From the NCBI GenBank assembly GCA_002422165.1, contig DITQ01000006.1, positions 25,384 to 89,383 on the forward strand: a stretch of 64,000 nt of DNA. Reading direction: 5' to 3'. Of the stretch, positions 1 through 64,000 are shown piece after piece; position 1 is the first letter of the stretch, and each line of letters opens with the position of its first letter. A program made the translations under genes and the position numbers. The notes under the pieces were generated by a model. That model was given only the letters and a program-made list of their open reading frames with translations. It ran no database searches and had not been told where the DNA came from. Source of the stretch: Candidatus Pacebacteria bacterium UBA6180 (GTDB lineage Bacteria; Patescibacteriota; Microgenomatia; UBA1400; PJMF01).

Positions 1-392
1 TAGTTCAGTACCAAGAAGCCTGGTCTGTTTTTTTGCACAGCCCAATTTTTGGGATTGGCGACGGGATGTTTATTCCTACCTCTTTCCAGCTTTTTCCAAA
101 GGGCGTGATGACTTATTTCCCAGAAAACGTGCACAACGGCTTTTTCCTGCTGCTTGTGGAGCGCGGAACAGTTGGTCTAATCTTTAGTTTGAGTTTCATT
201 TATTTGCTACTTAGGACAGCCGCTAAAAGTCAATTATCAAGAGCTAATCAAACAATGATATACTCTGGATTAGCCGCTTCTCTCTGCATGATGATTTTTC
301 ATCCGGAGAGAAATTTTATGAGTTTGCTTGTGATCATCAGCATAGTCTTGCTTCATTATGAAAAATACCATTCAGTCAAAAATAATATCTAG
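1..392 (+). CDS. C-terminal fragment of an O-antigen ligase / Wzy_C-domain membrane protein; frame is open to the window start
   Basis: Frame 3 is open from position 3. Motif NVHNGFFLLLVERG followed by a hydrophobic helix resembles the conserved loop of O-antigen ligase/polymerase (Wzy_C) proteins. The listed ORF starts at a TTG, so the true start is upstream of the window. Confidence 0.4.
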   Translation, partial: VQYQEAWSVFLHSPIFGIGDGMFIPTSFQLFPKGVMTYFPENVHNGFFLLLVERGTVGLIFSLSFIYLLLRTAAKSQLSRANQTMIYSGLAASLCMMIFHPERNFMSLLVIISIVLLHYEKYHSVKNNI

Positions 393-1227
393 AATTAAGA
401 AACTCTCCTCTCTTGATATTTTGGGTGTGTTTGCCATTTTTTTCGTGACTGTCAGCGTCTATTTTTTCCTAGGACGACGAACGGAATATCTAGATATTAC
501 TATTCGTTTGTTCAATCATGACGCGCCCGAATACGTATTGGACAGTAATCAGCCAAAACACTGGTACATAGAGCATATCGTGCCTGGCAAAGTTCAAAAA
601 AGTGGCCTGGGCGAAAAGTTGGTAGAGATCATTGATGTTTACAGCTATCCTAACGGTTATGTTTACAACGATGTCTACGTGACCTTGCGACTCAAAACTG
701 CTCAAAACAAAATCACCAAACAGTACATCTATGAAGGTAGTCCGTTATTGATTCACGACGTGCGCTCTTTTCGCATTGCTGATGTTATCCTGCATGGAGA
801 GATTATCGACATCGATCGTGAGAAGGTGGAACTGCAGAAACTAAAGGTAATTTTTGAATTAATTCCTAAAAACTCTAATTTTTCTAACAACAGTCAAGCG
901 ATTTTCAAAGGCATTGAAAACAATTTAGCTGACTTGATTGAAAAAGACCTGACAATCAATGACAGCAAAGGAACAACACTTGTCAAAGTGGTTAAAGTTG
1001 ATAAAAAAATGGGTGAAGTTATTTTAGCCAATCAAAACGGTTTACAAAAAATTCCAAATCCAGATATGACTCAAGTTTTCCTTGAAACAGAAATAGCTGC
1101 AGAAAAAATCAACAATTTTTATTTTTATCGCAAAGAAGAATCTTTAATTGTCGATCAAAGCATTTACTTAACTTTTGACATGTTCACGGTGGTTGGTAAA
1201 ATCATTAAAATTGAAGAACAATTCTGA
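358..1227 (+). CDS. hypothetical membrane-anchored protein (N-terminal TM helix), glycan-locus associated
   Basis: 289-aa ORF with a hydrophobic segment ILGVFAIFFVTVSVYFFL near the N-terminus. No catalytic motif recognised. Confidence 0.35.
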   Translation: MKNTIQSKIISRIKKLSSLDILGVFAIFFVTVSVYFFLGRRTEYLDITIRLFNHDAPEYVLDSNQPKHWYIEHIVPGKVQKSGLGEKLVEIIDVYSYPNGYVYNDVYVTLRLKTAQNKITKQYIYEGSPLLIHDVRSFRIADVILHGEIIDIDREKVELQKLKVIFELIPKNSNFSNNSQAIFKGIENNLADLIEKDLTINDSKGTTLVKVVKVDKKMGEVILANQNGLQKIPNPDMTQVFLETEIAAEKINNFYFYRKEESLIVDQSIYLTFDMFTVVGKIIKIEEQF

Positions 1228-1237
1228 TAAAACAGAG

Positions 1238-2098
1238 ATGAAAATTCCCAAGATCTCCATCGTCACTCCCTCTTATAATCAGGGCAAATTCATTGAACAA
1301 ACCATCCAATCGGTTCTATCGCAAAATTACACTAATCTTGAATGCGTAATTATCGACGGCGGTTCTAGTGATCAGAGTCTCAAAATCATTGGTAAATATC
1401 AAAAAAAACTCAAACACTTTGAAAGCAAAAAGGACCGCGGCCAGTCGCACGCTATCAACAAGGGTTTTGCCAAAACAAATGGTGAAATCATGGCTTGGAT
1501 TAACAGTGATGACATACTTAAACCAGGAACTTTGCGACTTGTCGCTAGCATTTTCGCCAATTTTCCAGAAATCGAGTGGATTAGCAGCCTGCCATCCACT
1601 ATTACTGCTGATGGACAACAAGTTTATCTGGCCCAACCACCACTCTACTCGCGATCTATGATTCGCCGTGGCCTCTACACTCGCAAAATGCTTGGTTTTA
1701 TCATGCAAGAAGGCACTTTTTGGCGACGATCGCTATGGGAAAAAGCAGGCGGTAAGCTAGAAGAAGTACCCTACACTATGGACATGAAACTCTGGCAAAA
1801 GTTTGCTAAACATACATCGCTTTACTTAGTCGAGTCATGTCTGGCTAGTTACCGCCTCAACCCAGAACGTAAAAATAATGACAGTCACCAAAACTACTAT
1901 CTTGAGATGGGCGATACTTGGCCGCCGATAATTTCTCATCTGCTTAAGTTTACTTGGAGACAAGTTGCTAAACTCGCGCATCACCTGCGCCTAGTCCCCA
2001 AAATTTATTTCGATCAAAACACTTTGAAGTGGAAATTTCGCCGCAACTTATTTGAGGTAGAATCGTTCGAGCTGCTTGGCGACACTCAACCAGGATAA
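1238..2098 (+). CDS. glycosyltransferase family 2
   Basis: N-terminus KISIVTPSYNQGKFIEQTIQSVLSQNYTNLECVIIDGGSSD plus the DxD region WINSDD is the typical GT2 (GT-A) signature. Start placed at the ATG at 1238 (MKIPKISIV) rather than the ORF-track start. Confidence 0.8.
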   Translation: MKIPKISIVTPSYNQGKFIEQTIQSVLSQNYTNLECVIIDGGSSDQSLKIIGKYQKKLKHFESKKDRGQSHAINKGFAKTNGEIMAWINSDDILKPGTLRLVASIFANFPEIEWISSLPSTITADGQQVYLAQPPLYSRSMIRRGLYTRKMLGFIMQEGTFWRRSLWEKAGGKLEEVPYTMDMKLWQKFAKHTSLYLVESCLASYRLNPERKNNDSHQNYYLEMGDTWPPIISHLLKFTWRQVAKLAHHLRLVPKIYFDQNTLKWKFRRNLFEVESFELLGDTQPG

Positions 2099-3214
2099 TT
2101 TTTCCGCTAGTTGGCGAGCGTTTTTGCCCAACTCATCAATTTTCTTTTGATCATTAAGCAGTTCAGAAATACCAGCAGCAAATTCTTCTGGATTCTCAGA
2201 AAATAATTGACCAACTTTTTCTTTTTTTAGAATTTTGGCCACTTCGCCAGTTGGGTTAGAAACAATTGGTCGACCAGCTGCCAAATAGTCTCCTAGCTTG
2301 TTAGGAAATTTGCCCAAGTTAATCTCCTTGTTGGCGAAGGGTAAAAACATTAGGTCACAAGCGGCTAAATATTGACTTAAAGCTTCTCTCTTCACTACGC
2401 CAAAGCGCAAAACTGCCTGACTAGCCAATTTATTTTGGCGAATTATTTCTTCAAAAACAGGCAAAGTCGGCCCAAGCAGCATTAGATTTACATCTGCCCT
2501 AAGTTTACGAAGCTCCATAAATGTCTTGGCCAGCAATTCCTCATCGTAAGTGCCCACATATAGGTAAGCCAAAATTTTGCTTTTGATCGGCAAGTTTAAC
2601 TTTTTTCTGGCCTGCGTTAGAGAGTCAGGCTTGATGTCGTCAATGTTGGCGCCAACTCCCAGAAACAAAGTCTGCTTGCTTTTACCCCTAATTATTTTGG
2701 CTTTGCGGAGCAAGTCGTCGCTGATAGGTGTCACCACATCAGGCAATTTGATAAATAATTTTTCCATGTAATGGTCGAGGTTTTTGGTCAAAAAACTAAA
2801 ATAGCCGTAACGCCGATCGGCAATGCCGCCCTTGCCCCACAGATCAGCCCAGTCAAGAAACCACTTGGTATATGGAAAACATATTTTTCGAACCATAGCG
2901 GGAATGGTAGCGCTTGGACGATGGTTGAAACTGTGAATTACTTGGCATTTGGAGAAAAGAATTACCAGGCAGCGAAAAAAAATGTCAAAAGGATCATAAC
3001 CACCTTTGCGAAAACGGTAAGGCAAAAGCCCAATTGATTCCACCACCACCACGCCATTTTCAACCGAAAAACGCGGCCAAATTGACAGTTTTCTGGCGCT
3101 CGTCCACAAGGTGACGCGGTGACCTAGCTTGACCAAACCTTCAGCCAGAGAAAGCGAGCGCAAATAGCTGCCGCCAATTTCCTTGGCTTCGTAAGTGGAA
3201 AAAATTATGTTCAT
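2048..3214 (-). CDS. glycosyltransferase family 4 (GT-B, group 1)
   Basis: C-terminal EX7E-like region ending FPNKLGDYLAAGRPIVSNPTGEV, typical of GT4 retaining transferases. 388 aa. Confidence 0.75.
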   Translation of the reverse strand: MNIIFSTYEAKEIGGSYLRSLSLAEGLVKLGHRVTLWTSARKLSIWPRFSVENGVVVVESIGLLPYRFRKGGYDPFDIFFRCLVILFSKCQVIHSFNHRPSATIPAMVRKICFPYTKWFLDWADLWGKGGIADRRYGYFSFLTKNLDHYMEKLFIKLPDVVTPISDDLLRKAKIIRGKSKQTLFLGVGANIDDIKPDSLTQARKKLNLPIKSKILAYLYVGTYDEELLAKTFMELRKLRADVNLMLLGPTLPVFEEIIRQNKLASQAVLRFGVVKREALSQYLAACDLMFLPFANKEINLGKFPNKLGDYLAAGRPIVSNPTGEVAKILKKEKVGQLFSENPEEFAAGISELLNDQKKIDELGKNARQLAEKLSWLSVAKQLERFYLK

Positions 3215-3966
3215 AGTTTAATTTTTTTTATGAAAGTCAATAGTTTAGTCCCTAGCATTTTAACCAAATATTTTGGAATAATGATTAGGTAGCGCCGCCA
3301 CAGGCGGCGCGGCTCCACAAGTAAACGCCACAACCATTCTAAGCCAATTCTCTGCATCAAAATTGGAGCTTGCTTTACTTTTCCAGTCATAAAAGAAAAT
3401 GCTGCTCCTACACAAAAAATTTTAGTTTCTGTCGAATTTTCTTTGAGCCAGGCAGCTAGCTCTAGTTGCTTGGGAGAACCAATGCCAAGCCAAATAAACT
3501 TTGACTTAGCTTGGATCACGGCCCGCAAACATTTTTTCTCTAGAACCGCAATTTTAGGCAAACAAAAATATTTTGCGTGCAATTTTGGATATTTATGAGC
3601 TACAACTCTTTGCATTTTTTCAAAAGTTTCTTGGTCTGCGCAAACAAAACAGTGGGACTGTTTACTTTTAGTTTTGTTAAAAATACTTAAAACAGACAAC
3701 ATTAAATCTGGACCATAAACACGATCGAAGCTTTTCAAATATCTAAGGTTAAAGAAACGGGTTAACCACATGCTATCGCTGGTACAAAAGTCAACAGAAT
3801 CATAAAAATCATTGTTCTGTAACAATGCCAAATCATTTAAAGAACAAGGTAAAATAATTTGCGAAGATTTGTTTTTTTCAATTGGTTTGCAAAAAAAATC
3901 AACCAACTCGCTTTTTTTACCTAAAATAAACAGTTTTTTTTCTAGATTTACTTGCATATTTCTCAT
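3211..3966 (-). CDS. WecB/TagA/CpsF family glycosyltransferase (GT26)
   Basis: Motifs FIWLGIGSPKQLELAAWL and GAAFSFMTGKVKQAPILMQRIGLEWLWRLLVEPRRLWRRY match the GT26 (TagA/WecG) C-terminal signature. Confidence 0.75.
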   Translation of the reverse strand: MRNMQVNLEKKLFILGKKSELVDFFCKPIEKNKSSQIILPCSLNDLALLQNNDFYDSVDFCTSDSMWLTRFFNLRYLKSFDRVYGPDLMLSVLSIFNKTKSKQSHCFVCADQETFEKMQRVVAHKYPKLHAKYFCLPKIAVLEKKCLRAVIQAKSKFIWLGIGSPKQLELAAWLKENSTETKIFCVGAAFSFMTGKVKQAPILMQRIGLEWLWRLLVEPRRLWRRYLIIIPKYLVKMLGTKLLTFIKKIKL

Positions 3967-3999
3967 GCTATTATGTCATTAATTCTAGAAATTAATTTG

Positions 4000-6597
4000 A
4001 TGAAAAAACTTATAGCCTCAATCATTCTAGCAACCGTCCTTATCCTTATTGTAGTAAGTGCAACTGTCTGGAAAAACAATGCCACGAATCAAAAAAACTG
4101 GCAATTTTTAATCAAAGATCAAATTGGAGCACAGTCAATTCTTAACGTCGGGCGCAACTTAACTTTCGATAAAAATTCAATTTTTTTTAGCGATGGTAAA
4201 GGTCTGATTCATTCGCTAAATAAACACAGTGGACAAATAAATTGGTTGCGACAAATAGAAGACCACTCTCCATTTTCAATAACTCAAGATGACAATTTTA
4301 TTTATGTTTCCAGTTTTGACAGTTCAATATATAAAATTGACAAAGAAAATGGTTATATAAAATGGAAGTTCAATATTCCAGATTTTTTTTGGCCAGATAC
4401 CGAAGTCATTTTTGATGAGAACGATGAAAGTATCTTTTTCGCTGATAGGGGTGGCAATCTTTACGCCATAAACAAAGAGAGTGGGAAAGAAGCGTGGAAA
4501 AAAGAATTCGAAAAAATAGACAATACAAAAGTTTTTGTAGAAGACTCCATTCATTTTGGGTTCTTGAGCCAAAACGAAGACCATTTAATAGCAGATCACT
4601 TTCCAAGTAAAACAATTTATACCATAAATAAAAAAACTGGCGACATAAATTCTCAAAAACAATCTGATTTAAAAATAAATTTCGAGCCAAAGAAAAATTT
4701 TCTCATATTTGACAATTACGAGTTAAAAATAAAAAATAACGTCATCAGTCAACCACTGCTAGAATTAATTGATAAAAACCAAAATTTAGTTTGGAGTTAT
4801 CAAACAGAACACAGGGTAAATACAGGTGAAATATATCAAGACGAAAATAGAATTTATTATCTGAGTGCACACAACACCATCTTGGAATCAGTTAATATTA
4901 GTCGCAAAAATCCAAACGCAAAAGCATTTTCAAAAATAAATTTCAAATTAAATGAAAATTTTGCCGCTCACTACCCGTATCAAAACTCTAACCCTCAAGT
5001 AGATGCTGCTTTTAAACCAAAAAGCTGGATGTTGAAAGTTGGAGAGAAAATTAATTATTTTAAATTTGTATCTAAAAACTTTTTCAGTCTTTTTTCATTC
5101 GCATATAGCTTCGAAGAAAAAAATGACTTTTTAGAAATAGCCATTCACCATCAAGATAATTTTTATAAAAATAAGTTTACAGAAGTTAAAGTAGCAGCCG
5201 AGTTTGAGAATAAAGAAAATGGAAAAAAAATTAAAGTAAATGGATTTTATGAAGACAAAAATACCTGGAAAATCAGAGCTAAATTAGGAAAAGGGACCTG
5301 GAAATATCAGGTAAAAATTCAAACCCCCTTTTGGAAAAAAAAGGTTAAAGGATTTGTAACTCCAAACAAAACCGAACAGACAAGTATTCAAATCAAAGAA
5401 AATGGATTCGCTCTTGGAGATTCATTATTTTTTCCAATTGGAATACAAGATGTTATTAAAGACTCAAATAAAGATGGAAGTCCTTTTAACGACATGGGCT
5501 ATGCAAAACAAACCACTCCATCAAGCAAAGCGGAAGAATACGAATATACCGATCTTGACAAATATTTAGAGATATACAGAAATGAGGCGAACATGAATAT
5601 TTTTCGATATGGACCAGACAACTGGGCTCCGTACATCTGGAGAGATTTGTCAAACCATAAAAACTTCGCCATGGAAACAAAGGGAAGCTTAAAAGGAGAT
5701 TTTATTTTAGAATCTGCTAGAGAGAAAAATTACAAAATAATGATGAGTATTTTTGCTTTTTATCCCCCGTACACCTCCAAAGAAGCTATTTCTAAAAAAG
5801 AAAATCAAAAAGTTTTAACTCAATACTTAGATTATGTAATCGCTCGCTACAGCGCCCAGGTTGACATTTGGGAGCTCACAAACGAAGCTTTACCTAGCTT
5901 GGAATGGCAAAATTTTATCAGCAACTATCTATTTAAAAATGACCCATACCAACATCCAATAACCACCAATTTAGAAGAAACTAGACTTGAAAACTCGGAT
6001 CTCCTCTCAATTCACCATTATCCAAAAACTCCAGAAAACAACCGGGAATTAGTTGAGCAAATTGAGAAAATAAATTTAGAACATAATTGGTCTAAAGCAA
6101 AAATTATCAGTGAGTTTGGTTTTGCCAATGAAAACTATTTTGCTGGCTCAGCAGACCTGCTAAGAAAAACAGCTTGGATTTTGACAATGCAAAAAATTGG
6201 TCTAGTAACTTGGAACACCGGCCATGGCTATTTCGAAAGCGAAACAAATGGAAACATCTATGTTGGGCCAGAAGAGCGAACATACTTAAAAAACCTAACC
6301 GATTTTCTTCCAAAGTTATCAGCAACAGCAGTAAGTGAACAAAAAATTGATGAGGAAAACAATGTAATGATGTATGGGTTGAAAGATGACTCTTATGAAA
6401 TTTTTTATCTAATCAAACTAGATGTTCTAAATGAACCAAAAGAGTTCCTGCTGAATGCAAAATTTGATGGAAAAATTCAATTTGTAGATCCAAGAAGTGG
6501 AAAAGTTTTAGAAGACGATCTAATTTATAAAGATCAAAAAGCAATTTCTTTGCCTACTTTCGCAGATGATATTGCCATAAAAGTTGTTTTTAATTAA
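4000..6597 (+). CDS. large exported/membrane-anchored protein: N-terminal TM, PQQ-like beta-propeller repeats, C-terminal glycoside-hydrolase-like (GH5-type TIM barrel) domain
   Basis: N-terminal helix KLIASIILATVLILIVVSATVW. Repeats of the type GNLYAINKESGKEAWKK and IYKIDKENGYIKWKF (BamB/PQQ-like). The C-terminal half has WELTNEA (NEP-like acid/base motif) and ISEFGFA (candidate nucleophile Glu). Start moved to the ATG at 4000. Confidence 0.45.
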   Translation: MKKLIASIILATVLILIVVSATVWKNNATNQKNWQFLIKDQIGAQSILNVGRNLTFDKNSIFFSDGKGLIHSLNKHSGQINWLRQIEDHSPFSITQDDNFIYVSSFDSSIYKIDKENGYIKWKFNIPDFFWPDTEVIFDENDESIFFADRGGNLYAINKESGKEAWKKEFEKIDNTKVFVEDSIHFGFLSQNEDHLIADHFPSKTIYTINKKTGDINSQKQSDLKINFEPKKNFLIFDNYELKIKNNVISQPLLELIDKNQNLVWSYQTEHRVNTGEIYQDENRIYYLSAHNTILESVNISRKNPNAKAFSKINFKLNENFAAHYPYQNSNPQVDAAFKPKSWMLKVGEKINYFKFVSKNFFSLFSFAYSFEEKNDFLEIAIHHQDNFYKNKFTEVKVAAEFENKENGKKIKVNGFYEDKNTWKIRAKLGKGTWKYQVKIQTPFWKKKVKGFVTPNKTEQTSIQIKENGFALGDSLFFPIGIQDVIKDSNKDGSPFNDMGYAKQTTPSSKAEEYEYTDLDKYLEIYRNEANMNIFRYGPDNWAPYIWRDLSNHKNFAMETKGSLKGDFILESAREKNYKIMMSIFAFYPPYTSKEAISKKENQKVLTQYLDYVIARYSAQVDIWELTNEALPSLEWQNFISNYLFKNDPYQHPITTNLEETRLENSDLLSIHHYPKTPENNRELVEQIEKINLEHNWSKAKIISEFGFANENYFAGSADLLRKTAWILTMQKIGLVTWNTGHGYFESETNGNIYVGPEERTYLKNLTDFLPKLSATAVSEQKIDEENNVMMYGLKDDSYEIFYLIKLDVLNEPKEFLLNAKFDGKIQFVDPRSGKVLEDDLIYKDQKAISLPTFADDIAIKVVFN

Positions 6598-6602
6598 AAC
6601 CT

Positions 6603-7292
6603 ATGTTTGGCATCAAAACTGCTATTCTTAACCACCTGCGCTATAAAAAGCCTAATAAAATCAGTAACGACTGGCAAATTTGGCAGCTCATGAAACACTT
6701 CCAAGCTGACGAACTCGGTCATCAAGCCAGCACCGAACAAGCTGACTTGGGTTATGGCTGGCTTCATTATGGTTTGATTCGCCAACAAAAACCCCAAAAA
6801 CTACTCTGCATTGGCTCACGCTACGGTTTCATTCCAGCAGTGATGGCGCAAGCTTGCAAAGATGGCGGTAAAGGGCAGGTTGACTTTGTCGACGCTGGCT
6901 ATGGCGATGGAGATGAAAATCACTGGACTGGAAAAGCCTATTGGAAAACTAAGCGAGGTCAAAATTGTTTTAAAAAGTTTGGCCTAGGTCAACATATCCA
7001 AATTTTTGTTAATACTACCGCTGCATTTGCTAAAAAACATAAAAGTAACAAGTATGATTATATTTATGTTGATGGAAACCATTCTTATGAAGGAGTCAAG
7101 TTTGACTTCAAAACTTTCTGGCCTAAACTAAAAAAAGGTGGGCTGCTGCTTTTCCACGATGTTTCAGTCAAAGGCAAGTTGCCAGAAGGTGAGTATGGGG
7201 TGCACCAATTGTTTAATGAAGTTAGTCAAAAAATGCCTCACTTAATAATTAACCACACACATTCAGGGCTTGGCATTCTGCAGAAAAAATAA
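6603..7292 (+). CDS. class I SAM-dependent methyltransferase (TylF/MycF or CmcI-like O-methyltransferase fold)
   Basis: LLCIGSRYGFIPAVMAQAC (glycine-rich SAM loop) and YDYIYVDGNHSYEGVKFDFKTFWPKLKKGGLLLFHDV, typical of Methyltransf_24/TylF-like enzymes in sugar-modification clusters. Confidence 0.55.
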   Translation: MFGIKTAILNHLRYKKPNKISNDWQIWQLMKHFQADELGHQASTEQADLGYGWLHYGLIRQQKPQKLLCIGSRYGFIPAVMAQACKDGGKGQVDFVDAGYGDGDENHWTGKAYWKTKRGQNCFKKFGLGQHIQIFVNTTAAFAKKHKSNKYDYIYVDGNHSYEGVKFDFKTFWPKLKKGGLLLFHDVSVKGKLPEGEYGVHQLFNEVSQKMPHLIINHTHSGLGILQKK

Positions 7293-8540
7293 ATGCTTGG
7301 AATTAAAACAAAAATTATTGGCAAACTGCAAAAAACTCTGGCCATTCAGGAGTGGTCTGTAAAAAAAATAAACTATTGGCAAAAAATACTACTGTTAGAA
7401 ACAGTTAAATGGCAACTCAAAAACGAAGCCAAGCAAATTGGTCTTCAAAACCCAATCGCATCCAAAACAAACTCTATTGTAAAAATAGTACGACAAAAAA
7501 CTGCAGCGTACATGCCCAATAATCTGGGGAACTGGTCAATTAAACAGCCATATTCTCTAACTACTAAAGTAGAATCCAAACTTATTAACTATTTCATTCA
7601 AAAATTCCAAGCAAATACAAAACAAATAGCGGGTCATTTTGGATCTGGTTCCACAGAAGGGAATATTTACGCCACCTGGATTGGGCGCAAATATTTACAA
7701 AAAAAACTTAAAACAAATGACTGCTCGCATATAGTCCTGCTCAAAAATAACTTGTCTCATTACTCTCTGGCAAAAGCAGCTGACGTAGTAGGCGTTGACG
7801 TCGCTGAAACAAACATCAGTATTCCTGAATTGAAAACTGATACAAATTTGTTAATGAAGCAATTGACAATCCTCTATCAGCAGGGAAAAAGAGGGTTTTT
7901 GATTCCACTAACCTTGGGTTACACCACAAGCGGCACAGACGACGATTTTATGCTCATATCTAAATTGATGAAAAAGTTCGAGCAAGAAATGAAAGGTGCT
8001 TTTACTTTTATATGGCTAGACGCTGCTTTTTCTGGGATTAGCAAAATATATACCGAGAAAAATTTCGAGCCTTTCAAGCAAAAAAATATTCAGCTCATTA
8101 CAAGCGATTTTCATAAATTGTTGGCTGTGCCTTATCCTGCAAGCCTTATTTTGTATCGCAAAGAGCTTCTCCAGCTTATTGCAAAAGATATACCTTATAT
8201 AGATCAAATGGACACTACTCTATTGGGGTCAAGACCTGGAAATAGCGTTTTGGAAACTTTTTTTGGTCTTATGTTAATTGGGGAGAAAAATATAACAGCA
8301 AACATTAAGAAGTCAATAAATTTAAAGAACGATTTTTTGAGTAAATTTAAAACTTCAAATAATTTTCAAGTCATAAACAATCACAACAGTCTTCAGGCTT
8401 GTTTGATATCAAACAACACTAAAATGGCTGAAAAAATAGCAAAAGAAAATAATTTGAACTACATCAATTACAAGCTAAAAATCAAGAACAAATATAAAAC
8501 AATTCACTTATTTAAACTCTATTTTTTACCTAAATTTTAG
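7293..8540 (+). CDS. PLP-dependent decarboxylase-like enzyme (group II, fold-type I)
   Basis: GSGSTEGNIYATWIG (compare SGGTE(A/S)N of group II decarboxylases), SHYSLAKAA, and ITSDFHKLLAVPYPASLILYR (S-x-HK with candidate PLP lysine). 415 aa. Confidence 0.45.
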   Translation: MLGIKTKIIGKLQKTLAIQEWSVKKINYWQKILLLETVKWQLKNEAKQIGLQNPIASKTNSIVKIVRQKTAAYMPNNLGNWSIKQPYSLTTKVESKLINYFIQKFQANTKQIAGHFGSGSTEGNIYATWIGRKYLQKKLKTNDCSHIVLLKNNLSHYSLAKAADVVGVDVAETNISIPELKTDTNLLMKQLTILYQQGKRGFLIPLTLGYTTSGTDDDFMLISKLMKKFEQEMKGAFTFIWLDAAFSGISKIYTEKNFEPFKQKNIQLITSDFHKLLAVPYPASLILYRKELLQLIAKDIPYIDQMDTTLLGSRPGNSVLETFFGLMLIGEKNITANIKKSINLKNDFLSKFKTSNNFQVINNHNSLQACLISNNTKMAEKIAKENNLNYINYKLKIKNKYKTIHLFKLYFLPKF

Positions 8541-8640
8541 AAGTACAATCTGAGACTATGGTTCATCCAAAAACAGATCGTTATAAAACAGCCAATAATC
8601 ACTCCTTTTGCAGGCGAGGATCGTGTTATAATTTCGGATC

Positions 8641-9894
8641 ATGAGCGGAGGAAAAAAAATCAAAAAAGCGGCTGTTTTAGTTGATGTCAAAACAAAACGC
8701 TACCTGGAGGAAAGCCAATCATTCACAACGATCCATAAATTAGCAAAACAACTTCACGGCAAGAGAATAGCACATATCAGTGTGTCAAGTCGCAGAGGCG
8801 GTGTGGCGCAAATTATTAAAAACTTAATTAAATTTCTCAAGGTAGTTGGTGTCAAAGTTGATTGGTACACTCTCCCAGAATCGAGACATTTTTTTAATGT
8901 TTCAAGAAATTTCAGAGATGTTTTGCAAGGAAAAAGAAAAAAAGTTTTTAAAGACGATGTGGATTTCTATCAGAAGTATCAGGAAAAACTAGCTAGCCAA
9001 ATTAAAATAAAAAACTATTCGCTCATTATCTTGCACGATTATCAAACACTATTTATGACCAATAAATTAGGTGAAAACTCCAAGCTTATTTGGCAATTTC
9101 ATCTAGACGCAGACTGGGACAACATTGATCAAACAATAAAGGAAAAAATAAAATTACAACTAAGACACTGCGATCGCTACATTTTTTCGGCAAAGGACTA
9201 CATTCCTAATTTTATAAACAGCGATCACTGCAAAATAATTCCGCCAGCTATTAATCCAGTTGAGAAAAAGAACATCTCACTTAGCCAAAGCGTAATTAAC
9301 AAAAAATTAAAGCGTCTTGGGATTGATCCAAAGAAACCAATTTTAGTGCAGGTAGATCGCTTCAATCCTTACAAAGACCAGTTGGGATTTTTGAAAGCAT
9401 ATCATATTGCCAAAATAAAACATCCTGATCTCCAAATTGTTTTTGTCTCACACAAAACAAATACTGTTGATGTTGAATTTGAAAATATTTATCAAAAACT
9501 TAAAAAGCTGTCACGAGGCGACAGCAATGTTTTCTTTTTTATTTCAAAAGAGAATAACGACGATATGGTGCGGTTATTTCAATCATGTGCCACTGTAGTA
9601 GTACAGAAAGCAACCAAGCAGGGTTTCGGCCTAGCAGTAACAGAAGCCATGTGGAAATCAAAGGCAGTCATTATTGCCCCAACTGTCGGAGCGCTGCTGC
9701 AAGTCAAAAATGGAAAATCTGGATTTGTAGCTAATAATTCTAAAGAATGTGCTGAGTTTATTTGCCAATTAGTAGAAAATCAACAGCTTAGATCAGCTAT
9801 TGAACACACATCCAAAGAAGTAGTGCAAAAAAAGTTTTTATTTCCAAGACTGGTAAAAGACTACTTGCTAATAATGAATGAAGCGCTACATTGA
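8641..9894 (+). CDS. glycosyltransferase family 4 (GT-B)
   Basis: C-terminal GFGLAVTEAMWKSKAVIIAPTVGALLQVKNGKSGFV is an EX7E-type nucleotide-sugar binding region. The N-terminal Rossmann half is HISVSSRRGGVAQIIKNL. Confidence 0.6.
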   Translation: MSGGKKIKKAAVLVDVKTKRYLEESQSFTTIHKLAKQLHGKRIAHISVSSRRGGVAQIIKNLIKFLKVVGVKVDWYTLPESRHFFNVSRNFRDVLQGKRKKVFKDDVDFYQKYQEKLASQIKIKNYSLIILHDYQTLFMTNKLGENSKLIWQFHLDADWDNIDQTIKEKIKLQLRHCDRYIFSAKDYIPNFINSDHCKIIPPAINPVEKKNISLSQSVINKKLKRLGIDPKKPILVQVDRFNPYKDQLGFLKAYHIAKIKHPDLQIVFVSHKTNTVDVEFENIYQKLKKLSRGDSNVFFFISKENNDDMVRLFQSCATVVVQKATKQGFGLAVTEAMWKSKAVIIAPTVGALLQVKNGKSGFVANNSKECAEFICQLVENQQLRSAIEHTSKEVVQKKFLFPRLVKDYLLIMNEALH

Positions 9895-9900
9895 AGAGAC

Positions 9901-10368
9901 ATGAAAATACATTATGTTTGCAATGGCAATGTGTTTCGCAGTAGACTCGCGGAGGCATATTCGCTTTCGCTTAATAATGGACATATTTATTCTTCAAGTG
10001 GTCTACGTGCAGCAACAAACGAGAATGGACCGATTGGATGGTATGCTGCTCGCATAGCGAAAAAGCGAAATTTATCTAGACTGCTCTCTCCTAGTTGGAC
10101 TACAACAACCTTGGATTTAATGAAACAACAAGATATTGTTGTTTTTTTATCAAAAAATGTTTTCAGTGATGCAGCTAATGTTTTCATTTTGGATCAACTT
10201 ACTTATGAGGTGTGGGACATACCAGACCTACCTGATTTTGGTTTTACCGATGATAATATTAGCGAGACGGAAGAAATGCGCAGCATTCTCACGTCGGAAA
10301 AAATATTCAATAAACTTACGAAACAAATTGATAGTTTTGTGTTAAATTTAAATGATGAAAATACTTAG
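9901..10368 (+). CDS. low-molecular-weight phosphatase family protein (LMW-PTP / ArsC-like, Wzb-like)
   Basis: N-terminal P-loop IHYVCNGNVFRSRLAEAY gives the CX5R(S) motif at residues 7-14. Size 155 aa. Confidence 0.6.
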   Translation: MKIHYVCNGNVFRSRLAEAYSLSLNNGHIYSSSGLRAATNENGPIGWYAARIAKKRNLSRLLSPSWTTTTLDLMKQQDIVVFLSKNVFSDAANVFILDQLTYEVWDIPDLPDFGFTDDNISETEEMRSILTSEKIFNKLTKQIDSFVLNLNDENT

Positions 10369-11830
10369 CATCGTTGCTGAGGTCATGCCTTTTTCAAGTG
10401 TTGGGGGTATGGCCAGAGGAACAAAATATTTAGCAGACGAATTGGTTGGTTTGAAAAATGAAGTAACAATATTCACTCCACTTCATAAGGATTCTGTTGA
10501 TTACTGTTCTAGGAACAACCATCGGCTTACAACCATATTTTCAAGCAGCTTGCCAAATAACTTTCGCTCATTCCAGGAATATGGGGACAAGCATTTCTCC
10601 ATACTGAAAATTAACAAAAAAGATCTAATCAGCAATTTTACTTTTTTCGATTACCCAGAGTTTTTTCGCCAACGAGCTAACGTTTATAATTACCATGATG
10701 ACGGACTACGTTTCTGGACATTCTCGGTTGGTTGTCTTGAATGGTTACTGGCACAAAAAAAAAGCAAGCAGTGGTTACCTGAATTAATTCATTGTCATGA
10801 TTGGCACACTTGTTTTTTGATAGAACAAATTAAAAAAAATTCTCGATATAAAGAATTAGCAAACATTCCAGTTTTACTGACCATACACAACTTTCGTTAT
10901 CAGGATAGCTCTGGGACAGCATTTCTTCGCCAGCTAACACCATTAGATTTACCGCTTGAAAAACTAAACCGTGCGGAGATCGAAAAACAAAATGCGCTTA
11001 GCATTGGCATTAAATATGCGGATTGCATCAATACGGTAAGTAAAACACATGCTCTAGAAGTCCAAGAGCCAGAATTTGGTTACAATTTAGCAAAAGAACT
11101 TAAAAATAAAAATGTTGTTGGCATTTTAAATGGACTAAACTATGAAGATTTTGACCCTAAAAAAGATTCTAAAATCTTTTTTAACTATGATGAAAAAAAT
11201 CTAATTGAAGGAAAAAAGAAAAATAAGCATTATTTACAAAAGCTTTTTGGATTGCCACAAAAGGGAGCTATGCTTTTTTGTTTTGTGGGAAGAGTCTCTG
11301 CTCAAAAAGGCATTGACTCGCTAACTGCCAGCTTGAAAAGGCTACTAAATAAACACAGGAATGTTCAATTCATATCTCTAGGCATTGGTGATGATTACTT
11401 TTGCGAGATGCTTTGGAAATTAGAAAAAGCATATCCAAAACAAGTTAAGGTTTTACTAAAACACGACGTTGATCTGCCAAGACAAATTTTTGCTGGAAGC
11501 GATTTGTGTCTTATACCCAGCAACTGGGAGCCTGGAGGAATTGTTGCCGTTGAGTCACAGCGATATGGATGCATTCCCCTAGTAAGGCGTGTCGGTGGGC
11601 TCAAAGACATAGTCAGCCAGTTCAGTGATAGCAATAGTACTGGCAACGGATTTGTATATCAAAAACAAACCATATCATCGCTACAGAGCAAAATAAAGCA
11701 AGCAATCACAATGTTTAATTCATCACCAATAAAATGGCTCTCTATCACCAGCAATGCCTTTAATTATAAAAGAGAATGGAGTGAAGTTGCTCACGACTAC
11801 AACCAGCTTTTTTTAAAAATGACAAGATGA
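10352..11830 (+). CDS. glycogen/starch-synthase-like glycosyltransferase (GT5-like, GT-B)
   Basis: N-terminus MKILSIVAEVMPFSSVGGMARGTKYLADEL parallels the GlgA start (MKIL..SE..PF.KTGGLADV). C-terminal GGIVAVESQRYGCIPLVRRVGGLKDIV parallels GlgA G.TQ..ALRYGT.P.VR.TGGL.DTV. Confidence 0.65.
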   Translation: MMKILSIVAEVMPFSSVGGMARGTKYLADELVGLKNEVTIFTPLHKDSVDYCSRNNHRLTTIFSSSLPNNFRSFQEYGDKHFSILKINKKDLISNFTFFDYPEFFRQRANVYNYHDDGLRFWTFSVGCLEWLLAQKKSKQWLPELIHCHDWHTCFLIEQIKKNSRYKELANIPVLLTIHNFRYQDSSGTAFLRQLTPLDLPLEKLNRAEIEKQNALSIGIKYADCINTVSKTHALEVQEPEFGYNLAKELKNKNVVGILNGLNYEDFDPKKDSKIFFNYDEKNLIEGKKKNKHYLQKLFGLPQKGAMLFCFVGRVSAQKGIDSLTASLKRLLNKHRNVQFISLGIGDDYFCEMLWKLEKAYPKQVKVLLKHDVDLPRQIFAGSDLCLIPSNWEPGGIVAVESQRYGCIPLVRRVGGLKDIVSQFSDSNSTGNGFVYQKQTISSLQSKIKQAITMFNSSPIKWLSITSNAFNYKREWSEVAHDYNQLFLKMTR

Positions 11831-12774
11831 TGCAAGAAAAAAATAGCAAGCAAAAGAAATTACTTCCTTTTCTCAAAGATAAATCCACTATCGAGAGAGA
11901 GTTATTTAAAAACCGACTCAATGAAAAGAAATTATTATCTTCTATCGAAAGCGCCTTAAGCCAAAAAAAGGGATCGCCATTTGTCATTCCAAAGCGCGGT
12001 CAGCCAGTCATTGCCCTAATGTCTGGAGGCATCGATACAACTGTGGTGATTGGCATGCTGATTGAGTTTTTTGGCTTGAGAGTTTACCCATTAATCATAG
12101 ACAGACAGCTACCGCATTCAAGAAAAATAAAAGCTGTTTGCAAAGACTTGAGCGACTATTTCAAAAATAAATACCCGACACACTTTCACCAACCTTTTAC
12201 CATTTCTCAAAAAATGCCTCACCAAAAATTTTCTTTACTTTATAGATTTGAAAATACTATTCTTTTTGACCAACAACGCGAAGGAATACCCCTACAACCA
12301 GCACTATATGCTTACCTCGCAGTTCAGTATGGCAAATACCTGCGTGCCACTCAAAATGTATATCCCCAGACTATTTTTGGAGGCTGGTTGCCAGAAAACT
12401 CAGAGTGGTATCGATATGAATCACTTTCCTCGCTTCGGTCTACGATGTTGCAAATAGCCACCATGGAACATGACTTTTCATGGCAATTCACCTCACTAGC
12501 AATTGAAAAAGAGCTGGGTTTATATTTATCAAAAGCACAGCTTGTTGCCATCGGGCATACACTTGGGATCCCACTAGAAAAAACGTGGACCTGCTACAAG
12601 GGAAAGCGTCACCAGTGCGGAACCTGTCCTCCATGCTGGACGCGGCAGCAAGCCTTCAAATTAGCGGGAGTAGTTGATGAGACAATTTATAAAGAAGGCT
12701 TTAATTTGAAAAATAAATTTAATGATGGCAGAGAATTTTTAAGAGATGTCAAAAGAAATTTCATTAAAAAATAA
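11827..12774 (+). CDS. QueC/ExsB-like PP-loop ATP pyrophosphatase with C-terminal Cys cluster
   Basis: PP-loop VIALMSGGIDTTVVIGML (SGGxDS/T) and C-terminal CYKGKRHQCGTCPPCWTRQQAF, a Zn-ribbon-like CxxC...CxxC as in QueC. Confidence 0.55.
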   Translation: MMQEKNSKQKKLLPFLKDKSTIERELFKNRLNEKKLLSSIESALSQKKGSPFVIPKRGQPVIALMSGGIDTTVVIGMLIEFFGLRVYPLIIDRQLPHSRKIKAVCKDLSDYFKNKYPTHFHQPFTISQKMPHQKFSLLYRFENTILFDQQREGIPLQPALYAYLAVQYGKYLRATQNVYPQTIFGGWLPENSEWYRYESLSSLRSTMLQIATMEHDFSWQFTSLAIEKELGLYLSKAQLVAIGHTLGIPLEKTWTCYKGKRHQCGTCPPCWTRQQAFKLAGVVDETIYKEGFNLKNKFNDGREFLRDVKRNFIKK

Positions 12775-13606
12775 AGCCGTTAAGTTTTATGACAATATTA
12801 AACTTAATTTAGGCATTAAGAAGTTTTTTAAGTACATTGCAAAATTGTTACTCAAAATACACTATTTTTTACTCGCACTATTGTATTATTACCCAAAATA
12901 TAAGGTTGAAAATTATGTTGGTAGAAAAATATCTCCTAAACTTAAAGTTCTAGAAGGACCCTTTAAGAAGTTGGCTTATCCATATTTTCCACTACCAGAG
13001 CAGCACTTTTCCACTATTTTACCTAAAATTAGTGGCGCATACGAAAAAGAGCTTTTTCCAGTCATCAAACAAATAAATAAACAAAAATATAGTGTTTTTA
13101 TAAATATTGGTTCTGATGAGGGCTATTATGCAGTCGGACTTGGCAAGCTAAATCCACAGGCAAAAGTCTACGCTATTGATATAAATAAAAAAGCTCTTTC
13201 TTTTTCAGTAGAGATGGCAAAAAATAATGATGTTAAAAATTACTTTAGCGTCGAATCTTCATCTCCATTTGCCATAGACAGGCTAATTGAAAATAAAACA
13301 TGCATCATTTGTGATTGCGAAGGATATGAAAAAACACTCCTAAACCCCAAAAAAATAGGTGGCCTAATCAATTCAGACATATTGGTGGAAGTTCATGGCA
13401 AAGCTATTGGCGATATACTACAAAAAAGATTTAGCCCAACGCATAATATCAAAAAAATTACACAAACCAACAAAATGATTGCCAAAGTCCCAATAAAATT
13501 TCTGTTTTTAAATTATTTTCACACCATAGATGAGATGAGATCTGAAGAATGCTTCTGGTTTTTTTTGAAAAGCCACTCCCACAACCCTAAAGGATCGGGT
13601 GCTTGA
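12746..13606 (+). CDS. FkbM-family methyltransferase-like protein
   Basis: SVFINIGSDEGYYAVGLG (compare DIGANIGYYS) and ICDCEGYEKTLL (compare IKIDVEGAEYEVL) match the FkbM family. Confidence 0.45.
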   Translation: MSKEISLKNKAVKFYDNIKLNLGIKKFFKYIAKLLLKIHYFLLALLYYYPKYKVENYVGRKISPKLKVLEGPFKKLAYPYFPLPEQHFSTILPKISGAYEKELFPVIKQINKQKYSVFINIGSDEGYYAVGLGKLNPQAKVYAIDINKKALSFSVEMAKNNDVKNYFSVESSSPFAIDRLIENKTCIICDCEGYEKTLLNPKKIGGLINSDILVEVHGKAIGDILQKRFSPTHNIKKITQTNKMIAKVPIKFLFLNYFHTIDEMRSEECFWFFLKSHSHNPKGSGA

Positions 13607-13613
13607 GATTAGG

Positions 13614-14342
13614 TTAAGTATTATTGCTACTTAAATTTTCTAGCTCAATTAGCTTGTTGCAATTCTTTTTGAGAAAATCTCTCCACTGACTCACCATTAA
13701 TACAGTCGTTTCATTCTCAATCATGTCTTGAATGGTTTTTTCAGATTTTTTCCTAAATTTTTCATCTCCCATGTTCATTACTTCATCTAATAACAAAATA
13801 TCTGGCTCAGCATGAACAGCCACACTAAAACCTAATCTTAACTTCATTCCACTAGAGTATGTATACAATGGCGCAGTAATAAAATCGCCAATACCAGCAA
13901 AATCTACAATTTGAGCAAATTTGGCCTTTGTCTCCTCTCTAGACATGCCAATCACCAAGCCATTGAGAAAAATATTTTCCTGACCGGTCAAGTCTGGATG
14001 GAAACCAGCCTCAAGATCTATTAGAGAAATAATCCTGCCCTTTGTCTTGACTTTACCAGTGGTCGGTGCACTAATGCCGGCAATGATTTTGAGCAAAGTG
14101 GTCTTACCAGCACCATTTGGTCCATGAAAACCCACCTTTTCACCTTTTCGAATCTGTAAATTGACGTCTTGCAGTGCCCAGTATTCCTCCCTCGGCTGAA
14201 AACGCAAGACACGACCAACGTCCTCTGCCAAAGTCGGCTTCTCATGGTGGACGATGTACTTTTTGCCCACACCCTTGAGGTTGATTACCACCTCACCAAG
14301 GTTTTTACTTTTGCGTATAATTTCTTCTTTTAAAGTTGTCAT
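13614..14342 (-). CDS. ABC transporter ATP-binding protein, polysaccharide/teichoic-acid export type (Wzt/TagH-like)
   Basis: Walker A GFHGPNGAGKTTLLKII, ABC signature YSSGMKLRLGF, Walker B ILLLDEV. 242 aa with no C-terminal carbohydrate-binding extension. Confidence 0.85.
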   Translation of the reverse strand: MTTLKEEIIRKSKNLGEVVINLKGVGKKYIVHHEKPTLAEDVGRVLRFQPREEYWALQDVNLQIRKGEKVGFHGPNGAGKTTLLKIIAGISAPTTGKVKTKGRIISLIDLEAGFHPDLTGQENIFLNGLVIGMSREETKAKFAQIVDFAGIGDFITAPLYTYSSGMKLRLGFSVAVHAEPDILLLDEVMNMGDEKFRKKSEKTIQDMIENETTVLMVSQWRDFLKKNCNKLIELENLSSNNT

Positions 14343-14380
14343 TTTTTATAATTTACCTTTTTATTTAACCCTGATGAAAA

Positions 14381-14536
14381 ACATTACAATTAATGTTCTG
14401 ACCATTGGAGGTGCTGGGCAAAGAACTAGAAAAATAAATAAAGCAAATCGACAGCACCTCCATTGAGAGAAACAAAGATTGCCTCATTAATAAGCATTTG
14501 TTTTTAGTTGAACGTGTCAGAACACTAATTGTAATG
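14381..14536. repeat. nested inverted-repeat element (about 156 bp) in the wzm-wzt intergenic spacer; MITE-like or structured RNA
   Basis: Outer 22-bp arms acattacaattaatgttctgac (14381-14402) and gtcagaacactaattgtaatgt (14515-14536) with 1 mismatch. Inner perfect 11-bp arms tggaggtgctg (14406-14416) and cagcacctcca (14452-14462). Confidence 0.5.
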
Positions 14537-14540
14537 TTTC

Positions 14541-15383
14541 TCATAACCAATCATCAAAATTTTTACTTTCCCTTCCAAAAACCCACCAACCCAGATAAAA
14601 CAGATAAAAGATCACTAGTAAGCCGACCCAACTAAATTCAAGCAAAGTAATCGGCAGTCCCATCAGCGCATAATGAAACAACTCAACAATAAAAGTCATC
14701 GGATTGAGATAAAAAACTGGCCAAAGCAAATCAGGCAAGAGATTGAGTGCATAAATCACTGGTGTGGCATAAAACCACAGCATCACTGCTAACTGCACTA
14801 TAAAGTTAACATCTCTAAAACGAACGTTGAGTGAAGAAGTGAAAAGTGATAGGCCAACTGTAAAAATCAAAAGAAGTAAAATCGCCGGCAAAAGCCACAA
14901 CATCCTTCCCAAATAGCTAAAAAGCGCCAGCATTCCGTACCCTTCCACGAATAGCTTGTCCGCCACCAGCGCCCCCACTAACAAAACCAAAGCGATTAAA
15001 AAATGAAATAAATTAGACAAAATAATCGACAAAACAATTGCCTCACGAGGAAATTTGGCTTTTTTAACCAAGTTGCGCTCATAAAAAAAGGCTGGTGTGC
15101 ATTTGGTCAAACTTTGGGCAAAAAAATTCCAGGGTAGAAGCCCTGCGAACAAAAATAGAAAATAATTATCTACTCGCACCGGCACAAAAAACTGAAAAAC
15201 AAAACCCATCACCATCATCTGTAATAAAGGGTTGATGACAATCCACAAAAACCCCAAGGTCGCATGTTTATACCGCGCCTTAATCTCCTTCTTCGTCATC
15301 ACCAGCAAAAAATCTAGCCAATGACTCTGCTTCTTAGTCAAGTGTAAAAGATTCTTCATCAGGTCACCAACATACCACACCAA
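14541..15383 (-). CDS. ABC-2 type transporter permease (Wzm/TagG-like)
   Basis: 280-aa polytopic membrane protein with about 6 hydrophobic helices, immediately upstream on the same strand of the Wzt-like ATPase. Confidence 0.7.
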   Translation of the reverse strand: MVWYVGDLMKNLLHLTKKQSHWLDFLLVMTKKEIKARYKHATLGFLWIVINPLLQMMVMGFVFQFFVPVRVDNYFLFLFAGLLPWNFFAQSLTKCTPAFFYERNLVKKAKFPREAIVLSIILSNLFHFLIALVLLVGALVADKLFVEGYGMLALFSYLGRMLWLLPAILLLLIFTVGLSLFTSSLNVRFRDVNFIVQLAVMLWFYATPVIYALNLLPDLLWPVFYLNPMTFIVELFHYALMGLPITLLEFSWVGLLVIFYLFYLGWWVFGRESKNFDDWL

Positions 15384-15451
15384 TTACCTATTGCAAAGAC
15401 ATGCAGAATTAAGTTATTCTTAAAAAGCGCGTTAATTATTGTATACGTCCA

Positions 15452-16837
15452 ATGACAAGCCCTCGAGATTTTTTACCATCTAAATATAAAAGTCAAATGG
15501 GCGACTTGCCAAAATCTGGCAAGCCTCCTGTAGACCCAAATGGATCCACTTCTCCCACTCTTGATGCTTCGGCTACTCTTGACGCTTCCACATCCCTTTC
15601 CCCAGACACAACCTCTGTTAAAGAACCAGAAAACTCGCCTTGGGCTGATTTGACAAAGGTTGACAGCTCACCTAGCTATCCAAGCCTAACCAATCCAGAC
15701 TTAAAATCAAATTCGGTTGATGAAGTCAAACCAAACGCTACGGCTGAAACAATGGCAAAGGATGAAACAAGCAACGACCAACCAAAAAATAAACCGCGCT
15801 TGAACAATCTGGCTGGAGTTTTGATCATTTTCTTTTTGGCTACTGGTTTAGTTGCCAGCTATTTCTTAATGCAAGAAAGTCAAGACACGAGACAGCAAGC
15901 AAGCTCAGGAGTTGGAGCGAGCTGTTATGTTGGCTCACAACCTAGTCCCCCATTCGATAAAAAGAGCTGTAACTGTAATGGCACCAATGTCTGGTTTGAT
16001 AACACAGGCTACTGTGGAGATAAAGCAGCATCTGGAGAAACCACAAGCACTCCAGGAACCGCCCATGATGCCACCTATGGACTTTGTGCTGTTTATTACA
16101 AGTATGGTTGCACCAACACCGGATCGCCCAACGATCCTCCTGGCAGCACTAATTACGCTGGTTGCTGGACTTGTACTAGCTCTGGCTGCTCTATAAAATC
16201 TGGCCCAGGTTACGAGCATTGCGCCGCTAACTGTCAAGTTTGGAAATGGAAGTGCGATCGCATCGATAATCTTTCCGGAGGTTGTCAGGATGGAACTCCC
16301 AGCGTTAGCTCTTCCCAATCCTTTAGTGCAAATTGTGGTGCTGAACAAATAGATGTGACTTGCGGTGGACAATCAAGAGATTTTCGAAGCAGGATCAATG
16401 ATCAGCCCTGCACCACTACCACCACGCCTCCTCCAACTACCACCACGCCTCCTCCAACTACCACCACGCCTCCTCCAACTGTTACACCAACTCCAACTCC
16501 CACTCCTACGCCTCCGCCTGTTTTGGTTTGTGCTGACATCGAGATGCTTGATGCAACTGGCAACACCATGACTGAAGATGATGACAAAGACTTAAGAGAT
16601 GGAGATCAGGTTCGCTTCCGAGCCAACCACTCAGGAAGTGCCACTGGCAAGATTACTTATGAATTTAGAATCTTAGCGCCAAATACTTCTACTTGGACAA
16701 ATCTGACCAATGCTGATGCTAGTGTATCTGCGCCAAATGTATCTGCCATATATACCATCGTAAGCTCTGGAGAGCATGTCGCTCAAGCCAGGGTTTGTCT
16801 AGACGGTCAATGTCAATCCTGGGAAACAATTAACTAA
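15452..16837 (+). CDS. Cys-rich surface protein: N-terminal membrane anchor and (TTTTPPP)3 plus (TP)n linker
   Basis: S/T/D-rich N-terminal region, helix LAGVLIIFFLATGLVASYFLM, a Cys-rich module, TTTTPPPTTTTPPPTTTTPPPTVTPTPTPTPTPPP, then another Cys-containing domain. Confidence 0.5.
   Translation: MTSPRDFLPSKYKSQMGDLPKSGKPPVDPNGSTSPTLDASATLDASTSLSPDTTSVKEPENSPWADLTKVDSSPSYPSLTNPDLKSNSVDEVKPNATAETMAKDETSNDQPKNKPRLNNLAGVLIIFFLATGLVASYFLMQESQDTRQQASSGVGASCYVGSQPSPPFDKKSCNCNGTNVWFDNTGYCGDKAASGETTSTPGTAHDATYGLCAVYYKYGCTNTGSPNDPPGSTNYAGCWTCTSSGCSIKSGPGYEHCAANCQVWKWKCDRIDNLSGGCQDGTPSVSSSQSFSANCGAEQIDVTCGGQSRDFRSRINDQPCTTTTTPPPTTTTPPPTTTTPPPTVTPTPTPTPTPPPVLVCADIEMLDATGNTMTEDDDKDLRDGDQVRFRANHSGSATGKITYEFRILAPNTSTWTNLTNADASVSAPNVSAIYTIVSSGEHVAQARVCLDGQCQSWETIN
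16405..16467. repeat. perfect 21-bp tandem repeat x3 (actaccaccacgcctcctcca) encoding TTTTPPP
   Basis: Three identical consecutive 21-bp units inside the CDS 15452..16837, followed by a degenerate (acn ccn) TP stretch. Confidence 0.8.
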
Positions 16838-16839
16838 TC

Positions 16840-17841
16840 ATGCTAACTAACCAAGAACCTAAACCAACCAGTTACCTCAAAGCCAGTCAAGGCGATGAGG
16901 TTAAGGTGACCAAGAAGCAAAACTTCAAGGCTGTGGCCATGCTGCTTGGATTCCTAGTCTTCATCATTGGAGCAATTGGCGTCTTCATGATCAGCCAGAA
17001 TCAAGACACTACTCCTGTAGCCCCAACTGCGCCTCAATCACAACCAGCAGCCTTTATCGAGAAAGCTCAAACCTGTACTTTAGTCTTTGACGTCACCGAG
17101 CCAGACAAACTTGCCTGTGGCGAAGTTGGCTGTGAAAGCGACAGTGACTGTGGCGACGAGCTAATTTGCACCACCGCCGATGATGACAAGAAATACTGCT
17201 CCAAAACTGACCACCGAATAGTTGACAGTTGCAAAAAAGATCCTAATGCAGTGAACTGCTGCAGCATCCCTGTAGAAGAACCTCTCGTCTGTGGCGAAGT
17301 TGGCTGTGTTTCCACCGACGATTGTAGTGAAGGATTAGTTTGTATTACCGCCGATGACGACAAGAAATACTGCGCTGATCAAAGATATTTGAGCGCTTGT
17401 ATTGCTGAACCCAATGAGGACAGTTGTTGTAGTGCTCCTCCCACCACTATTACTCCAACTGACGAACCTACAGTAACTCCAACTGATGAGCCCACGGTCA
17501 CTCCAACTGGTACGGTAACTGTTACTAAAACTGTTACTCCTACCACAACTGTGACTAACACTGTAACTCCAAGTGTCACCACTGTTATCACCACCGTTGG
17601 TTGTAACGATGTCTGTCAGGCCAATGCTGACTGCGCCAACATCAGTCACATTTGTTATCAGGGTCAGTGTCGTCTTGACGTCAATCCCACCGATGCTCAA
17701 TGCAGACTGCCAAGCGGTGAGACAACCATTGTTCGTCCAGTCCATGTGCCTACTCAAAGTGGCCCAGCAGACTGGCTCAACTACCTCAAAGCTGGACTAG
17801 GTGTCCTAGGCATTGGCGCCCTACTCCTCCTGCTTTTGTAA
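16840..17841 (+). CDS. paralogous Cys-rich surface protein: N-terminal anchor, two ~35-aa Cys-rich repeats, T/P linker, C-terminal hydrophobic tail
   Basis: Helix AVAMLLGFLVFIIGAIGVFMI. Repeats LACGEVGCESDSDCGDELICTTADDDKKYCS and LVCGEVGCVSTDDCSEGLVCITADDDKKYCA (nt 17112-17198 and 17289-17373). PTDEPTVTPTDEPTVTPTGTVTVT linker. Ends GLGVLGIGALLLLLL. Confidence 0.5.
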   Translation: MLTNQEPKPTSYLKASQGDEVKVTKKQNFKAVAMLLGFLVFIIGAIGVFMISQNQDTTPVAPTAPQSQPAAFIEKAQTCTLVFDVTEPDKLACGEVGCESDSDCGDELICTTADDDKKYCSKTDHRIVDSCKKDPNAVNCCSIPVEEPLVCGEVGCVSTDDCSEGLVCITADDDKKYCADQRYLSACIAEPNEDSCCSAPPTTITPTDEPTVTPTDEPTVTPTGTVTVTKTVTPTTTVTNTVTPSVTTVITTVGCNDVCQANADCANISHICYQGQCRLDVNPTDAQCRLPSGETTIVRPVHVPTQSGPADWLNYLKAGLGVLGIGALLLLLL

Positions 17842-17889
17842 AGAATTTCAGAGAAAAGTCTGCTAAAATTGCGACGGCAAGATGAAAAC

Positions 17890-17963
17890 GCGTGTGTAGC
17901 TCAATTGGTTAGAGCTCCAAGCTTATACCTTGGCGGTTCTAGGTTCGAGTCCTAGCACACGCA
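17890..17963 (+). tRNA. tRNA, anticodon UAU (tRNA-Ile reading AUA) by manual folding
   Basis: 7-bp acceptor stem gcgtgtg/cacacgc, D-arm tagctcaattggttagagc, anticodon stem ccaag/cttgg with loop cttatac (U33, anticodon tat at 17924-17926, A37), T-arm ctagg-ttcgagt-cctag, discriminator A. No encoded CCA. Confidence 0.7.
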
Positions 17964-18007
17964 CGTGGCTAGTCCCCGGAGAGGACAGGTGCTAAAATAA
18001 TAAAGTT

Positions 18008-18406
18008 ATGCTTGTTCGTCTCCTCAAAATTATTGCCATTCTCATCCTGCTTTTTTTCTCTTATCAATTTGCTCGTGCACAGGGTGTTCTTAAAGGGGTC
18101 TGGTTTGAGCAGATAGATGGACAAATCGAAGAATTCAGACACAAAATTACCGGACAAGAATCCTCAAGTATAGACAGAGATCTCGAAAAATTAGGCGAAG
18201 ACGGTCTCAGGCAAGTCAATGTCTTGGCTGACAAGGCCAAAGAGGCCGGCAGTGTCGCCCAAGAATTCGTCCAGGAAGTGGTCAAAATCGACGAAAACAA
18301 GGATCAAAACCTCTCTGAAAAAGCCTTTGAGTATGGCCGCTACATCTACTGCCAGGAAGTGGTTAAACAATACGAAACTTCTTCGAAGGAAAGTGGCACT
18401 TTCTAG
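18008..18406 (+). CDS. small secreted hypothetical protein
   Basis: Signal-peptide-like start MLVRLLKIIAILILLFFSYQFARAQG, then a charged 100-aa region. Confidence 0.35.
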   Translation: MLVRLLKIIAILILLFFSYQFARAQGVLKGVWFEQIDGQIEEFRHKITGQESSSIDRDLEKLGEDGLRQVNVLADKAKEAGSVAQEFVQEVVKIDENKDQNLSEKAFEYGRYIYCQEVVKQYETSSKESGTF

Positions 18407-18422
18407 TTGTCGATTAACTCCC

Positions 18423-19421
18423 TTAAAACAAGTGCTCCTCCAAATAGGCTGGCTGCTCACCAACCCCAGAGGAAATGATTTTCTTCACACTGGATAAAAC
18501 TTCCAAAACTTCCCTGACCTGCATTTCATACTGCGGCAGGGTCAACACGTGAACATTGAATCCCGTGTTAATGGTGAAATAAGCCGGTACGCCCTCGCGC
18601 CGCAACTGGCGCACTGCTTGCATCACCTCGACTGTGCCTGGGTAAAAAAGCAAAATGGTCGGCGAACTAGTAAGCAAAATGCTGTGAAATTCGAGTGCTT
18701 CTGCTTCAGCAAGTTCACCTAAGGCTACAAAGTCTTTGCTTAATATGCTGTTTTTCGCCTGCACTAGCTTGGTCTTCATTCGCTCCTGGCGAGCTGCAAA
18801 AAACGGACTGCTCTGCGCTAAATCGTGCCCCTCTGTCGAACTCATGATTTTTTTGTCCTCGCTGACAATCGCCACCAAATCTCTGATGGGCAGTTGATCG
18901 ACATCCGCAAAACTCTCTGAGTAAGAACTCTCAGAAGAGTCGCCATCCAACCACTCGACGAAGCCACCACAAACACACCTACAAGCTGTACCAGAACCTT
19001 GGCGAGCCAAGATTGATAGTTCTTTTTGACTTAGTTCTAGGCCCAAAGCCTTGGTAGCGGCTATTGTTAAGGCTGCAAAGCCCGAGCCAGAGCTGGATAG
19101 ACCAGTACTTTTGGGAAAATTGTTTTGAGAAACCACGCGAGCAAAGAGGTTTTTTGCAGACAAACCCTGCTCTCTGGCCAGAGCGCGCACGCGATCGAGC
19201 TGCTTGACCACCCGACCAGCTTCACCTTCTTCCACCATTCCGTCGATCGTTATCTGATCTTTATCCAGAGTCTCTAAAAATTCAACCGTGGTAGTGCTGT
19301 GTAGCGAATCCAAAACCATGGACAGACTGCCGTTGGCGGGCAAGCGCAAAACCTTGTCTTTTTTGCCCCAGTATTTGACGAGGGCGATATCGCTGTTGGC
19401 TCGAACGGTTGTTTTAGTCAT
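18423..19421 (-). CDS. mvaD: diphosphomevalonate decarboxylase (MVD)
   Basis: N-terminal IALVKYWGKKD and the GHMP-like P-loop GLSSSGSGFAALTIA are hallmarks of mevalonate diphosphate decarboxylase. Confidence 0.85.
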   Translation of the reverse strand: MTKTTVRANSDIALVKYWGKKDKVLRLPANGSLSMVLDSLHSTTTVEFLETLDKDQITIDGMVEEGEAGRVVKQLDRVRALAREQGLSAKNLFARVVSQNNFPKSTGLSSSGSGFAALTIAATKALGLELSQKELSILARQGSGTACRCVCGGFVEWLDGDSSESSYSESFADVDQLPIRDLVAIVSEDKKIMSSTEGHDLAQSSPFFAARQERMKTKLVQAKNSILSKDFVALGELAEAEALEFHSILLTSSPTILLFYPGTVEVMQAVRQLRREGVPAYFTINTGFNVHVLTLPQYEMQVREVLEVLSSVKKIISSGVGEQPAYLEEHLF

Positions 19422-19423
19422 AT

Positions 19424-20410
19424 TTAATTTTCCAACCTCACTCCTTCAGCATTAGTTTTTACCTCAATAATTTTACCACTAACTGAAGCGATCGCCTGCG
19501 CTACAGCAGCGCTCTGAGCTGGTTTAGCCACAGCCAGCATACAATCTCCCCCTCCTGCGCCAGACAGCTTGGCACCTAGAGCTCCGGCCGCCAAACTGGC
19601 CACAATTAAATTCTCTAATTCGCTGCTACTAACCTGCAGCTGACGCAGTAAATTTTGGTTTGCTGTCATTAACTCGCCCACTTTCGCAAAATCGCTTGCC
19701 GTCAAAGCCGACCTGGCCTGCTCAACCAAATTGCTAATTTGCTCAAAAATGCTGGCGATTTGCTGCTGATTTTCAGAGTAGGCCGCTTGCACCTTACGAA
19801 TTAAAGTGGCTGTATCAGCCTTAATGCCAGTATAGCCAACAACTAACGGCAGCTCATCGATTGCCAAAGGCAACACCGAGGGCTGCTTTGCTGGAGCCTT
19901 TGGAGTGACGTAATACAATGTCCCGCCCCAAATTGCCGCAGCGATGTCGAATCCGGAAGCCACGCCTTGAACGCTCAAAACTACCTGATAACAAAGATCA
20001 AACAATTCTTCGTTGTCTAGTCGTACCCCGTAAAACTCGCCCAACGCTTTGGCCAAAGCCACCGTGCTAGCGCTGCTGGAACCCAAGCCGTAAGAGCTGG
20101 TAAACTCGTTTTTGCTCAAAACTTTGACTCCATGCTCTTGGGGATGGCGCTGCAAGAAAAAACTCAAGCAAGTTTCCAAAAAACTAGCTGCTTTGAGCAA
20201 GTTGCCTTGTCCAAGCTCTTGTCGACTTTTGTGATAATCAAACAAAGCTAAATCCGGCGCTTCGAGACTAAAAAAGTGTTCATCGTTTTCCTCCACCGTC
20301 ACGCTCAGGCGCAGATCCACTGCCGTCACGAGACAAGGATGACCAAAAACCACACTGTGTTCGCCAAAAAGCATTAGTTTTCCCGGGGCAGAGGCTTTGA
20401 CTTTATGCAT
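19424..20410 (-). CDS. mvaK2: phosphomevalonate kinase (GHMP kinase, ERG8-type)
   Basis: APGKLMLFGEHSVVFG, GHMP motif GLGSSSASTVALAKAL, C-terminal GAKLSGAGGGDCMLAV (compare SGAGGGDC of bacterial PMK). Start trimmed to MHKVK to give an 8-nt overlap with the upstream gene. Confidence 0.65.
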   Translation of the reverse strand: MHKVKASAPGKLMLFGEHSVVFGHPCLVTAVDLRLSVTVEENDEHFFSLEAPDLALFDYHKSRQELGQGNLLKAASFLETCLSFFLQRHPQEHGVKVLSKNEFTSSYGLGSSSASTVALAKALGEFYGVRLDNEELFDLCYQVVLSVQGVASGFDIAAAIWGGTLYYVTPKAPAKQPSVLPLAIDELPLVVGYTGIKADTATLIRKVQAAYSENQQQIASIFEQISNLVEQARSALTASDFAKVGELMTANQNLLRQLQVSSSELENLIVASLAAGALGAKLSGAGGGDCMLAVAKPAQSAAVAQAIASVSGKIIEVKTNAEGVRLEN

Positions 20411-21296
20411 TTTGTCCTCCTTTTGACTCACCGAGGCTTGCTCCAAAAAAATCTAAACCCTGCACCTGCAATTGATTCGATAAAAAATGTGAATCGCTGT
20501 GCGTGGCCAGAATATAGCCCGAGCCGGCCGCGACACCGCCAGCACCAGTAATTTTGCAGTGGGCACCTATTGCCTGCAACTTGACAATGATTTTTTTGGC
20601 TGCCTCACCAACCACGCCCAACTCCTCCAGCAAAGCTTGATTTTGGTCAAACAACTGCGGCTGCCAGCGACCTTTTTGCAAATCCTCATGCATCTTGAGG
20701 CTAAGCTCAGCAATTTTGGCAATAGTTGCTGGAGCTTTAGGATTATTTTTGACCAAAGTGACCATTTCTCCAGTTGATTCGCTAGCTGCTCCAGAATTAA
20801 TTAGGAAAAACTTTTGCTCGGTCAAAATTGCTGCTTGCAAAGGAGTGCTCTCTCCACCCTGAAAAGCCAAGAGTCCGCCATAAACCACGATCGCGGGGTC
20901 AGCGCCGCTTGAGCTACCATGGATGAAATTTTCGGCTTCAAGCACCAGCTGATAAAGCTCTGCTTTGGTCAGTTCTCGACCAAAAAAGTTCATTACTGCC
21001 TGGAGCAAGGCAGCCGCCAAAGCCGCCGAAGAGCCTAGTCCCGATTTGACGGGCAGAGTTGAATCAATTTTGATAGCTACAGCCAGATCTTTTCGGCCCA
21101 GCACTCGCGCTGCCAACTGCAAAAGGTGCTGCAAATAAGCGTCGCTTCGCTGCTCCAGCGATAATTCACCTGCGCTCACGCTAGCGCGCACCCCTAAGTC
21201 CAAACTCGCTAATAAAGCCAAGTGACCAAAAACCACGCTGTGTTCACCAGTCAGGATAACTTTGCCTGAAAAAAAGGCCGTGCTCGTCTTAGACAT
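20403..21296 (-). CDS. mvaK1: mevalonate kinase (GHMP kinase)
   Basis: FSGKVILTGEHSVVFG and SGLGSSAALAAALLQAV. 297 aa. The MK versus PMK assignment of the two GHMP genes is by length and C-terminal motif only. Confidence 0.6.
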   Translation of the reverse strand: MSKTSTAFFSGKVILTGEHSVVFGHLALLASLDLGVRASVSAGELSLEQRSDAYLQHLLQLAARVLGRKDLAVAIKIDSTLPVKSGLGSSAALAAALLQAVMNFFGRELTKAELYQLVLEAENFIHGSSSGADPAIVVYGGLLAFQGGESTPLQAAILTEQKFFLINSGAASESTGEMVTLVKNNPKAPATIAKIAELSLKMHEDLQKGRWQPQLFDQNQALLEELGVVGEAAKKIIVKLQAIGAHCKITGAGGVAAGSGYILATHSDSHFLSNQLQVQGLDFFGASLGESKGGQNA

Positions 21297-21576
21297 GGGC
21301 TGCTTTCAGCCCATAAGCAATCACTTCTTCTGGCGCTTCTTTTTTAATCTTGCGCAAGACCAATTTAACTTGGTCGCCAATCTCAAAACTTTCACCGGCC
21401 ACGCCCATCAGGGAAATTTTTTCTTCTCCAAGATCAACAAGTAAATAAGCGTAAGGCAAAAAAGCAACCTGATCGCTGGCCGCCACTTCCATCAATGAGG
21501 CCGAGATAACTGTGCCCTCTTTGCCGAGATATTTTGACCAATTTTTGTTGTTGCGCCAACTTTCAGTTGTCTTCAT
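21289..21576 (-). CDS. DUF35-like OB-fold protein (putative scaffold of the thiolase/HMG-CoA synthase complex)
   Basis: 95-aa ORF between thiolase and MK. YLGKEGTVISASLMEVA...YAYLLVDLGEEKISLMGVAGESFEIGDQVKLV resembles the OB-fold half of DUF35 proteins. No Zn-ribbon cysteines are present. Confidence 0.45.
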   Translation of the reverse strand: MKTTESWRNNKNWSKYLGKEGTVISASLMEVAASDQVAFLPYAYLLVDLGEEKISLMGVAGESFEIGDQVKLVLRKIKKEAPEEVIAYGLKAAHV

Positions 21577-21594
21577 ATTCTTTTTTGTTTATTA

Positions 21595-22710
21595 TTAAAT
21601 TCCAAGCACATTGACTACCGCCGTCGCTCCGCTGCCGCCGACGTTGTGGGTTAGGCCGCGCTCGATTTGGCCGGCTTCAATCATCGCGCTTAAAAAAGAG
21701 ACTTGCTTGACGCCAGTGGCGCCGACCGGGTGTCCGCAAGCTTTGAGACCACCGGAAGGATTGATGATCACTTGCCCGCCGTAAGTTGCCTGGCCAGCGG
21801 CGATGGCACTTGCTGCCTCGCCTTTGGCAAAAAAGCCCAAATCCTCAGTCGCTAAAATCTCGGCAATGCTAAAACAATCGTGCACTTCGGCCGCTTGAAT
21901 ATCTTTTTGTCTCAATTTGGCCATTTTTAGCGCCTTAGAAGCTGCAATTCTTGTGGCAGCTAACTCGCCTAGGTCCTGACGGTCTTGGAGAGCTAAGGTA
22001 TCCTGAGCGTGACCAAAACCAAGCAATTTGGTTTTTCTCGAGGAGGGCTTACTGCTGAGAATCACCGCCGCCACCCCATCAGTGATGGGCGAGCAATCAA
22101 GCAAGCGCAGAGGGTCAGCTACCATGACGGAGCTGCCAACCTGATCGAGAGTAAATTCTTTGTGAAACTGAGCAGCAGGGTTAGTCATGGCGTGATGGTG
22201 GTTTTTGACTACCACGCTAGAAAGCTGCTCGCGAGTCGTCCCATAGCGCTTGATGTGATAATTAGCCAAAACCGCGTACAGGGCTGGAAAAGTTGAGCCA
22301 TATTCTTTGTCGCGACTAGCCGCAGTAGCCAAAATGGTGCTGGTTTCGCTGCTGCTGACGTCAGTCATTTTTTCCACACCCAGAACCAAAACTGTCTGGT
22401 AAAGTCCACTACGGATGGCCTGTTCTGCTGCGATTACTGCCAGGCCGCCAGAGGCACAGGCTCCCTCCACCCGCATCGCTGGTGGAAAATGTGCAAACTG
22501 CTCGCTGACTAGAGCTCCGAGATGACGTTGTTCGTTGAAGCTCCCACCGGCTTTATTGGCCACAAAAATGGCGTCTATCTCGGCAGGATCAAGTTCGCTG
22601 TCAGCAAGCACGCCAGCCACACCTTCTTTGACCAGATCGGTCAAACTTTGAGTCCATAATTCGCCAAATTTACCTATATATCTACCAATTATTTTTGTCT
22701 CAGTGTGCAT
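21595..22710 (-). CDS. thiolase (acetyl-CoA C-acetyltransferase), short archaeal-type
   Basis: Active-site region VEGACASGGLAVIAAEQAIRSG, C-terminal GHPVGATG and NVGGSGATAVV. 371 aa. Overlaps the HMGCS gene by 11 nt. Confidence 0.85.
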   Translation of the reverse strand: MHTETKIIGRYIGKFGELWTQSLTDLVKEGVAGVLADSELDPAEIDAIFVANKAGGSFNEQRHLGALVSEQFAHFPPAMRVEGACASGGLAVIAAEQAIRSGLYQTVLVLGVEKMTDVSSSETSTILATAASRDKEYGSTFPALYAVLANYHIKRYGTTREQLSSVVVKNHHHAMTNPAAQFHKEFTLDQVGSSVMVADPLRLLDCSPITDGVAAVILSSKPSSRKTKLLGFGHAQDTLALQDRQDLGELAATRIAASKALKMAKLRQKDIQAAEVHDCFSIAEILATEDLGFFAKGEAASAIAAGQATYGGQVIINPSGGLKACGHPVGATGVKQVSFLSAMIEAGQIERGLTHNVGGSGATAVVNVLGI

Positions 22711-23764
22711 TTTGCTCCCTCATTTTGTGGTAAGTCGCTAGATCAATTTCCTGCAGAGCAGCAATTTGCTCGGCCAGGGTGTGAGTGAATTTTTGGCGAA
22801 ACTTAGGCAAAGCAGCTGTCGTTTCAAACAAAAAGGCATCAGCACCAGCACCTGAACCATAGGAGCAAAGCAAAATTTTGGCACCAGCTGGAGCCACATC
22901 AAGCACAGCAGTCAAAGCCAGTAGAGAGGCGGCGGCATAGGTGTTACCAATTTTTTTGACGACTAGACTGGGAGCGAGCTGCTCACGACTAAAACCAAGT
23001 TGTTTGGCGATGGCTTGAGGAAATTTGCCGTTAGGAGTGTGAAAAATGCAGAAATCTAACTCGCTGGGCGCAAGCTTGGTCTGCTCGAGCAAGCGGCGAG
23101 TCGCCATAGTGACGTGCTTGAAATAGGCTGGCTCACCAGTGAAGCGACCGAAGTGTTCTGGATAGGATTGCCCGGGCTTGCGCCAAAAATCTGGCGTGTC
23201 GGTCGCCACCGAGGTGGTAGCGAGCAAATTAGCTAAAGTTGGCTGCGAAGCGCTGTCCGCAGCGAGGATGAAGGCGGCGGCGCCAGCCGCCGCAGTGTAT
23301 TCCAGAGCGTCTCCAGGACGGGCTTGGGCGGTATCCGCGCCGATCGCCAGCGTAGCGTGAGCCATCTCTGAATTGACGTAAGCCGCAGAAATCTGCAAAG
23401 CCTGCGAGCCAGCTTTGCAAGCGAACTGCAAATCAGCCATGCTTAGGAAGTCACTCAATCCCAAGGCTTCCTTGACCACTGCCCCAGAAGGTTTGACTGC
23501 GTAAGGGTGGCTTTCGCTGCCGATGAAAAGTGTTTCGATCTCTGTTGTTTGACCACCTGCGCTTCGAAAGCGTTCTAATGCTTGATAAGCAGCAGCAGTG
23601 GACAGGGTAACTGTGTCCTCGTCAATTGCGGGGATAGTTTTGGAAGAAACACCTAAAGCTTTGGCCATGCTTCCGTCTTTACCCTGGCTAACCGCGATTG
23701 TCGAAGTGCTGACTTTTTTATCTGGAATAGCGGCGCCATAGGCAACGATGCCAACTTGTTTCAT
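22700..23764 (-). CDS. hydroxymethylglutaryl-CoA synthase (short, archaeal-type)
   Basis: MKQVGIVAYGAAIP start, GSESHPYAVKP, FACKAGSQAL (catalytic Cys context). 354 aa, the size of the archaeal-type HMGCS that pairs with thiolase and DUF35. Confidence 0.8.
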   Translation of the reverse strand: MKQVGIVAYGAAIPDKKVSTSTIAVSQGKDGSMAKALGVSSKTIPAIDEDTVTLSTAAAYQALERFRSAGGQTTEIETLFIGSESHPYAVKPSGAVVKEALGLSDFLSMADLQFACKAGSQALQISAAYVNSEMAHATLAIGADTAQARPGDALEYTAAAGAAAFILAADSASQPTLANLLATTSVATDTPDFWRKPGQSYPEHFGRFTGEPAYFKHVTMATRRLLEQTKLAPSELDFCIFHTPNGKFPQAIAKQLGFSREQLAPSLVVKKIGNTYAAASLLALTAVLDVAPAGAKILLCSYGSGAGADAFLFETTAALPKFRQKFTHTLAEQIAALQEIDLATYHKMREQNAH

Positions 23765-23766
23765 AA

Positions 23767-25026
23767 TTATTTTCTTTTTCTCGCTAACTTTTGGTGAGCT
23801 GCTGCCAGAGAGTGACTGCTAAGCGCTGCCAAGCCAGAGATTTCTGCTGCCAGGACTCCGGTAGCCAAAATTGCTGCCAGTTTACTCGGGTTTGGATCAT
23901 CGTCATTTTGTAAAATTAAACTGCGCACTTCTTTTTGAGCAGGCAAAGCCGTCCCTCCGCCCACACTGCCCAGAGGCAAATCGGATAAATGCACTGCGAA
24001 ATATAAGCCGGTACTGCCATCTGCCATTAAAGCTTCTTCGACGATGGTGTTACCTTGACTAGCTTCGACGATGTGAGCGCTGTCCTGGCCAGTAGCCAGA
24101 TAAAAAGCAGCTGTCACGTTAGCAAATTGCATGTTGTGATCACTCGAACCAGCTAGCGTCGAGCCTAGTTGATTTTTACTGTGGTGAGTGGCAAGCAGTT
24201 TTTTGGAGCTGGTTTTGAGAACTTCCTCCAAAATTTCTTCGCTAAGCAAGACTTCCGCCTGAGCGCTGTAGCCGCGACCAAGTATTTGATTGATGTGAGA
24301 AGCTTTTTTGTCTGTGCAGACGTTGCTACTGAGACTCAGCATCTGGATGCCTGGGTAGGTGTTCAAAAAATCCTCCCACAACTTCTGCAAAGCGATGGTG
24401 ACCATGTTCATCCCCATCGCCAAATCGGTGTCAAAACTTAAACGAACAAACACTTGTCGCCCACGCACGAAGCTCTGTAAAGCTAGAAATTTGAGATGAG
24501 AACTTCCATCTTCAGTGACTTGACGAATTTTTGTCCTTGTTTCAGCCAGATCTAGGAATTCTGCAAAGGCAAAGGCCTGCTTGCCATCAGCAAAAGCAAA
24601 GCTGGGCGCGCGAGTCATGCCGGCATTTTTGACGAAAAGTTGCGCCCCACCAGCTTGATTAATAGCCTTGAGACCGCGACTAACACTAGCCACGAGTGCT
24701 CCCTCGCTGGTAGCGAGCGGCACGAAAGAATTCTCTCTCTGGCCGTATTGCTCGAATTCCACAGGCCCAGCTAAGCCGAGCGGCAAACTGATGGCCCCAA
24801 CCATGTTTTCACAGTTGTGCGCATTGGCCGCTGCTAAATCAGCATCGACCGCAAAAAGATGCGGAGTTGGTGCAGCTTTCCAGCTTGAAGCCAATTGTTT
24901 TTGGCGATCCCTGATCAGCTGCAGATCATCTGCGTTAGTATTGTTGTTTTTGAAAAACGACATTGCATGATAATTAGTCGCAAAAAGGAACAAAATCATG
25001 CAAAAGAAAGTTTTAGGCTCTTTCAA
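23767..25026 (-). CDS. HMG-CoA reductase, class I
   Basis: DLAMGMNMVT (class I DAMGMNM motif), SLSSNVCTDKKAS, GSVGGGT. The N-terminal 40 aa are hydrophobic, so the true start may be a later Met. Confidence 0.85.
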   Translation of the reverse strand: MKEPKTFFCMILFLFATNYHAMSFFKNNNTNADDLQLIRDRQKQLASSWKAAPTPHLFAVDADLAAANAHNCENMVGAISLPLGLAGPVEFEQYGQRENSFVPLATSEGALVASVSRGLKAINQAGGAQLFVKNAGMTRAPSFAFADGKQAFAFAEFLDLAETRTKIRQVTEDGSSHLKFLALQSFVRGRQVFVRLSFDTDLAMGMNMVTIALQKLWEDFLNTYPGIQMLSLSSNVCTDKKASHINQILGRGYSAQAEVLLSEEILEEVLKTSSKKLLATHHSKNQLGSTLAGSSDHNMQFANVTAAFYLATGQDSAHIVEASQGNTIVEEALMADGSTGLYFAVHLSDLPLGSVGGGTALPAQKEVRSLILQNDDDPNPSKLAAILATGVLAAEISGLAALSSHSLAAAHQKLARKRK

Positions 25027-25049
25027 AATAACTTTTTTTAGAGGAAAAT

Positions 25050-25913
25050 GTGAATTATATGGATAATTTAAATAATGAAATCACACAAAATAATAATTTG
25101 CCAGAAAAAAAAGCAGTTAAGCCAAAAGTCGTACTTCTTATTGTTTCACTTATAATTTTAGAATTGTGCTCGTTAATTCTAGCTGCAACCTATGGCTATA
25201 GGCAGGGGCTAAGAAGTGAGGTAGGGAAAAATCCAGCATCAGATACTACTCAAATAAACATGAAAGCTGATTTAATCAAGCCAACTTCTGTGCCAGGACT
25301 AGTTTATCCGCTATCAACAAAGCCAGAAGACACAACTTACGATTACAGTGAAAATTTAAAAATAAATCTAAGCAGCATAGAAGAATTAAAAACTGGCTAT
25401 CCAAGCTCCAAAGAGAACTTGGGCTACGAGGTTTTTCTTTTTGCTGATCTGACCGAAGATTCTTTTAGTGGCCAAATGCTAACACAAAATGTAAATTTTT
25501 TATTCAAAAATTATCCTCAAATGAGAGTTTGGTATTTACACACTGTCCTTCCCTACAGAGAGAATCCCAACCTAAAAGGAGCAATCGGAGTCTTAAAATG
25601 CCTCAATGATCAAGACTCAGTTTGGAAAAACATGGACGATTTGGTAAAAGAAAAAGGTCGGCATAATTATATTTATCAACTTGAAAATCAAGAAACGTAC
25701 ACCAGGTGCATTACAGAAATTAACCAAAATGATCAATATTTTCAAGAAAAAATTATAAACAGCCAAGAACTAATGGCTAAATACGGGATATCTGGCATAC
25801 CATCTATCATTGTCGTATCAGAAAATAATCCATCTATAGGAAATAGAATTATTGGTGCTTTACCAAGAGATGAATTTGTTCAGCGAATTGAAGAGATCAT
25901 CAGGGAAAATTAA
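25050..25913 (+). CDS. membrane-anchored thioredoxin-fold (DsbA-like) protein lacking the CxxC motif
   Basis: Helix LLIVSLIILELCSLILAA. C-terminal YGISGIPSIIVVSEN resembles the DsbA cis-Pro loop region, but the CxxC position is occupied by FADLTEDSFSG. Confidence 0.3.
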   Translation: MNYMDNLNNEITQNNNLPEKKAVKPKVVLLIVSLIILELCSLILAATYGYRQGLRSEVGKNPASDTTQINMKADLIKPTSVPGLVYPLSTKPEDTTYDYSENLKINLSSIEELKTGYPSSKENLGYEVFLFADLTEDSFSGQMLTQNVNFLFKNYPQMRVWYLHTVLPYRENPNLKGAIGVLKCLNDQDSVWKNMDDLVKEKGRHNYIYQLENQETYTRCITEINQNDQYFQEKIINSQELMAKYGISGIPSIIVVSENNPSIGNRIIGALPRDEFVQRIEEIIREN

Positions 25914-26987
25914 ATGTTTGAAATGCTAAAAAAACTCCAAGCAACCAAAAACATCACCGATCCTTTCTTGCTAGAGCTTCTAGATGAGGAATCCCAAAAG
26001 TTTCAAGGTCAAACCCTTAGTCAAGCCGCCTTCGCCAAGCTCAAAAACTTCATCATCAGCGGCAAAAGTGTCCGTTCTGGCCTGTTTTTACTAGTTGCAG
26101 AGAGTTTCAAACGAGAAAACTACCTCAAGAAACGCAGTGATTTGATCCTCGTGGCCGCCGCCCTAGAACTCATTCACTCTGGACTCTTGATTCACGATGA
26201 CATCATCGACCAAGATGAGTTGCGCCGCGGTCAAGATTCGATCTGGCACCAGTACGCCAAGGAGGCTAGGGAGGGAAAAATCAACAATCCTCAAAATTAT
26301 GGCGAGAGCTTGGCTATCTGCCTTGGCAGCCTGACTCAATATTTGGCCCAGCTAGCTCTAGAAAGACTTTCTCTCCTGCCTGCCACGACGCAAAAAGTCA
26401 TCAAGCGAACAATTAACCAAGAAATTATCAAAACTTATTTCGCTGAAATGCTAGATTCCAAAATCACCTTGCAAACAAACGCGCCAACTCCTAGCGAAGT
26501 CGAGGAAATGTACCTATTCAAAACTGCTCGCTACACTTTTTCCCTTCCTTTGCAACTAGCCAGTATCATCAATCAACAATCCACAAAACAAGTAGAAAAA
26601 ATAGTCAAAATTGGCGAAAAACTAGGCTTGATTTTTCAAATCAAAGATGACGAAATCAGCTTGTTTGCCAGCGCTGAAAAATCTGGCAAGAGCTTTGCTT
26701 CAGACATCAGAGAAGGCAAAAAAACCCTTCACTATCTCTATGTACTAGAGTCAGCAAACAGTTTAGAAAAAGAGTTTCTGCAAGAATTTTATGGCCAAAA
26801 AGAAATCGACCAGCAAAAAATCGAGCAAATTCAAAAACTTTTCAAGAAGCATGCCAATGCAAAAATAGAAGCTTTGAGCGAAAAATTAGCCGCAGAGGCT
26901 GCCAGCTTAATTGCTGAAATCAGTTCAGAAAAAACCAGAGAGCTGTTGACGACAACCCTAAACTTCAATCTAACAAGAGAATCTTGA
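25914..26987 (+). CDS. trans-polyprenyl diphosphate synthase (polyprenyl synthetase family)
   Basis: First DDxxD LIHDDIIDQDELRRGQ, second DDxxD FQIKDDEISLF, K/R-rich substrate-binding region. Confidence 0.8.
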   Translation: MFEMLKKLQATKNITDPFLLELLDEESQKFQGQTLSQAAFAKLKNFIISGKSVRSGLFLLVAESFKRENYLKKRSDLILVAAALELIHSGLLIHDDIIDQDELRRGQDSIWHQYAKEAREGKINNPQNYGESLAICLGSLTQYLAQLALERLSLLPATTQKVIKRTINQEIIKTYFAEMLDSKITLQTNAPTPSEVEEMYLFKTARYTFSLPLQLASIINQQSTKQVEKIVKIGEKLGLIFQIKDDEISLFASAEKSGKSFASDIREGKKTLHYLYVLESANSLEKEFLQEFYGQKEIDQQKIEQIQKLFKKHANAKIEALSEKLAAEAASLIAEISSEKTRELLTTTLNFNLTRES

Positions 26988-26997
26988 TCGTAATTTT

Positions 26998-28200
26998 TTA
27001 TGACTGCTCCGATTTATGCTCCTTGATGAGCAGGGTCAATAACACTCCAATCGCCGCTGCGACAAACAAGCTCTTCCAAGCCGCAATGAAGAAATAGAAG
27101 ATTACAGCCACAAACAACCAAAAAACAATCGCTGCTAAGGAATAAATCATCTCGCGATAGACGAAATAGGATAATGCTTCTCGACCTTTACCGCGCATGA
27201 TCCAACTACGGTCAAAAAAGAGCCAGTGATAACTGGCCGTCAACTTATCAAAGGCGTTGACAATGGTAATTGTCCAGATATTGAGCATAAAACCACGCAA
27301 CACCCAAAAAAATGATAAAAAGCCGCCAGACATGAAAAACTGCTTGCGCCCCTTGTCGCGATCGATGTAAGAACCAGCGAAATAACTAATCAAAAGAGCC
27401 AAAAATAAAGATAGACTGTAGAAGTAACCAACGCTGTCGTGACTGCCAAGCAAAATAAACATATAAAGCGTCCACAAATTAATGCTGGCATCATTGAAAT
27501 AGCGCCCTGTAAAACTCACGGCGAGGCGACGAAAAGTTGGCTCAGCCAACCAAGCAGAGAACTCTTTGAAAGAAATATGATCTCTGACTTTGACATTGTC
27601 CAGTTGAAGAGAAAACACTACCCCAAACAAAATAATGAACAAGCCAAGTAAAAACAAAGTTTGATAGCCCAAGGTCACAATAATGATGCCTCCCAGAGCC
27701 GGAGCAATCATCGCTAGCAAAGTCAACAAGAAGTTGATGATGCCCAGATTAGAGCCAATTTTATTTTCACTGCTGTGTTTGCTCAGTGAATAATGATAGG
27801 TGTTCCAAAACAAATTGATTTGCAAGCCGTTGATGACCGCTGCTGTCAACACTAGATAGGGATTTTCTATCGAAAAAAATAAAGCTAGAGCGTACAAACA
27901 ATAAAACAAATGGCCAAGCAGAAAACCGTAGCGCACACCGTGTTTGGTGAGAATGCGACTGGTAGGAATAGCCAAGAAGAAACAAACCACATAAGTTAAC
28001 AGATAAACCATGGCAACATTGAAGATGCCTTCCTGCAAACCAGAAAGTTCGAAGCGACTCATAAATGGAAAGCGCAAGTTGAAAAAATATAGTGGCAAGA
28101 AAAAAATCATCAACTGGTTAGCCAGATCACGCACCAAACGAATCGCATATAAATATTTGAGATTTTTGGTACGCTGAAAAGTAAAGCTAAAAATCGACAT
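26998..28200 (-). CDS. polytopic membrane transporter (MFS-like)
   Basis: 400 aa with about 11-12 hydrophobic helices. No ATPase motifs. Confidence 0.4.
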   Translation of the reverse strand: MSIFSFTFQRTKNLKYLYAIRLVRDLANQLMIFFLPLYFFNLRFPFMSRFELSGLQEGIFNVAMVYLLTYVVCFFLAIPTSRILTKHGVRYGFLLGHLFYCLYALALFFSIENPYLVLTAAVINGLQINLFWNTYHYSLSKHSSENKIGSNLGIINFLLTLLAMIAPALGGIIIVTLGYQTLFLLGLFIILFGVVFSLQLDNVKVRDHISFKEFSAWLAEPTFRRLAVSFTGRYFNDASINLWTLYMFILLGSHDSVGYFYSLSLFLALLISYFAGSYIDRDKGRKQFFMSGGFLSFFWVLRGFMLNIWTITIVNAFDKLTASYHWLFFDRSWIMRGKGREALSYFVYREMIYSLAAIVFWLFVAVIFYFFIAAWKSLFVAAAIGVLLTLLIKEHKSEQS

Positions 28201-28220
28201 AAAATTAAAAAAATCTCTCG

Positions 28221-28775
28221 CTAATCAAACAATGAAGCGGCCACTTCTTCGATTGCTTGCTTGAGCAATTGCTGTTCATCTGACTGCAATTTCATCAAAA
28301 CGTAGTCGCTGGCCGGCACCTTACGCTCCCCACCCCGACTATCTACACCCAAGCGCAAATGCCAAAAGTTTTTGTGGCCCAACTGCTCATAAATCGAAGT
28401 TAGGCCATTGTGTTGTTTGGGGCCTTTGCCTTTGTGCAGAGCATATTTGCCTAAGCTTAAATCCAAATCATCGTGAGCCACAATTAGGTGATTGCCCTCA
28501 TCTTCCTCGAAAAACTGGCTGTAATAGTAAGCAAGAAACTTCTGCAAGCTCTCGCCCGAGCGATTCATGAAGGCCATCGGCTTGAACAGGCAGATATCCT
28601 CGGCTAAACCTTTCTGGACAATTTCGCCTTTGACGAAGTCTGCTTGGAACTTCTTGTCAAACCGAAGCTCCATGGAAAACTTTTCTGCCAAATGGTCAAT
28701 GAAGCTGAAGCCAGCATTGTGTCTAGTGTGCTGATATTCTGCGCCAGGATTGCCAAGACCAACGATAATTTTCAT
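28221..28775 (-). CDS. pth: peptidyl-tRNA hydrolase
   Basis: MKIIVGLGNPGAEYQHTRHNAGF is the canonical Pth N-terminus. 184 aa. Confidence 0.9.
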   Translation of the reverse strand: MKIIVGLGNPGAEYQHTRHNAGFSFIDHLAEKFSMELRFDKKFQADFVKGEIVQKGLAEDICLFKPMAFMNRSGESLQKFLAYYYSQFFEEDEGNHLIVAHDDLDLSLGKYALHKGKGPKQHNGLTSIYEQLGHKNFWHLRLGVDSRGGERKVPASDYVLMKLQSDEQQLLKQAIEEVAASLFD

Positions 28776-28799
28776 ATTTTGCTTCCTTCAGTTTATAAT

Positions 28800-29927
28800 A
28801 TGCTCACCATGAAAACCATCGGTATCTTCACTAGCGGCTACGGCCATGAAAGTATTGCAGAGGCGATTGCGGAAGACATCAGGCACTTCGCAAAAAATAA
28901 ATACAAGATAAAAACCTTTAAGCAAGAGCTCATTTTAGATTTTGCTTATAGTTCGCTTTATCGCCTCAACCCCAGCGCCCTGGGACCACCTTTTCGAGTG
29001 GTCTCAAATTTATTGAAAACCGATAAAAAACTTAAAAAGATAGTAGAATCTCTGTTTTTGGCCAACAACGAACGTCAGATCAAGACTTTTGTCAAAAAAC
29101 ACAAAATCAATTTAGCCACCAGCACTTACTTTGTTTACAACCCCGCTCTAGAGAAAATCCAAGCCAAATTTAAAATTCCCTTGATCAATGTTTTTACTGA
29201 TCCAAAAACTATTCACCCGCTCGCTGTTCCTGAATTGGCTCAGAGCAATCTGGTTTTTGATGACAAGTCTGAGGTCAATTCTTCGGCTCATCCTCTCAAG
29301 CCAGCTGGCTGGTTCGTCCGCGAACGCTTCGAGGAAGATTACGACCAGCAGGATGTCCGCCGGCAGCTACAAATCGCCAATCGCCTAACCATCCTGATCG
29401 TCTCCGGCTCGGAAGGCGCCAACGCCGTCCTCAAAATCCTGCCTAGCATCATCAATTGCACCAAACCAGTCAACTTCATCATCGCTTGCGGCAACAATAA
29501 ATTCCTGTACAACAACATCCTCGGCATCAAGCAAAGTCTCGAGAAACTCAGCTCTTCGCAAGCAGTCTTGCAGCCGCTTGGTTTCACCAAAGAATTGCAC
29601 CGCTACATGCAGGCCGCTGACTTGGTGATCGGTAAAGCTGGCCCCAACACTCTCTTCGAGAGCGTGGCGACTCTCACCCCATTTTTTGCTATTACTCACA
29701 TTCACGGTCAAGAAGACGGCAACCTCGAGATTATCAAAGATTATCAGCTTGGCTTCGTCGAAGAAAATGCGAGCAAAGCCAATCGGAAACTCACTGCGAT
29801 CCTCAAGAAGCCAGAACAACTCGCCAAATTTCAACCGCACTTGCTGAAGCTGAAAAAATACAATCAGGGCGCAGGTAAAATTTTACTTGAGGAAATTGAG
29901 CGCTTGCTGGCACCTTCCGCAAAATAA
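28800..29927 (+). CDS. GT28-type glycosyltransferase (MGDG synthase / MurG / UgtP-like diacylglycerol glycosyltransferase)
   Basis: N-terminus MKTIGIFTSGYGHESIAEAIAEDI (the G-rich loop of MGDG-synthase N-domain proteins). C-terminal half has the GT-B fold. The ORF-track start at 28644 overlaps pth on the other strand, so the start is moved to 28800. Confidence 0.5.
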   Translation: MLTMKTIGIFTSGYGHESIAEAIAEDIRHFAKNKYKIKTFKQELILDFAYSSLYRLNPSALGPPFRVVSNLLKTDKKLKKIVESLFLANNERQIKTFVKKHKINLATSTYFVYNPALEKIQAKFKIPLINVFTDPKTIHPLAVPELAQSNLVFDDKSEVNSSAHPLKPAGWFVRERFEEDYDQQDVRRQLQIANRLTILIVSGSEGANAVLKILPSIINCTKPVNFIIACGNNKFLYNNILGIKQSLEKLSSSQAVLQPLGFTKELHRYMQAADLVIGKAGPNTLFESVATLTPFFAITHIHGQEDGNLEIIKDYQLGFVEENASKANRKLTAILKKPEQLAKFQPHLLKLKKYNQGAGKILLEEIERLLAPSAK

Positions 29928-29935
29928 GTAAGCAA

Positions 29936-31789
29936 CTAAGCAGCGATGTGAATTGCCGCCAACTCCTCCATCGTCGTGGCGTTATCGAGTTTTTTGTCAG
30001 TGCGAATTTTGACTAGGCGCGGGAAGCGCAAAGCCACTCCGGCGGTGTGAATAGGCGATTTGCTAATTTCGTCCGCGGCCACCTCGAGAATAATTTCGGG
30101 CGTGAGCCACACATCGGGGAATAAATTTTTGTGGACTTCGTAGAGCAGGGGTTTGCTGCCCTGGGGCGCACCGCACTGGTCGGCCAAGGTTTTGATCTGG
30201 CGAAACTGCTCGTCGGTGAAGCCGGTGCCAATTTTGGACAGGCTTTTGACTGTCAAATTGCCCTCACCGTCGCGATCAACCACTCCGACCAACAGCGCGC
30301 CGATGCCAAAAGCCTGGCGCTTGCCTTTGCCGAAGTAATAACCCATCATCACGCAGTCGATGGTATCGGTCAGCTTGCCTTGACTGCCCTCCTCTTCCTT
30401 GATTTTGACCCAGCGCCAAGATTTGCGACCAGCGACATACGCTGAGTCTGGCTGCTTCATCACTGCCCCCTCCAGCCCCATCGCCAGCTGCTCTTCGTGA
30501 AATTTCTTGAGTTTGCCTGGCTCATCAATCAATAAGTATTCGGTGTCGCGCAGAAAATCAGCCGGCTTAATAACTTCCGTCAGTTTAGTTTTGCGCTCTG
30601 ACAGCGGCTCATTCAGTAAAACTTGACCGTCCAGCCATAAGAGATCAAAGGCAAAAAAGCAAATCGGCACTTCCGCAGCCTTGGCCGAGACGTCGTGCTT
30701 GCGCTTGCGCTTGATGGTGGTCTGGAAAGGCAAAAACCCGCCCGTCTGGCGATCGATGCCCACCGCCTCAGTGTCGAGAATACAATCCTTGGCTTGCAGC
30801 TGCTTGGCGAGGCCCGCTAGCTCGGGAAACATGTGAGTGACGTCGTCCAAATTTCTGGTAAAAGCCTTGTAGGTCAAGCCGTTGTCGGCGAACCCATCGC
30901 GCTTGAAGTGCAGCTGTACCCGCAGACCGTCGTACTTGGGTTCAGCGATGACCGGACCCATTTTGTCGATAATTTCAGCCGCGCTGTTGAGGCGTTGACA
31001 GAGGACCGGCAAGATCGGCACGCCCAACTCGGCGTGGTAAGTTTCCAGCAGTTCTTGGCTACTCTTTTGGCGATGAGTGACGAGGTAGGCCAGGGCCAGC
31101 TTGCCCAAGTCAGCTTTCTTGAAAAAAGCTCTCTCCAGATTGGTGCTGTCGACTTTACTCTGGTTTTTGACAAAAGACAAAGCGTCGAGAATGGTCATGG
31201 TCGAAAAGCCAAGACGCATCTTGGACAAAACGATGCGGCTGATGTACTTGGCCGACAAGGGATCGAGCTGCTGCAATAAATCTGCTAACAAAGCGACTTT
31301 TTGCTCCTGCGAACCCGCGCCCGAGGAGGTGGCAAGTGCGTGCAAGCTGTCATAAACTTGCTGGATCGATAGTTCGGCGGTGGGACGCGGTAGGTTCAAC
31401 ACAGTCAGCTTGCTCTCAAACAGCTGGCCAATGTCGCCCAATTGCTTGTAGGCTAGCTGCAAATCCGTCAACACCCGAGCGTCATCACTAAAACTCTCGT
31501 CAACGCTAGCAAAAAGGTTTTGGTCTACGCTGGCGGGCTGCTTGGCCTGGCCCTGCGCCACTCTGGCTAGGGTGCGCAGCAGCATTTTCTCTGACATCTG
31601 AAACTCTAGCGACTGGTAGGACGGCACCAGACTGCCCTGCATCAAGTAAGTCGCTAGGACCAACTCTTGCTCGACACTTGGACTCTGCAGCAAATCAACA
31701 TACAAATCAGCCAACAAGGCCATCATCTCCAGGCGCGCACTGGCTCCCTCGATTTTTTGTAGGTGGAGAGAAAAGTCACGGAAAAGCAT
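29936..31789 (-). CDS. lig: ATP-dependent DNA ligase (archaeal/eukaryotic Lig-like with N-terminal DNA-binding domain)
   Basis: Adenylation motif I AEPKYDGLRVQLH (KxDG), motif IV-like EGAVMK, motif VI WVKIK. 617 aa. Confidence 0.85.
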   Translation of the reverse strand: MLFRDFSLHLQKIEGASARLEMMALLADLYVDLLQSPSVEQELVLATYLMQGSLVPSYQSLEFQMSEKMLLRTLARVAQGQAKQPASVDQNLFASVDESFSDDARVLTDLQLAYKQLGDIGQLFESKLTVLNLPRPTAELSIQQVYDSLHALATSSGAGSQEQKVALLADLLQQLDPLSAKYISRIVLSKMRLGFSTMTILDALSFVKNQSKVDSTNLERAFFKKADLGKLALAYLVTHRQKSSQELLETYHAELGVPILPVLCQRLNSAAEIIDKMGPVIAEPKYDGLRVQLHFKRDGFADNGLTYKAFTRNLDDVTHMFPELAGLAKQLQAKDCILDTEAVGIDRQTGGFLPFQTTIKRKRKHDVSAKAAEVPICFFAFDLLWLDGQVLLNEPLSERKTKLTEVIKPADFLRDTEYLLIDEPGKLKKFHEEQLAMGLEGAVMKQPDSAYVAGRKSWRWVKIKEEEGSQGKLTDTIDCVMMGYYFGKGKRQAFGIGALLVGVVDRDGEGNLTVKSLSKIGTGFTDEQFRQIKTLADQCGAPQGSKPLLYEVHKNLFPDVWLTPEIILEVAADEISKSPIHTAGVALRFPRLVKIRTDKKLDNATTMEELAAIHIAA

Positions 31790-31928
31790 GGTGTTGTTAT
31801 TCTAGCAGCTAATTAACTTCTTGGGGAAGTTTGCTAAAAATTTGCTTTACAATTATAAAGTGCTATTATGAATATTGAATGAATTTATCAATTACATTTT
31901 GCCAATTTTCTCATCTTTGAGATTTTCA

Positions 31929-31952
31929 GTCCCGCTTCAGGCGGGATTTTTT
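31929..31952 (+). terminator. stem-loop plus T-tract in the 5' leader of the downstream secreted-protein gene (intrinsic terminator/attenuator-like)
   Basis: gtcccgc-ttcag-gcgggat followed by tttttt. No CDS lies upstream on this strand. Confidence 0.4.
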
Positions 31953-31985
31953 ATAAGCAAAACACAAAAAAAAGGAGTTGAAAGA

Positions 31986-33227
31986 ATGAAAAAGATAATA
32001 AATTTACTATTTAGTGCCATTGCACTTTTGGTATTTGCAACACCTGCGTTTGCAGAGTTCAATTCGGTTACTCCTAGTACCAATGACATCAATAAAACAA
32101 AAGGGTGGGCTCATGTAAATCAAGTCAGCCAAGGGGTTGGAACTACCGATCTTAAGTTTGTCAACACAAGAGCTTTTTTTAGCTGCTTTGAATACAGGGT
32201 CGACAACGAATCAAATACTGTTGATGGGGCAAATCCAAACACATTAGTAACTGATGGGCGATGGACTCAGGTTTGTCTTAATAATTCCGCACAAACTAAA
32301 ACCATACCAGCAAATGAATATGTTGACGTGCGCATGGTTTATGGAGCCGAATCAGATGAACGTTTTGACTGGACGAGGTTTGATGTATTACCTGCTCCGT
32401 TTGTAAGAAGTGCAGAAATAACCTCTCCCACAATAAACCAAGTCGTCCAAGGACTCGTCAATTTCAATGCAACTCTTAATGACAAAGATGGAGACGATTC
32501 CGTTCAGTGGGCTGTTCGCAAAGGAACTTGTGCTGCCGGAACTAACACGGTACTTGGCAATGTTGACGGCTTCAATAGCCCATCCACCTGGGATCATTTC
32601 AGTTTCCATGCATCGGCCGACACTTCATCCTGGGTTCCTGGAGGTTATTGCTTTATCTTTAACCCTTCAGAAAGTGCAGGCGACACTGCAATTAGAGAAA
32701 CAAGAGAATTCGTGGTAGCTGATACTAAAGCTCCATTGGTAACGATTAACACTCCCAGCGAAGGTGAAACCTTATCAGGTGTTGTCCATATATTTGGAAC
32801 AATTGTTGAAGATCTAGCGATGGGTAATTACAATATTGCTATTTATCCTGGAGGTGCTGATTTTATGGATTTTAGTAAAAGGATAGAGCAATCAAATGTA
32901 AATCCCGCCACTATATTTAACAACCAAAAAATATTCGAGTGGGACACAGCCTCGGGTTTATATCCTGATGGTGAATATTTGATTAGATTTGCAGCTAGAG
33001 ATGCAGCTGGGAACAGAGATCTGACATTAGATCCATATCTTGGCGGCGATGATTCTCAGCATGTAATTAAAGTCATGGTAAAGAATAATCCAGATGTAGT
33101 TGCCTTGCCTACAGATAAAAATCAATGCAAAGATGGTGGCTGGAAGTCCTTTAGCAGCCTCGGTTTTAAAAACCAAGGTGCTTGTGTCAGCTACGTCCAA
33201 AGCAACGATAAAGCAGGTAAAAGATAA
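31986..33227 (+). CDS. secreted hypothetical protein (signal peptide; beta-rich, possibly Ig-like domains)
   Basis: RBS aaggag 8 nt upstream of the ATG at 31986. Signal peptide MKKIINLLFSAIALLVFATPAFA. 413 aa. Confidence 0.4.
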   Translation: MKKIINLLFSAIALLVFATPAFAEFNSVTPSTNDINKTKGWAHVNQVSQGVGTTDLKFVNTRAFFSCFEYRVDNESNTVDGANPNTLVTDGRWTQVCLNNSAQTKTIPANEYVDVRMVYGAESDERFDWTRFDVLPAPFVRSAEITSPTINQVVQGLVNFNATLNDKDGDDSVQWAVRKGTCAAGTNTVLGNVDGFNSPSTWDHFSFHASADTSSWVPGGYCFIFNPSESAGDTAIRETREFVVADTKAPLVTINTPSEGETLSGVVHIFGTIVEDLAMGNYNIAIYPGGADFMDFSKRIEQSNVNPATIFNNQKIFEWDTASGLYPDGEYLIRFAARDAAGNRDLTLDPYLGGDDSQHVIKVMVKNNPDVVALPTDKNQCKDGGWKSFSSLGFKNQGACVSYVQSNDKAGKR

Positions 33228-33256
33228 AAATAACTTAAGTAAAGTTTAAATTTTAC

Positions 33257-33296
33257 AACCCGTTGAGAAATCAGCGGGTTGTTTTTATTCTTTTTC
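33257..33296. terminator. rho-independent terminator (probably bidirectional) between convergent genes
   Basis: aacccgttgagaaatcagcgggtt hairpin followed by gtttttattcttttt. Confidence 0.5.
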
Positions 33297-33304
33297 TTTA
33301 ATCA

Positions 33305-33784
33305 TCAGGCACTCTTGGGCAAATATCTAAGCAACAGTTCTAAATAATCATCTTGCGTTTTTTGTGAAATTAAATCAGTGTCTAGAAGAGCGAGTTTATC
33401 AGCTGTTTTGGCAATTTGTTCGCATGGACTGAAATAAAATCCTTCCCTACTTGCCACAAAATACCAAGCATCGCTCCAGCGTTCATAAGTTGCCTGAGCC
33501 ATGTTCTGTAGCAGAGCAAAATCAAGTTTGGACTGCAGTTTAACTTCGACAAAATTGATGCGGTTGGCTGAATCAGTAATTATAAAATCAGGTGAATGTC
33601 TAATATTCTCAAGCACAGCCTGATTCTCTTTTACCTCCCTAATCTCCTCGCGCGTAAATTCACTGGCAATATATTCATAACCAAAGTGAGTCACCTTGTA
33701 ACCTTCACTGCGAAACATCATTTCGAAGATAATTTCTGCAATTCTGCCCTTGATTAACTTCTCGGTAAAAACTAAATTTGACAT
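33305..33784 (-). CDS. small hypothetical protein with PD-(D/E)xK-like nuclease motif
   Basis: SPDFIITDSANRINFVEVKLQ gives D...(D)...E-V-K spacing as in restriction-endonuclease-fold proteins. 159 aa. Confidence 0.3.
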   Translation of the reverse strand: MSNLVFTEKLIKGRIAEIIFEMMFRSEGYKVTHFGYEYIASEFTREEIREVKENQAVLENIRHSPDFIITDSANRINFVEVKLQSKLDFALLQNMAQATYERWSDAWYFVASREGFYFSPCEQIAKTADKLALLDTDLISQKTQDDYLELLLRYLPKSA

Positions 33785-33864
33785 AGAAAAAGTATAGCAC
33801 TAACAAAAAACTCAAGTTTAATTATTTTTTGCGGGAAAACAACTTGCTAGAAATAGAAAAATAA

Positions 33865-34956
33865 CTACTTCACCAAACTGTAACTCACGCCCTTGGTCAC
33901 GCCGTGCTTGGTCACTACGCCTTTGCCGATCAAGTCTTTCAAATCGCGCAGAATGGTGTCGACGGAGACGTTGGGCAGCGCCGACTGAGCGTCGTCGGAG
34001 GTGATTTGGCCTTGGTTTTGCAAGATTTCGAGCAAGATGATCTGCCGCTCGGAGAGAGCCACTTGCTGGCCGAGCTCGCGCTGAATCTTGAGGTCTTGGG
34101 AGAGTTTGAGGACTTTTTGTTTGACTTTGTCGATTTCCAGAGCCAAGCCGTAGGCGAAATACTCCAGCCAATAGGTGAGGTCTTTCTGGTCATTTTGCTG
34201 CACCGAGAGCAGCGCTTGGTAATAAGCCTCCACGTCGCTGTCGAAGTATTCTTCCAGCGAGAAAAAGCGCTTGAAATCATAATCGGCTTCGTACAGCACC
34301 AAAGTCGCCAAAGCCCGCGCTACCCGACCATTGCCCTCGACGAAGGGGTGGATGAAAACCAACTGGTAGTGGGTGATGGCGGCCCGAAAAACCGGGTGCA
34401 GCTCGGCGGCGGCTGGGCTAGCTAACCAGGCAAAAAAATCTTCGAGCAGGAAGGGAATTTCGACCGAAACTGGTGGGCGAAAAACCACTTGCCCATCGGC
34501 GGCACCACGCACCATCACTTGTTTGTTGCGAAAAGCGCCGATTTCTTCTTCGTCTAGCAACTTCTGCATGGTCAAGCGATGTAGAGTCAGCAAAGTATCA
34601 AGAGTGAGCTTGGAGCGATCCTTGCGCAAAGGCGACTGATCAATCCAAGCAATGACATTGCGGTAGTTGATCACTTCCTGGATGTCGCGATCGCGAGCGA
34701 CGATGCCGGTTTGGTCGACGACCAGCTGAGGACTATGCGCCTCGCGCAACTGAATAACTTTACCGGCCTGCTCGGCGCTCAGCTCGTTACCCTCGATGTG
34801 AGTGCCGAAATGGACGCTGCGAGTCATGGCTTCGTCGCGAAATTTAGCTTCCCAGGAAGGGACTAGGGCGGCGTGATCGATTAGAGCTTTGGCGGATTCA
34901 ACGGAAGAAATGTAGGTGAGCAAGTGATTGGTGATCGCAAACTTGGGCTGATACAT
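33865..34956 (-). CDS. Fic family protein (AMPylase-type) with N-terminal inhibitory IEGN motif and C-terminal winged-helix
   Basis: Canonical Fic motif HPFVEGNGRVARALATLVL (HPFx[DE]GNGRxxR). N-terminal THIEGN resembles the intramolecular inhibitory [ST]xxxE[GN] helix of class II Fic. Confidence 0.85.
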   Translation of the reverse strand: MYQPKFAITNHLLTYISSVESAKALIDHAALVPSWEAKFRDEAMTRSVHFGTHIEGNELSAEQAGKVIQLREAHSPQLVVDQTGIVARDRDIQEVINYRNVIAWIDQSPLRKDRSKLTLDTLLTLHRLTMQKLLDEEEIGAFRNKQVMVRGAADGQVVFRPPVSVEIPFLLEDFFAWLASPAAAELHPVFRAAITHYQLVFIHPFVEGNGRVARALATLVLYEADYDFKRFFSLEEYFDSDVEAYYQALLSVQQNDQKDLTYWLEYFAYGLALEIDKVKQKVLKLSQDLKIQRELGQQVALSERQIILLEILQNQGQITSDDAQSALPNVSVDTILRDLKDLIGKGVVTKHGVTKGVSYSLVK

Positions 34957-35073
34957 TTAGATTGATTTTAAACTAGTTTCATGAGTTTGGGAAGAGATTC
35001 CTTGCAAAATTTACAGGAATTGGCGAAATAGTGTCAATTAATTTTTTCAAATGAGTTAAAATCAAATCTAGCC

Positions 35074-35904
35074 ATGACTAAAGCCCCAAATAAACAGCTC
35101 CAACTAGCCCTCCAGCAACTCTATGTCCCAGAGCCCACCTCGCACAAAGGTCAAAATGGCAAGCTGCTGATCATCGGCGGCAGCGAACTTTTTCACGCCG
35201 CCAGCAAGTGGAGTCTCGACGTAGCCAGCAAAATAGTCGACATGGTTTTTTATTCGTCTGTGCCAAGCAACAATCGCTTGTTGGCAGAAGCCAAAGGCAA
35301 TTTTTGGAACGGCATCGTCGTCAAGCGTCCTGATTTGGACAGCTACATCAGAGAAGCCGACGTCGTGCTCATCGGCCCCGGCATGGACCGCTCTCTCTAC
35401 ACCAGGCTGCTGGTCAATCGCCTGTTGCGGCGCTATCAGGCGAAAAAATGGGTGATCGACGCAGGTGCTCTGCAAATGATCAACCCTAAATTACTTGGGT
35501 CAGCACACATCATCACTCCTCATCATCAAGAAATGGCGCTTTTGCAAGGTAAAAATTCAAGCTTTAACGAAAACAATTATCAGGCAAAGTGTTATTGCTT
35601 GCTCAAGGGGCCAGTCGACAAGATTTTTTCACCTAAGCAAGCCGAATCTATCGAAGTCGCTGGTGGCAACGCTGGCATGACCAAGGGGGGCACGGGCGAT
35701 GTCCTGGCTGGCTTGCTGGCTGCTCTCTACTGCAAAAACGACGCGCTCCAGAGCTGCCTAATTGCCAGCCACATCAACAAAAAAGCGGGCGAAGAACTCT
35801 ACAAACGACAAGGTCATTATTTCAACAGCTCCGACCTGGTCGAAACAATACCACTAGTCCTCTGGGAAGAGTTGGACAAAGCTAAGCGTCAAACTAAAGC
35901 TTAA
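35074..35904 (+). CDS. nnrD: ADP-dependent NAD(P)H-hydrate dehydratase (YjeF C-terminal domain)
   Basis: HKGQNGKLLIIGGS, GPGMDRS, GGNAGMTKGGTGDVLAGLLAAL are the carbohydrate-kinase-fold motifs of Nnr/YjeF-C. Confidence 0.8.
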   Translation: MTKAPNKQLQLALQQLYVPEPTSHKGQNGKLLIIGGSELFHAASKWSLDVASKIVDMVFYSSVPSNNRLLAEAKGNFWNGIVVKRPDLDSYIREADVVLIGPGMDRSLYTRLLVNRLLRRYQAKKWVIDAGALQMINPKLLGSAHIITPHHQEMALLQGKNSSFNENNYQAKCYCLLKGPVDKIFSPKQAESIEVAGGNAGMTKGGTGDVLAGLLAALYCKNDALQSCLIASHINKKAGEELYKRQGHYFNSSDLVETIPLVLWEELDKAKRQTKA

Positions 35905-36976
35905 TAACCTTGAGCATGGGAATTTTCGTTTGCAAACTCCGCAACACGTCAACGTCGGCGGTGCTTAAAATACTCTGGTAATTTTCAAGCAAGCTAAGCA
36001 CCATCGCCTGACTGTGTTCATCTAGCTCAGACAGCACGTCATCAAGCAGCAAAACTGGCTGATAGCCAATCTTGTCAGTCAAAAACTGCAGCTCTGCCAT
36101 CTTCAGCCACAAAACCCCGAGGCGCTGCTGACCTCTGGAGCCATAAGCTAGCAAGCTGAGGTCGTGAATGCCTTTTGCCTCCTCTAAGAAATTGAGGGAG
36201 AAATCATCCTTGTGCGGACCAATCAGGCTGTGACCAAGCATAATTTCTTTGGCCAGGTACTCCTGCTGACGAGCGGCGGAAATGACCGATGGCTCGTAGG
36301 CGATGTTGAGTTCGAAAGGAAAAACCACTTCGCGAATGAAGTCGATGAAATTGGCTCGCTGCTGTTGCAAGATTTCGCCGTTTTTGAGCAAATTAGTGTT
36401 CCAAAAACTTAAGACCTCTACTGTCTCCTGACCCTCACTCACCTTTTGCAGCAAGCGGTTGCGGCGCTTGAGAGTTTGCTGATAACGGCTAAGGGCCAGA
36501 TCATAATCGCTTGACACCATGCAGAGAGCACTATCGAGAAAATCGCGCCGTCGCCCCGGGGAGCCTTCGACCAAGCGCAAATCTTCCGGCCGAAAAACCA
36601 CCGCCTTGAAAAAAGCCAAAAAATCCTTCTTGCGCCGCCTGACGTCGTTCATGGCAAACAAGCGATATTGGGTACGCTTGCCAGCCACCTCGCCTCGAGT
36701 CAACATCACCTCCAGTTTCAGCTCTTCTTCACTAGAATCACCCACTCCCTCCAGATCGATTAGACCTTGCACTCGTCCTAGATCGGTTTCCAAGCGCAAC
36801 ATTTCTTCAATTTTGCCGGCCCGGAAACTAGTCGCACTGGCCAGCAGATAAATCGCCTCGATGATCGAGGTTTTGCCAACACCATTGTCGCCAAAAATCA
36901 AGTTAGTTTGCGCAAAAGTGAAGCTTTGCAAGCTAAAGTTGCGAAAATTTTGCAAAGCGAGAGATTTGATTTTCAT
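35894..36976 (-). CDS. recF: DNA replication and repair protein RecF
   Basis: MKIKSLALQNFRNFSLQSFTFAQTNLIFGDNGVGKTSIIEAIYLLA (Walker A), C-terminal signature LLLDDVLSELD. Confidence 0.9.
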   Translation of the reverse strand: MKIKSLALQNFRNFSLQSFTFAQTNLIFGDNGVGKTSIIEAIYLLASATSFRAGKIEEMLRLETDLGRVQGLIDLEGVGDSSEEELKLEVMLTRGEVAGKRTQYRLFAMNDVRRRKKDFLAFFKAVVFRPEDLRLVEGSPGRRRDFLDSALCMVSSDYDLALSRYQQTLKRRNRLLQKVSEGQETVEVLSFWNTNLLKNGEILQQQRANFIDFIREVVFPFELNIAYEPSVISAARQQEYLAKEIMLGHSLIGPHKDDFSLNFLEEAKGIHDLSLLAYGSRGQQRLGVLWLKMAELQFLTDKIGYQPVLLLDDVLSELDEHSQAMVLSLLENYQSILSTADVDVLRSLQTKIPMLKVIKL

Positions 36977-36982
36977 GAGAGT

Positions 36983-37303
36983 CTATTTAAACACACGGTA
37001 GAAGCGCAACCACAAATAGCAGAGCGCCAGCTGCCAATATAGACAGAAAAAAAGGCAAAACTGGTAAAGAAAGGCAAAAAAAATACTGCTCACATAGTAG
37101 TTGGCCAGCAAATTAATTTTTAAAGAGGTTAGCAAAAGCAGGCCAAAAAGACTGGGATAAAAAACAAAGGGCAATAAAATTTTGTTTTTGACCAAAAGCT
37201 GCATGCTGCGATAAGGATGAAGCAACAACCCCAAGAACATCTGTCCGCTCGAATAAAAAAAGGACTCAAGAAAGACGAGGGTTTGATTTTGACGATAAGA
37301 CAT
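36983..37303 (-). CDS. small hydrophobic membrane protein, hypothetical
   Basis: 106 aa, 3 predicted helices, packed between recF and the sigma/anti-sigma pair. Confidence 0.3.
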   Translation of the reverse strand: MSYRQNQTLVFLESFFYSSGQMFLGLLLHPYRSMQLLVKNKILLPFVFYPSLFGLLLLTSLKINLLANYYVSSIFFAFLYQFCLFFCLYWQLALCYLWLRFYRVFK

Positions 37304-37498
37304 CTAATTGAGGCTAAATTTTAATAAATTCCAAGCAACTGTCGAAGCGAGAGCAAGCGTTGCGATTGTCTGCCACAGATAAGTGGCCACAAAACTGGCC
37401 AAGCCGCTCAATTTCTCAGGCACCAAGCGTTCTTGACCGAGAACACTTTGTTCTTTGGCCACGCCTTTGAGCAAAGTGAGGAAATTATCTTCTCGCAT
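37304..37498 (-). CDS. putative anti-sigma factor / small membrane protein downstream of ECF sigma
   Basis: 64-aa product MREDNFLTLLKG...LSGLASFVATYLWQTIATLALASTVAW with one TM. Overlaps the 3' end of the sigma-factor gene by 14 nt. Assignment by position only. Confidence 0.25.
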   Translation of the reverse strand: MREDNFLTLLKGVAKEQSVLGQERLVPEKLSGLASFVATYLWQTIATLALASTVAWNLLKFSLN

Positions 37499-38057
37499 CG
37501 TTTTGTTCCAGTTGCAACCATAAAGTTTTAAATTCCTGGCGAGCACGAAACAAATCCGACTCAACAGCCTTAACGCTGTTGCCTAGTTCTAAAGCGATTT
37601 CTTTGACTTTTTTGCAATCAACATATTTTTTGAGCAGCAGCTCGCGATTTTTAGCCACCATTCTCTTCAACACCAGGCTAACCGCTTCTGCACTAGACGC
37701 CGCATCCTTGTAGTTCTGTTCGAGAAAAAGATCGCTAAGAGGGATGGTCTGAATAAATTTTTTGGCGTAACGCTTGCGGTAATAATCAGCGATTTCGTGA
37801 CGCATGACGCTTTGCATCCAGGTCAAAAGTGAAGACTTACCCTGAAAAAGATTGAGGGTTTGTAGGCAACTAACAAAAGTTTCCTGCACAATCTCGCCAG
37901 CAACCTGCGCCGAAGGCACCTTTAGAGCAGCTAACTGCCTAAGCTTGCTGCGATATTTCTTAAACCAGTATTCGACAGCCAGAGCATCGCCCTTCTTCAA
38001 AGCGGCTACCAGGATAGCTTCATTATCAAAACCAACAAAACGATTAAGCCTGTGCAT
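37485..38057 (-). CDS. RNA polymerase sigma factor, ECF (sigma-70 region 2 and 4) family
   Basis: Region 2 AALKKGDALAVEYWFKKYRSKLRQLA...IVQETFVSCL. Region 4 LLLKKYVDCKKVKEIALELGNSVKAVESDLFRARQEFK. Start trimmed to MHRLNRF. Confidence 0.75.
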   Translation of the reverse strand: MHRLNRFVGFDNEAILVAALKKGDALAVEYWFKKYRSKLRQLAALKVPSAQVAGEIVQETFVSCLQTLNLFQGKSSLLTWMQSVMRHEIADYYRKRYAKKFIQTIPLSDLFLEQNYKDAASSAEAVSLVLKRMVAKNRELLLKKYVDCKKVKEIALELGNSVKAVESDLFRARQEFKTLWLQLEQNDARR

Positions 38058-38181
38058 TTCAATCTCTATTCTACACCATTTGCACCAACTACTTTTGACC
38101 GAGCTTCGCGAGGGAATGTCCGAAGTGGAGACGAAGGACGTGCCTTGCAAAAAAATGTGGTCCGAAATACAATCAAGCTGC

Positions 38182-38592
38182 ATGTTGAAAAATCAACTTT
38201 TTTTCTTGTTTGCTCTCATCTGGTTTGGACTCTCGCTACTTGCTCCTCATCAAGCACTAGCACAAAGCGTGCAGTTTCAAGACACCCAGGATGTGGTTGT
38301 CACTCTTGATGACAAGCTCGTGCTTAAGGATGGCTCGCTGGTCAAAGATGTCTTCAACAGCACCGATGATATCGTCAACCTCTTGGTTGGAGTTTTGTTT
38401 ATCGGCGCAGGTTTTGTGCTCTTCATCATGATGATTGGCGCTGGTTTTGCCATGATCAGTGGTGGTGGCAGCGACAAAGAAAAAGCCAAAACCACTCTCA
38501 CTTCTGCTCTAATTGGCTTCGTCATTATGTTTGCCGCCTACTGGATTATGCAAATTATCCAACTCCTGACGGGAGTAGACATGTTCTTTTAA
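38182..38592 (+). CDS. T4SS-pilin-like small protein, paralog 1 (signal peptide + two-helix hairpin)
   Basis: Signal peptide MLKNQLFFLFALIWFGLSLLAPHQALA-QS. Core LVGVLFIGAGFVLFIMMIGAGFAMISGGGSDKEKAKTTLTSALIGFVIMFAAYWIM. Shares the W.T.GGD..K.E.A+N motif with the next five genes. Confidence 0.6.
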   Translation: MLKNQLFFLFALIWFGLSLLAPHQALAQSVQFQDTQDVVVTLDDKLVLKDGSLVKDVFNSTDDIVNLLVGVLFIGAGFVLFIMMIGAGFAMISGGGSDKEKAKTTLTSALIGFVIMFAAYWIMQIIQLLTGVDMFF

Positions 38593-38614
38593 AATAGTCT
38601 ATAATACACAAGTC

Positions 38615-39034
38615 ATGAAAAAGATCATCTTTAGCACCTTGTTAAGCCTGACACTGATCTTTTTTGCCAGTCAAAGCGTCTTGGCGCAGTCAGTCTTTGG
38701 CCCCATCGAAGCACCTCAGGGCGTATCACAGTTAAATGATGACGCTGGAGGCATCGGCCTACTGCTATTCATCTCCAACATGATCAAAATGCTTTCAATC
38801 GTAGCCGGCATCTGGGTAATGTTCAACTTCGTTATTGCCGGCTTTACCTACATTACTTCAGCAGGCGACAGCGGCGCTTACAGCAAGATTGGAGAGAAGC
38901 TCTCTTTCAGTGTTACCGGTTTATTGCTAATCGTAGCGGCCTACACCATCACTGGCGTAATTAGTCTGCTCATTTTTGGCGACGCCACCTACATTCTCAA
39001 TCCAGACATACCAACTGCAATCCCAGTACCCTAA
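38615..39034 (+). CDS. T4SS-pilin-like small protein, paralog 2
   Basis: Signal peptide MKKIIFSTLLSLTLIFFASQSVLA-QS. Core IVAGIWVMFNFVIAGFTYITSAGDSGAYSKIGEKLSFSVTGLLLIVAAY. Confidence 0.6.
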   Translation: MKKIIFSTLLSLTLIFFASQSVLAQSVFGPIEAPQGVSQLNDDAGGIGLLLFISNMIKMLSIVAGIWVMFNFVIAGFTYITSAGDSGAYSKIGEKLSFSVTGLLLIVAAYTITGVISLLIFGDATYILNPDIPTAIPVP

Positions 39035-39035
39035 T

Positions 39036-39398
39036 ATGGCAAACATCGGCTCCATCGAACCCATCAGCGAAGCAAGAGCTCCAGAGATCGTTAACTCTAC
39101 TGGCGAAGGCTTTCTTGCTTCCCTGGAACTCTACATCGGCGACATTATTGGCGCCTTAACCGCCCTAGCAGCCTTGTTTTTTATCGTGTACTCCTTCTTA
39201 GCCGCTTTCGAGTGGGCTACGGCTGGTGGTGACAGCGGTAAAGTCGAAAAAGCTAAAAACAGATTTATCTGGGGCACACTAGGCCTGGTCTTGATCGTTG
39301 CCAGCTACTCGATCGTTGGTCTAATTGGCAGTTTAGTTGGCATTAGCATTCTAGATCCTGCAGAACTAATTAATAACATTGTTCCTGGAGGACCATAA
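39036..39398 (+). CDS. T4SS-pilin-like small protein, paralog 3 (no N-terminal signal peptide)
   Basis: MANIGSIEP... core LAALFFIVYSFLAAFEWATAGGDSGKVEKAKNRFIWGTLGLVLIVASY. Confidence 0.55.
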   Translation: MANIGSIEPISEARAPEIVNSTGEGFLASLELYIGDIIGALTALAALFFIVYSFLAAFEWATAGGDSGKVEKAKNRFIWGTLGLVLIVASYSIVGLIGSLVGISILDPAELINNIVPGGP

Positions 39399-39890
39399 AT
39401 GACGCTTAAAAACCTCAAAACCCTATTGCTGATCAGCCTTTTCAGTTTGGGTTTGTTTTTGTTAATTGCTCCAGAATCTCAGGCAGCAATTGTCAATCCA
39501 GTGATTGGCGAGCTCGGCACCAACGAAGGCGCTGCTGACGGCAGCAAATTCATCAACTACACCGTTTACCTATGGCGCACCAGCATCAATCTGGGTGCTC
39601 TGGCGGTCATCGCTTTCTTTATCTGGGGAGCCTTCGAATGGCTGACGGCGGGCGGAGACAGCAAAAAAACCGAAACTGCTCGCAGCCGTATTACCAATGC
39701 CATTGTCGGCCTGGTAATTATGGTTGCTTCTTTCACCATCTTGAGTTTTGTCAGCAAGGTTTTCTTTGGCGAAAACTTCGATCTGTTGCGTTTAACTTTC
39801 CCGACTAGAACCGAGGTTCCAGCAGCGGCTCCAGCAGCTCCAAGATGGCAAGATATTCCAGAAGGTTGGAACCCTCTTCAAAATCCATAA
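39399..39890 (+). CDS. T4SS-pilin-like small protein, paralog 4
   Basis: Signal peptide MTLKNLKTLLLISLFSLGLFLLIAPESQA-AI. Core LAVIAFFIWGAFEWLTAGGDSKKTETARSRITNAIVGLVIMVASF. Pro/Ala-rich C-terminus. Confidence 0.6.
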   Translation: MTLKNLKTLLLISLFSLGLFLLIAPESQAAIVNPVIGELGTNEGAADGSKFINYTVYLWRTSINLGALAVIAFFIWGAFEWLTAGGDSKKTETARSRITNAIVGLVIMVASFTILSFVSKVFFGENFDLLRLTFPTRTEVPAAAPAAPRWQDIPEGWNPLQNP

Positions 39891-39895
39891 TTATT

Positions 39896-40237
39896 ATGAC
39901 CAAACAACTCGCTCAACTCACCCTAGACATCGCCAGCGAAGCTCAAAACGTGGGCCTGCAAGGCGCAGAATTTCACGAGAGCAGCGACGGCGGTTTTGGC
40001 GTCTTATTTGGAAGCTTGATGCGCGCGGCAATGGTAATTGCCGCCATCCTCGTTTTAGTCTTTTTGATCTGGGGAGCGATCGAGTGGATCACTTCAGCTG
40101 GCGACAAAGGCAAGGTGGAAAGCGCCCGCAATAAAATCAGCAACGCCGTGGTCGGCATGGTTATATTGGCCGCCGTCACAGCAATTTTTCTAGTCATACA
40201 AGGATGGCTGGGGCTAAACGTTTTGACATTTGGGTAA
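39896..40237 (+). CDS. T4SS-pilin-like small protein, paralog 5 (no signal peptide)
   Basis: MTKQLAQLTLD... core VIAAILVLVFLIWGAIEWITSAGDKGKVESARNKISNAVVGMVILAAV. Confidence 0.55.
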   Translation: MTKQLAQLTLDIASEAQNVGLQGAEFHESSDGGFGVLFGSLMRAAMVIAAILVLVFLIWGAIEWITSAGDKGKVESARNKISNAVVGMVILAAVTAIFLVIQGWLGLNVLTFG

Positions 40238-40284
40238 AAGTTAACTAAAATTATTAGACAGTTAAAAATTATAAGGAGTTAATT

Positions 40285-40689
40285 ATGAAATCAATCAAAA
40301 AGATCGCTCTTGCTAGTTCAAGTGCTGTTGCTGGCTTATTAGCCTACGCCCCAATGGCCATGGCACAACCAGTCATCAATACCATCGAAGCAGGCACCGG
40401 CTATGCCAATAATTTCGGCACCATGTTTAATAGCCTTCTTAACGTAGTTATGCTGGTTGCAGCTCTGCTAGTTTTCGCCTACATGATCTGGGGAGGCGTT
40501 GAATGGATCACCTCTGGAGGCGATAAAGGCAAGGCTGAAAGTGCTCGCAATAAATTAACCGCCGCCATCATTGGCCTGGTCATTGTGGCCGCCTCTTACG
40601 CAATCGTCACGCTGGTCGTCCAATTCCTGGGCTTTAGCAGTTTCGATAACGTTTTCCAAGACATTGGCACCATCAACGACCCTCGATAA
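40285..40689 (+). CDS. T4SS-pilin-like small protein, paralog 6
   Basis: RBS aaggag. Signal peptide MKSIKKIALASSSAVAGLLAYAPMAMA-QP. Core LVAALLVFAYMIWGGVEWITSGGDKGKAESARNKLTAAIIGLVIVAASY. Confidence 0.6.
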   Translation: MKSIKKIALASSSAVAGLLAYAPMAMAQPVINTIEAGTGYANNFGTMFNSLLNVVMLVAALLVFAYMIWGGVEWITSGGDKGKAESARNKLTAAIIGLVIVAASYAIVTLVVQFLGFSSFDNVFQDIGTINDPR

Positions 40690-40714
40690 AGCCAATCATT
40701 TTATACGAATTATC

Positions 40715-40742
40715 AAAGCCCGCTTAAAAAAGCGGGCTTTTT
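40715..40742 (+). terminator. rho-independent terminator after pilin paralog 6
   Basis: aaagcccgctt-aaaaa-aagcgggcttt followed by tttt. Confidence 0.7.
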
Positions 40743-40839
40743 GCGACAAAAAGTCTGGACAGACTTCTTTTGAAATGTGCTAAAATTTATACTTAATTAA
40801 TCAATTATTTATTTCAGAAGAAGTCTTATTTAAAAACCA

Positions 40840-41208
40840 ATGCAACTCGTCCAACAAGCCTACGCTCAAACCCAAAGCTGGGAAGCGATTAATGAGAACT
40901 GCGTCAATTCTGGAGTAGCCACCATTCAAGGCTTGGGCTGCGCTCTAGCCAATGTACTTTCCGTCGCTTTAACCATGCTCGGCATTGCCGCCTTCATCAT
41001 GATTATCATCGCCGCCTTCAACATGATGATTATGGGTGGCAACAGCCAAGCAACAGAAAAATCAAGAAACACCATCACCTATGCTGTGGTGGCCATTGTT
41101 CTCGCTCTCTCGGCCTTCATTATCATCAATTTAATCTCAGATTTCACCGGCATCGAAGCGATTAAAAATTTCTTCATTCCAGGGTCAGGCAAAGATTGGG
41201 GAGGATAA
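40840..41208 (+). CDS. divergent T4SS-pilin-like small protein, paralog 7
   Basis: Two long hydrophobic helices separated by MMIMGGNSQATEKSRNTIT (a degenerate version of the GGD..K.E.ARN loop). Has its own promoter region after the terminator. Confidence 0.45.
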   Translation: MQLVQQAYAQTQSWEAINENCVNSGVATIQGLGCALANVLSVALTMLGIAAFIMIIIAAFNMMIMGGNSQATEKSRNTITYAVVAIVLALSAFIIINLISDFTGIEAIKNFFIPGSGKDWGG

Positions 41209-41265
41209 GCCATTCCAGAAAGCATGACTCAGGTTGATCGTTTTAGAGGCGCCAATTAATCAATT

Positions 41266-41943
41266 TTATTTACCAAACCTTCGCTGTCTCAAAACATACT
41301 CAGCCAGCGCTTTTTCGAACTCAGCTTCATCAAAATCTGGCATCAAGACATCAGTAAAATATAGTTCGGTATAAACAGTCTGCCAGGTCAAGAAGCCAGA
41401 GAGGCGCTGCTCTCCGCCAGGACGGATTAGCAGGTCTGGATCTGGCAAATCAATTTTCTGCTTGGTGTCCATAAATTGCTCGAAGTTTTCCTCGCCTTGT
41501 TGCACTGCCCTCCTGATCTCGTCTCGACCGCCGTAGTTGAGAGCGAAGGTCACTGTCAATTTTTGGTTGTTCACTGTTTCTTTGATCCAAAAATCCACCC
41601 CGTCCTGGATATCTTTTGGAAAACGACTCATGTCGCCAATAACAGCCACTCGCACTTGCTTTTCGTGCAGTCTTTTGGCGCTGGTCTGAAAAGTTTCGCG
41701 AAAAAGATCCATTATTCCAGAAATTTCTTCTGGAGGACGCTGCCAATTTTCAGTACTGAAGGCCCACAAGGTCAAATATTTAATATTCTTGGCAATGGCA
41801 AAATCTGCCAAGCGCTCGATCATTTCCTCAGCAACCTTGCGGTGGCCTCTAATGATGGCCAACCCGTTTTTTCTAGCCCAACGACGATTGCCGTCCATGA
41901 TAATAGCAACGTGAGCAGGAACTAATGAATTTATTTTTTGCAT
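41266..41943 (-). CDS. uppS: undecaprenyl diphosphate synthase (cis-prenyltransferase)
   Basis: HVAIIMDGNRRWARKNGL...GH N-terminal signature and C-terminal RFGK. Confidence 0.9.
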   Translation of the reverse strand: MQKINSLVPAHVAIIMDGNRRWARKNGLAIIRGHRKVAEEMIERLADFAIAKNIKYLTLWAFSTENWQRPPEEISGIMDLFRETFQTSAKRLHEKQVRVAVIGDMSRFPKDIQDGVDFWIKETVNNQKLTVTFALNYGGRDEIRRAVQQGEENFEQFMDTKQKIDLPDPDLLIRPGGEQRLSGFLTWQTVYTELYFTDVLMPDFDEAEFEKALAEYVLRQRRFGK

Positions 41944-42509
41944 ACTTGTTCGATCTTTCTAATTAAGTCTGACTCATCTAAAAACAAATTTAACCAAGGA
42001 GTTATTTGTCTGTCCCCCAGTTGCTTGGCTTTGACATCTGTCCAACTTAGCCAAACATAATTCTCTACTTCGTCTGGGTTTAGATCAATTTTTAATTTAA
42101 CAAAGGCTTTGTCGTCCAAAACAGTCACAAAAAAATGATCGAACTCGTTTTCGGCAAAACCATTTTCGCATGCCACCTGATAATCCAAAACAGCCACCTC
42201 TTCAAGCAGCCAGTTTTCTTGCCAATCGACGCCCAGCTCTTCCTTCGCTCGACGCTTTACGCAAGCGACGTGAGTTTCTTCGGGGATTAAATTGGCGCAA
42301 AGAGTGTTGGCCCATTGCCCAGCACCAACAATCTTTTTACCACTTCGCTGCTGAAGCAAGAGCTTGAGAGAACCATCACTTGAGCGATGAAACAAAAACC
42401 AAGACACAGCCTGGTGTTTTTGACCTGAGCCGCGATGTGCAGAGATGAGATCGACGTGTCCAATCACCTCGTCTCTTTCGTTAACTAAATTTACTTGACG
42501 CATAAGCAA
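41931..42509 (-). CDS. idi: isopentenyl-diphosphate delta-isomerase, type 1 (Nudix fold)
   Basis: HQAVSWFLFHRSSDGSLKLLLQQRSGKKIVGAGQWANTLCANL parallels E. coli Idi [37 protein letters not shown]. Includes the catalytic Cys context. Confidence 0.75.
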   Translation of the reverse strand: MLMRQVNLVNERDEVIGHVDLISAHRGSGQKHQAVSWFLFHRSSDGSLKLLLQQRSGKKIVGAGQWANTLCANLIPEETHVACVKRRAKEELGVDWQENWLLEEVAVLDYQVACENGFAENEFDHFFVTVLDDKAFVKLKIDLNPDEVENYVWLSWTDVKAKQLGDRQITPWLNLFLDESDLIRKIEQVCKK

Positions 42510-42628
42510 ACGCTATTATACTATGATTTTTCTGCAATGTTCGCCCTGCATCTTTCACGACCAAAGGGTCCGAAATTCGCGTTGCATCTTTCGTACCAGC
42601 TGTTTTTTTACAACGCAATTAACATGCA

Positions 42629-42657
42629 TTGTAAAAAAACAGGGTCCGAAATATAAT
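42629..42657 (+). promoter_or_regulatory. sigma-70-like promoter candidate for valS (TTGTAA-17-TATAAT)
   Basis: ttgtaa at 42629-42634, 17-nt spacer, tataat at 42652-42657. This would give a very short leader before the ATG at 42674. The region also carries the direct repeat agggtccgaaat twice (42566/42642) and a 14-bp inverted repeat ctgtttttttacaa/ttgtaaaaaaacag. Confidence 0.3.
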
Positions 42658-42673
42658 CACCAGAGACCAAAGC

Positions 42674-44923
42674 ATGCTAGACAAACAATATCAAGCCAAC
42701 CTCCATGAAGAACGGATTTATGAACTGTGGTTAAAAAACGACTGCTTCAACCCAGACAGCCAGATCAATCAACAGCTGCACCCAAAAAAAAGCGGTAAAG
42801 CCGAGAGCTTTGCTGTCATTATGCCCCCGCCCAATGCCAACGATCCGCTTCATGTCGGCCACGCCATGTTTGTCACTCTCGAGGACGTCATGGTGCGCTT
42901 CGCTCGCATGCAAGGCAAAGACACTGTTTGGATTCCTGGCACCGATCATGCCGGCATCGAGACGCAGTTCGTCTTCGAGAAAAAACTCAAAAAAGAAGGT
43001 CAAAGTCGCTTCAATTTCGATCGCGAGGCTCTTTTCCAGATGATCTGGGACTACGTAGCTGAGAATTCCGCCACAGCCATCGAGCAAATCAAAAAACTCG
43101 GCGCCAGCGCTGATTGGAGTCGGTTCAAGTTTACTCTCGACCCCGACATCGTCGATGCTGTTCTTGATACTTTTATCCAGATGAATCAAGACAAGCTGGT
43201 TTATCGCGCCAATCGCCTGGTTAATTTTTGTCCCAAGTGTGGCACTGCTTTTAGCAACCTAGAGGTGAGTCATAAAGAACAGGCTAGCCCACTCTACTAC
43301 ATCAAGTACGGCCCCTTCGTCTTGGCGACCACTCGTCCAGAGACCAAGTTTGGTGACACCGGCCTAGCCGTCCACCCAGGTGATCAGCGCTACCAGCAGT
43401 ATGTCGGTCAGGAAATTGAGGTTGAGGGTCTAAGTGGCAAATTCAAGCTCAAAGTGATTGCCGACGACTTCGTCGATCCAGAGTTTGGGACCGGTGTGGT
43501 TAAAATCACCCCCTATCATGATTTCAATGACTTCGCTGCCTGGCAAAGACATCAAGACGAGCTCCCACCTCCCATTCAGGTGGTGGATTTTACGGGTCGT
43601 CTAACTGAGGCCGCTGGCAAATACGCTGGCCTCAAGGTTGCTGCTGCTCGTGAGCAAGTCGTCGCCGATCTGGAAAAACAAGGCCTGCTGGTTAAAACCG
43701 ACCTCAACTACGAAAACAACCTTAGCGTTTGTTACCGCTGCAGCAGCCCTATTGAGCCCTTGCCTCTCCCCCAATTTTATATCAAGGTTAAAAACCTAAC
43801 CGAAGCGGTGCTTAAAAAACTAGACGCTGGCGAAATCAAAGTTCACGGCGCAGGGCACGATAAAATCCTTAGACACTGGCTAGAGAAGCTAGAAGACTGG
43901 AACATTAGTCGCCAAATTACCTGGGGCATTCGCTTGCCCATTTGGTATTCGGCTGCCGAAAATCCAGATGCACAGATTACTTTTATCGACCAAGACAAAC
44001 AGCAGCTTTCTGGCCAGCTTAGTGAACTACTCAAAAATCACTCTCTGACAGAAATCAAACGGGGCTTACAAAACATTAGTCCCAGCATCACTGCCAAATA
44101 CGCCGTGAGCAAAACCAGTCCTGGCGAAAACTACCTGCAAGACACCGACACCTTTGACACTTGGTTTTCCTCGAGCCAGTGGCCTTTTGTCACATTGCTT
44201 AAAAACAAGCCAGGCGACTTTGAGCGCTTCTACCCCACTCAAGTAATGGAAACCGCTTATGACATCCTGATGTTTTGGGTGATGCGAATGCTGATGATGG
44301 GTGTTTATAAAACTGGCCAAACGCCCTTCAAAACTGTTTACCTGCACGGGCTCATTAGAGACGCCAAAGGCCAGAAGATGAGCAAAAGCAAGGGAAATGT
44401 AGTCAATCCGATGGAAATCAGTCAAAAACACGGTGCTGACGCGCTCAGGATGGCCCTGGTGATTCGCTCCAGCGCAGGTTTGGACAAATCCTTAAGCGAG
44501 GGCGACTTCAAAGCTGCTCGAAACCTCAGCAATAAACTCTGGAACGCCAGCCGCTTCATTTTGCTTTCCAGAGAGGAAAACGACAACAGATCAAACAAAG
44601 TCGGTCAAAACGACCGCGAGTTCGAAAAAAGAATCAAGAGCGTGGTGGCAGAAATCACCAAAAATATAGAAGCTCTACAACTGGGCGTCGCCAGCGACCG
44701 CCTCTACGACGAGTTTTGGCACTGGTTTTGTGATGAATGTATAGAAGAAAACAAGAAAGGCCTGATCGGTCAAGATTTATTACTAGAAGGCCTCAAGGTT
44801 TTTCTTAAGCTTTTCCACCCCTTCATGCCTTTTGTGACCGAAGCCATCTGGCAAGAGCTCGTTAAAGAGGGTCTAAGCGACGAAAAAATCCTTGCCAGCA
44901 GCCCCTGGCCGGTGTTAGACTAG
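42674..44923 (+). CDS. valS: valine--tRNA ligase (short form lacking the C-terminal coiled-coil)
   Basis: HIGH region PPPNANDPLHVGHA, LWIPGTDHAGIETQ, KMSKSKGN. 749 aa. Confidence 0.8.
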   Translation: MLDKQYQANLHEERIYELWLKNDCFNPDSQINQQLHPKKSGKAESFAVIMPPPNANDPLHVGHAMFVTLEDVMVRFARMQGKDTVWIPGTDHAGIETQFVFEKKLKKEGQSRFNFDREALFQMIWDYVAENSATAIEQIKKLGASADWSRFKFTLDPDIVDAVLDTFIQMNQDKLVYRANRLVNFCPKCGTAFSNLEVSHKEQASPLYYIKYGPFVLATTRPETKFGDTGLAVHPGDQRYQQYVGQEIEVEGLSGKFKLKVIADDFVDPEFGTGVVKITPYHDFNDFAAWQRHQDELPPPIQVVDFTGRLTEAAGKYAGLKVAAAREQVVADLEKQGLLVKTDLNYENNLSVCYRCSSPIEPLPLPQFYIKVKNLTEAVLKKLDAGEIKVHGAGHDKILRHWLEKLEDWNISRQITWGIRLPIWYSAAENPDAQITFIDQDKQQLSGQLSELLKNHSLTEIKRGLQNISPSITAKYAVSKTSPGENYLQDTDTFDTWFSSSQWPFVTLLKNKPGDFERFYPTQVMETAYDILMFWVMRMLMMGVYKTGQTPFKTVYLHGLIRDAKGQKMSKSKGNVVNPMEISQKHGADALRMALVIRSSAGLDKSLSEGDFKAARNLSNKLWNASRFILLSREENDNRSNKVGQNDREFEKRIKSVVAEITKNIEALQLGVASDRLYDEFWHWFCDECIEENKKGLIGQDLLLEGLKVFLKLFHPFMPFVTEAIWQELVKEGLSDEKILASSPWPVLD

Positions 44924-44927
44924 CTCG

Positions 44928-45353
44928 GTGTCAAAATTGCTTTTTTACCCCAGACTCGCCTGGTTGTGCTTCAAACTAACCTTAAACCTGCTGTTTCTAA
45001 GCGTCGAACTCATTCTCGCCGATGTAAACAAAAAATCTTTACAAGGCATAGTTCTCTTCGCTTTGCTTGCGGCCAGCCTTGTCAGCAACCTCTATCTGTG
45101 GCGGCTCAAAAACACTCCAATTGAAACCGCTGCTGAAACCCCAAGCATTTTTTCAACCGAAAACAACGCTGGGCCAACTAAAAAATGGACTCTAAGTCCA
45201 GAACAAGTTGGTGAACAGATGGCGTTTTATCAAAGCTTAGAAGCAAAAGGGGTGCAGAACAAAGCTGTTTTTCTCAACTTGAGCAACATAAGCCTCGCTC
45301 TTGGCGAGAGTGAACAAAGCGAAACATATTTAATGAAAGCATTAAGACTTTAG
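44928..45353 (+). CDS. hypothetical membrane protein
   Basis: 141 aa, two N-terminal hydrophobic helices. Confidence 0.3.
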   Translation: MSKLLFYPRLAWLCFKLTLNLLFLSVELILADVNKKSLQGIVLFALLAASLVSNLYLWRLKNTPIETAAETPSIFSTENNAGPTKKWTLSPEQVGEQMAFYQSLEAKGVQNKAVFLNLSNISLALGESEQSETYLMKALRL

Positions 45354-46015
45354 GCCTCTGACTTCTCTTCTGCCTCAGGCTCTTCTTTCTTGTCTCCTGC
45401 CAATTCTGGCTCCACCAGCTCTCCGGCCACCTCTTCTTCAACCTCCTCCTCGGCTTTTTCTTGGGCCAAAGCTATAACAACCTGCTCGGCAACTTCGTCT
45501 TCAGCCAACACCAAAGCAACCCTGTCACGATCAAAAGCCAAAGAATCCAGGGTGATTTGGTCGCCAATGGCAGCCAATTTGCCCTGATCAACTTCAAATT
45601 TCTCTGGCAAATCTGTTGGCAGCGCCTCAACTTCAATGCTGTCTTTGACCAAAACCAAAACAGCGTTGTCAACGTCAAATTCTCCCACCAACTCAATTGA
45701 AATGTGCGCGCGAATTTTTTCGCTTAGGTTAACTTTTCTAAAAACCACGTGAAGGATATTCTTGCCAAAAACGTCATATTGGACGTCGTCAATTAGGACT
45801 GGAAATTCTCCCTTCTCACCCTCAATTTCTAGGTAAATGATGGCGTTTTCTCCTAGTTTTTTGTAAAGCTTGGCAAAAGCTGAGGCCTCAAACTGCAGGG
45901 CAATTGAATTTTTGCCTGCTTGATACATGTTGGCCAACAACATTCCGGCACGACGCAGCATGGCCGGCTTTCGATCGTCTTGTCTCTTACTAGCACTGAA
46001 TTTTATTTTTTCCAT
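45350..46015 (-). CDS. rplY: 50S ribosomal protein L25 / general stress protein Ctc form (acidic C-terminal extension)
   Basis: MEKIKFSASKRQ...RKPAMLRRAGMLLANMY...LQFEASAF matches the L25 N-domain. Glu-rich tail. Start trimmed to MEKIKF. Confidence 0.75.
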   Translation of the reverse strand: MEKIKFSASKRQDDRKPAMLRRAGMLLANMYQAGKNSIALQFEASAFAKLYKKLGENAIIYLEIEGEKGEFPVLIDDVQYDVFGKNILHVVFRKVNLSEKIRAHISIELVGEFDVDNAVLVLVKDSIEVEALPTDLPEKFEVDQGKLAAIGDQITLDSLAFDRDRVALVLAEDEVAEQVVIALAQEKAEEEVEEEVAGELVEPELAGDKKEEPEAEEKSEA

Positions 46016-46149
46016 AGGCGGCATATTTTAACACAGGATAAATGCGTTGAATAGCGGCTCCAAGATAAAGATAACAAAAGGGATCAAAATAAAAATCAAA
46101 AGTTTACAAACTTGCAGCCAAAAAGGCCGGTCAAGGCAAATAAAACGCC

Positions 46150-49101
46150 TTACTTGTCTTTAATGTCACGTGAAAAATCAATAGCAAAAAGGAAATGGTC
46201 TAAATTGTCATTATTAAAAATTAAAGTTTTGTTTTGATAGGTGCCGCTAGGAGCAACTAGCTGAGGGTGCAGATCTTCATCAAAAACAATTCGATAAACT
46301 GTTTTTTTATCAAGAATGCCCGCCTGTTTCTGATCAAAGAAAACATAGGAAAAATCAGCCTGAGCAGAGTTGGGCACCGTGTAAACAATAAGCAAGTCAG
46401 CGCTCTGCTGGTTTGGAACGTTAATTGTTAAGCTTAGCTGAGAGCGATCATCTCTTCTGTTTAGAACCATGTTTTCTTCTCCAAGCCTTTGACCATTTAG
46501 CTCAACCTTTTCTAAATCGGCGTCCGGGTGGAAATAAAACCGCAAAAAGCCCCGGTACTCTCCAAGAGGCCAAAGATTGCTTGTACTTGAGTTCTCAAAA
46601 ACTATTTTGCGTCGATGACGAATAAAATCAGCGGTAATCCCGATGTCGTGGCTGATTTCTCTGCTAATCATCGCGCTTACTTTGTTCGTTGAAACATTAG
46701 CTTCTAGTTGAAAAAATGAATCTGTTAGACAGCTTTCTTGTTTAAATTCCACAGGACAAGCCGCTTCAATTTTCTGGCCGCCCCAGGAGTTAATTTCTAT
46801 ACTTTGAGCAAGAGCTTGATTTGTGGAATAAAACAACAACTCTCGCTGATTTAAAGAATTTCGCAAAACATTCATTGTGTCAAAAAACTGCCCTTCACTT
46901 AGGCTCACTATTTTCTCCAGCACTTTTCTAGCAAGTTGCCAACTAGTGCGCAGTTCGCCTCGAATTTCATGGTCAGACAAAGCTTTATTGCGCAAGATTT
47001 CTAAATAATTGCCCTGGTTAATTTTTAATTCCTCTTGTACGTCTACTCCACCCCATGAGGCCAAGAGTTCTGACATTGTCTTAGAGTTAAGAGCCACAAA
47101 AAAGCCAATTCTTTGACCCAGGGATTGCTCAAAAAACCAAGCTATGTCTAAGCTGGCCAGAGCGAAATCTCCCTCCCAGTTGGCGTCGTGCAAATAAAAA
47201 ACCTCCTCCGACAAAACTCTCTTGATTTCTTCTGGTGCCGCCCTACTTCCATAAACTCGATCTCCTAGCTCGTCAATTGAATAAACTTGCTTGTCGATCA
47301 GAAAACCCTTTTCAAAACTCAGGATAATCGCTTCTGTTAAAAAACCACCAGAAGCACGAAGCTCGTTGCTGTCTTGCACCAGAATCAGAACGTTCGTTCT
47401 CCCCTGCTCCAGCAAAGCGACGGAAAAAGCCTCTAAAAACCTTTTTGCCTGCAAAGAATCTTTCAACTCGGCCTTATTCTCCTCCAGCTTAAAATTCCAA
47501 AACTGCTGCTCTTCCCCTTCATACAAATCTAGGTTTAAATCTGCCAGGTAAGCTCCAAGCTCTCTCTGAGCTGCAATTTTATTGTCCAGTGATGACAGCG
47601 CATCTTCCCAGGCTGCAGACAGATCGAATCCTCCTTCTAGAGTTTTTTTATAAAGCTGATAGCTGTTGAGGCGATAATTTCTGGAGGCCGGCACTAAATT
47701 TGAAAGAGCTGTCTTTAGCTGTACGAGGTCGGCAGCGCCGGTCAAGCTCTCTTCCAATAAATACTTCCTGTATTGCTGGTGTTGAAAATAAAAAACAGAA
47801 TAAAGAATTGATTCATCAATCTTTTCAATTGATTCTCCGTTGTTTTTAACCGCCAAGAAAAGCTGTTTTTGCAAGAGCTTTTGGCTATAAGAAAACAACA
47901 GTGCCAAGAAAAGGACAGTAAAGCCAAGAATAGAAACTGTTAGGCCAATGCCAAACAACCACCTCCTTTTTTTAGTTTTTTTAATAATCTTCTCGCCCTG
48001 TTCAATATTTTTTTCTTGACGAACTTGTTTCTCTAGGTTGCGATGAGAAGAAAACAATTCTTCAATTTTTCCGGTCAACTCCTCGCCTCCAAACTCTTCC
48101 TGAGGCTCGCTGAGGGGCTTCTTTCGGGGATTTTTAAACAAACTAAACAAGTTGTAGCTGAAAGGTTTTTTAAAGTCCTTTTGAGCCTCTTTTTGCAGTT
48201 TTTTTTGGTTTTCTTTCACGCTTTCTACAGTAGCAGCCCTTATAGCTTCGAGGGATGCTTTTGAGCCCTGCGCGGATCTCTGGAGATGGGGAATAAGCCT
48301 GATTTTTTGATCAACCAACGCTTCAATTTTTGATCCGCTGTTTTTAACTAGAGTAAACTCATTTAAAAAATCAGCCTTTTTTACTTCACTAAAAATTTGA
48401 AAGGTTTTTAGTTTTTTCTGGAAATATTGTTCGTAGAGACCAGCGGTCTTCTTTAGCAAAGCAGTCGACAAAACAGCCCTGCCTCTTAATAAAAACCTAT
48501 CTGGAATATGAGGCTTTATTAAACGCAGCTTAATCGTCCCGAAGAAACTAGCCTCATCCTGAAAATAAAACTTTTTTTGTGGGTCAATTAAGCCGTTTTG
48601 TTGAAGCGCTGAAAAAAAGAATAGAAGGGGATAGGTGATTTTTTCTTGAGTTAAAAGCAAATCTTGCGCCAAAAAAACCTGAGACTGAGGAAATTTCTTC
48701 AAAAAACCAGCCAAAAAATTGGTTTGTTTGGATAAGAAATCATTGTATTCTCGATCTAATTCTTCAACCGTCTCGATGAAGCTACAGACTTCTGAAAGCA
48801 AAATCGTAGGAACAACTTGACTTTGTTTCTCGTTAATTTTATCAACCAAAGAAAAAACTTCCAGATAAAAGTCTGGCAAAATCCGACCAAAACCGCACAA
48901 CAAGACAATCTTGTAAATCTGCCTGTTTTGTTTCAAAAAGTCCCGAGCCTGATCAAAAAAAGACTCGTCGAGGAATATGGTTCTGGTTTCCAGAGAGCTT
49001 GTCTGCAAAAAATCCTCAATCAGCCTGCTCAGCTGAAGCCTTGGCTCGCTTAAAATTAAAACCAGTGGTTGATCTGCTTCCAACCGAGAAAGAGTTTTCA
49101 T
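46150..49101 (-). CDS. large hypothetical membrane protein (983 aa; central TM, big C-terminal extracytoplasmic domain)
   Basis: Lys/Glu-rich coiled-coil-like N-terminal third, TM RRWLFGIGLTVSILGFTVLFLALLF, C-terminal 550-aa domain containing RASGGFLTEAIILSF. Family not recognised. Confidence 0.4.
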   Translation of the reverse strand: MKTLSRLEADQPLVLILSEPRLQLSRLIEDFLQTSSLETRTIFLDESFFDQARDFLKQNRQIYKIVLLCGFGRILPDFYLEVFSLVDKINEKQSQVVPTILLSEVCSFIETVEELDREYNDFLSKQTNFLAGFLKKFPQSQVFLAQDLLLTQEKITYPLLFFFSALQQNGLIDPQKKFYFQDEASFFGTIKLRLIKPHIPDRFLLRGRAVLSTALLKKTAGLYEQYFQKKLKTFQIFSEVKKADFLNEFTLVKNSGSKIEALVDQKIRLIPHLQRSAQGSKASLEAIRAATVESVKENQKKLQKEAQKDFKKPFSYNLFSLFKNPRKKPLSEPQEEFGGEELTGKIEELFSSHRNLEKQVRQEKNIEQGEKIIKKTKKRRWLFGIGLTVSILGFTVLFLALLFSYSQKLLQKQLFLAVKNNGESIEKIDESILYSVFYFQHQQYRKYLLEESLTGAADLVQLKTALSNLVPASRNYRLNSYQLYKKTLEGGFDLSAAWEDALSSLDNKIAAQRELGAYLADLNLDLYEGEEQQFWNFKLEENKAELKDSLQAKRFLEAFSVALLEQGRTNVLILVQDSNELRASGGFLTEAIILSFEKGFLIDKQVYSIDELGDRVYGSRAAPEEIKRVLSEEVFYLHDANWEGDFALASLDIAWFFEQSLGQRIGFFVALNSKTMSELLASWGGVDVQEELKINQGNYLEILRNKALSDHEIRGELRTSWQLARKVLEKIVSLSEGQFFDTMNVLRNSLNQRELLFYSTNQALAQSIEINSWGGQKIEAACPVEFKQESCLTDSFFQLEANVSTNKVSAMISREISHDIGITADFIRHRRKIVFENSSTSNLWPLGEYRGFLRFYFHPDADLEKVELNGQRLGEENMVLNRRDDRSQLSLTINVPNQQSADLLIVYTVPNSAQADFSYVFFDQKQAGILDKKTVYRIVFDEDLHPQLVAPSGTYQNKTLIFNNDNLDHFLFAIDFSRDIKDK

Positions 49102-49113
49102 CTAGGAAACATT

Positions 49114-49545
49114 TTAAACTAAAGCGTCATCCATTGCTTGATTGGCTAAAGCATCCGCCCGTTTGTTTTCTTCTCTGGGAACATACTTAATCTGCCAAGA
49201 GCAGTGGGGGAGAGCGTCCAACGCTTGCCAGTTTTGTTTGGCTAGATCCAACAGGCGAGCTTCCTTAATCTTCCAGCGCTTATTCATTTGTTCTACAACC
49301 AGCTTAGAGTCGAGGAGAAAAATTAAATCAAATTCCCGACCTTGCTTGGGCAAATAATTCTTCAAAAACTCAAGAGATGCTTGCAGTGCCAAGTATTCAG
49401 CTTCATTATTGGTCTTATGACCCAAAAAGTGAGATGTTTTGGAAATTTCCCGACCTTGCTCATCGCAGACATAAATCCCTGCTCCAGCTGGTCCGGGGTT
49501 GCCTCTCGCCCCACCGTCAGTATAAATCGATATTTTTTTCCGCAT
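49114..49545 (-). CDS. rnhA: ribonuclease HI
   Basis: ISIYTDGGARGNPGPAGAGIYV and TNNEAEYLALQASLEF carry the catalytic D/E residues of RNase H. Confidence 0.85.
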   Translation of the reverse strand: MRKKISIYTDGGARGNPGPAGAGIYVCDEQGREISKTSHFLGHKTNNEAEYLALQASLEFLKNYLPKQGREFDLIFLLDSKLVVEQMNKRWKIKEARLLDLAKQNWQALDALPHCSWQIKYVPREENKRADALANQAMDDALV

Positions 49546-49580
49546 ATTTACCGCTTTATTAACGCAAGCTCAAGAGGGGG

Positions 49581-50036
49581 TTATTTTTTTAACCGGATTA
49601 ATAAAACCCGCTCATCATCGCGATCCTCAGAAACACTCTCCACTTCATTTAAGTCGTCTTGCTCGATAAGCATACTGTGCACCAGATATCGCTCATAGGA
49701 ATTAAGACCTCTCAACTCTTCCGTCTCTCCGGTTTCGACAACGCGACGAGCTAAATCTAAAGCCTCTTCCTTAAGCTTATTCTCGGTTGCTCCTCTATAA
49801 TCATTAATGTCCAACATAATTCGTTTGTCTTTATAATCCTCCTTAAAAGACAGCTTTGTTAAAAGCTCAATTGCCTCTAGTGTTTCACCATAATTACCTA
49901 TCAAAAGTGCTGCGTCGTCAGATGGGACTGAAATCATTACCCTGAGGCGTTCATTGGTTTCCTGCAAAACAATCTCAAATTCATCATCAACTCCGAGATG
50001 TTTGATTAGTTTTTCCAAATATTCTTGAATTTTCAT
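49581..50036 (-). CDS. jag: Jag/KhpB-like RNA-binding protein (KH + R3H domains)
   Basis: R3H region LNSYERYLVHSMLIEQDDL. Position immediately downstream of yidC, as in the conserved rnpA-yidD-yidC-jag cluster. Confidence 0.7.
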   Translation of the reverse strand: MKIQEYLEKLIKHLGVDDEFEIVLQETNERLRVMISVPSDDAALLIGNYGETLEAIELLTKLSFKEDYKDKRIMLDINDYRGATENKLKEEALDLARRVVETGETEELRGLNSYERYLVHSMLIEQDDLNEVESVSEDRDDERVLLIRLKK

Positions 50037-50038
50037 GT

Positions 50039-50995
50039 TTACCTCCTGTTCTTGTTTTTTCTTTTTGACTTGGTGGCTCGCTTATTTTTAGGCTTTATGG
50101 GACTCGTGTTCCCTCCCAACCCTTGTAGTGCTCCAGCTAAAGACTCGCTTTCGCTTTGTTTTGTAAAAAAAGATTTCTTTTTAAGATGAATTTTTTTAGG
50201 AATAAGAGTTAACGTTTTATTGGTATTTTCAGTCAAGAACTTCCCCTTTAGAGGGCCGTAGGCGGCAACATATCTGTTCCAATAAGTTGTTAGTCCGCCC
50301 CAACCAGAAGCAAAATACTGAGTAATCATAGTAACAATTGTTCCAACCACCCAGTACAGAGCAAGCCCTGAGGGAAGTTTCATGGCTATTACGGCAGTCA
50401 TGATGGGCATCAGAAAAACCATCTGCTGCTGCATGGTGACAGCCATCTCAGCAATATCTTCCTCTTTACGATTGGCCTCTTGGACAGATTTAGACTTAGA
50501 GTCATTAGGAACGATGTCTCTGGTTTGAGTAGCAGGCAAAATCATTAAAGACAGTAAAAACTGAGTGATTCCTGCAATTATTGGCAAAACGTAAGTTTGA
50601 TCAAACTGACTTAAGTTAACCCAGAGGAAATGAAGGTTGAGCGTACCTCCATCTTCGTTAAAAAGAGCGATAATGCTCTGATAGAGAACAATTAAAATAA
50701 AAAGCTGCAGAAGTTGAGGTAGACAGCCGGCTAAAGGATTTATGTTATAACTCTTATAGAGAGCCGCTTGAGCCAACGCTAGTGCCTGTTTGTCTTTACC
50801 ATGTTTAAGTTTTAATTTTTTAATCTCTGGCTGGAGCTCTTGAATTTTTTTACTTGACTTAATGCTGGGCAGTGTTAATGGTAAAAGCACCAGGCGGATT
50901 AGAATTGTAAAAACAATAATTGTAACCCCCAGGTTGCCAAAGATGGAGTAAAGAAAAATTAAAATCGCTTGAAAGAAATTGGTGAATAAGTCCAT
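50039..50995 (-). CDS. yidC: membrane protein insertase YidC (short Gram-positive-type)
   Basis: MDLFTNFFQAILIFLYSIFGNLGVTIIVFTILIRL and GCLPQLLQLFILIVLYQ (compare GCLPMLIQMPIF). Start trimmed from the ORF track to avoid a 125-nt overlap with yidD. Confidence 0.85.
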   Translation of the reverse strand: MDLFTNFFQAILIFLYSIFGNLGVTIIVFTILIRLVLLPLTLPSIKSSKKIQELQPEIKKLKLKHGKDKQALALAQAALYKSYNINPLAGCLPQLLQLFILIVLYQSIIALFNEDGGTLNLHFLWVNLSQFDQTYVLPIIAGITQFLLSLMILPATQTRDIVPNDSKSKSVQEANRKEEDIAEMAVTMQQQMVFLMPIMTAVIAMKLPSGLALYWVVGTIVTMITQYFASGWGGLTTYWNRYVAAYGPLKGKFLTENTNKTLTLIPKKIHLKKKSFFTKQSESESLAGALQGLGGNTSPIKPKNKRATKSKRKNKNRR

Positions 50996-51002
50996 AGTGT
51001 GT

Positions 51003-51200
51003 TTATTTGCAATGCAAGACCCTCCATAAACCTCGCAACAACCCGACAATTGTACCATTTTTTTTGATTTGCAAGGCGGTATATTCGCTGCAACTAGGAT
51101 TTTGATGACAGGCCGGACTATAACCAAACAAAGAAAACAACAAGTGGTGCTTAAAGCTATTTAAAAACTGATAAAAATTACCTGGAGATTTCATTTTCAA
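51003..51200 (-). CDS. yidD: membrane protein insertion efficiency factor YidD
   Basis: LFGYSPACHQNPSCSEYTALQIKKNGTIVGLLRGLWRVLHC matches the YidD C...C.Y...G...G......R..RC pattern. Confidence 0.7.
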   Translation of the reverse strand: MKMKSPGNFYQFLNSFKHHLLFSLFGYSPACHQNPSCSEYTALQIKKNGTIVGLLRGLWRVLHCK

Positions 51201-51546
51201 TTTTTTGCAACAAACGATTAAAGTCTTTTTCCAAATTAATAACCTCAGTGCCTGTATTAAAATCTCTCTTTAAAACAATCACTAAATCAATTTTTTTCTC
51301 AAGCGAAAATGCTTTACTTAAGATTGCTTTCTCCAAAAAAGAGTAGAGAAGACGACGATAAAAATTTCTTTTACTGGCTTTTTTAAAAATAGTTTTCGGA
51401 ACCAAGCAGCTGGCGAGCAATTGTTGATCGTTGGGACGAAAATAGGCTAACAAAGAGTTAGAACTAGCAAATTTCGAACTCTCTCTACTAAAAATTGCTG
51501 AATTTTTCTCCAGAGCGAGATTAAGGCGGTTTTTTTTGGCTATCAT
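51178..51546 (-). CDS. rnpA: ribonuclease P protein component
   Basis: Basic 122-aa protein with KKNRLNL...FSRE...KRNFYRRLL, located between rpmH and yidD. Confidence 0.75.
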   Translation of the reverse strand: MIAKKNRLNLALEKNSAIFSRESSKFASSNSLLAYFRPNDQQLLASCLVPKTIFKKASKRNFYRRLLYSFLEKAILSKAFSLEKKIDLVIVLKRDFNTGTEVINLEKDFNRLLQKIENEISR

Positions 51547-51563
51547 TTAAATTATGACGAGTT

Positions 51564-51710
51564 TTACCAGTGCTTGGCCACCGCTAGCTTCTTGCGGTTT
51601 TTAGCACGACGTCTTTTGATAACAACTTGACCGGTAATGGTTTTCATTCTCTGTAAAAAACCGTGCATTCTCATGCGTTTTTTCTTCTTAGGATTCCATG
51701 TTCTTTTCAT
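51564..51710 (-). CDS. rpmH: 50S ribosomal protein L34 (below the ORF-track length cutoff)
   Basis: Manual translation of the reverse strand gives [48 protein letters not shown] (48 aa). Canonical position upstream of rnpA. Confidence 0.9.
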
Positions 51711-51737
51711 AGACTAGGGATTATAACACGCCAAACC

Positions 51738-52847
51738 TCAACTGTTAACTCTAAAAGGCATAGCTATATGGAAGTAGTCCTTGGTTTTTTTATCTCTAAA
51801 CATGGCTGGTTTCAGACTCTCGTTCATCGAAAACTCCAAAAGCTCTGGTTTGGTGGCGACGATAAAATCGACCAAATAATTAACATTAAAAGCAATCTCT
51901 CCGGTTTCCTTGGTTTTATTATCAATATCTATTTCACTAGAGTACTCTCCAAGAGAAGCAGACTGAGAATTAATCAACATTTTATCCTGCTCAACCCTAA
52001 ACTTAACAATATTTGAAGCATCTCTAGAAAAAATGGATGCTCTTTTAAGCTCGGTTAAAAATTCTTCACTATCAAATTCGATTTTAACCGTGAAACTTGG
52101 TGGGATAATTTTTTCATAAGGAGGAAAATCACCCTCAATCAAACGAACATACATCTCCACGTGAGCAAATTTAAAAAGAAGTTGCTTTAATTCATCCGAA
52201 ACAAAAATATCAATCAGCTCTGCCTCAGCTTGCTTAGCTATTCTATTTAGCTCCCCAAGAGCCTTGGCAGGAATCAAAACCGTTCTTTCTTGCTCTAAAA
52301 CAATATCTTTAAACAAAAGACTGCTGAGACGAAAGCCGTCTGTAGAAACAACCTCCAGACCATCTTTCTTAAAATTAAATAAAATCGAAGTTAAAACCGG
52401 TCTCGTCTGATCGGAGCTAGCACAAAAAGATACCAGGCTCTGAATTTTCTCCAAACTAGAAAGACTGATTGTCAAAGAATCTTCTTTTAGTACTGGAAAT
52501 TCTGGAAACTCATCGCTCCTCTGACAAGTCAGCTTACTAAGCGTTTTGCCCTGACTGACAACTAGAGAGTTTTCTTGTAGCTCTATATCTATTTTGCCAG
52601 CCATCAGCGAATTAATAAGGTTTCTAAACAATTCTCCATTTATAATCAGCTCTCCTTCTACTTCAACCTCTGCCATTAATTCTGTTTTGACACCCAAATA
52701 AAGATCTGTGGCTGACAGAACGACCTTGTTGTCTTTAGCTTTAATAAGTATAGAAGACAAAACAGCTATTTGAGGTTTGCTGGGAATAACCTTTTGCAAA
52801 TGATTGAGTGAGTTTTTTAAGTTTTCCGATAGAATTCTGAGTTTCAT
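51738..52847 (-). CDS. dnaN: DNA polymerase III subunit beta
   Basis: MKLRILSENLKNSLNHLQKVIPSK...LSSILIKAKDNKVVLSATDLYLGV. 369 aa. Immediately downstream of dnaA. Confidence 0.9.
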   Translation of the reverse strand: MKLRILSENLKNSLNHLQKVIPSKPQIAVLSSILIKAKDNKVVLSATDLYLGVKTELMAEVEVEGELIINGELFRNLINSLMAGKIDIELQENSLVVSQGKTLSKLTCQRSDEFPEFPVLKEDSLTISLSSLEKIQSLVSFCASSDQTRPVLTSILFNFKKDGLEVVSTDGFRLSSLLFKDIVLEQERTVLIPAKALGELNRIAKQAEAELIDIFVSDELKQLLFKFAHVEMYVRLIEGDFPPYEKIIPPSFTVKIEFDSEEFLTELKRASIFSRDASNIVKFRVEQDKMLINSQSASLGEYSSEIDIDNKTKETGEIAFNVNYLVDFIVATKPELLEFSMNESLKPAMFRDKKTKDYFHIAMPFRVNS

Positions 52848-53154
52848 ATATTTCTTTAATTAATTATATCTTTTTAGTAGTTGTAGTAGTAGGGGTTGTG
52901 TAAAAGTTGACATTTTGTTTATTCTAATCTTAAACGTAGTCAGTGTTTGTTGTTTATAAAAGGCGGTTTTTTGTTGATTATTTTGTTAATTATTGTTAAT
53001 TGTCGTTCATAAAATTAAAACCTTTTGAACAGTCCTATAATGTTTTTACGCTATTGTTAACAAGGTTTTAACTCTTTATTCACAGGTTTTTCCACATTTG
53101 TGAAAAAACACCCCGCTGAAGGACTACAATGGGCAAAAATAACCCAAGCATCAA
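52848..53154. promoter_or_regulatory. dnaA-dnaN intergenic oriC candidate: AT-rich unwinding region plus DnaA-box cluster
   Basis: DnaA-box-like 9-mers ttattcaca (53076-84), ttttccaca (53088-96) and inverted tgtgaaaaa (53099-107). Upstream AT-rich stretch with repeated ttgttaattattgttaattgt (about 52900-53030). Confidence 0.55.
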
Positions 53155-54648
53155 TTAATTTGAAATAGCCATTAAAGACATTTTCATCGCTGAAACATCT
53201 TGTTGGATATTATAGTCTAAAATAATTTCCTGCTCTATTTTTTTAACAGCATGAATAACGCTACTATGGTCTCTTCCGGAGAACCACTGACCAATTTCCT
53301 CGAGAGGGATTTGCAACTCATTGCGCAATAAAAACATAGCTACATGGCGAGCTCTAACAAGATCCTTGCTTCTTCTTTTACCGCGAACGGCGCTCTGCTT
53401 GATTCGATAATGGTTAGCTACTGTTTTGATAATGTCTTGAGGTTTGGCGCGGATAATCTTCTGTTGGTTTTGGCGCATTTCGCCCTGGAGAATTTTATCA
53501 ATCAGTGTCGAATCTAGACTTAAGCCCTGAAGTTCGACTCCAGACCTGATTTTTTTAATGATACCCTCGATTCTCCTGGCACTGTCAACTTGAGAAGCAA
53601 TTTTCTGTGCCAACTCGATAGGAATGTTTAGCTTACTTGCCTGAGCTTTGAGTAGGAAAATGGCGGTGCGCAGTTCGAAGGTGGGCTGCTGAATATCAAT
53701 CATTAGGCCGGCTTCAAAACGAGAGCGAAGACGGTCTTCTAGGAGGCTAATTTCTTGAGGGGGGCGATCAGAAGTGAGGATAATTTGAGAATTGATAGAG
53801 GTTAGAGCATTGAAGGTGTGAAAAAATTCTTCTTGAACCGAAGTTTTGCCAGCAATAAACTGAATGTCGTCGAGCAGTAGGAGTTTGGTTTTGCGGTATT
53901 TGTTTTTGAGCTGTAGGGTGTTGTGGCTTTTAATAGCCCTAACTATTTCATTTGTAAATTGTTCTCCAGAGGCATAGATTATTTCTGTTTCTGGGTTGCT
54001 GCTTAGGATGTGGTTGGCGACGGCGTGAATTAAGTGAGTCTTGCCAACCCCAACCCCACCATAGAGAAAAAGGGGGTTGTAGCTGGTGCCAGGATTGTTG
54101 GCAACGGCTGTTGCTGCTGCATGAGCCATTTCGTTGCTCGAGGACACGGCAAAACTTTTAAAGGTGTAGTCTTCACGCAAGCCAATTTGCTGAATCCTGG
54201 TTTTGAGGCGATCTACAGTATTACTATTAATGTTAGCTTTAGAAAACAACTCTTCTACAGTAGGAGAGCTGGAGGTTCCAGATTCTGGAAAGCTTTTATT
54301 GTCAGAAAGAGCTCTCTTGAGCTCGCCATAATTTTGATGATTACTGCGAATACTTCCTTGATTTAAGTCGGAGACGACAAACTCTATTTCTAAAGGCTTG
54401 TTGATGTATTTTTCAAGAGAAGTTTTAATTTGTCCATACAAATTAACCTTGAGGTTGGTGACGTGAAAGGCGGTCATGCAGTTGATGGTGGCAACAGCTT
54501 TTTGATCGTCGACAACTCTAATGGCACTAAGCGGACTAGGGGCGATCCAGGTATTAAAAAAAGCAGGGCTCAAGCTAGATTCTAAGTCAGACTTGGCCAT
54601 TTGCCAGATCTGTTTAATGGTTTCAGAGTCGTAGACTTGTTCCGACAT
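53155..54648 (-). CDS. dnaA: chromosomal replication initiator protein DnaA
   Basis: Walker A LFLYGGVGVGKTHLIHAV, sensor motifs, C-terminal DnaA-box-binding helix-turn-helix RARHVAMFLLRNEL...SGRDHSSVIHAVKKIE. Confidence 0.95.
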   Translation of the reverse strand: MSEQVYDSETIKQIWQMAKSDLESSLSPAFFNTWIAPSPLSAIRVVDDQKAVATINCMTAFHVTNLKVNLYGQIKTSLEKYINKPLEIEFVVSDLNQGSIRSNHQNYGELKRALSDNKSFPESGTSSSPTVEELFSKANINSNTVDRLKTRIQQIGLREDYTFKSFAVSSSNEMAHAAATAVANNPGTSYNPLFLYGGVGVGKTHLIHAVANHILSSNPETEIIYASGEQFTNEIVRAIKSHNTLQLKNKYRKTKLLLLDDIQFIAGKTSVQEEFFHTFNALTSINSQIILTSDRPPQEISLLEDRLRSRFEAGLMIDIQQPTFELRTAIFLLKAQASKLNIPIELAQKIASQVDSARRIEGIIKKIRSGVELQGLSLDSTLIDKILQGEMRQNQQKIIRAKPQDIIKTVANHYRIKQSAVRGKRRSKDLVRARHVAMFLLRNELQIPLEEIGQWFSGRDHSSVIHAVKKIEQEIILDYNIQQDVSAMKMSLMAISN

Positions 54649-54747
54649 ACGTTTGTTCCAATCTCTAGGGCAGTAAAAATAAAAAAATCAAAAGAATAGA
54701 ATTAGCACTCTTATACACAAAGTTTTCCACAATTGGCAAGGGGCAAT
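54649..54747. promoter_or_regulatory. dnaA upstream region with two DnaA boxes
   Basis: ttatacaca (54711-19) and ttttccaca (54723-31), both within 1 mismatch of TTATCCACA. Confidence 0.45.
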
Positions 54748-56919
54748 TTACTTTGGAGGCTTATAGTCGTTAATGCTGTAAACCCCATGCTTATCTGGTG
54801 TAAGTTTTTCGTTTTCAGTCTCGTCTCCAAAAACTGTTTTTACCTTTTGAGCTAAAAAGCCATCCTTTTTAATGGCTTCTTCAGCCTTCTGATCGGCGTC
54901 TTTGAGAGGGTCTTGCTCAACCTTTATGTCGGGGGCTTTCCAGGCGAGGTTGTTTTCTGAATCAGCGTTGACACTCGCGGTATTTTTAAACTCTTGATTG
55001 TTGTCAAGTCGTTGTTTTCGAAGTTGGCGTGCTTTTTTGTAGTTTTCAAAGCTGTCGCCGCGAGGACTCGAGGCGGCGCTAAGCGATTTTTTGATTTCCT
55101 TATCGTCTTTTTTGCGCAACATTTCTTCCGGGTTGGTGGTGATAACTTGATGTTCTTCGTCTGAAGCAATCACTCTCAGTGCCACGTGGTTTTGTCCAGC
55201 AAAAAAGATGCCTTCTCCCACATCAGAAGAAACAAGCAACTGTCGCTCACCCTCGGACAAATAGAAGGTTTGGGTTAAAATGGGGATGGAAGCGGTAGAC
55301 TGCTTCATCAGGAATTGAATAGAGGCGTTGGAAACAATGGCTTTGCCGTAATCGTTATGTAAGAAATCTTCCACGTCCTGAGTGATAGTGGTAATTCCAA
55401 GATAGTATTTGCGCGACCGTTTAACCATGGAGTAGACAAAAGCAGCGCTGTCTGGATGCATCATAAAATACCAAGCCTCATCAATAATGAGAATACGGCG
55501 CCTAAGGTTCTTTTTAACTCTTGTCCAGATAAAATCAAGGATAACATACATGGCGATAGGTCGCAGCGACTCCTCCATTTCTTTGACCGAAAAAACCGTG
55601 AACGGAGACTTGATGTCTATGTTGGATGCCTGGTCAAAAATTCCACGATAAGAACCAGTGATAAATTTTTCTAAACGTGCAGCGATGTCGTCGGCATATT
55701 CTTGCTCCATACCAATGAGCGCCTTATAGAGGTCTTCCATGAGTGGGGGAGTGTTTTTTTGAGTGGCTGGGTCGGGAGTGATGCCTTTGGCTTTGTAGGC
55801 GGCAATAATGGAACGATCGAGCAAAGCCTCTTGTTGTGGGGTCATTTCGCCCAGCATGACCTTAAGCAGGCCGTGAACGGAGAGAATTTTTTGACCCAAC
55901 TCATTTTCACCCTCTTCGTAAAGGTTGGACAGATCGAAAGGGTTTATTTTCGCTTTGGAGCCAAAAGTAAAATTGATGTATTCTCCGCCAACCATTTTGC
56001 ACAGTTCCTCATACTCATGTTCTGGGTCGAGAACGATCACCTCAGCATCAAACATTAGTTGACGCAAAATTTCGAGCTTAACGGTGTAGGATTTACCAGC
56101 ACCAGACTTGGCGAATATAACCATGTTGGCGTTTTCCATTTTGAAGCGATCGAAAATAACCAGCGAATCGTTGTGTTCGTTGATCCCATAAACTATGCCT
56201 GTTTCCATGGTTAGCTCAGAAGATGTGAACGGAAAGGTGGTGGCCAAAGAAGTGGTATCCATGTTTCTGGTGACAGAAAGCTTGTCGACGCCCATGGGGA
56301 GAGTGGTTTTAAAGCCTTCGTCCATTTGTAGGGCGGATTTTTTGGAAACGATCATTAGGGCGCCGAGAGTGCTTTGAATGCTTTTAGTGATTTTGTCGAG
56401 CATTTCTTTGCTGTCGGCACGAACGGTAACATAAAGACCGAATTGGAAAAAGCGCTCTGAGCCAGCGGCCAATTGTTCGCGCATGGCTCTGGCATCACTC
56501 AGTTTGATTTCAGTATTAATGTTGCTGATTTTTCCTGAGCGAATGTCTGAAGTAATTTCTGCCTCCATCTCAGTGATTTTGCGCTTAAGGTTGTCAAGAA
56601 TATCTCCGGTGTCAGAGGGAAAAATAAACATTGAAATATTGGCTTGATGAGGGTAATTGATTAGTGGTGATAGCCAGTTGGCGGGAACGGCGCGAGGGTA
56701 GCCAGCAATAAACAGCGTTCTGGTGTAGGTGGAGTTGATTTTTTGGTAAGTGAAATCCACCTCTATTGCCTCTGGAGCAATAATGTCTTGGATGGTTACT
56801 AGGCCGCGCGAAAACTCGCTTAATTTTTCCTGAGTGTATTGATCGGCGTCAATTTTTTGTTGAGTTGCCGGATCGCTAGTGGTCTTTTTACCAAATAGAT
56901 TAAACATCTTTTGCATCAT
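54748..56919 (-). CDS. virB4: VirB4/TraE-family type IV secretion ATPase (Gram-positive-type architecture)
   Basis: N-region TRTLFIAGYPRAVPANWLSPLINYP...ISMFIFP, Walker A VIFAKSGAGKSYTVK, Walker B/DEAW motif ILIIDEAWYFM, C-terminal acidic extension. Confidence 0.8.
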   Translation of the reverse strand: MMQKMFNLFGKKTTSDPATQQKIDADQYTQEKLSEFSRGLVTIQDIIAPEAIEVDFTYQKINSTYTRTLFIAGYPRAVPANWLSPLINYPHQANISMFIFPSDTGDILDNLKRKITEMEAEITSDIRSGKISNINTEIKLSDARAMREQLAAGSERFFQFGLYVTVRADSKEMLDKITKSIQSTLGALMIVSKKSALQMDEGFKTTLPMGVDKLSVTRNMDTTSLATTFPFTSSELTMETGIVYGINEHNDSLVIFDRFKMENANMVIFAKSGAGKSYTVKLEILRQLMFDAEVIVLDPEHEYEELCKMVGGEYINFTFGSKAKINPFDLSNLYEEGENELGQKILSVHGLLKVMLGEMTPQQEALLDRSIIAAYKAKGITPDPATQKNTPPLMEDLYKALIGMEQEYADDIAARLEKFITGSYRGIFDQASNIDIKSPFTVFSVKEMEESLRPIAMYVILDFIWTRVKKNLRRRILIIDEAWYFMMHPDSAAFVYSMVKRSRKYYLGITTITQDVEDFLHNDYGKAIVSNASIQFLMKQSTASIPILTQTFYLSEGERQLLVSSDVGEGIFFAGQNHVALRVIASDEEHQVITTNPEEMLRKKDDKEIKKSLSAASSPRGDSFENYKKARQLRKQRLDNNQEFKNTASVNADSENNLAWKAPDIKVEQDPLKDADQKAEEAIKKDGFLAQKVKTVFGDETENEKLTPDKHGVYSINDYKPPK

Positions 56920-58348
56920 CCTGAATTTTTAATGGGGCCGCTTCCTCAGCAAAATTTACAGAAGGTTCTTGTGGGCTGCTGGGGGCGGCCTGACCTGCTC
57001 CAGCAGCTAAAAAAGAATTGTCTATGATTGGTGCAGTTTCAACAGTGGGAGTGTTAGGATTCACAGGAGCTTCTTGAGGAGCTGACGCAGCAGCAGCAGG
57101 TTGACTGGAAAGGGGAGTGTCTGGTTCGCTTGGGGCGCTGTCTGGTTGTAAGACTGGGCCGCCTATGAAGCTGTCCTTTTCAGCAAAAGACTGATTGGCG
57201 GGATTGGCTCCAGCGAGCAAGGTCGGATCGAGACTGAGGTTTAGATCGGGATTTGGGTCGGCTGTCACCGGCTCTGCAGGCGTGTTCTCTGCCGCGACTT
57301 CTGTCACGGGAGATTCTGCGCCTGGAAATCCTGCTGGTGGTGGAAACATCTGTGTTGGCGCCGATTCAAGCGTGGGCGACTGCGAAGACTCGGTGGCCTG
57401 AGGCTGTTCTTGAACAAACTGAACGTCTGTGAGCGTGGGCTGCTCTTGAATCGTGGGCTCGACGGGAGAACCGACGGGGCTGGTGGGGTCTTCTGCAGTG
57501 CTAAGTGTGTCGACAGGAGCGGCGGCTTGAGAAGTCTCGGAAGGAGCCATCTGACTCTGATTATCAACGAGCTGGCCTGGTTCGTCAGCAACCTGAGTCT
57601 GTCCTCCAGATGCTTGGTTTGCCGCTGCTTGATTTTGCATAATGTTGTTTAGTTGCATAAATTTTCCTCCAAAACTTGCCCGCACAAGTGGGGTAGTGTA
57701 GTTTTCGCTGCTACTAATTTCTTGTCCCTCAGCAGCCTCAGGGTTGTAATTGATATAGAAGTTTTGAATAATTTCTTGGGTAGTGAGCTGTCTGGCAAAA
57801 AGCCCAAGTCGATTAAATTGTGAGACCAGGTGGTCGCGACGAGGCTCGAGAACGTTAATGGCTTTTTCGAGCAAAATACTTTTTTCAATAAGTTCGACAT
57901 TAAAAGCTCCTTGGCCGGGTAAAACACTCGATGGAGTGATGAGCCCCATTTCGCTTGGGCTGGCAGAAGCGATGATAAAAAAGCGCTTTTGTAGGACGTT
58001 TCTTTCTTTGATCAGCCCCTCTACAAAGCTGCGGTATTTTTTAATCAGGGTTGCCCTGCGCTCTGAGCTTGCTTTGGCGATTTGTTCGTCAAGAAGCCTT
58101 AAATATTTGGTGGCGTCTTTAGTTTGTGATTGAATATTAATCTGAATGGGGTAGTTGAGAGAGTTGAGCACGCTGCCGTAGGTAAAAATAACCGCATCCT
58201 GTTCTTGTTCGGCCAGCAAGCTAAAATTCATGGTTCCTACCTGAAGAATGATGGCAGCAGAACCATCTTTAAGCAGGACCATGTCGTTGACAATGTCATA
58301 AACATCAAGAAATTCTTGAGTGGTAGAACTAATCACTTTGTCGCTCAT
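56900..58348 (-). CDS. VirB4 N-terminal (CagE/TrbE/VirB-type) domain-like protein with ~280-aa Pro/Ala/Ser/Gln-rich disordered tail
   Basis: First about 200 aa FLDVYDIVNDMVLLKDGSAAIILQVGTMNFSLL...IFTYGSVLNSLNYPIQINIQ resemble the VirB4 N-domain (compare DHIVLLEDGSIMSIARIDGVAFELEE in Agrobacterium VirB4). Overlaps the virB4 ATPase ORF by 20 nt in a different frame. Confidence 0.4.
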   Translation of the reverse strand: MSDKVISSTTQEFLDVYDIVNDMVLLKDGSAAIILQVGTMNFSLLAEQEQDAVIFTYGSVLNSLNYPIQINIQSQTKDATKYLRLLDEQIAKASSERRATLIKKYRSFVEGLIKERNVLQKRFFIIASASPSEMGLITPSSVLPGQGAFNVELIEKSILLEKAINVLEPRRDHLVSQFNRLGLFARQLTTQEIIQNFYINYNPEAAEGQEISSSENYTTPLVRASFGGKFMQLNNIMQNQAAANQASGGQTQVADEPGQLVDNQSQMAPSETSQAAAPVDTLSTAEDPTSPVGSPVEPTIQEQPTLTDVQFVQEQPQATESSQSPTLESAPTQMFPPPAGFPGAESPVTEVAAENTPAEPVTADPNPDLNLSLDPTLLAGANPANQSFAEKDSFIGGPVLQPDSAPSEPDTPLSSQPAAAASAPQEAPVNPNTPTVETAPIIDNSFLAAGAGQAAPSSPQEPSVNFAEEAAPLKIQDDAKDV

Positions 58349-58380
58349 TTTTTTTGATCCAAGCTACAGTTTACTAAAAA

Positions 58381-59232
58381 TCAGAGGTTGATTACAAGGG
58401 GCTGGAGGATTTGCCCGCTTAGCTCAAGCTCGGAGGCGGGAAAGATGACTCCGTCCTTTTCCGCAACAATCTGGTAAAAACCATCCTCCAGAGGATTGCC
58501 AAGCACGAAGTTGCCATTAGCATCACTTTTGCCAACTCGCAAGCTTTGTCCACCACGGTCTTTAGCCTCAACTAGAACATTGGCAACAGCAATGCCGTTT
58601 TGATCGACGGTTGTTCCAAAAATTTGGTTTGGCAAGTGCTCCTCAGTGATAGTTTCTCGCGGAGCCTGGAGACTGCGCACCCTGGTTTTAAGATCCGGCT
58701 TGGTTGGTTTTTGAGCTTCAATCTTAATATCTGTGTCGACAACATTTACTTCGTCGAAAGTTTCCAAAAGAGCATTGATTTTCTGATTTTCCTCTAGATC
58801 AAAATCGTCAGTCGCTTCTGCGGAAGGAATGCTTTTTAAGTATTCAAAAATGCGCTGCTTTCGCGCGGGATTAAGATTGACGTTGGGGGCAAAGTAATCG
58901 CTTTGGTTGCTGGTTACCCGATAATTGAAAAAGTCAGGAATGCGACTGCTTTTTTTCCAAAAAAACTTTGTGGGCTTGTATATTTTATTGAAAAAAGTCT
59001 TAATCCAGTGGTCGAGAGGACGCTCCTCAATAGGGACGAAGGCAACCATTGCTCCAAGTCCCACGGTGAAAAAAATTAGAGGCCACTTGACGATGCCGAT
59101 GAGATTGGTTTTAAAAATTACAAAACCAAGCACCACTGCCACTGCCATTTCAGCAAACTGCTTGAGCGTCATCTGGCCAATGAGATGAAACTTGTAGTTG
59201 GTAATATCCTGTGGAATTGGGTGTTGTTTCAT
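58381..59232 (-). CDS. PrgI/VirB3-like two-TM protein with extended C-terminal beta-sandwich (carboxypeptidase-regulatory-like) domain
   Basis: N-terminus PIPQDITNYKFHLIGQMTLKQFAEMAVAVVLGFVIF...WPLIFFTVGLGAMVAFVP fits the PrgI-family pattern (P.D.T.Y.EK.FFGLT.RQ). C-terminus GTTVDQNGIAVANVLVEAKD...GNFVLG. Confidence 0.45.
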   Translation of the reverse strand: MKQHPIPQDITNYKFHLIGQMTLKQFAEMAVAVVLGFVIFKTNLIGIVKWPLIFFTVGLGAMVAFVPIEERPLDHWIKTFFNKIYKPTKFFWKKSSRIPDFFNYRVTSNQSDYFAPNVNLNPARKQRIFEYLKSIPSAEATDDFDLEENQKINALLETFDEVNVVDTDIKIEAQKPTKPDLKTRVRSLQAPRETITEEHLPNQIFGTTVDQNGIAVANVLVEAKDRGGQSLRVGKSDANGNFVLGNPLEDGFYQIVAEKDGVIFPASELELSGQILQPLVINL

Positions 59233-59321
59233 GCTGTAAGTTTATTTTAGCAGATTTTCAACTCACATTCCCTGCGGCTGTAGCGCTGATAGAAACAGCA
59301 AGAAAAATTTTAGAGGGCAAT

Positions 59322-60344
59322 TTATTTTTCTTTAGAGACTGCCACGGCTGGAGTAATAAGTGAAGCCTGAATATTAAGGCCAGCAGAATTGGTTAGTTTG
59401 CCGCTAAAGCGATAAAAGGGGTAAGCAAGCTTCAGCTTGTCGTCGTACCTGTATTCAATCTCTGCTGAGTAAAGATTGGCTTCGTTAATCCAGTTTAAAT
59501 CGATTATTTCAACAATCTGGCTTTCTGCGCTTATGACGGAAACAATGCCATTTTTAATATTGTTTATTGCTTGATTGATGTTGAGCGGGGGAAGTTTTAA
59601 AGAAGGCTCAAATTTGTGAAAAAAGTTTTTAAAAACCACTCTTTCCAAGTCATATTTATTGTTTATTTTGCAAATAAACGGGTACTCTGATTCGTTGGTA
59701 TAGAAAACTGGAAATCCATCTAATTCATAAGTAAGAGGTATTTGTAAAATGTGAGCTTCGTTTTCAACAGTAATTTCTTGTTCTTCCTCGTTGTTTAGAA
59801 ATTCTATAGATTTCTCCTGAGGAATTAACGCCAGACCTGCGCTGTATTTTGTGTAAAAATTTAAACATGTTTGTATGGCCTCTGGCTTGAGAATGAATAG
59901 GTCGTTTTTTTCAAGATCTGACACTTCGACATAGGTGTAGTTGTTTTCGTAAGTGCTTTTGGCCAGCTGAGCGTTGTTTCCAAGCCAATAATTGAGAACG
60001 CTTTGATGAGGAATCATGTCTTTTTCATTAATGATTTGATTGGCGATTATCTCAGCAGTTGTCGATTTGTCGCTTGCAGCATAAATCTTAAAAAATTCTG
60101 GCAAAACAGGGCTTACTCCAGAAAAACTTATTTTTTTAAAAGTGCTTTGAGTTTGGTCGTAGTTGGCCGTGAAAGAATCATTTTGGAAAACAATCTTTTC
60201 CTCTTCAGGCGTAATGAGGGTTAAAATTGAAGAAATAATTAGAGCTAAGCTGGTAAAAATGAGCAGGTATTGCCAAAAGCTCAGTCTAAGCCTGAATGTT
60301 CTTTGGGTTTTGATGGTTTTTGTTTGCATATTTATTCGTAACAA
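59322..60344 (-). CDS. bitopic membrane protein in T4SS module (possible VirB8-like component)
   Basis: Single N-terminal TM WQYLLIFTSLALIISSILTLI followed by a 290-aa extracytoplasmic domain. Assignment by topology and position only. Confidence 0.3.
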   Translation of the reverse strand: MLRINMQTKTIKTQRTFRLRLSFWQYLLIFTSLALIISSILTLITPEEEKIVFQNDSFTANYDQTQSTFKKISFSGVSPVLPEFFKIYAASDKSTTAEIIANQIINEKDMIPHQSVLNYWLGNNAQLAKSTYENNYTYVEVSDLEKNDLFILKPEAIQTCLNFYTKYSAGLALIPQEKSIEFLNNEEEQEITVENEAHILQIPLTYELDGFPVFYTNESEYPFICKINNKYDLERVVFKNFFHKFEPSLKLPPLNINQAINNIKNGIVSVISAESQIVEIIDLNWINEANLYSAEIEYRYDDKLKLAYPFYRFSGKLTNSAGLNIQASLITPAVAVSKEK

Positions 60345-63300
60345 GTGGTGACACCGCTACCCTCAACGGGAGGATGTCTCCCATTATTGTCCTCTGGCAC
60401 CACGGTTTCAATAATGGATGGGCCTGGGTGGTTGAGTAGGGAAAACACTCCGCCGTGAGCCGCTCCATAATGTAGGTGGTTTCCAGAAGAAAACCCCCTG
60501 TTTCCGCTCAGGCCAATTAAATAGCCAGCTTCAACCTGAATACAGCTGCCAGGACTACTTATGCTTGGATTTGGGTCCTGAAAGTGGGCAAAGATTAGTT
60601 TCTGTTGGCCTCCATCACCATTAAAAGTCAGCGTGAAATAGCAGCCAAAACCGCTGTTAGAACAATTGACATGACAAAGCTGCCCATCATAGGGGGTAAA
60701 AACTGGGTTGCCATATAGTGCTGGTCCAAGACTTGTGCCTATATCATAGGCATCGTGGTAATAGGGGTTCTTCGGGTTTGGTCCATGGGAAAAATTGCCA
60801 TCGTATGGCAGTTGTGAGACGGTGCCTGTCATCGGCCAACAACCAGCATCCCCGCTACACTCCCCCAAACACACTCTGGCTGTAGTAATAACGTTGTCCG
60901 CGCCTTGCTGAAAAGCATTCTGGTAATAGAAATTAACTTCAATGGCATTGCTGATGGCGGTGTGGTTGTAATCGCTGCTTAAGCCATCCAGAGTATAGGT
61001 AAAGGTTAAGCTGTTGCCAGCCAAAATGACGATTTCTCCTCCGGTTGCTGCTGGAGACACTTGGGCTGATGGGAGATCACCTTCTGTTGGCAGCGGAGTG
61101 GGAGAGGCGCTAAGAGGCGGACTACTGGCTCCGCCCTGCTCATCAATAATCTTGCGAAAATATTCAAACTCTAGGTTTCTCTGACTTGGAATGATGGGCG
61201 GAGCGCGGCCTGCTTTTTCCCAGCCAGACCTGCTTTGTTTAAAAGTGGTCTCGTCACTAATGTTGATGATTTGCAAATCGAAATCTTCTTTTGGAGCGAT
61301 GGTGATCGTGTACTCAATTGACAGTGGAAAGCTTGGCTTGTCGCATTTTGACCCATCGTTTTCTGCAAGCAAGCAGCCTTTTGTGATTTTGGCGGTTTTT
61401 TTGACCTCTGCGTATTTGGAGGTTTTTTCAACCGTGTTGATAATTTCAGATTCGCTGAGGGGAAAATTGGTCAGAAAAGCTGAGTTGAGATTGGCACGAT
61501 AAAAATAACCAAGAAGGAAGATGGTTCCTGAAGCAATAACGACCGTCTGTCCCGCAATAACCATGGCAGGCGTAGCAATTTGGCTAACCAAGCTTTGAGC
61601 GGGAGGGATAGTTTGGGCTGCAGGAATGGCTGTGCTGTTGGGCGCAAATTGGTTAAAAGCTTCGTGACCGCTAAGGCTGAGGTTTTCAGCAGCACCCCCT
61701 CGACTAGAAAGTTCTTTGTTGAGGGAGGAGATTTCTCTCGCTCCGCCCAAGCCCTTGTAGATCATTGCTCCGGCAGCAAGTGCCGCCATAAGCGCTGCAA
61801 TTAGCGGTCCAAGAGTGGCCATTAGAAGAGCGAAAAGAATATAGGGCCAGTATTTTTTGATAAATTCAATGATTTGGCTGAGAACTTCATTTTCAAGAAA
61901 ACGCAGTGTGCCCGTAGCGTCAGCAGCCTTGGCCGCTTCCCAAGAAGCAAAAGCTGCTTCTGAGGCCCCGGCTGTGGCGGCGCCAGCGGTGGCGCGAATA
62001 CCCCACTTCAAGGCTTCTCTGGTAAAGCGGTTGTCAACCAAATCATCTCCACTCATTCCGCCAGGAATCTGAGTGAAAGCCTGCTGAAGCAAGCCGTCTC
62101 CCTGAGTGGCGTATGTTGGGTCGAGATAACGATTTTGACTAGGCGCAAAGGCCCTTTCGCCCAGAACTTGATTTCCCCAGATCAAAAATTCGTCAAGAGG
62201 ACTGATTTGGGGGACGATTTGTTGAGAGAAAACTTCAATGCTGTATTCAGCAGTCACGTAGCCAGGCATGTAAAACTCGAAGTAAGTTTTGAGGACAGCC
62301 TGTTGTTCTGGAGCTTCCATTTTGGCCAGTTCTGTTTCCAGCTGTTTTCCAATTAGGTCTTGTTCTTGTTTGAGAAAGCCAGCCAATTCGGGATTGTTTT
62401 TGACAGCGTCTGAGGTGGGATCGGCCAAGGCCTGTGCGACAGTTTTGCTACCAAAGTTTTTGTTTAGCTGGCGCATGTAAAGCTGTTTTGAGGTAAGAGG
62501 CTTGCCGTGCTTTGCTGCCAGATTAATTGCCTCTTCTGGCGTGAGTTTTTCTTGAGCGAATTCGGCACGAATCTCTTTGGCCCAGATGGCGCGTTTGCGC
62601 TTCCAGTAGAAGACAATGATGTTGGCCAAAGCCTCTCTGTTGTCTTTAATTTGCTTGGGAGTTAAATCAGTGCCAAAAAAGTTTTTAAGCCTTTGCCAAT
62701 CAATTTTTTGTGGGTCAGCGATTAAATATTCTGGAGGCAAGCCTTGCTGGATGTAGACGTCCGTCAAAGATTTGACGTTTTGTAGAATGCGCTCTCTAAT
62801 TTCTGGGTGTAGGTTCTGGATTGTTTCATCGAGGTGCTGGCTTAGCATCTTGTCCAGCTGCTCTTCGCTGCCGGCGACGCCCAGCTGGCTTTCGACAAGC
62901 CTGGCGAAATCAGCGTCATTTCTGCCTCGCTCGAAGACCTCCTCAGCACTCCTGGTGTCGACGACGTTGATTTGATTTTTTGTGCGCCCACCGAGCTGTT
63001 CGCCCTTGAGTTCTTGCCGCTGGTTTTTATCCAGCTCTTGCTTGAAGGCGACCGCGTCCTTGTCCTCGACCAGTTGACTGACGGCTCTATTGAGCAGTCC
63101 CATGCCGCGAATGTCGATCAGTAGGCCAAGGGCGCTTTTGTTGGCGAAGTTGACCCGCGCTGAAGTGTCCTGAACAAATCGGTCTAGACTGAATTCACCA
63201 CTTAGTATCAGAGTCTCGACTTGCGCGAAGGCGCGGTCCATGAGTTGTTGGCGGATGTCAAGCGGCAACTGATCAAAGGTCACTCGCGTGCCTGGCGACA

Positions 63301-64000
63301 AGCCCATTTGGGTTAGTGAGGCGTCGTTGAAGTAGCGACTCAAGGCCTGATTGATGGTGATGATCGAGAGCGACTGCAGGTAAAGCTTGGCTTGCGGGTC
63401 AAGCTCGGAGAGTTTGAGGGGTTGTCCGGCGGCTTGAGGTTGTTGGGGCGGCTGCTGCTGATCTGGCCGCCGCCGACTTTCGTCAGGCTGCTGCTGGGGA
63501 GGAGGGGTGTCTCCATCGCGACCAGCACTTGTGTCTTGGGCGGTTCTATCTGCTCCGAACGGAAAAGGCAAGATTCCTCCTCCTCTTCCGCCGGAAGTAG
63601 GCTGAGAGGTTTTTTCTGTTTCTTCGACCTCTGCTTCGGCAAATTCTTCTTCCAGCTCAAGAATATCAACCACCTCATCAATGCGCCTAATAATGTGCTG
63701 GCGCATGTTGAAGTCCTCCATCCGCAGAAGATCTTTTATTTCAATCTCATCTTTGCTGCTTGGGGTGACTTGAAAAATTTCAAACAAACTTTTGAGGCGA
63801 TTAAGCTGATTGATTTGTTCGAGAGTTAAGCCGAACTGGTTTGGCACTGGTCGGTAAGTTTGCTCGACAAAGTGCACAAGATCACACATGAACAAATATG
63901 GCTCAGAGTTAAAATCTGGAATTTTACCATTTTGATCTGGAACAGAGGCAGCAATGTCTGCAGAAGTGCTGAGATCAAACTCTTCAGCTGCAAAGCCAGC
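60332..64000 (-). CDS. giant T4SS-associated membrane protein with C-terminal M23 (LytM-type) peptidase domain; 5' end beyond window
   Basis: C-terminal YYHDAYDIGTSLGPALYGNPVFTPYDG (HxxxD) and GLSGNRGFSSGNHLHYG (HxH) give M23 metallopeptidase motifs. Central helices YWPYILFALLMATLGPLIAALMAALAAGAMIY and AMVIAGQTVVIASGTIFLLGYFY. P/Q-rich segment PPPQQQPDESRRRPDQQQPPQQPQ. The ORF-track start at 63895 is a TTG, and the frame stays open to position 64000. Confidence 0.6.
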   Translation of the reverse strand, partial: AGFAAEEFDLSTSADIAASVPDQNGKIPDFNSEPYLFMCDLVHFVEQTYRPVPNQFGLTLEQINQLNRLKSLFEIFQVTPSSKDEIEIKDLLRMEDFNMRQHIIRRIDEVVDILELEEEFAEAEVEETEKTSQPTSGGRGGGILPFPFGADRTAQDTSAGRDGDTPPPQQQPDESRRRPDQQQPPQQPQAAGQPLKLSELDPQAKLYLQSLSIITINQALSRYFNDASLTQMGLSPGTRVTFDQLPLDIRQQLMDRAFAQVETLILSGEFSLDRFVQDTSARVNFANKSALGLLIDIRGMGLLNRAVSQLVEDKDAVAFKQELDKNQRQELKGEQLGGRTKNQINVVDTRSAEEVFERGRNDADFARLVESQLGVAGSEEQLDKMLSQHLDETIQNLHPEIRERILQNVKSLTDVYIQQGLPPEYLIADPQKIDWQRLKNFFGTDLTPKQIKDNREALANIIVFYWKRKRAIWAKEIRAEFAQEKLTPEEAINLAAKHGKPLTSKQLYMRQLNKNFGSKTVAQALADPTSDAVKNNPELAGFLKQEQDLIGKQLETELAKMEAPEQQAVLKTYFEFYMPGYVTAEYSIEVFSQQIVPQISPLDEFLIWGNQVLGERAFAPSQNRYLDPTYATQGDGLLQQAFTQIPGGMSGDDLVDNRFTREALKWGIRATAGAATAGASEAAFASWEAAKAADATGTLRFLENEVLSQIIEFIKKYWPYILFALLMATLGPLIAALMAALAAGAMIYKGLGGAREISSLNKELSSRGGAAENLSLSGHEAFNQFAPNSTAIPAAQTIPPAQSLVSQIATPAMVIAGQTVVIASGTIFLLGYFYRANLNSAFLTNFPLSESEIINTVEKTSKYAEVKKTAKITKGCLLAENDGSKCDKPSFPLSIEYTITIAPKEDFDLQIINISDETTFKQSRSGWEKAGRAPPIIPSQRNLEFEYFRKIIDEQGGASSPPLSASPTPLPTEGDLPSAQVSPAATGGEIVILAGNSLTFTYTLDGLSSDYNHTAISNAIEVNFYYQNAFQQGADNVITTARVCLGECSGDAGCWPMTGTVSQLPYDGNFSHGPNPKNPYYHDAYDIGTSLGPALYGNPVFTPYDGQLCHVNCSNSGFGCYFTLTFNGDGGQQKLIFAHFQDPNPSISSPGSCIQVEAGYLIGLSGNRGFSSGNHLHYGAAHGGVFSLLNHPGPSIIETVVPEDNNGRHPPVEGSGVTTCYE

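What the first reader, a model, noticed from the sequence alone, without database searches (positions are those of the whole stretch)
1..15383. Envelope-glycan locus with an unusual enzyme mix: PLP decarboxylase, QueC-like amidoligase, GlgA-like GT, two methyltransferases, LMW phosphatase, ABC-transporter-dependent export
Besides standard GT2/GT4/GT26 transferases and a Wzm/Wzt exporter (the TagA-like GT26 and the ABC export pathway point to a teichoic-acid or ABC-dependent O-polysaccharide-like polymer), the cluster encodes several less usual enzymes. These are a group-II-type PLP decarboxylase, a QueC/ExsB-family PP-loop enzyme with a Zn-ribbon, a TylF-like and an FkbM-like methyltransferase, a glycogen-synthase-like GT5 and a CX5R phosphatase. 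In glycan clusters, PP-loop enzymes usually act as sugar-carboxylate amidotransferases or ligases. Together with a decarboxylase-derived amine, this predicts an amidated or aminoalkyl-decorated, methylated glycopolymer not matching a described pathway. An 881-aa exported PQQ-propeller/GH5-like protein is embedded in the locus; it may be a processing glycanase.
Basis: partly seen in the sequence, partly recalled or inferred. Interest (0 to 1): 0.55.

Follow-up and report, generated by a model that had tools for sequence, protein, structure and literature searches.

The report
Conserved surface-sugar decoration module in CPR bacteria
This is a cell-surface sugar-polymer gene cluster from a tiny uncultured (CPR) bacterium, and its odd enzymes are not a random mix: three of them (a decarboxylase, a methyltransferase and an unusual relative of the queuosine enzyme QueC) travel together in at least 13 related genomes, which points to an undescribed chemical decoration of the cell surface.

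Summary
Every ORF and domain call in 1-15383 holds, and the locus continues at least 7.5 kb upstream of the window. The host is a bacterium whose relatives are all Patescibacteria/CPR.

The new result is comparative. Methyltransf_24, an HDC/SerDC-type PLP decarboxylase and a divergent 315-aa QueC-family enzyme form a module seen in 13 distinct CPR loci.
- All 5 loci found through the decarboxylase also carry the QueC-like gene and MT24.
- One locus swaps in a decarboxylase of a different fold.
- A Wzm/Wzt ABC-2 exporter lies within 10 kb in 10 of 13 loci.
- The MT24-decarboxylase pair and the QueC-like gene have different phylogenetic histories but are always found together.

The QueC-like enzyme keeps the PP-loop, the Zn site and the QueC/Cap9 fold. 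It has lost the motifs that recognise 7-carboxy-7-deazaguanine, and a 2026 survey of the family does not describe its clade.

GT5, the TreT-like GT4 and the phosphatase are accessories of sub-types only.

Best reading: an ATP-dependent ligation of a decarboxylase-derived amine onto an exported glycopolymer, analogous to C. jejuni HS:2 amidation.

Two things weaken it. No gene for making a sugar carboxylate is seen in any locus. Sister clades are fused to the peptide-binding PqqD domain, which keeps a peptide substrate possible. The chemistry is inferred, not shown.

The parts
1..392 (+). 3' end of a 496-aa Wzy_C (O-antigen ligase/polymerase-like) gene that begins upstream of the window
   Evidence: Pfam Wzy_C. 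Open frame to base 3. Full gene in L014, which is 100% identical to window 1-3347.
358..1227 (+). 289-aa protein with one N-terminal TM helix and no known domain; recurs in related loci
   Evidence: No Pfam, NCBIfam or PADLOC hit. Homologues in L016 next to Wzy_C and in L017 next to the decarboxylase.
1175..2098 (+). GT2 glycosyltransferase
   Evidence: PF00535, 90 bits.
2048..3214 (-). GT4 glycosyltransferase
   Evidence: PF13692 and PF00534.
3211..3966 (-). WecG/TagA/CpsF-family (GT26) glycosyltransferase
   Evidence: PF03808, 129.5 bits. TIGR00696, 96 bits, above its cut-off.
3952..6597 (+). 881-aa membrane-anchored extracytoplasmic protein: PQQ-type beta-propeller + DUF5060 + GH-A (GH5-like) TIM barrel + C-terminal beta-sandwich
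   Evidence: Pfam. Propeller hits in PDB. AF2 model with best Foldseek hit GH5 ManDH5, E 3.7e-23. Invariant N644-E645 and E721, full-length numbering. Orthologs in L015 and L016.
6603..7292 (+). Methyltransf_24 SAM methyltransferase; core module member, abuts the decarboxylase gene
   Evidence: PF13578, 73.9 bits. Present in 11 of 13 loci, almost always adjacent to the decarboxylase. Co-varies with it, r = 0.63.
7293..8540 (+). Group II PLP-dependent decarboxylase of the HDC/SerDC branch; core module member
   Evidence: PF00282. Nearest solved relatives are histidine and serine decarboxylases. K275, D243 and H156 invariant.
8641..9894 (+). TreT-like GT4 glycosyltransferase; accessory, sub-type specific
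   Evidence: PF21269 + PF00534. NF041139, 223 bits, below its cut-off. An ortholog only in L006.
9901..10368 (+). 155-aa LMW-PTP/ArsC-like CX5R phosphatase; accessory
   Evidence: CNGNVFRS motif. Weak ArsC hits. The L006 ortholog hits PF01451.
10352..11830 (+). GT5 GlgA-type alpha-glucosyltransferase; its stop overlaps the QueC-like start; accessory in 5 of 13 loci
   Evidence: TIGR02095, 363 bits against a cut-off of 328. Orthologs are 39-43% identical, and the position of the Lys in the KTGGL motif is variable.
11827..12774 (+). Divergent QueC-family PP-loop/Zn enzyme (315 aa); core module member, putative ATP-dependent adenylating ligase
12746..13606 (+). Second class-I SAM methyltransferase (weak FkbM-like); accessory
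   Evidence: Sub-threshold methyltransferase hits. An ortholog in L006.
13614..14342 (-). Wzt/TagH-type ABC ATPase (242 aa, no carbohydrate-binding extension)
   Evidence: PF00005. Nearest NCBIfam models are galactan and teichoic-acid exporters, below their cut-offs.
14541..15383 (-). Wzm/TagG-type ABC-2 permease
   Evidence: PF01061. NF050109, 67 bits, below its cut-off.

Best explanation
Window 1-15383, together with about 7.5 kb upstream, is a cell-envelope glycopolymer locus of a CPR/Patescibacteria bacterium. Cytoplasmic GT2, GT4 and TagA-like transferases build a lipid-linked glycan. A Wzm/Wzt ABC-2 pump exports it. A Wzy_C-type ligase and a surface PQQ-propeller/GH-A protein act outside the membrane.

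Embedded in the locus is a conserved decoration module that, in everything examined here, occurs only in CPR genomes: MT24 + HDC/SerDC-type PLP decarboxylase + a divergent QueC-family enzyme.

Proposed mechanism (inferred, not shown):
1. The decarboxylase turns an amino acid, possibly a phospho- or hydroxy-amino acid, into an amine.
2. The QueC-like enzyme uses ATP to adenylate a carboxylate and joins amine and polymer, or its lipid-linked precursor, through an amide. This is the chemistry QueC, Cap9 and QatC perform on 7-carboxy-7-deazaguanine.
3. MT24, coupled to the decarboxylase, methylates the substituent or a neighbouring sugar.
4. In four loci a phosphatase (LMW-PTP type here, Metallophos elsewhere) removes a phosphate from the intermediate, as in C. 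jejuni HS:2.
5. In the window's sub-type, the GT5, the TreT-like GT4 and a second methyltransferase add a methylated alpha-glucosyl part.

Shown: gene content, retained catalytic residues, fold, and conserved linkage across loci. Inferred: substrates, order of steps, and the identity of the acceptor.
For: Linkage.
- 13 distinct loci were examined: 8 found through the QueC-like protein and 5 through the decarboxylase.
- All 5 decarboxylase-anchored loci have the QueC-like gene and MT24 within a few genes.
- A group II decarboxylase is present in 11 of 13 loci. L010 has a fold-III Orn/DAP-type decarboxylase instead. L011 shows none in the 10 kb upstream and its contig ends 134 bp after the QueC-like gene.
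- A Wzm/Wzt pair lies within 10 kb in 10 of 13 loci. It directly abuts the QueC-like gene in L006, L011 and L016.

Not simple co-inheritance. Identity of the decarboxylase does not track identity of the QueC-like protein (r = 0.10), while decarboxylase and MT24 track each other (r = 0.63). The parts have therefore been re-assorted yet always end up together.

Enzymology.
- PLP Lys, Asp and His are invariant.
- The PP-loop and Zn Cys4 are invariant.
- QueC-family enzymes are known carboxylate-adenylating amide formers, including ligation to protein amines (PMC13329287).

Precedents.
- C. jejuni HS:2: Cj1436 decarboxylase, Cj1438C ATP-dependent amidation of polymer-bound GlcA, Cj1435 phosphatase, ABC-dependent export (PMC11800397).
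- Phosphatases lie next to the module in the window, L006, L012 and L021.

Glycan context. WecG, GT2/GT4, Wzy_C, Bac_transf, DegT and PIG-L occur in the loci.
Against: - No UDP-glucose dehydrogenase, Kdo/sialic-acid gene or pyruvyl-transferase gene (that is, no source of a glycan carboxylate) is listed in any of the 13 loci.
- L004 and L009 have the module plus GT5 but no exporter and no other GT nearby.
- Sister clades of the QueC-like enzyme carry a C-terminal PqqD peptide-binding domain. L015 has a free PqqD beside the module.
- L021 has a FemAB-type aminoacyl transferase inside the module.
- L016 has a queuosine-precursor transporter inside the cluster.
- The decarboxylase substrate could not be assigned. 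It scores below every NCBIfam equivalog cut-off.
- Nothing biochemical is known for any member.
Confidence: 0.45

Rival explanations
1. The module acts on a peptide or protein, not a sugar. The QueC-like enzyme adenylates a peptide carboxylate, or attaches an acid to a peptide or protein amine as Cap9 and QatC do. The decarboxylase and MT24 tailor the partner. The ABC-2 pump exports a modified (glyco)peptide, or the product decorates the neighbouring cell-wall-anchored proteins.
For: - 40 of 46 representatives of one sister clade are 390 aa or longer. Five of seven long family members scanned (those later placed in this clade) carry a C-terminal PqqD/RRE domain.
- L015 has a stand-alone PqqD beside the QueC-like gene, the decarboxylase and MT24.
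- Radical SAM/SPASM genes lie in L010 and L016, and a YcaO gene in L012.
- FemAB lies inside the module in L021.
- The closest fold, Cap9, is a protein N-terminus ligase.
- Thr/Pro-rich, LPXTG-like surface proteins flank the module in the window, L016 and L017.
Against: - No conserved small ORF that could be a precursor peptide was found in 12 loci. All shared short ORFs were shadows of the known genes.
- The window's clade has no PqqD.
- In L018 the PqqD genes themselves sit beside Bac_transf, WecG and Wzy_C, so PqqD here may belong to glycan assembly.
- PLP amino-acid decarboxylases are not a usual RiPP tailoring enzyme (own knowledge).
Confidence: 0.2
2. The product is a soluble or lipid-bound small glycoside, not a polymer decoration. 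It would be built like mycothiol or the primer of mycobacterial methylglucose lipopolysaccharide: GT4 + phosphatase, then an ATP-dependent ligase, alpha-1,4-glucosyl extension by GT5, and O-methylation.
For: - L004 and L009 carry only MT24, decarboxylase, GT5 and QueC-like, with no exporter or other GT nearby.
- GT5 and QueC-like overlap by their stop and start codons in four loci.
- L002 adds a GH57 and a GT4. This recalls the Rv3030 (MT), Rv3031 (GH57-like) and Rv3032 (alpha-1,4-GT) cluster of MGLP (PMC4555173).
- A TreT-like GT4 directly followed by a phosphatase is the usual two-step glycoside pattern (own knowledge).
Against: - GT5 is absent from 8 of 13 loci, while the exporter is present in 10 of 13.
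- In L006, L011 and L016 the QueC-like gene directly abuts wzm/wzt.
- No GpgS-type or inositol-phosphate-type enzyme is present.
Confidence: 0.15
3. The QueC-like enzyme still uses a 7-deazaguanine acid (CDG) or another carboxylated base and couples it to the decarboxylase-derived amine. The result would be a nucleobase-tagged surface polymer or metabolite.
For: - The closest folds are the two CDG-using enzymes.
- The C-terminal 59 residues are 47% identical to a canonical QueC.
- QatC shows that CDG use can survive complete remodelling of the QueC motifs.
- A queuosine-precursor transporter (TIGR00697, 122 bits against a cut-off of 51) lies inside the L016 cluster.
- A weak nucleoside deoxyribosyltransferase hit lies next to the module in L004 and L005.
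Against: - The residues essential for QueC activity are replaced in the clade: Y35 by R, R99 by Q, and YPDC is lost.
- No queD, queE or folE is found in any locus, and there is no canonical QueC in the window.
- The nucleotide-context member (Ham1 fusion beside ThyA, L022) belongs to a different clade that keeps near-canonical motifs.
- The transporter link rests on a single locus.
Confidence: 0.08
4. Chance neighbours: an ordinary glycogen synthase, a queuosine QueC and an amino-acid decarboxylase that merely lie inside a glycan locus.
For: GT5 passes the glgA subfamily threshold. Sources annotate the QueC-like homologues as 7-cyano-7-deazaguanine synthase.
Against: - Linkage is conserved in 13 loci despite re-assortment.
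- The canonical QueC motifs are lost and the protein is 315 aa against about 220.
- No que or glg partner genes are nearby.
- The genes overlap or abut, which suggests co-translation.
Confidence: 0.02

Closest known systems
C. jejuni HS:2 capsule amidation (Cj1436 decarboxylase, Cj1438 C-domain amide ligase, Cj1435 phosphatase; ABC-dependent export) - PMC11800397
   Same: The logic is the same. A PLP decarboxylase makes an amine, an ATP-dependent ligase joins it to the growing polymer, a phosphatase trims it, and an ABC transporter exports the product.
   Different: The ligase here is a QueC-fold PP-loop enzyme and shows no detectable similarity to Cj1438C. The phosphatase is LMW-PTP or Metallophos type, not HAD. 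No UDP-Glc dehydrogenase is present. A methyltransferase is an obligatory partner. The host is a CPR bacterium. Function here is untested.
Canonical QueC, and the Cap9 and QatC branches of PF06508 (PMC13329287)
   Different: The YxQxHxxE, VPxRN and YPDC motifs are replaced. There is a 55-aa N-terminal helical extension and a family-specific D..WQ(F/Y)TSL segment. Neighbours are a decarboxylase, MT24 and Wzm/Wzt, not queD/queE, a CD-NTase or qatABD. The clade is not among the ten clusters analysed in the 2026 survey.
WbuX/WbpG/PseA N-acetyl-sugar amidotransferases (the PP-loop enzymes usual in O-antigen loci)
   Same: PP-loop ATPases that modify glycan precursors. One such gene, fused to a GATase domain, lies 5-7 kb upstream of the window.
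Wall-teichoic-acid and S-layer-glycan type ABC-dependent pathways of Gram-positives (TagA, TagGH; Wzy_C-type ligase) - own knowledge
   Same: TagA-family GT, a short Wzt without a carbohydrate-binding domain, a Wzm permease, a Wzy_C protein, methyltransferases, and neighbouring Thr/Pro-rich wall-anchored proteins.
   Different: No TagO, TagB or TagF type genes were seen in the ORFs scanned here. The polymer is unknown. The three-gene decoration module has no counterpart.
Mycobacterial methylglucose lipopolysaccharide genes (Rv3030 MT, Rv3031 GH57-like, Rv3032 alpha-1,4-GT) - PMC4555173
   Same: A GlgA-like alpha-1,4-glucosyltransferase together with methyltransferases, plus a GH57 in L002.
   Different: MGLP is cytoplasmic and has no decarboxylase, PP-loop enzyme or exporter. 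The resemblance covers only the accessory genes.

Membership tests
Canonical QueC (7-cyano-7-deazaguanine synthase, PF06508 cluster 1) | SGGxDS PP-loop | tested here: met
   SGGIDT in the window protein. S66, G67, G68 and D70 are invariant in 16 homologues.
Canonical QueC (7-cyano-7-deazaguanine synthase, PF06508 cluster 1) | C-terminal C(x)nCxxCxxC zinc site | tested here: met
   C256, C264, C267 and C270 are present in 175-177 of the 177 family sequences aligned.
Canonical QueC (7-cyano-7-deazaguanine synthase, PF06508 cluster 1) | Substrate motifs YxQxHxxE, VPxRN and YPDC (Y35, R99 and Y131 are essential; PMC13329287) | tested here: not met
   The window has DRQLPH, IPLQP and WYRYES. Against a canonical QueC (P0020), Y is replaced by R93 and R by Q157.
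Canonical QueC (7-cyano-7-deazaguanine synthase, PF06508 cluster 1) | Neighbourhood with queD/queE; length about 220 aa | tested here: not met
   No que genes in 13 loci. The protein is 315 aa with an N-terminal extension.
Cap9 / QatC anti-phage QueC-like proteins | Partner genes (CD-NTase or qatA/B/D) and a full-length match to the defence models | tested here: not met
   PADLOC and NCBIfam match only the C-terminal Zn region (E 3e-6 to 8e-9). No partner genes in any locus.
WbuX/WbpG N-acetyl sugar amidotransferase (TIGR03573) | Match to the family model; closest fold | tested here: not met
Group II PLP-dependent decarboxylase (PF00282) | Family model above threshold; Schiff-base Lys, PLP-N Asp, ring-stacking His | tested here: met
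   45.8 bits against a cut-off of 27. K275, D243 and H156 invariant. Aligns with the HK motif of HDC and SerDC.
Histidine decarboxylase / serine decarboxylase (specific function) | Equivalog score; specificity residue (Tyr111 region of AtSerDC, PMC11407765) | tested here: inconclusive
   NF002748 gives 131 bits against a cut-off of 305. The Tyr111 region lies N-terminal of the alignable core, so the substrate is not assigned.
GlgA-type GT5 glycogen/starch synthase | TIGR02095 threshold; C-terminal E-P-G-G and GGL motifs | tested here: met
   363.4 bits against 328.45. WEPGGIV and RRxGGL are invariant in 5 orthologs.
GlgA-type GT5 glycogen/starch synthase | Lys of the N-terminal KTGGL motif (own knowledge) and a glg gene context | tested here: not met
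   That position is S, Y, H, K or Q in the five orthologs (PFSxxGGLAR). No glgB, glgC or glgP nearby. The gene is coupled to the QueC-like gene instead.
ABC-transporter-dependent glycan export (Wzm/Wzt, TagGH) | Adjacent ABC-2 permease and ATPase most similar to glycan exporters | tested here: met
   PF01061 and PF00005. The best NCBIfam models are galactan and teichoic-acid exporters, below their equivalog cut-offs.
LMW protein-tyrosine phosphatase / ArsC fold | CX5R(S/T) P-loop at the N-terminus; family model | tested here: inconclusive
   The motif is present. Only weak ArsC hits (E 0.003-0.2). The ortholog in L006 carries PF01451.
GH5 / clan GH-A glycoside hydrolase (C-terminal half of the 881-aa protein) | (beta/alpha)8 fold with an N-E acid/base and a second Glu nucleophile; family model | tested here: inconclusive
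   Fold and both Glu are present. The model is of moderate quality (pLDDT 68), and no GH5 Pfam hit was found.
C. jejuni HS:2-type polysaccharide amidation system | UDP-GlcA supply, Cj1438C-type ligase, HAD phosphatase | tested here: not met
   None of these protein families is present. Only the logic is shared.

The most novel reading that the evidence does not exclude
The CPR QueC-like superfamily, defined by a shared D..WQ(F/Y)TSL segment, has about 220 representatives at 50% identity. Its clades are either coupled to decarboxylase/MT24/exporter or fused to PqqD. It may be a new class of ATP-dependent conjugating enzymes that attach an unusual acid (a peptide, or even a 7-deazaguanine carboxylate) to an amine on an exported surface polymer or wall protein. 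That would be a surface-directed counterpart of the protein 'deazaguanylation' recently found in anti-phage systems.
Probability: 0.12. Interest if true: 0.85.

Novelty: new variant of a known kind. Interest (0 to 1): 0.6.

Why it matters
CPR bacteria are ultra-small and mostly episymbiotic, and their surface chemistry is essentially unknown. That surface is what touches the host cell.

A three-gene module that is kept together across many CPR lineages, even while its parts are swapped between loci, marks a surface modification these organisms care about. The module is small enough to test by heterologous expression.

It also adds a further functional branch to the QueC family, next to tRNA/DNA base synthesis and anti-phage protein modification. 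It may also provide a new type of amide-forming enzyme.

Tried and rejected
- Precursor peptide. I clustered all 20-90-aa ORFs from 12 loci to look for a conserved one. Only shadow ORFs inside known genes were shared.
- Defence system. PADLOC gave only Zn-ribbon-level hits.
- Promoter and terminator scans gave no more sites than shuffled sequence.
- Large neighbourhood census. The statistics therefore rest on 13 loci.
- Only 6 loci were found among 185,579 species genomes. The word-index protein search found just 20 QueC-like homologues. The exhaustive HMM search showed the family is larger: 222 representatives at E <= 1e-30.
- Decarboxylase substrate. I tried to read it from the SerDC specificity residue, but that region is not alignable.
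- Methyltransferases and phosphatase. Sequence search against solved structures was uninformative.
- Organism name. None could be obtained.
- Ham1-fusion member as evidence for a nucleotide substrate. Rejected, because it belongs to another clade that keeps near-canonical QueC motifs.

Full report
**Observation**

ORF listing with Pfam and NCBIfam confirms the gene content described for 1-15383.
- A Wzy_C gene runs off the window start.
- Next come a 289-aa TM protein of unknown family, a GT2, a GT4 and a WecG/TagA-family GT.
- An 881-aa membrane-anchored protein carries a PQQ-type propeller and DUF5060.
- A co-directional block follows at 6603-13606: Methyltransf_24, Pyridoxal_deC, TreT-like GT4, a 155-aa CX5R protein, GT5 (passes TIGR02095), a QueC-like protein and a second methyltransferase.
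- A convergent Wzt/Wzm pair closes the region.

The C-terminal half of the 881-aa protein has invariant WELxNEA and IISEFG motifs. Its AF2 model is of moderate quality (pLDDT 68), and the best solved match is a GH5 mannanase (E 3.7e-23). 'GH5-like' therefore holds at fold level.

G+C is 32-37% in 4-14 kb, against 45-50% beyond 16 kb.

A contig identical over 3347 bp (L014) extends the locus 7.5 kb upstream. It adds the full Wzy_C, two GT2 (one beside DUF2304), a GT4, an NAD-dependent epimerase/dehydratase, and a 638-aa GATase fused to a WbuX-type amidotransferase. It has no priming phosphoglycosyl transferase.

**Organism**

The window carries DnaA, an ATP-dependent DNA ligase, a mevalonate pathway and tRNA-Ile(UAU). 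All named homologues of the key proteins come from Patescibacteria/CPR: Gottesmanbacteria, Pacebacteria and Shapirobacteria. No name is attached to the window's own record.

**The conserved module**

Contexts were fetched for 8 distinct loci found through the QueC-like protein. Five more were found independently through decarboxylase homologues of 35-50% identity. Profile and phmmer mapping, with the gene tables, gives these counts.

| Feature | Loci (of 13) | Notes |
|---|---|---|
| Group II decarboxylase | 11 | L010 has a fold-III Orn/DAP-type decarboxylase instead; L011 shows none in 10 kb upstream and its contig ends 134 bp after the QueC-like gene |
| Methyltransf_24 | 11 | nearly always adjacent to the decarboxylase |
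| Wzm/Wzt pair within 10 kb | 10 | directly abuts the QueC-like gene in L006, L011 and L016 |
| Wzy_C | 7 | |
| GT5 | 5 | overlaps or abuts the QueC-like start in four |
| Adjacent phosphatase | 4 | LMW-PTP in the window and L006; Metallophos in L012 and L021 |
| TreT-like GT | 2 | window and L006 |

All five decarboxylase-anchored loci contain the QueC-like gene. Chance cannot give this for a gene present about once per genome.

Pairwise identities show that decarboxylase and MT24 co-vary (r = 0.63) but decarboxylase and QueC-like do not (r = 0.10). The window's decarboxylase, MT24, exporter and propeller protein resemble L015/L016. Its QueC-like and GT5 resemble L002, L004, L006 and L009. 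The parts have been re-assorted and still always occur together. This argues for functional dependence rather than inheritance of one block.

**The QueC-like enzyme**
- It keeps SGGxD(T/S) and four Zn cysteines.
- Only the C-terminal 59 residues align to a canonical QueC by profile comparison (47% identity).
- The motifs that a 2026 study showed to be essential for QueC (YxQxHxxE, VPxRN, YPDC; PMC13329287) are replaced: R93 for Tyr, Q157 for Arg.
- That study analysed the ten largest PF06508 clusters, and none corresponds to this clade.

An exhaustive HMM search finds 222 representatives at E <= 1e-30. Clustering gives four main clades.
- The window's clade (52 sequences, about 307 aa) holds every module-associated member except L015.
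- A clade of 46 sequences (about 414 aa) includes all five members found to carry a C-terminal PqqD peptide-binding domain. In L018 these sit beside Bac_transf, WecG and Wzy_C.
- A clade of 39 sequences includes L015, which has a free PqqD beside the module.
- A small near-canonical clade has one member fused to Ham1 beside ThyA and a kinase (L022).

**The decarboxylase**

It belongs to the HDC/SerDC branch of group II. K275, D243 and H156 are invariant and a loop Tyr (Y302) is nearly invariant. It scores below all equivalog cut-offs. The SerDC specificity residue (PMC11407765) lies outside the alignable core, so the substrate is open.

**Mechanism**

The best-supported reading is a glycopolymer decoration. 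The decarboxylase supplies an amine. The QueC-like enzyme, by the carboxylate-adenylation chemistry of its family, forms an amide that joins it to the polymer or its lipid-linked precursor before export. MT24 methylates. A phosphatase, where present, removes a phosphate.

The same logic is established for the C. jejuni HS:2 capsule (PMC11800397), there with different ligase and phosphatase families.

The accessory GT5, TreT-like GT, GH57 (L002) and extra methyltransferases suggest a methylated alpha-glucosyl part in some sub-types. This recalls the mycobacterial MGLP genes (PMC4555173).

**Weak points**
- No source of a glycan carboxylate is seen in any locus.
- Two loci lack exporter and GTs.
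- The PqqD, rSAM/SPASM, YcaO and FemAB neighbours hint at peptide chemistry.
- One locus has a queuosine-precursor transporter.
- No conserved precursor-peptide ORF was found, and there is no similarity to defence systems beyond the Zn ribbon.

**Verdict**

The find is a conserved module, seen here only in CPR genomes, built around an undescribed QueC-family clade. Its chemistry is inferred and testable.

Noticed in passing
window 14374-14544: The 198-nt gap between wzt and wzm holds a 29-nt inverted repeat (93% complementary, arms 113 nt apart). It encloses a second 14-nt inverted repeat at 14403-14416 / 14452-14465. This could be a structured regulatory element or a small mobile element.
   Followed up: partly
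window 6603-6626 and 7293-7316; L015, L016, L017, L020, L021 decarboxylase starts: The decarboxylases begin with a conserved MFGIKT(K/F)I motif. The neighbouring MT24 of the window and of L016 begin with the same motif (MFGIKT / MFKIKT). The second methyltransferase has NLGIKKF near residue 20. A shared N-terminal tag on adjacent enzymes is unexplained.
   Followed up: partly
window 15452-16837 and 16840-17841; L016 18217-19437; L017 16984-20403: Next to the locus lie TM-anchored, Cys-rich proteins with long Thr/Pro linkers (PTTTTPPP, TPTDEPTV). They have a C-terminal LPXTG-like signal (LPETG, LPQSG, VPTQSG) followed by a hydrophobic tail. Paralogues flank the same module in L016 and L017. They are candidate wall-anchored, possibly O-glycosylated proteins.
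   Followed up: partly
window 17890-17964: tRNA-Ile with anticodon TAT (UAU), uncommon in bacteria.
   Followed up: no
window 18423-25026: A mevalonate-pathway block on the minus strand: diphosphomevalonate decarboxylase, mevalonate kinase and HMG-CoA reductase.
   Followed up: no
window ~50000-54648: DnaA lies at 53155-54648 (-). The cumulative GC skew reaches its minimum at about 50-52 kb, so the replication origin is probably here.
   Followed up: no
window 29936-31789 and 54748-56919: An ATP-dependent (archaeal/eukaryotic-type) DNA ligase and a TraG-like P-loop protein. Large ORFs at 56900-58348 and 60332-63895 have no Pfam match.
   Followed up: no
L014 450-2366 (5-7 kb upstream of the window start): A 638-aa fusion of a class-II glutamine amidotransferase with a WbuX-type N-acetyl-sugar amidotransferase. 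It is a second, conventional PP-loop glycan enzyme in the same locus and suggests an acetamidino sugar.
   Followed up: partly
L018 1583-2818, 6988-8235, 8237-9074: Two paralogous QueC-like-PqqD fusion genes and a free PqqD gene that overlaps a Bac_transf priming transferase. They sit beside NTP_transf_5, FAD_binding_4, WecG and Wzy_C. PqqD domains wired into glycan loci are unexplained.
   Followed up: partly
L022 9265-12048: A near-canonical QueC-like protein fused to a Ham1 (ITPase) domain lies between a thymidylate-synthase homologue and a kinase-like gene. It looks like a modified-nucleotide pathway in a CPR genome.
   Followed up: no
L021 9499-12429; L012 9067-9999; L020 12360-14810: Variable inserts inside the module. 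L021 has a FemAB aminoacyl-transferase between the decarboxylase and the QueC-like gene, and a Metallophos phosphoesterase after the QueC-like gene. L012 has a Metallophos before it. L020 has an NMT1/OpuAC-type ABC importer beside it.
   Followed up: no
L016 12042-12710: A YhhQ/Vut_1 queuosine-precursor transporter (122 bits against a cut-off of 51) lies inside the glycan cluster, about 2 kb from the QueC-like gene.
   Followed up: partly

What the first reader, a model, noticed from the sequence alone, without database searches (positions are those of the whole stretch)
14343..14540. Nested inverted-repeat (MITE-like or structured RNA) element inside the wzm-wzt operon spacer
The 198-bp spacer between the ABC permease and ATPase genes, normally tightly coupled, contains a 22-bp imperfect terminal inverted repeat (14381-14402 / 14515-14536, 1 mismatch). 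This encloses an 11-bp perfect inner inverted repeat (14406-14416 / 14452-14462). The transcript would form a long compound hairpin. Possible explanations are a miniature inverted-repeat transposable element inserted into the operon, an intercistronic stabiliser or attenuator, or a binding site for a dimeric regulator. The only ORFs here (61-70 aa) look spurious.
Basis: seen in the sequence. Interest (0 to 1): 0.5.

Follow-up and report, generated by a model that had tools for sequence, protein, structure and literature searches.

The report
Rare palindromic insertion element in Patescibacteria
The hairpin between the two transporter genes is real: it is one copy of a rare, uncatalogued 160-185 bp palindromic element that sits between different gene pairs in a few candidate-phyla-radiation bacteria, keeping a nearly constant core inside fast-changing but always complementary arms.

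Summary
The outer inverted repeat is 29 nt (14374-14402 / 14516-14544, 27/29 complementary). The inner one is 14 nt (14403-14416 / 14452-14465). It is the only such repeat in the 64 kb window, and the fold z-score is -8. The host is a Patescibacteria (CPR) bacterium. About 90 relatives have wzm and wzt overlapping or no more than 14 nt apart. Only four lineages carry the insert, and they are interspersed with empty-site relatives, so this is an insertion, not a conserved regulator. Homologous copies lie between alaS and an unknown gene, and between hrcA and grpE, on two other near-genome-size contigs, always in the same orientation as the flanking genes. All six copies share a 111-114 nt core of about 60-85% identity. 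The 23-35 bp arms have unrelated sequences but stay paired (20 of 27 tested pairs show double changes). I saw only one copy per genome, no conserved termini, no clear target duplication, no Rfam hit and no conserved ORF, so it is not a canonical MITE. The helices are almost purely Watson-Crick, which points to a DNA-level palindromic element that is co-transcribed. A functional RNA or a single-stranded-DNA recombination site remains possible.

The parts
14541..15383 (-). wzm, an ABC-2 type polysaccharide export permease (280 aa). Its stop codon TGA (14543-14541) lies inside the element's 5' arm.
   Evidence: ORF list. Pfam ABC2_membrane and NCBIfam Wzm/RfbD-like hits. C-terminus ..FDDWL matches 35 homologues.
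14516..14544 (-). P1 5' arm (ATGAGAAACATTACAATTAGTGTTCTGAC), the outer stem of the element.
   Evidence: It pairs with 14374-14402, and the two non-Watson-Crick positions are G.U on this strand.
14502..14515 (-). Conserved junction motif ACGTTCAACTAAAA (family consensus ACGYTYRACTAAAA).
   Evidence: Alignments A4 and A6: A15, C16, T19, A22, C23 and A26-A28 are invariant in all six copies.
14482..14501 (-). Variable segment that forms a small hairpin (P2). The register differs between copies.
   Evidence: Single-sequence folds. No consistent pairing could be placed on the alignment (inspection).
14466..14481 (-). Conserved junction CAATCTTTGTTTCTCT (family consensus CAATCTTNGTTTCKCT).
   Evidence: Invariant columns C49, A50, C53-T55, T58, T60, C61, C63 and T64 in A6.
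14452..14465 (-). P3 5' strand (CAATGGAGGTGCTG), the inner stem.
   Evidence: The base (C-G, A-U, R.A, U-A, G-C) and the top (C-G, U-A, G-C) are invariant. The middle six pairs covary.
14417..14451 (-). P3 loop of 35 nt (34-36 nt in all six copies). Sequence is poorly conserved, with a U-rich tract followed by TAG/TAT.
   Evidence: Alignment A6.
14403..14416 (-). P3 3' strand (CAGCACCTCCAATG).
14374..14402 (-). P1 3' arm (GTCAGAACATTAATTGTAATGTTTTTCAT).
14343..14373 (-). 31-nt tail between the element and the wzt start codon (CAGGGTTAAATAAAAAGGTAAATTATAAAAA). It may be the ancestral spacer carrying the ribosome-binding site.
   Evidence: It is 84% identical to the tail in L101. The GGTTAAA stretch resembles the 14-nt spacer of the element-free relative L009.
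13614..14342 (-). wzt, the ABC transporter ATP-binding subunit (242 aa, short type without a C-terminal domain).
   Evidence: Pfam ABC_tran, and NCBIfam Wzt/RfbE- and TagH-like hits.

Best explanation
This is one copy of a rare, previously uncatalogued family of non-coding palindromic insertion elements found in Patescibacteria (CPR) genomes. Each element has a nearly constant 111-114 nt core: a conserved ACGYTYRACTAAAA junction, a small variable hairpin, a conserved CAATCTTNGTTTCKCTC junction, and a 13-bp inner stem with a 34-36 nt loop. The core is clamped by a 23-35 bp outer stem whose sequence is free to change as long as the two arms stay complementary. Shown: the element entered the wzm-wzt junction right at the wzm stop codon in one sub-lineage, whereas most relatives keep the genes overlapping or no more than 14 nt apart. 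Related copies sit in two other operon spacers in other genomes, and the arms travel with the element. Inferred: the element is propagated and maintained at the DNA level. I propose that it spreads between related strains by homologous recombination through the conserved gene ends, and that it rarely reaches new sites with the help of an unidentified trans-acting enzyme that recognises the conserved core in a folded single strand. I also propose that arm complementarity is kept by intramolecular template switching (quasi-palindrome correction), by selection for hairpin extrusion, or by both. Inferred consequence in this window: the insert breaks the translational coupling of wzm and wzt. Because it lies inside the operon, it would be transcribed into a hairpin of about -70 kcal/mol whose 29-bp stem is long enough to be an RNase III substrate. 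wzm and wzt expression could therefore be uncoupled or processed separately. That effect would be a by-product rather than the reason the element exists.
For: The repeat is real and non-random. Insertion polymorphism: among 80 loci of Wzm relatives, almost all have wzm and wzt overlapping or no more than 14 nt apart. The close relatives L098, L099, L100, L102, L103/L104 and L105 are empty. Only the window, L101, L007 and L016 carry the insert, and on the Wzt tree they are interspersed with empty-site lineages. Dispersal: homologous copies lie between alaS and a 739-aa ORF (L092, same as L089) and between hrcA and grpE (L094). L092 and L094 share 11 of 14 inner-arm bases despite their different contexts, so the arms are part of the unit. 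Core constraint: core length is 111-114 nt in all six copies, with 35 invariant columns, while arm identity falls to 34-55%. Pairing is maintained: 91.4% of cells are paired, 20 of 27 pairs have double changes, 0 of 500 shuffles reach this, and slid controls give 31-45%. W and L101 differ by four fully compensated arm changes, three of them transversion flips, with none uncompensated. DNA-like signature: 147 of 162 cells are Watson-Crick, only 1 is G.U on the sense strand and 5 are A.C, and no pair varies on one side only. The element variants segregate independently of their flanks. W and L101 elements are 83-84% identical while wzt third codon positions are 50% identical. L101 and L007 are 93% identical at third positions in the first 30 wzt codons, yet their arms are unrelated. 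It is non-coding: there is no Pfam hit, and in L092 and L094 a stop codon sits just upstream of the conserved core in the frame that is open in the four wzm-wzt copies, which in L092 leaves room for only about 7 codons (inspection). There is no Rfam family. Precedents: Correia elements combine an inverted repeat with a conserved core and bind RNase III (PMC2649163), and quasi-palindrome template switching is an established mutational mechanism (PMC7202029).
Against: No enzyme that could mobilise the element was identified, and no transposase, integrase or reverse transcriptase was seen among the roughly 35 window ORFs scanned. Copy number appears to be about one per genome, which is hard to reconcile with a self-propagating parasite. 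The constant core length, the constant loop length despite sequence drift, and the identical tandem TC/TC mismatch kept in P3 of L092 and L094 while three neighbouring pairs were compensated all look like selection on a folded molecule, which would also fit a functional RNA. Orientation is the same as the flanking genes in all three independent contexts. Only six distinct copies were found, from three independent contexts, so all statistics rest on a small sample. Transcription, RNase III cleavage and any effect on wzm or wzt expression are untested.
Confidence: 0.45

Rival explanations
1. It is a functional structured RNA: either a cis-acting intercistronic element or an independent small RNA. 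It would have spread horizontally and be kept by selection on its fold, with the conserved core as the active part and the long outer stem acting as a clamp. The functional strand could be antisense to the operon.
For: There is strong covariation in P1 and P3. Core length is constant at 111-114 nt and the P3 loop at 34-36 nt despite 30-40% sequence divergence. An R.A mismatch at the base of P3 is conserved in all six copies. L092 and L094 keep the same tandem TC/TC mismatch, which is a tandem G.A motif on the antisense strand, amid compensated neighbouring pairs. Orientation relative to the flanking genes is the same in 3 of 3 independent contexts. Copy number is about one per genome. The W and L101 elements are far more similar (83-84%) than the adjacent synonymous sites (43-50%). 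Arm mismatches are mostly transitions, with 8-9 compatible with G.U on the antisense strand and 2 on the sense strand. The antisense fold is more stable in 4 of 5 copies.
Against: There is no Rfam match even at E <= 10. There is no common neighbouring gene function: the neighbours are wzt, grpE and an unknown gene. The element is absent from the closest relatives at this locus. The helices have almost no wobble pairs (1 sense and 5 antisense out of 162) and many A-U/U-A flips, which is unusual for RNA families. Perfect stems of 22-26 bp are atypical for functional RNAs. No promoter or terminator signal was found for a separate transcript. The strand evidence is inconsistent, because W favours the sense strand. 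P2 has no consistent register.
Confidence: 0.27
2. It is a single-stranded-DNA recombination or 'homing' site, working like an integron attC site or an IS200/IS605 or REP hairpin. A tyrosine or HUH-type recombinase encoded elsewhere would recognise the folded core, and this would mediate insertion at gene ends and exchange of the downstream polysaccharide module.
For: Structure is conserved while stem sequence is free, and the helices are purely Watson-Crick. The position is at or within 15 nt of the upstream stop codon in every copy. Orientation is constant. The wzm|wzt junction is a recombination breakpoint: Wzm proteins 83% identical to the window's are followed by a 42% identical, 350-aa Wzt, and mosaic tracts end at the element.
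Against: By inspection there are no attC R''/R' boxes (RYYYAAC / GTTRRRY) at the base of the stem. There is no array of such sites and no integrase nearby. The conserved part is in the centre, not at the stem base as in attC. No candidate recombinase was identified. Breakpoints at a heterologous insert are expected from ordinary homologous recombination.
Confidence: 0.12
3. It is a classical MITE: a deletion derivative of an insertion sequence, mobilised by that element's transposase through its terminal inverted repeats.
For: It is short and non-coding, has 29-bp terminal inverted repeats, shows insertion polymorphism with intact empty sites, and occurs in several genomic contexts.
Against: There is a single copy in the window even with an unfiltered covariance-model search. 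There were no further copies in 537 kb of related DNA. There was one strict-pattern match on each of the 747 kb and 841 kb contigs. The terminal sequences are not conserved between copies while the core is, which is the reverse of the MITE pattern. No target duplication flanks the repeat. The window's terminal-repeat sequence had 0 exact matches in 185,579 species-representative genomes. No transposase was seen among the window ORFs scanned.
Confidence: 0.08
4. It is a chance palindrome in AT-rich spacer DNA, or an assembly artefact.
For: The local GC content is low, at 0.35-0.38.
Against: 0 of 100 shuffles reproduce the repeat. The fold z-scores are -8.1 and -6.8. The sequence is identical in three independent assemblies. 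Five further homologous copies have the same architecture.
Confidence: 0.01

Closest known systems
Correia repeat-enclosed elements (CREE/NEMIS) of Neisseria
   Same: Both are 100-160 bp non-coding elements with an inverted repeat of about 26 bp enclosing a conserved core. Both are inserted in or near operons and co-transcribed, giving a hairpin RNA that RNase III can bind or cut, and both show insertion polymorphism between strains (PMC2649163, PMC2229807).
   Different: Correia elements occur in hundreds of near-identical copies with conserved termini and a TA target duplication. The element here is about single-copy per genome, its arms differ completely between lineages, and no target duplication flanks the repeat.
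ERIC/IRU and other transcribed intergenic palindromic repeats of enterobacteria (my own knowledge)
   Same: Both are imperfect palindromes of about 127 bp in transcribed intergenic regions of operons. Their effects on mRNA stability depend on orientation, and copy number can be low in some species.
   Different: ERIC sequences are conserved along the whole palindrome. Here only the core is conserved. The hosts are Patescibacteria and there is no sequence similarity.
Prokaryotic MITEs in general (PMC10969869)
   Same: Small size, no coding capacity, terminal inverted repeats, and presence/absence polymorphism.
   Different: The element fails on multi-copy status, conserved terminal repeats matching a transposase, and target-site duplication.
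Integron attC sites (my own knowledge)
   Same: Both are imperfect palindromes placed directly after a stop codon in a fixed orientation, with structure conserved while stem sequence varies, and both are thought to act as folded single strands.
   Different: There are no R''/R' core sites, no array and no integrase. Here the centre is conserved and the stem base is variable, which is the opposite of attC.
Quasi-palindromes maintained by replication template switching (PMC7202029)
   Same: This is a mechanism that copies a change from one arm to the other. It explains arms that evolve quickly, stay Watson-Crick complementary, and include transversion flips.
   Different: It is a mutational mechanism, not an element family. 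It does not explain the conserved core or the retained TC/TC mismatch.

Membership tests
MITE | Short (under about 500 bp) and non-coding | tested here: met
   The element is 171 bp. The ORFs have no Pfam hit. The frame open in four copies is blocked by a stop codon in L092 and L094 (inspection).
MITE | Terminal inverted repeats | tested here: met
   29-nt arms, 27/29 complementary.
MITE | Target-site duplication directly flanking the inverted repeats | tested here: not met
   No direct repeat flanks the inverted repeat in W, L007, L092 or L094. The ATGA at both ends of the whole spacer follows from the conserved codons TTA-TGA and ATG-ACA.
MITE | Multiple similar copies in the genome | tested here: not met
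   There is one copy in 64 kb with the covariance model unfiltered. There is one strict-pattern match on each of the 747 kb and 841 kb contigs. None was found in 537 kb of other CPR loci. The complete genome of this organism could not be scanned.
MITE | Terminal repeats conserved within the family and matching an autonomous insertion sequence | tested here: not met
   Arm identity between lineages is 34-58%, with no conserved termini, while the core is 61-72% identical. No transposase was seen among the window ORFs scanned.
MITE | Insertion polymorphism with intact empty sites | tested here: met
Correia/ERIC-type transcribed palindromic repeat | Inverted repeat enclosing a conserved core, located in operon spacers | tested here: met
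   and the three contexts.
Correia/ERIC-type transcribed palindromic repeat | High copy number with sequence-conserved arms | tested here: not met
Correia/ERIC-type transcribed palindromic repeat | Co-transcription and RNase III/E processing | not testable with these tools
   This needs transcriptome data or in-vitro cleavage. All that is shown is that there is no terminator-like site in or beside the element.
Known structured RNA family (Rfam 15) | Match to a curated covariance model | tested here: not met
   There is no hit at gathering thresholds in the window apart from a tRNA. Only chance-level hits appear at E <= 10 on 14300-14600.
Cis-regulatory RNA (riboswitch or leader type) | Consistent association with one gene family or pathway | tested here: not met
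   The downstream genes are wzt, grpE and an unknown 739-aa ORF. The upstream genes are wzm, hrcA and alaS.
Cis-regulatory RNA (riboswitch or leader type) | Covariation supporting a conserved fold | tested here: inconclusive
   Covariation is strong. However, the helices are almost wobble-free and symmetric, so DNA-level maintenance of the palindrome could produce the same result.
Integron attC site | R'' (RYYYAAC) and R' (GTTRRRY) boxes at the base of the stem | tested here: not met
   Inspection of the six copies: no such boxes at the arm ends on either strand.
Integron attC site | Array of sites and/or an adjacent integron integrase | tested here: not met
   It is a single site, and no integrase appeared among the ORFs scanned.
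Intrinsic terminator | GC-rich short stem followed by a U tract | tested here: not met
   No terminator-like sites in 14200-14700.

The most novel reading that the evidence does not exclude
The 111-114 nt core is the functional unit of a new class of structure-dependent element specific to Patescibacteria. It could be a new small catalytic or protein-recruiting RNA (possibly read from the antisense strand), or the recognition fold of an unknown single-strand-specific recombinase. It would persist at about one copy per genome, move horizontally between lineages, and settle at the stop-codon end of operon genes. Its outer stem would be sequence-free because only closure of the core matters.
Probability: 0.2. 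Interest if true: 0.7.

Novelty: new variant of a known kind. Interest (0 to 1): 0.45.

Why it matters
Patescibacteria have tiny, streamlined genomes in which few repeat elements or non-coding RNAs have been described. My literature searches found nothing on MITEs or structured intergenic elements in this group. A non-coding element that keeps a constant core across lineages and contexts, tolerates complete turnover of its arms while staying paired, and can be wedged into a translationally coupled gene pair offers three things. It is a natural marker of recombination in polysaccharide loci. It is a test case for telling RNA-level covariation apart from DNA-level palindrome maintenance. It is also a candidate for an unrecognised mobilisation mechanism or RNA function in an uncultured phylum. 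If it is only a passive palindromic insertion, it is a modest addition to the catalogue of bacterial small repeats.

Tried and rejected
- **Extra copies via the terminal repeat.** An exact or degenerate search for the window's terminal repeat in 185,579 representative genomes gave 0 hits.
- **Plasmids and phages.** blastn of the spacer against both collections found no match. The strict core pattern had 0 hits in viral contigs.
- **Rfam.** Nothing was found at gathering thresholds or at E <= 10.
- **Small protein.** One frame is open in W, L101, L007 and L016 (38-66 aa). In L092 and L094 a stop codon lies directly upstream of the conserved CAA-TCT codons, leaving 7 aa in L092. I rejected a coding function.
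- **Pseudoknot.** Pairing between the ACTAAAA junction and the U-rich P3 loop gives 9-10 bp in W and L101 but only 0-5 bp in the others. It is not conserved.
- **Known ribozyme cores.** Hammerhead and twister cores, checked by eye, do not fit. The junction between P3 and P1 is empty and there is no CUGANGA.
- **attC boxes.** Absent.
- **Promoter or terminator in the element.** One weak promoter-like match, which is at chance level, and no terminator.
- **Link to the 739-aa ORFs.** The 739-aa ORFs next to the element in L092 and near wzm in L007 are unrelated.
- **ATGA as a 4-bp target duplication.** This is explained by conserved codons, and the tail resembles the spacer of an element-free relative.
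- **Strand assignment from wobble pairs.** The result is inconsistent: W favours the sense strand and the other copies favour the antisense strand.
- **A consistent P2 helix.** The pairing registers differ between copies.

Full report
**1. Observation**

The window region 14343-14540 is the 198-bp spacer between two genes on the - strand. One is an ABC-2 permease (wzm, 15383..14541). The other is an ABC ATPase (wzt, 14342..13614).

The repeat finder gives outer arms at 14374-14402 and 14516-14544 (29 nt, 93% complementary). It gives inner arms at 14403-14416 and 14452-14465 (14 nt, 93%).

- The 29-mer with up to 3 mismatches occurs only at these two places, and no shuffle reproduces this.
- It is the only long separated inverted repeat in the 64 kb.
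- The fold is -71.1 kcal/mol on the gene-sense strand (z = -8.1) and -59.1 on the other strand (z = -6.8).
- The wzm stop codon lies inside the 5' arm, but the Wzm C-terminus is the family consensus ..FDDWL.
- The same sequence is present in two other independent assemblies.

**2. Host and local context**

Wzm and Wzt homologues are annotated as Woesebacteria, Pacebacteria or Patescibacteria, so the window comes from a CPR bacterium.

The element sits in a low-GC (0.34-0.38) polysaccharide gene cluster. Among the roughly 35 ORFs scanned I saw no transposase, integrase or reverse transcriptase.

**3. The spacer is an insertion, not a conserved feature**

In 80 loci encoding Wzm relatives, the two genes nearly always overlap or lie no more than 14 nt apart. 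The few other long spacers contain no hairpin and no model hit.

| State | Loci |
|---|---|
| Empty site, e.g. ..TGGTTATGACAATT.. with the ATGA stop/start overlap | L098 and L099 (Wzm 85% and 83% identical); L100, L102, L103/L104, L105 (Wzt 87-78% identical) |
| Carries an insert | window, L101, L007 (same as L012), L016 |

On a Wzt tree the four insert-bearing lineages are interspersed with empty-site lineages.

**4. The element belongs to a dispersed family**

The inserts of L007 and L016 have the same architecture as the window's but different stem sequences. A three-sequence consensus fold already showed 23 of 43 pairs with compensatory double changes.

I then scanned metagenome contigs for a degenerate pattern taken from the conserved core. 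Ten places matched. Seven were structureless chance matches. Three were genuine:

- L089 and L092, which are the same sequence; L092 comes from a 747 kb contig.
- L094, on an 841 kb contig.

In L092 the element lies between alaS and a 739-aa ORF. In L094 it lies between hrcA and grpE, with its 5' arm overlapping the hrcA stop codon. In all three independent contexts the flanking genes are co-directional and the element has the same orientation relative to them. L092 and L094 share 11 of 14 inner-arm bases, so the arms move with the element.

**5. Anatomy**

| Part | Description |
|---|---|
| P1 (outer stem) | 23-35 bp, sequence variable |
| Junction 1 | ACGYTYRACTAAAA |
| P2 | Small hairpin whose pairing register differs between copies |
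| Junction 2 | CAATCTTNGTTTCKCTC |
| P3 (inner stem) | 13 bp, with invariant base and top and a conserved R.A mismatch |
| P3 loop | 34-36 nt, sequence poorly conserved |
| 3' end | CAATG, then P1' |

The core is 111-114 nt long in all six copies and has 35 invariant columns.

On the six-sequence alignment, with 14 bp of P1 plus P3:

- 91.4% of cells are paired.
- 20 of 27 pairs show changes on both sides.
- No shuffle reaches these values.
- Sliding the partner by 1-3 columns drops pairing to 31-45%.

A covariance model built from five copies finds each of them at 124-140 bits. It finds nothing else in the window, even with filters off, or in 537 kb of other CPR loci. Each long metagenome contig gave a single strict-pattern match. 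As far as I can see, copy number is about one per genome.

**6. What kind of constraint maintains it**

Three observations argue for a DNA-level palindrome rather than a typical RNA helix.

- The helices are almost purely Watson-Crick: 147 of 162 cells, with one G.U on the sense strand and five A.C (which would be G.U on the antisense strand).
- No pair varies on one side only.
- Many changes are A-T to T-A flips. W and L101 differ by four fully compensated arm changes, three of them transversion-type, with none uncompensated.

Template switching in quasi-palindromes copies a change from one arm to the other (PMC7202029) and would produce exactly this pattern.

Other features point to selection on a folded molecule.

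- The core and loop lengths are constant despite 30-40% sequence divergence.
- L092 and L094 keep an identical tandem TC/TC mismatch in P3 while three neighbouring pairs were compensated.
- On the antisense strand that mismatch is a tandem G.A motif. Most arm mismatches are A.C on the sense strand. The antisense fold is more stable in four of five copies.
- The window copy shows the opposite strand preference.

The strand, and whether the active form is RNA or single-stranded DNA, therefore remain open.

**7. Evolutionary dynamics**

| Comparison | Element | Flanking genes |
|---|---|---|
| W vs L101 | 83-84% identical across arms, core and the 31-nt tail | wzt 50% identical at third codon positions, 43% at four-fold sites |
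| L101 vs L007 | Arms unrelated | 93% identical at third positions in the first 30 wzt codons |
| W vs L007 | Elements different | 88% and 72% identical at third positions in the last 50 wzm codons |

The alleles (none, W-type, L007-type, L016-type) therefore segregate independently of their flanks. This fits one of two scenarios. The first is recombination through the conserved gene ends with breakpoints at the heterologous insert. The second is repeated insertion of different family members at the same junction.

The ATGA at both ends of the spacer is not good evidence for a target duplication. It follows from the conserved codons TTA-TGA and ATG-ACA. The tail also resembles the short spacer of an element-free relative.

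**8. Mechanism**

Most likely (0.45): this is a rare non-coding palindromic insertion element maintained at the DNA level. I infer that it spreads among related strains by recombination and only rarely reaches new sites through an unidentified enzyme that recognises the core.

In this window it separates a formerly coupled wzm-wzt pair. It should be co-transcribed into a very stable hairpin whose 29-bp stem is long enough for RNase III. This last point is an inference from general knowledge and from the Correia-element precedent (PMC2649163).

| Rival | Confidence |
|---|---|
| Functional structured RNA, possibly antisense | 0.27 |
| Single-stranded-DNA recombination site | 0.12 |
| Classical MITE | 0.08 |
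| Chance or artefact | 0.01 |

**9. Comparison with known families**

The element works most like Correia or ERIC-type transcribed palindromic repeats, which also combine an inverted repeat with a conserved core in operon spacers. It fails their copy-number and arm-conservation criteria.

It also fails the MITE criteria of target duplication, multiple copies and conserved termini. It matches no Rfam family and lacks attC boxes. My literature searches found nothing comparable described in Patescibacteria.

I class it as a new variant of a known kind.

**10. Limits**

- Only six distinct copies from three independent contexts were found.
- The scans of genome and metagenome collections were capped.
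- The complete genome of this organism could not be searched.
- No expression data were available.
- Copy number, strand, transcription, processing and the means of mobility are therefore inferences.

Noticed in passing
window 4000-16000: This is a low-GC island (0.34-0.38, against 0.45-0.50 elsewhere). It holds glycosyltransferases, a WecG/TagA-type transferase, methyltransferases, a PLP decarboxylase and the wzm/wzt pair. It looks like a polysaccharide gene cluster that may be horizontally exchanged.
   Followed up: partly
L003-L006, L099 compared with window 13614-15383: Wzm proteins 83% identical to the window's are followed by a different, longer Wzt (350 aa, about 42% identical) that overlaps wzm by 4 nt. 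The wzm|wzt junction therefore looks like a module-swapping breakpoint in these polysaccharide loci.
   Followed up: partly
window 17890-17964: A tRNA-Ile with the anticodon UAU, which is uncommon in bacteria, lies just downstream of two ORFs with no Pfam hit (15452-17841).
   Followed up: no
window 18423-25026: There is a complete-looking mevalonate pathway block: diphosphomevalonate decarboxylase-like, two GHMP kinases, thiolase, an HMG-CoA synthase-like gene and HMG-CoA reductase. A polyprenyl synthetase follows at 25914-26987.
   Followed up: no
window 50000-56000: GC skew on the + strand flips from about -0.11 to about +0.1-0.17 near 52-53 kb, although every ORF of 200 aa or more from 45 to 64 kb is on the - strand. 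The region to the right holds a VirB4-like conjugal transfer ATPase (54748-56919). This could be a replication origin or terminus, or the edge of an integrated element.
   Followed up: partly
window 42601-42641: A separate AT-rich palindrome (CTGTTTTTTTACAA..TTGTAAAAAAACAG, 14-bp stem, 13-nt loop) lies just upstream of valS (42674). It was picked up only as a weak stem-only hit of the element model. It resembles a bidirectional terminator.
   Followed up: no
window 40761-40826: An AT-rich (GC 0.21) hairpin-like stretch (AGACTTCTT..AAGAAGTCT arms) was reported as a weak model hit at 20 bits. It is not a family member.
   Followed up: no
L016 1082-1145: The tail after the element in L016 is longer (64 nt) and contains a second, GC-rich hairpin (CGGCAG..CTGCCG). 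An ORF that runs through the element ends in an ATGA overlap with the wzt start.
   Followed up: no
window 11827-12774: This 315-aa ORF matches Pfam QueC only over its last ~47 residues (profile positions 160-208 of 210). A similar 333-aa QueC-like gene recurs next to wzt in the relatives L003 and L004. It may be a diverged ATP-pyrophosphatase-type enzyme of the polysaccharide cluster.
   Followed up: no
window 29936-31789 and 42674-44923: There is an ATP-dependent (eukaryote/archaea-type) DNA ligase of 617 aa. There is also a ValRS of 749 aa that lacks the C-terminal part of the bacterial model.
   Followed up: no

What the first reader, a model, noticed from the sequence alone, without database searches (positions are those of the whole stretch)
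17890..17963. tRNA with UAU anticodon (AUA-decoding tRNA-Ile without lysidine)
Manual folding gives a canonical cloverleaf whose anticodon loop is c-u-UAU-a-c. Most bacteria read AUA with a CAU-anticodon tRNA modified by TilS (lysidine). A genomically encoded UAU tRNA-Ile is rare: it is known from a few reduced genomes that lack tilS. It could also instead be a mis-folded tRNA of another identity.
Basis: seen in the sequence. Interest (0 to 1): 0.5.

Follow-up and report, generated by a model that had tools for sequence, protein, structure and literature searches.

The report
Isoleucine tRNA with encoded UAU anticodon
This is a genuine isoleucine tRNA gene that reads the AUA codon with a directly encoded UAU anticodon; textbooks call this rare, but it turns out to be the usual arrangement in this organism's group of ultra-small bacteria (Patescibacteria, also called CPR).

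Summary
ARAGORN and Rfam both call a canonical 74-nt tRNA at 17890-17963 (+) with anticodon loop C-U-UAU-A-C (Rfam 71.7 bits against a gathering score of 29).

The window is a chromosome piece from a Candidatus Pacebacteria-like bacterium (class Microgenomatia, Patescibacteria/CPR).

The gene is not a one-off. Across 89 distinct sequences the cloverleaf is 100% paired, and 15 of 21 pairs show compensatory changes. In at least 8 related species the tRNA keeps the same neighbours and a conserved -10-like element.

AUA makes up about 1% of codons here. At conserved positions it aligns with Ile, Val or Leu in distant homologues.

A published table of 95 complete Patescibacteria genomes shows a complementary pattern: two Ile tRNAs go with only two CAU tRNAs, or one Ile tRNA goes with three. 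All 12 Microgenomatia are of the first type. So this tRNA most likely replaces tRNA-Ile2(CAU) and lysidine.

I could not test tilS or IleRS in this genome.

Verdict: a real gene, a new member of a known kind, and ordinary for its lineage. The lineage-wide extent is discussed in none of the papers I could search.

The parts
17890..17963 (+). tRNA-Ile(UAU) gene, 74 nt, discriminator A73, no encoded CCA
   Evidence: ARAGORN; Rfam RF00005 at 71.7 bits; 100% identical to tRNAs in L129, L165, L171, L173 and L201; covariation in alignment A1
17924..17926 (+). anticodon TAT (U34 A35 U36) within loop CTTATAC at 17922-17928
   Evidence: read from the sequence; ARAGORN places the anticodon at position 35
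17861..17869 (+). TGCTAAAAT, an extended -10-like promoter element 20 nt upstream of the tRNA (inferred, not shown to be used)
   Evidence: read from the sequence. The same TGNTA(A/T)AAT element lies 15-30 nt upstream of the tRNA in syntenic relatives. The strict two-hexamer scan did not call it.
16840..17841 (+). upstream neighbour (333 aa, no Pfam match). Its conserved C-terminal ~62 aa, ending in a hydrophobic tail, lies directly before the tRNA in many relatives. It is context, not part of the tRNA.
   Evidence: tblastn at 57-92% identity to ORF ends just upstream of the tRNA in L171, L132, L136, L192, L165, L219, L173, L182, L147, L156 and others; Pfam negative
18008..18406 (+). downstream neighbour (132 aa, no Pfam match), conserved in the same position in relatives and followed by the mevalonate operon. 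Context only.
   Evidence: tblastn at 40-56% identity in L165, L171, L136, L201, L192, L132, L219 and L129; Pfam negative

Best explanation
This is a functional chromosomal gene for an isoleucine tRNA with a genome-encoded UAU anticodon, probably transcribed from its own promoter. The organism is a Candidatus Pacebacteria-like bacterium (class Microgenomatia, Patescibacteria/CPR). The tRNA reads AUA codons by direct U34-A pairing. With U rather than C at position 34 it needs no lysidine. In this class it most likely replaces, rather than supplements, the usual tRNA-Ile2(CAU) plus TilS pair. It belongs to a very large, vertically inherited tRNA family spread across most Patescibacteria classes. 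Shown here: the gene, its fold, conservation with compensatory changes, conserved synteny, use of AUA codons, and AUA falling at Ile/Val/Leu positions of conserved proteins. Inferred: charging by IleRS, absence of tilS and of a CAU-type tRNA-Ile2 in this particular genome, whether U34 is modified, and how misreading of AUG is avoided. In Mycoplasma mobile the ribosome and a Trp-to-Arg change in IleRS do that job (PMC3575796).
For: Identity and fold. Of those, 56 titles name Patescibacteria taxa explicitly and only 4 name another phylum. ARAGORN calls the intact copies tRNA-Ile(tat). In alignment A1, 89 distinct sequences are 100% paired, 15 of 21 pairs carry compensatory changes, and the covariation score is 0.523 against 0.151 when shuffled, with 0 of 500 shuffles as high. 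Taxon: the ValRS best named hit is Ca. Pacebacteria GW2011_GWF2_38_9 at 78%, followed by Woesebacteria at 63%. Vertical inheritance: the order [333-aa ORF]-tRNA-[132-aa ORF]-mevalonate operon is kept in L129, L201, L136, L192, L132, L165, L171 and L153, at 47-80% protein identity. A conserved -10-like element lies upstream. Demand for the tRNA: 188 AUA in 18,896 codons (9.9 per 1000, 15% of Ile codons), in 42 of 49 genes. Meaning of AUA: of the 12 AUA codons in GlgA, 11 lie within the alignments. At 7 of these the Arabidopsis SS4 or E. coli homologue has an aliphatic residue: I at 40, V at 62, I at 84, V at 178 and 341, I/V at 388, L/I at 448. The other 4 align with A/P, S/T, E/A and E/S. None aligns with Met. 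A screen of over 250,000 genomes reports no AUA reassignment (PMC8629427). Replacement of tRNA-Ile2(CAU): in PMC13011429 Table S2 (95 complete Patescibacteria genomes), ARAGORN counts of Ile tRNAs against CAU tRNAs are complementary. There are 39 genomes with Ile >= 2 and CAU <= 2, and 45 with Ile <= 1 and CAU >= 3. All 12 Microgenomatia are of the first type.
Against: tilS, IleRS and the full tRNA set of this genome were out of reach. The window plus about 13 kb of extensions holds no other tRNA and no PP-loop ORF, but that is under 10% of a genome. The reading of Table S2 is mine; the paper never mentions UAU, TilS or lysidine, and the table gives counts per amino acid, not per anticodon. 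Ten of the 95 genomes have both >= 2 Ile and >= 3 CAU tRNAs, so coexistence does occur in the phylum. Three E. coli IleRS identity elements (from my own knowledge of Nureki et al. 1994) are absent: 4-69 is U-A, 29-41 is A-U, and position 38 is C. The invariance of the D-arm, G31, C38 and C39 in A1 was forced by the search pattern. No experimental evidence of expression or charging exists.
Confidence: 0.75

Rival explanations
1. Redundant decoder. The genome also has tilS and a tRNA-Ile2(CAU), and the UAU tRNA is a second, possibly minor, AUA reader, as proposed for Lactobacillus casei and L. plantarum.
For: Some bacteria carry both (PMC3575796). Ten of 95 complete Patescibacteria genomes have >= 2 Ile and >= 3 CAU tRNAs. 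tilS was not tested in this genome.
Against: All 12 complete Microgenomatia genomes have at most two CAU tRNAs, enough only for initiator and elongator Met. Across the 95 genomes the counts are complementary rather than additive. Nothing TilS-like turned up in about 0.96 Mb of Patescibacteria loci plus the window; this is weak evidence, since only about one hit would be expected.
Confidence: 0.1
2. U34 is enzymatically modified. The tRNA works as described, but its wobble U carries a modification that restricts pairing to A (pseudouridine as in the eukaryotic PsiAPsi anticodon, or a 2-thio or 5-substituted U). It would then differ from the unmodified U34 of M. mobile.
For: Eukaryotic tRNA-Ile(UAU) carries PsiAPsi (PMC3575796), and haloarchaeal mutant tRNA-Ile(UAU) carries 5-cyanomethyl-U (PMC3895270, seen only as title and abstract). 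An unmodified U34 normally risks reading AUG.
Against: In the one bacterial case that has been measured, U34 is unmodified (PMC3575796). CPR bacteria appear to avoid other wobble modifications, for example they lack tRNA-Arg(ACG) and inosine (PMC8629427). No candidate enzyme is visible in the window.
Confidence: 0.3
3. Mobile-element or phage-derived tRNA. The gene was acquired horizontally to serve the AUA-rich, low-GC genes next to it.
For: The tRNA sits near a switch from roughly 32-43% GC genes to 47-52% GC genes. AUA is 20.9 per 1000 codons in genes below 40% GC and 3.6 per 1000 in genes at or above 45% GC.
Against: The best viral tRNA is only 73% identical, and no close match exists in 50,697 phage records. 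The same flanking genes surround the tRNA in at least 8 species-level relatives. No integrase or repeat boundary lies nearby: the flanks are ABC transporter genes, hypothetical ORFs and the mevalonate operon.
Confidence: 0.03
4. The tRNA is not an Ile tRNA in practice. It is a pseudogene, or it is charged with another amino acid because AUA has been reassigned.
For: The E. coli-type identity pairs C4-G69 and C29-G41 and A38 are missing. The single-sequence MFE structure is not a cloverleaf.
Against: The Rfam score is 71.7 bits. The stems are fully paired with 15 covarying pairs. A73, A35, U36, A37 and U12-A23 are present. AUA codons align with I/V/L and never with M in GlgA homologues. No AUA reassignment was found in over 250,000 genomes.
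Confidence: 0.02

Closest known systems
Mycoplasma mobile tRNA-Ile2(UAU) (Taniguchi et al. 2013, PMC3575796)
   Same: A bacterial, genome-encoded UAU anticodon that reads AUA in a small genome which, in M. mobile, lacks tilS and tRNA-Ile(CAU).
   Different: In M. mobile the unmodified U34, the IleRS Arg865 determinant and ribosomal discrimination against AUG were shown by experiment. None of that is known here. The M. mobile change is a recent, isolated event inside Tenericutes, whereas this tRNA belongs to a family spanning most classes of a whole phylum.
Bifidobacterium and Neorickettsia tRNA-Ile(UAU), which have eukaryote-type IleRS and no tilS (PMC3575796; PMC8450103)
   Same: The UAU tRNA takes the place of tRNA-Ile2(CAU) across a whole clade.
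   Different: Those clades use the eukaryote/archaeal-type IleRS. The IleRS type of this organism could not be determined.
Lactobacillus casei/plantarum, Cyanothece and Ferrimonas, where tRNA-Ile(UAU) coexists with tilS (PMC3575796)
   Same: An encoded UAU tRNA-Ile in a bacterium.
   Different: In those organisms the CAU/TilS system is retained. In this class the CAU tRNA count argues against that.
Nanoarchaeum equitans and Korarchaeum cryptofilum tRNA-Ile(UAU) (PMC8450103)
   Same: Ultra-small or deep-branching prokaryotes that lack the CAU-type tRNA-Ile2 and use UAU.
   Different: They are archaea, and the enzyme dispensed with is TiaS (agmatidine), not TilS.
Phage-encoded tRNA-Ile(UAU)
   Same: Same anticodon and a similar D-arm; very common on viral contigs.
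   Different: At most 73% identical. This gene is chromosomal, syntenic and vertically inherited.
Canonical bacterial tRNA-Ile2(CAU) plus TilS (lysidine)
   Same: Same job, reading AUA but not AUG. CAU tRNAs sharing the AAUUGGUUA D-loop and GGUUC variable region are abundant in metagenomes, often next to tRNA-Leu(UAA) and tRNA-Arg(UCU). This hints that the UAU family has a tRNA-Ile2-like body.
   Different: Position 34 is U rather than C, so lysidine is impossible. Position 38 is C rather than A, and 31-39 is G-C rather than A-U.

Membership tests
tRNA (Rfam RF00005) | Covariance-model score at or above the curated gathering score over the full model | tested here: met
   71.7 bits against 29, model positions 1-71 of 71, E = 1e-13
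tRNA (Rfam RF00005) | Cloverleaf maintained by compensatory substitutions among homologues | tested here: met
   89 distinct sequences, 100% of cells paired, 15 of 21 pairs with changes on both sides
Bacterial tRNA-Ile(UAU) AUA decoder ('tRNA-Ile3', M. mobile type) | Genome-encoded U34-A35-U36 anticodon in a 7-nt loop with U33 and A37 | tested here: met
   Loop CUUAUAC at 17922-17928
Bacterial tRNA-Ile(UAU) AUA decoder ('tRNA-Ile3', M. mobile type) | Isoleucine identity elements (E. coli set recalled from Nureki et al. 1994: A73, A35, U36, t6A37, A38, U12-A23, C4-G69, C29-G41) | tested here: inconclusive
   A73, A35, U36, A37 and U12-A23 are present. Position 38 is C, 4-69 is U-A and 29-41 is A-U. 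The 4-69 and 29-41 pairs vary freely in the family, so the E. coli set evidently does not transfer.
Bacterial tRNA-Ile(UAU) AUA decoder ('tRNA-Ile3', M. mobile type) | AUA codons are used and mean isoleucine | tested here: met
   9.9 AUA per 1000 codons, in 42 of 49 genes. At 7 of the 11 alignable GlgA AUA positions homologues have I, V or L; none has M.
Bacterial tRNA-Ile(UAU) AUA decoder ('tRNA-Ile3', M. mobile type) | No tRNA-Ile2(CAU) in the same genome | not testable with these tools
   Only about 77 kb of this genome was reachable, with no other tRNA in it. Indirect support: 12 of 12 complete Microgenomatia genomes have at most 2 CAU tRNAs.
Bacterial tRNA-Ile(UAU) AUA decoder ('tRNA-Ile3', M. 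mobile type) | No tilS in the same genome | not testable with these tools
   No TilS or PP-loop ORF in the window or in 0.96 Mb of related loci, which is uninformative at that sampling depth. A TilS profile search returned only Enterobacterales and Aquificae relatives.
Bacterial tRNA-Ile(UAU) AUA decoder ('tRNA-Ile3', M. mobile type) | IleRS able to accept the UAU anticodon (Arg/Lys at the E. coli Trp905 position, or a eukaryote-type IleRS) | not testable with these tools
   IleRS is not in the window. The class I synthetases found in related loci are LeuRS.
tRNA-Ile2(CAU) / lysidine system | C34 as the substrate of TilS | tested here: not met
   Position 34 is T at 17924, and likewise in all loci of the family as retrieved
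Phage or mobile-element tRNA | Location in a variable, non-syntenic element, or close similarity to viral tRNAs | tested here: not met
   Conserved flanks in at least 8 relatives; best viral tRNA 73% identical; no close phage record

The most novel reading that the evidence does not exclude
Most of the Patescibacteria (CPR) superphylum appears to have dispensed with tRNA-Ile2(CAU), and presumably with TilS and lysidine, reading AUA with a conserved, genome-encoded tRNA-Ile(UAU). This covers Microgenomatia, Dojkabacteria, WWE3, ABY1, Doudnabacteria and most Paceibacteria. Saccharimonadia, Absconditabacteria and some Gracilibacteria and Paceibacteria keep the CAU system. That would make 'lysidine-free' AUA decoding a major bacterial mode rather than a curiosity of a few reduced genomes. 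It may reflect either an ancient state or repeated C34/U34 switching, and it implies co-adapted IleRS and ribosomes across the radiation.
Probability: 0.6. Interest if true: 0.6.

Novelty: new member of a known kind. Interest (0 to 1): 0.4.

Why it matters
The gene itself is a routine part of this organism's translation apparatus. What it points to is broader. TilS is described as conserved in about 98% of annotated bacterial genomes (PMC12514573), and UAU-type tRNA-Ile is described as a rare exception, even in a February 2026 preprint (10.64898/2026.02.03.703510).

The scan here shows the UAU type in well over a hundred species-level Patescibacteria genomes. A published tRNA census, which its authors do not interpret in this way, fits replacement of the CAU type in whole classes.

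If that is confirmed, it changes how widespread lysidine-independent AUA decoding is thought to be. It adds to the picture of CPR bacteria avoiding wobble-base modification; they also lack the inosine-type tRNA-Arg. It identifies a natural set of IleRS and ribosome variants that must tell AUA from AUG without lysidine. It also matters for annotation: marker sets or completeness estimates that expect tilS or an Ile2(CAU) tRNA would misjudge these genomes.

Tried and rejected
1. Looking for tilS directly. A regex for SGGxDS and phmmer --max with E. coli TilS against all ORFs of the window, its extensions and 119 related loci (about 0.96 Mb) found nothing. Only about one hit would be expected even if TilS were universal, so this decides nothing.

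2. A profile of the E. coli, Geobacillus and Aquifex TilS N-domains searched against 5.8 billion proteins listed only relatives of the queries. No Patescibacteria TilS could be pulled out, so neither presence nor absence in the class could be shown.

3. Synteny route. In Firmicutes (recalled from my own knowledge), tilS-hpt lies upstream of ftsH. FtsH lies next to the UAU tRNA in L197, L206 and L238, but upstream of ftsH in L197 are an S1-domain gene and a small ORF, not tilS. This is uninformative.

4. Walking out of the window through exact-protein look-ups added only about 7.5 kb and 5 kb, with no tRNA or TilS.

5. IleRS. The ValRS-like hits in related loci are LeuRS.

6. Origin of the tRNA body. 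CAU tRNAs with the same D-arm and variable region are common in metagenomes and cluster with Leu(UAA) and Arg(UCU) tRNAs. Without an Ile2-specific model I could not prove they are tRNA-Ile2. Comparison with E. coli Ile1, Ile2 and Met tRNAs does not discriminate, at 55-62% identity. blastn against E. coli genomes gave no match.

7. The strict sigma-70 two-hexamer and terminator scan called nothing at the tRNA. The -10-like element rests on conservation only.

8. Literature. No paper in the searchable library contains lysidine together with 'Patescibacteria' or 'candidate phyla radiation'. The only one pairing lysidine with 'Saccharibacteria' is unrelated, the hits for TilS with 'Patescibacteria' are all unrelated, and no top-listed paper in the wider CPR-synonym search contains lysidine. 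Suzuki & Numata 2014 is not held.

Full report
**Observation.** ARAGORN finds exactly one tRNA in the 64 kb window: tRNA-Ile with anticodon tat at 17890-17964 (+). Rfam's tRNA model matches 17890-17963 end to end at 71.7 bits (gathering score 29, E = 1e-13) with no non-canonical pair. No other Rfam family, including group I introns, reaches its threshold anywhere in the window. Read directly, the gene has:
- a 7-bp acceptor stem and discriminator A73;
- a GCUC/GAGC D-stem with loop AAUUGGUUA;
- anticodon stem CCAAG/CUUGG and loop C-U-U-A-U-A-C (anticodon at 17924-17926);
- variable loop CGGUU and T-arm CUAGG-UUCGAGU-CCUAG;
- no encoded CCA.

Single-sequence MFE folding prefers a rod-like alternative. 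The comparative analysis below shows the cloverleaf is the selected structure.

**Which organism.** The window is bacterial chromosome. It carries DnaA, DnaN, RNase P protein, YidC, Jag, ValRS, Pth, RecF and a sigma factor. It also carries an archaeal-style mevalonate operon, an ATP-dependent DNA ligase, VirB4-type secretion genes and a block of glycosyltransferases. The ValRS has as its best named relative Candidatus Pacebacteria bacterium GW2011_GWF2_38_9 (78% identity), followed by many Candidatus Woesebacteria (63%). The same locus occurs on contigs from Logan run SRR5323109 and JGI metagenome 3300001605. So the genome belongs to the Microgenomates group (GTDB class Microgenomatia) of the Patescibacteria/CPR.

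**The tRNA belongs to a very large family.**
No close match exists among 50,697 phage records.
- A much narrower pattern (exact D-arm with AAUUGG, G31, loop CUUAUAC, C39) was scanned over one genome per GTDB species.
- By title, 56 loci name Patescibacteria taxa: Paceibacterota, Parcubacteria, Kaiser-, Woese-, Pace-, Uhr-, Lipton-, Yanofsky-, Colwell-, Vogel-, Azam-, Terry-, Yonath- and Cerribacteria, WWE3, Microgenomates and Minisyncoccia.
- Another 46 are third-party MAGs titled 'uncultured Ca. Saccharibacteria', 'Pseudomonadales' or 'Gammaproteobacteria', 13 are unnamed 'bacterium', and 4 carry another phylum name.
- Several 'Pseudomonadales' MAGs share gene order and 72-80% protein identity with this window, so those titles look like placeholders.
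- Five loci have a tRNA 100% identical to the window's (L129, L165, L171 = Ca. Pacebacteria UBA6188, L173 = Ca. Woesebacteria, L201).
- ARAGORN calls the intact copies tRNA-Ile(tat).

**Selection on the structure.** I aligned 89 distinct 74-nt sequences (A1). Every one of the 1,869 base-pair cells is a standard pair. Fifteen of 21 pairs show changes on both sides. The covariation score is 0.523, against 0.151 for shuffles (0 of 500 as high) and at most 0.11 for slid registers. RNAalifold predicts the same cloverleaf on its own. The six pairs that never covary include five fixed by the search pattern, so they say nothing. A73 is invariant and was not forced by the pattern.

**Chromosomal context.**
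- The order [333-aa ORF]-tRNA-[132-aa ORF]-mevalonate operon is conserved in L129, L201, L136, L192, L132, L165, L171 and L153, at 47-80% protein identity. This argues for vertical inheritance and against a mobile element.
- A TGNTA(A/T)AAT element lies 15-30 nt upstream of the tRNA in the window (TGCTAAAAT, 17861-17869) and in these relatives. The same motif precedes the next ORF (17990-17998). I read it as an extended -10 promoter, so the tRNA probably has its own transcript.
- This is inference: the strict two-hexamer scan did not call it, and no terminator-like hairpin follows.

**Is there work for this tRNA?**
- In 49 ORFs of at least 150 aa there are 188 AUA codons in 18,896 (9.9 per 1000, 15% of Ile codons), present in 42 genes.
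- Usage tracks gene GC content: 20.9 per 1000 in genes below 40% GC, and 3.6 per 1000 in genes at or above 45% GC (Spearman -0.71).
- GlgA has 12 AUA codons, of which 11 fall inside the alignments to Arabidopsis SS4 or E. coli GlgA. At 7 of these the homologues have an aliphatic residue: I at 40, V at 62, I at 84, V at 178 and 341, I/V at 388, L/I at 448. The other 4 align with A/P, S/T, E/A and E/S. None aligns with Met.
- The Codetta screen of over 250,000 genomes reports no AUA reassignment (PMC8629427).

**Does it replace or supplement the lysidine system?** I could not reach the rest of this genome. The nearest evidence is Table S2 of Nakagawa et al. 2026 (PMC13011429). It lists tRNA counts per amino acid in 95 complete Patescibacteria genomes, by tRNAscan-SE 2.0, ARAGORN and tFind. 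ARAGORN labels every CAU tRNA 'Met', as one search shows for L238. My tally of its Ile and Met columns is:

| ARAGORN counts | Genomes | Classes |
|---|---|---|
| Ile >= 2 and CAU <= 2 | 39 | Microgenomatia 12/12, Dojkabacteria 7/7, Doudnabacteria, WWE3, UBA1384, ABY1 2/4, Gracilibacteria 2/5, Paceibacteria 13/20 |
| Ile <= 1 and CAU >= 3 | 45 | Saccharimonadia 29/36, JAEDAM01 7/7, Kazan-3B-28, Gracilibacteria 3/5, Paceibacteria 5/20 |
| Ile >= 2 and CAU >= 3 | 10 | ABY1 2, Paceibacteria 1, Saccharimonadia 7 |
| Ile = 1 and CAU = 2 | 1 | Paceibacteria |

- The tRNAscan-SE columns agree: Ile = 2 with Met = 1 in the first group, and Ile = 1 with Met = 1 in the second.
- Two CAU tRNAs are only enough for initiator and elongator Met. 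The first group therefore has no tRNA-Ile2(CAU), and its second Ile tRNA is the AUA reader.
- The classes in that group are the ones my scan found carrying the UAU tRNA.
- This interpretation is mine. The paper does not mention UAU, TilS or lysidine, and the table does not list anticodons.
- On this basis I put the chance that this genome lacks tRNA-Ile2(CAU) at about 0.85. TilS would then have no substrate, so its absence is likely but untested.

**Attempts to test TilS and IleRS.** All were inconclusive. Details are given under 'tried and rejected'.

**Mechanism.**
- Shown: a conserved, structurally constrained tRNA with U34-A35-U36, A37 and A73, in a genome that uses AUA for aliphatic positions.
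- Inferred from established knowledge: it is charged by IleRS and pairs U34 with the A of AUA.
- In M. mobile, the only bacterial case studied biochemically, U34 is unmodified. IleRS there gained UAU recognition through Arg865, at the position of E. coli Trp905, and the ribosome itself rejects AUG (PMC3575796). Bifidobacterium and Neorickettsia instead have a eukaryote-type IleRS.
- Which of these applies here is unknown.
- The E. coli identity pairs C4-G69 and C29-G41 and A38 are absent. Pairs 4-69 and 29-41 vary freely in the family, so recognition must rest on other elements.
- CPR bacteria also lack the inosine-dependent tRNA-Arg(ACG) (PMC8629427). That fits a general tendency to encode wobble specificity in the gene rather than add it enzymatically.

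[quoted passage not shown] It was still called 'rare cases' in 2026 (bioRxiv 10.64898/2026.02.03.703510). TilS is quoted as present in about 98% of annotated genomes (PMC12514573). No paper in the searchable library links CPR or Patescibacteria with lysidine or TilS. The gene is therefore a new member of a known kind and is ordinary within its own lineage. The extent of the phenomenon across Patescibacteria appears under-reported.

**Verdict.** 'Rare' does not hold for this lineage, and the tilS test remains to be done. Confidence in the best explanation is 0.75. Interest is 0.4. The most novel reading that the evidence leaves open is phylum-scale loss of the lysidine system (probability 0.6, interest 0.6 if true).

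Noticed in passing
window 38615-41208 (+): Six tandem paralogous small genes (122-163 aa), each matching the T4SS_pilin family PF18895. They lie between an ECF-type sigma factor gene (37485-38183) and a UPP synthase gene.
   Followed up: partly
window 54748-63895 (-), extended in L242: Conjugation-like type IV secretion genes lie directly beside dnaA-dnaN-rnpA-yidC-jag: VirB4 ATPase of the CD1110 family, TraC-like, PrgI-like, and very large proteins of about 1200 aa without family matches. This fits the reported Patescibacteria T4SS (bioRxiv 10.1101/2025.01.22.634366, title and abstract only).
   Followed up: partly
window 18423-26987: A complete archaeal-style mevalonate operon: diphosphomevalonate decarboxylase, two GHMP kinases, a DUF35/OB-fold protein, thiolase, an HMG-CoA synthase-like protein and HMG-CoA reductase. 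After a thioredoxin-like ORF comes a polyprenyl synthase. The operon is conserved at 51-80% identity in related MAGs.
   Followed up: partly
window 29936-31789 (-): An ATP-dependent DNA ligase of the archaeal/eukaryotic dnl1 type (617 aa, TIGR00574 E = 4e-101) in a bacterial chromosome.
   Followed up: no
window 1-15400 against 15400-25000, and gene by gene throughout: Strong GC heterogeneity between genes (0.32-0.54). A glycosyltransferase and envelope block at 32-43% GC adjoins genes at 47-52% GC. AUA usage is almost six times higher in the low-GC genes. Possible horizontally acquired surface-polysaccharide genes.
   Followed up: partly
window 17656-17841 (C-terminus of ORF 16840-17841); also L171, L132, L136, L192, L165, L219, L173, L182, L147, L156: The last ~62 aa of the ORF upstream of the tRNA, ending ...GLGVLGIGALLLLLL, are 57-92% conserved in ORFs that end just before the same tRNA in many Microgenomatia, and occur twice in some loci. 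The N-terminal parts diverge. It looks like a shared C-terminal membrane-anchor or sorting module on variable surface proteins.
   Followed up: partly
window 11827-12774 (+): A 315-aa ORF that matches only the C-terminal zinc-binding part of QueC (residues 233-279) and has no SGGxDS PP-loop motif. Unclear whether it is a degenerate QueC or a different enzyme.
   Followed up: no
L122, L129, L147, L156, L165, L182, L201 and other 'TPA_asm' loci: Public MAG titles such as 'uncultured Pseudomonadales bacterium' and 'uncultured Candidatus Saccharibacteria bacterium' are attached to contigs that are clearly Microgenomatia- or Paceibacteria-like by synteny and tRNA sequence. The names appear to be placeholders and should not be used for taxon counts.
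   Followed up: partly
L248, L251, L263, L268, L278, L280, L282, L296, L304, L319, L340, L348 (metagenome contigs): CAU-anticodon tRNAs with the same D-arm and GGUUC variable region as the UAU family recur in tight clusters with tRNA-Leu(UAA) and tRNA-Arg(UCU), all readers of A-ending rare codons. These are probably tRNA-Ile2 genes of phages or AT-rich bacteria.
   Followed up: partly
L197, L206, L238: In some Patescibacteria the tRNA-Ile(UAU) lies immediately next to ftsH. In L238 a CAU tRNA sits just upstream of ftsH and the UAU tRNA just downstream on the other strand.
   Followed up: partly
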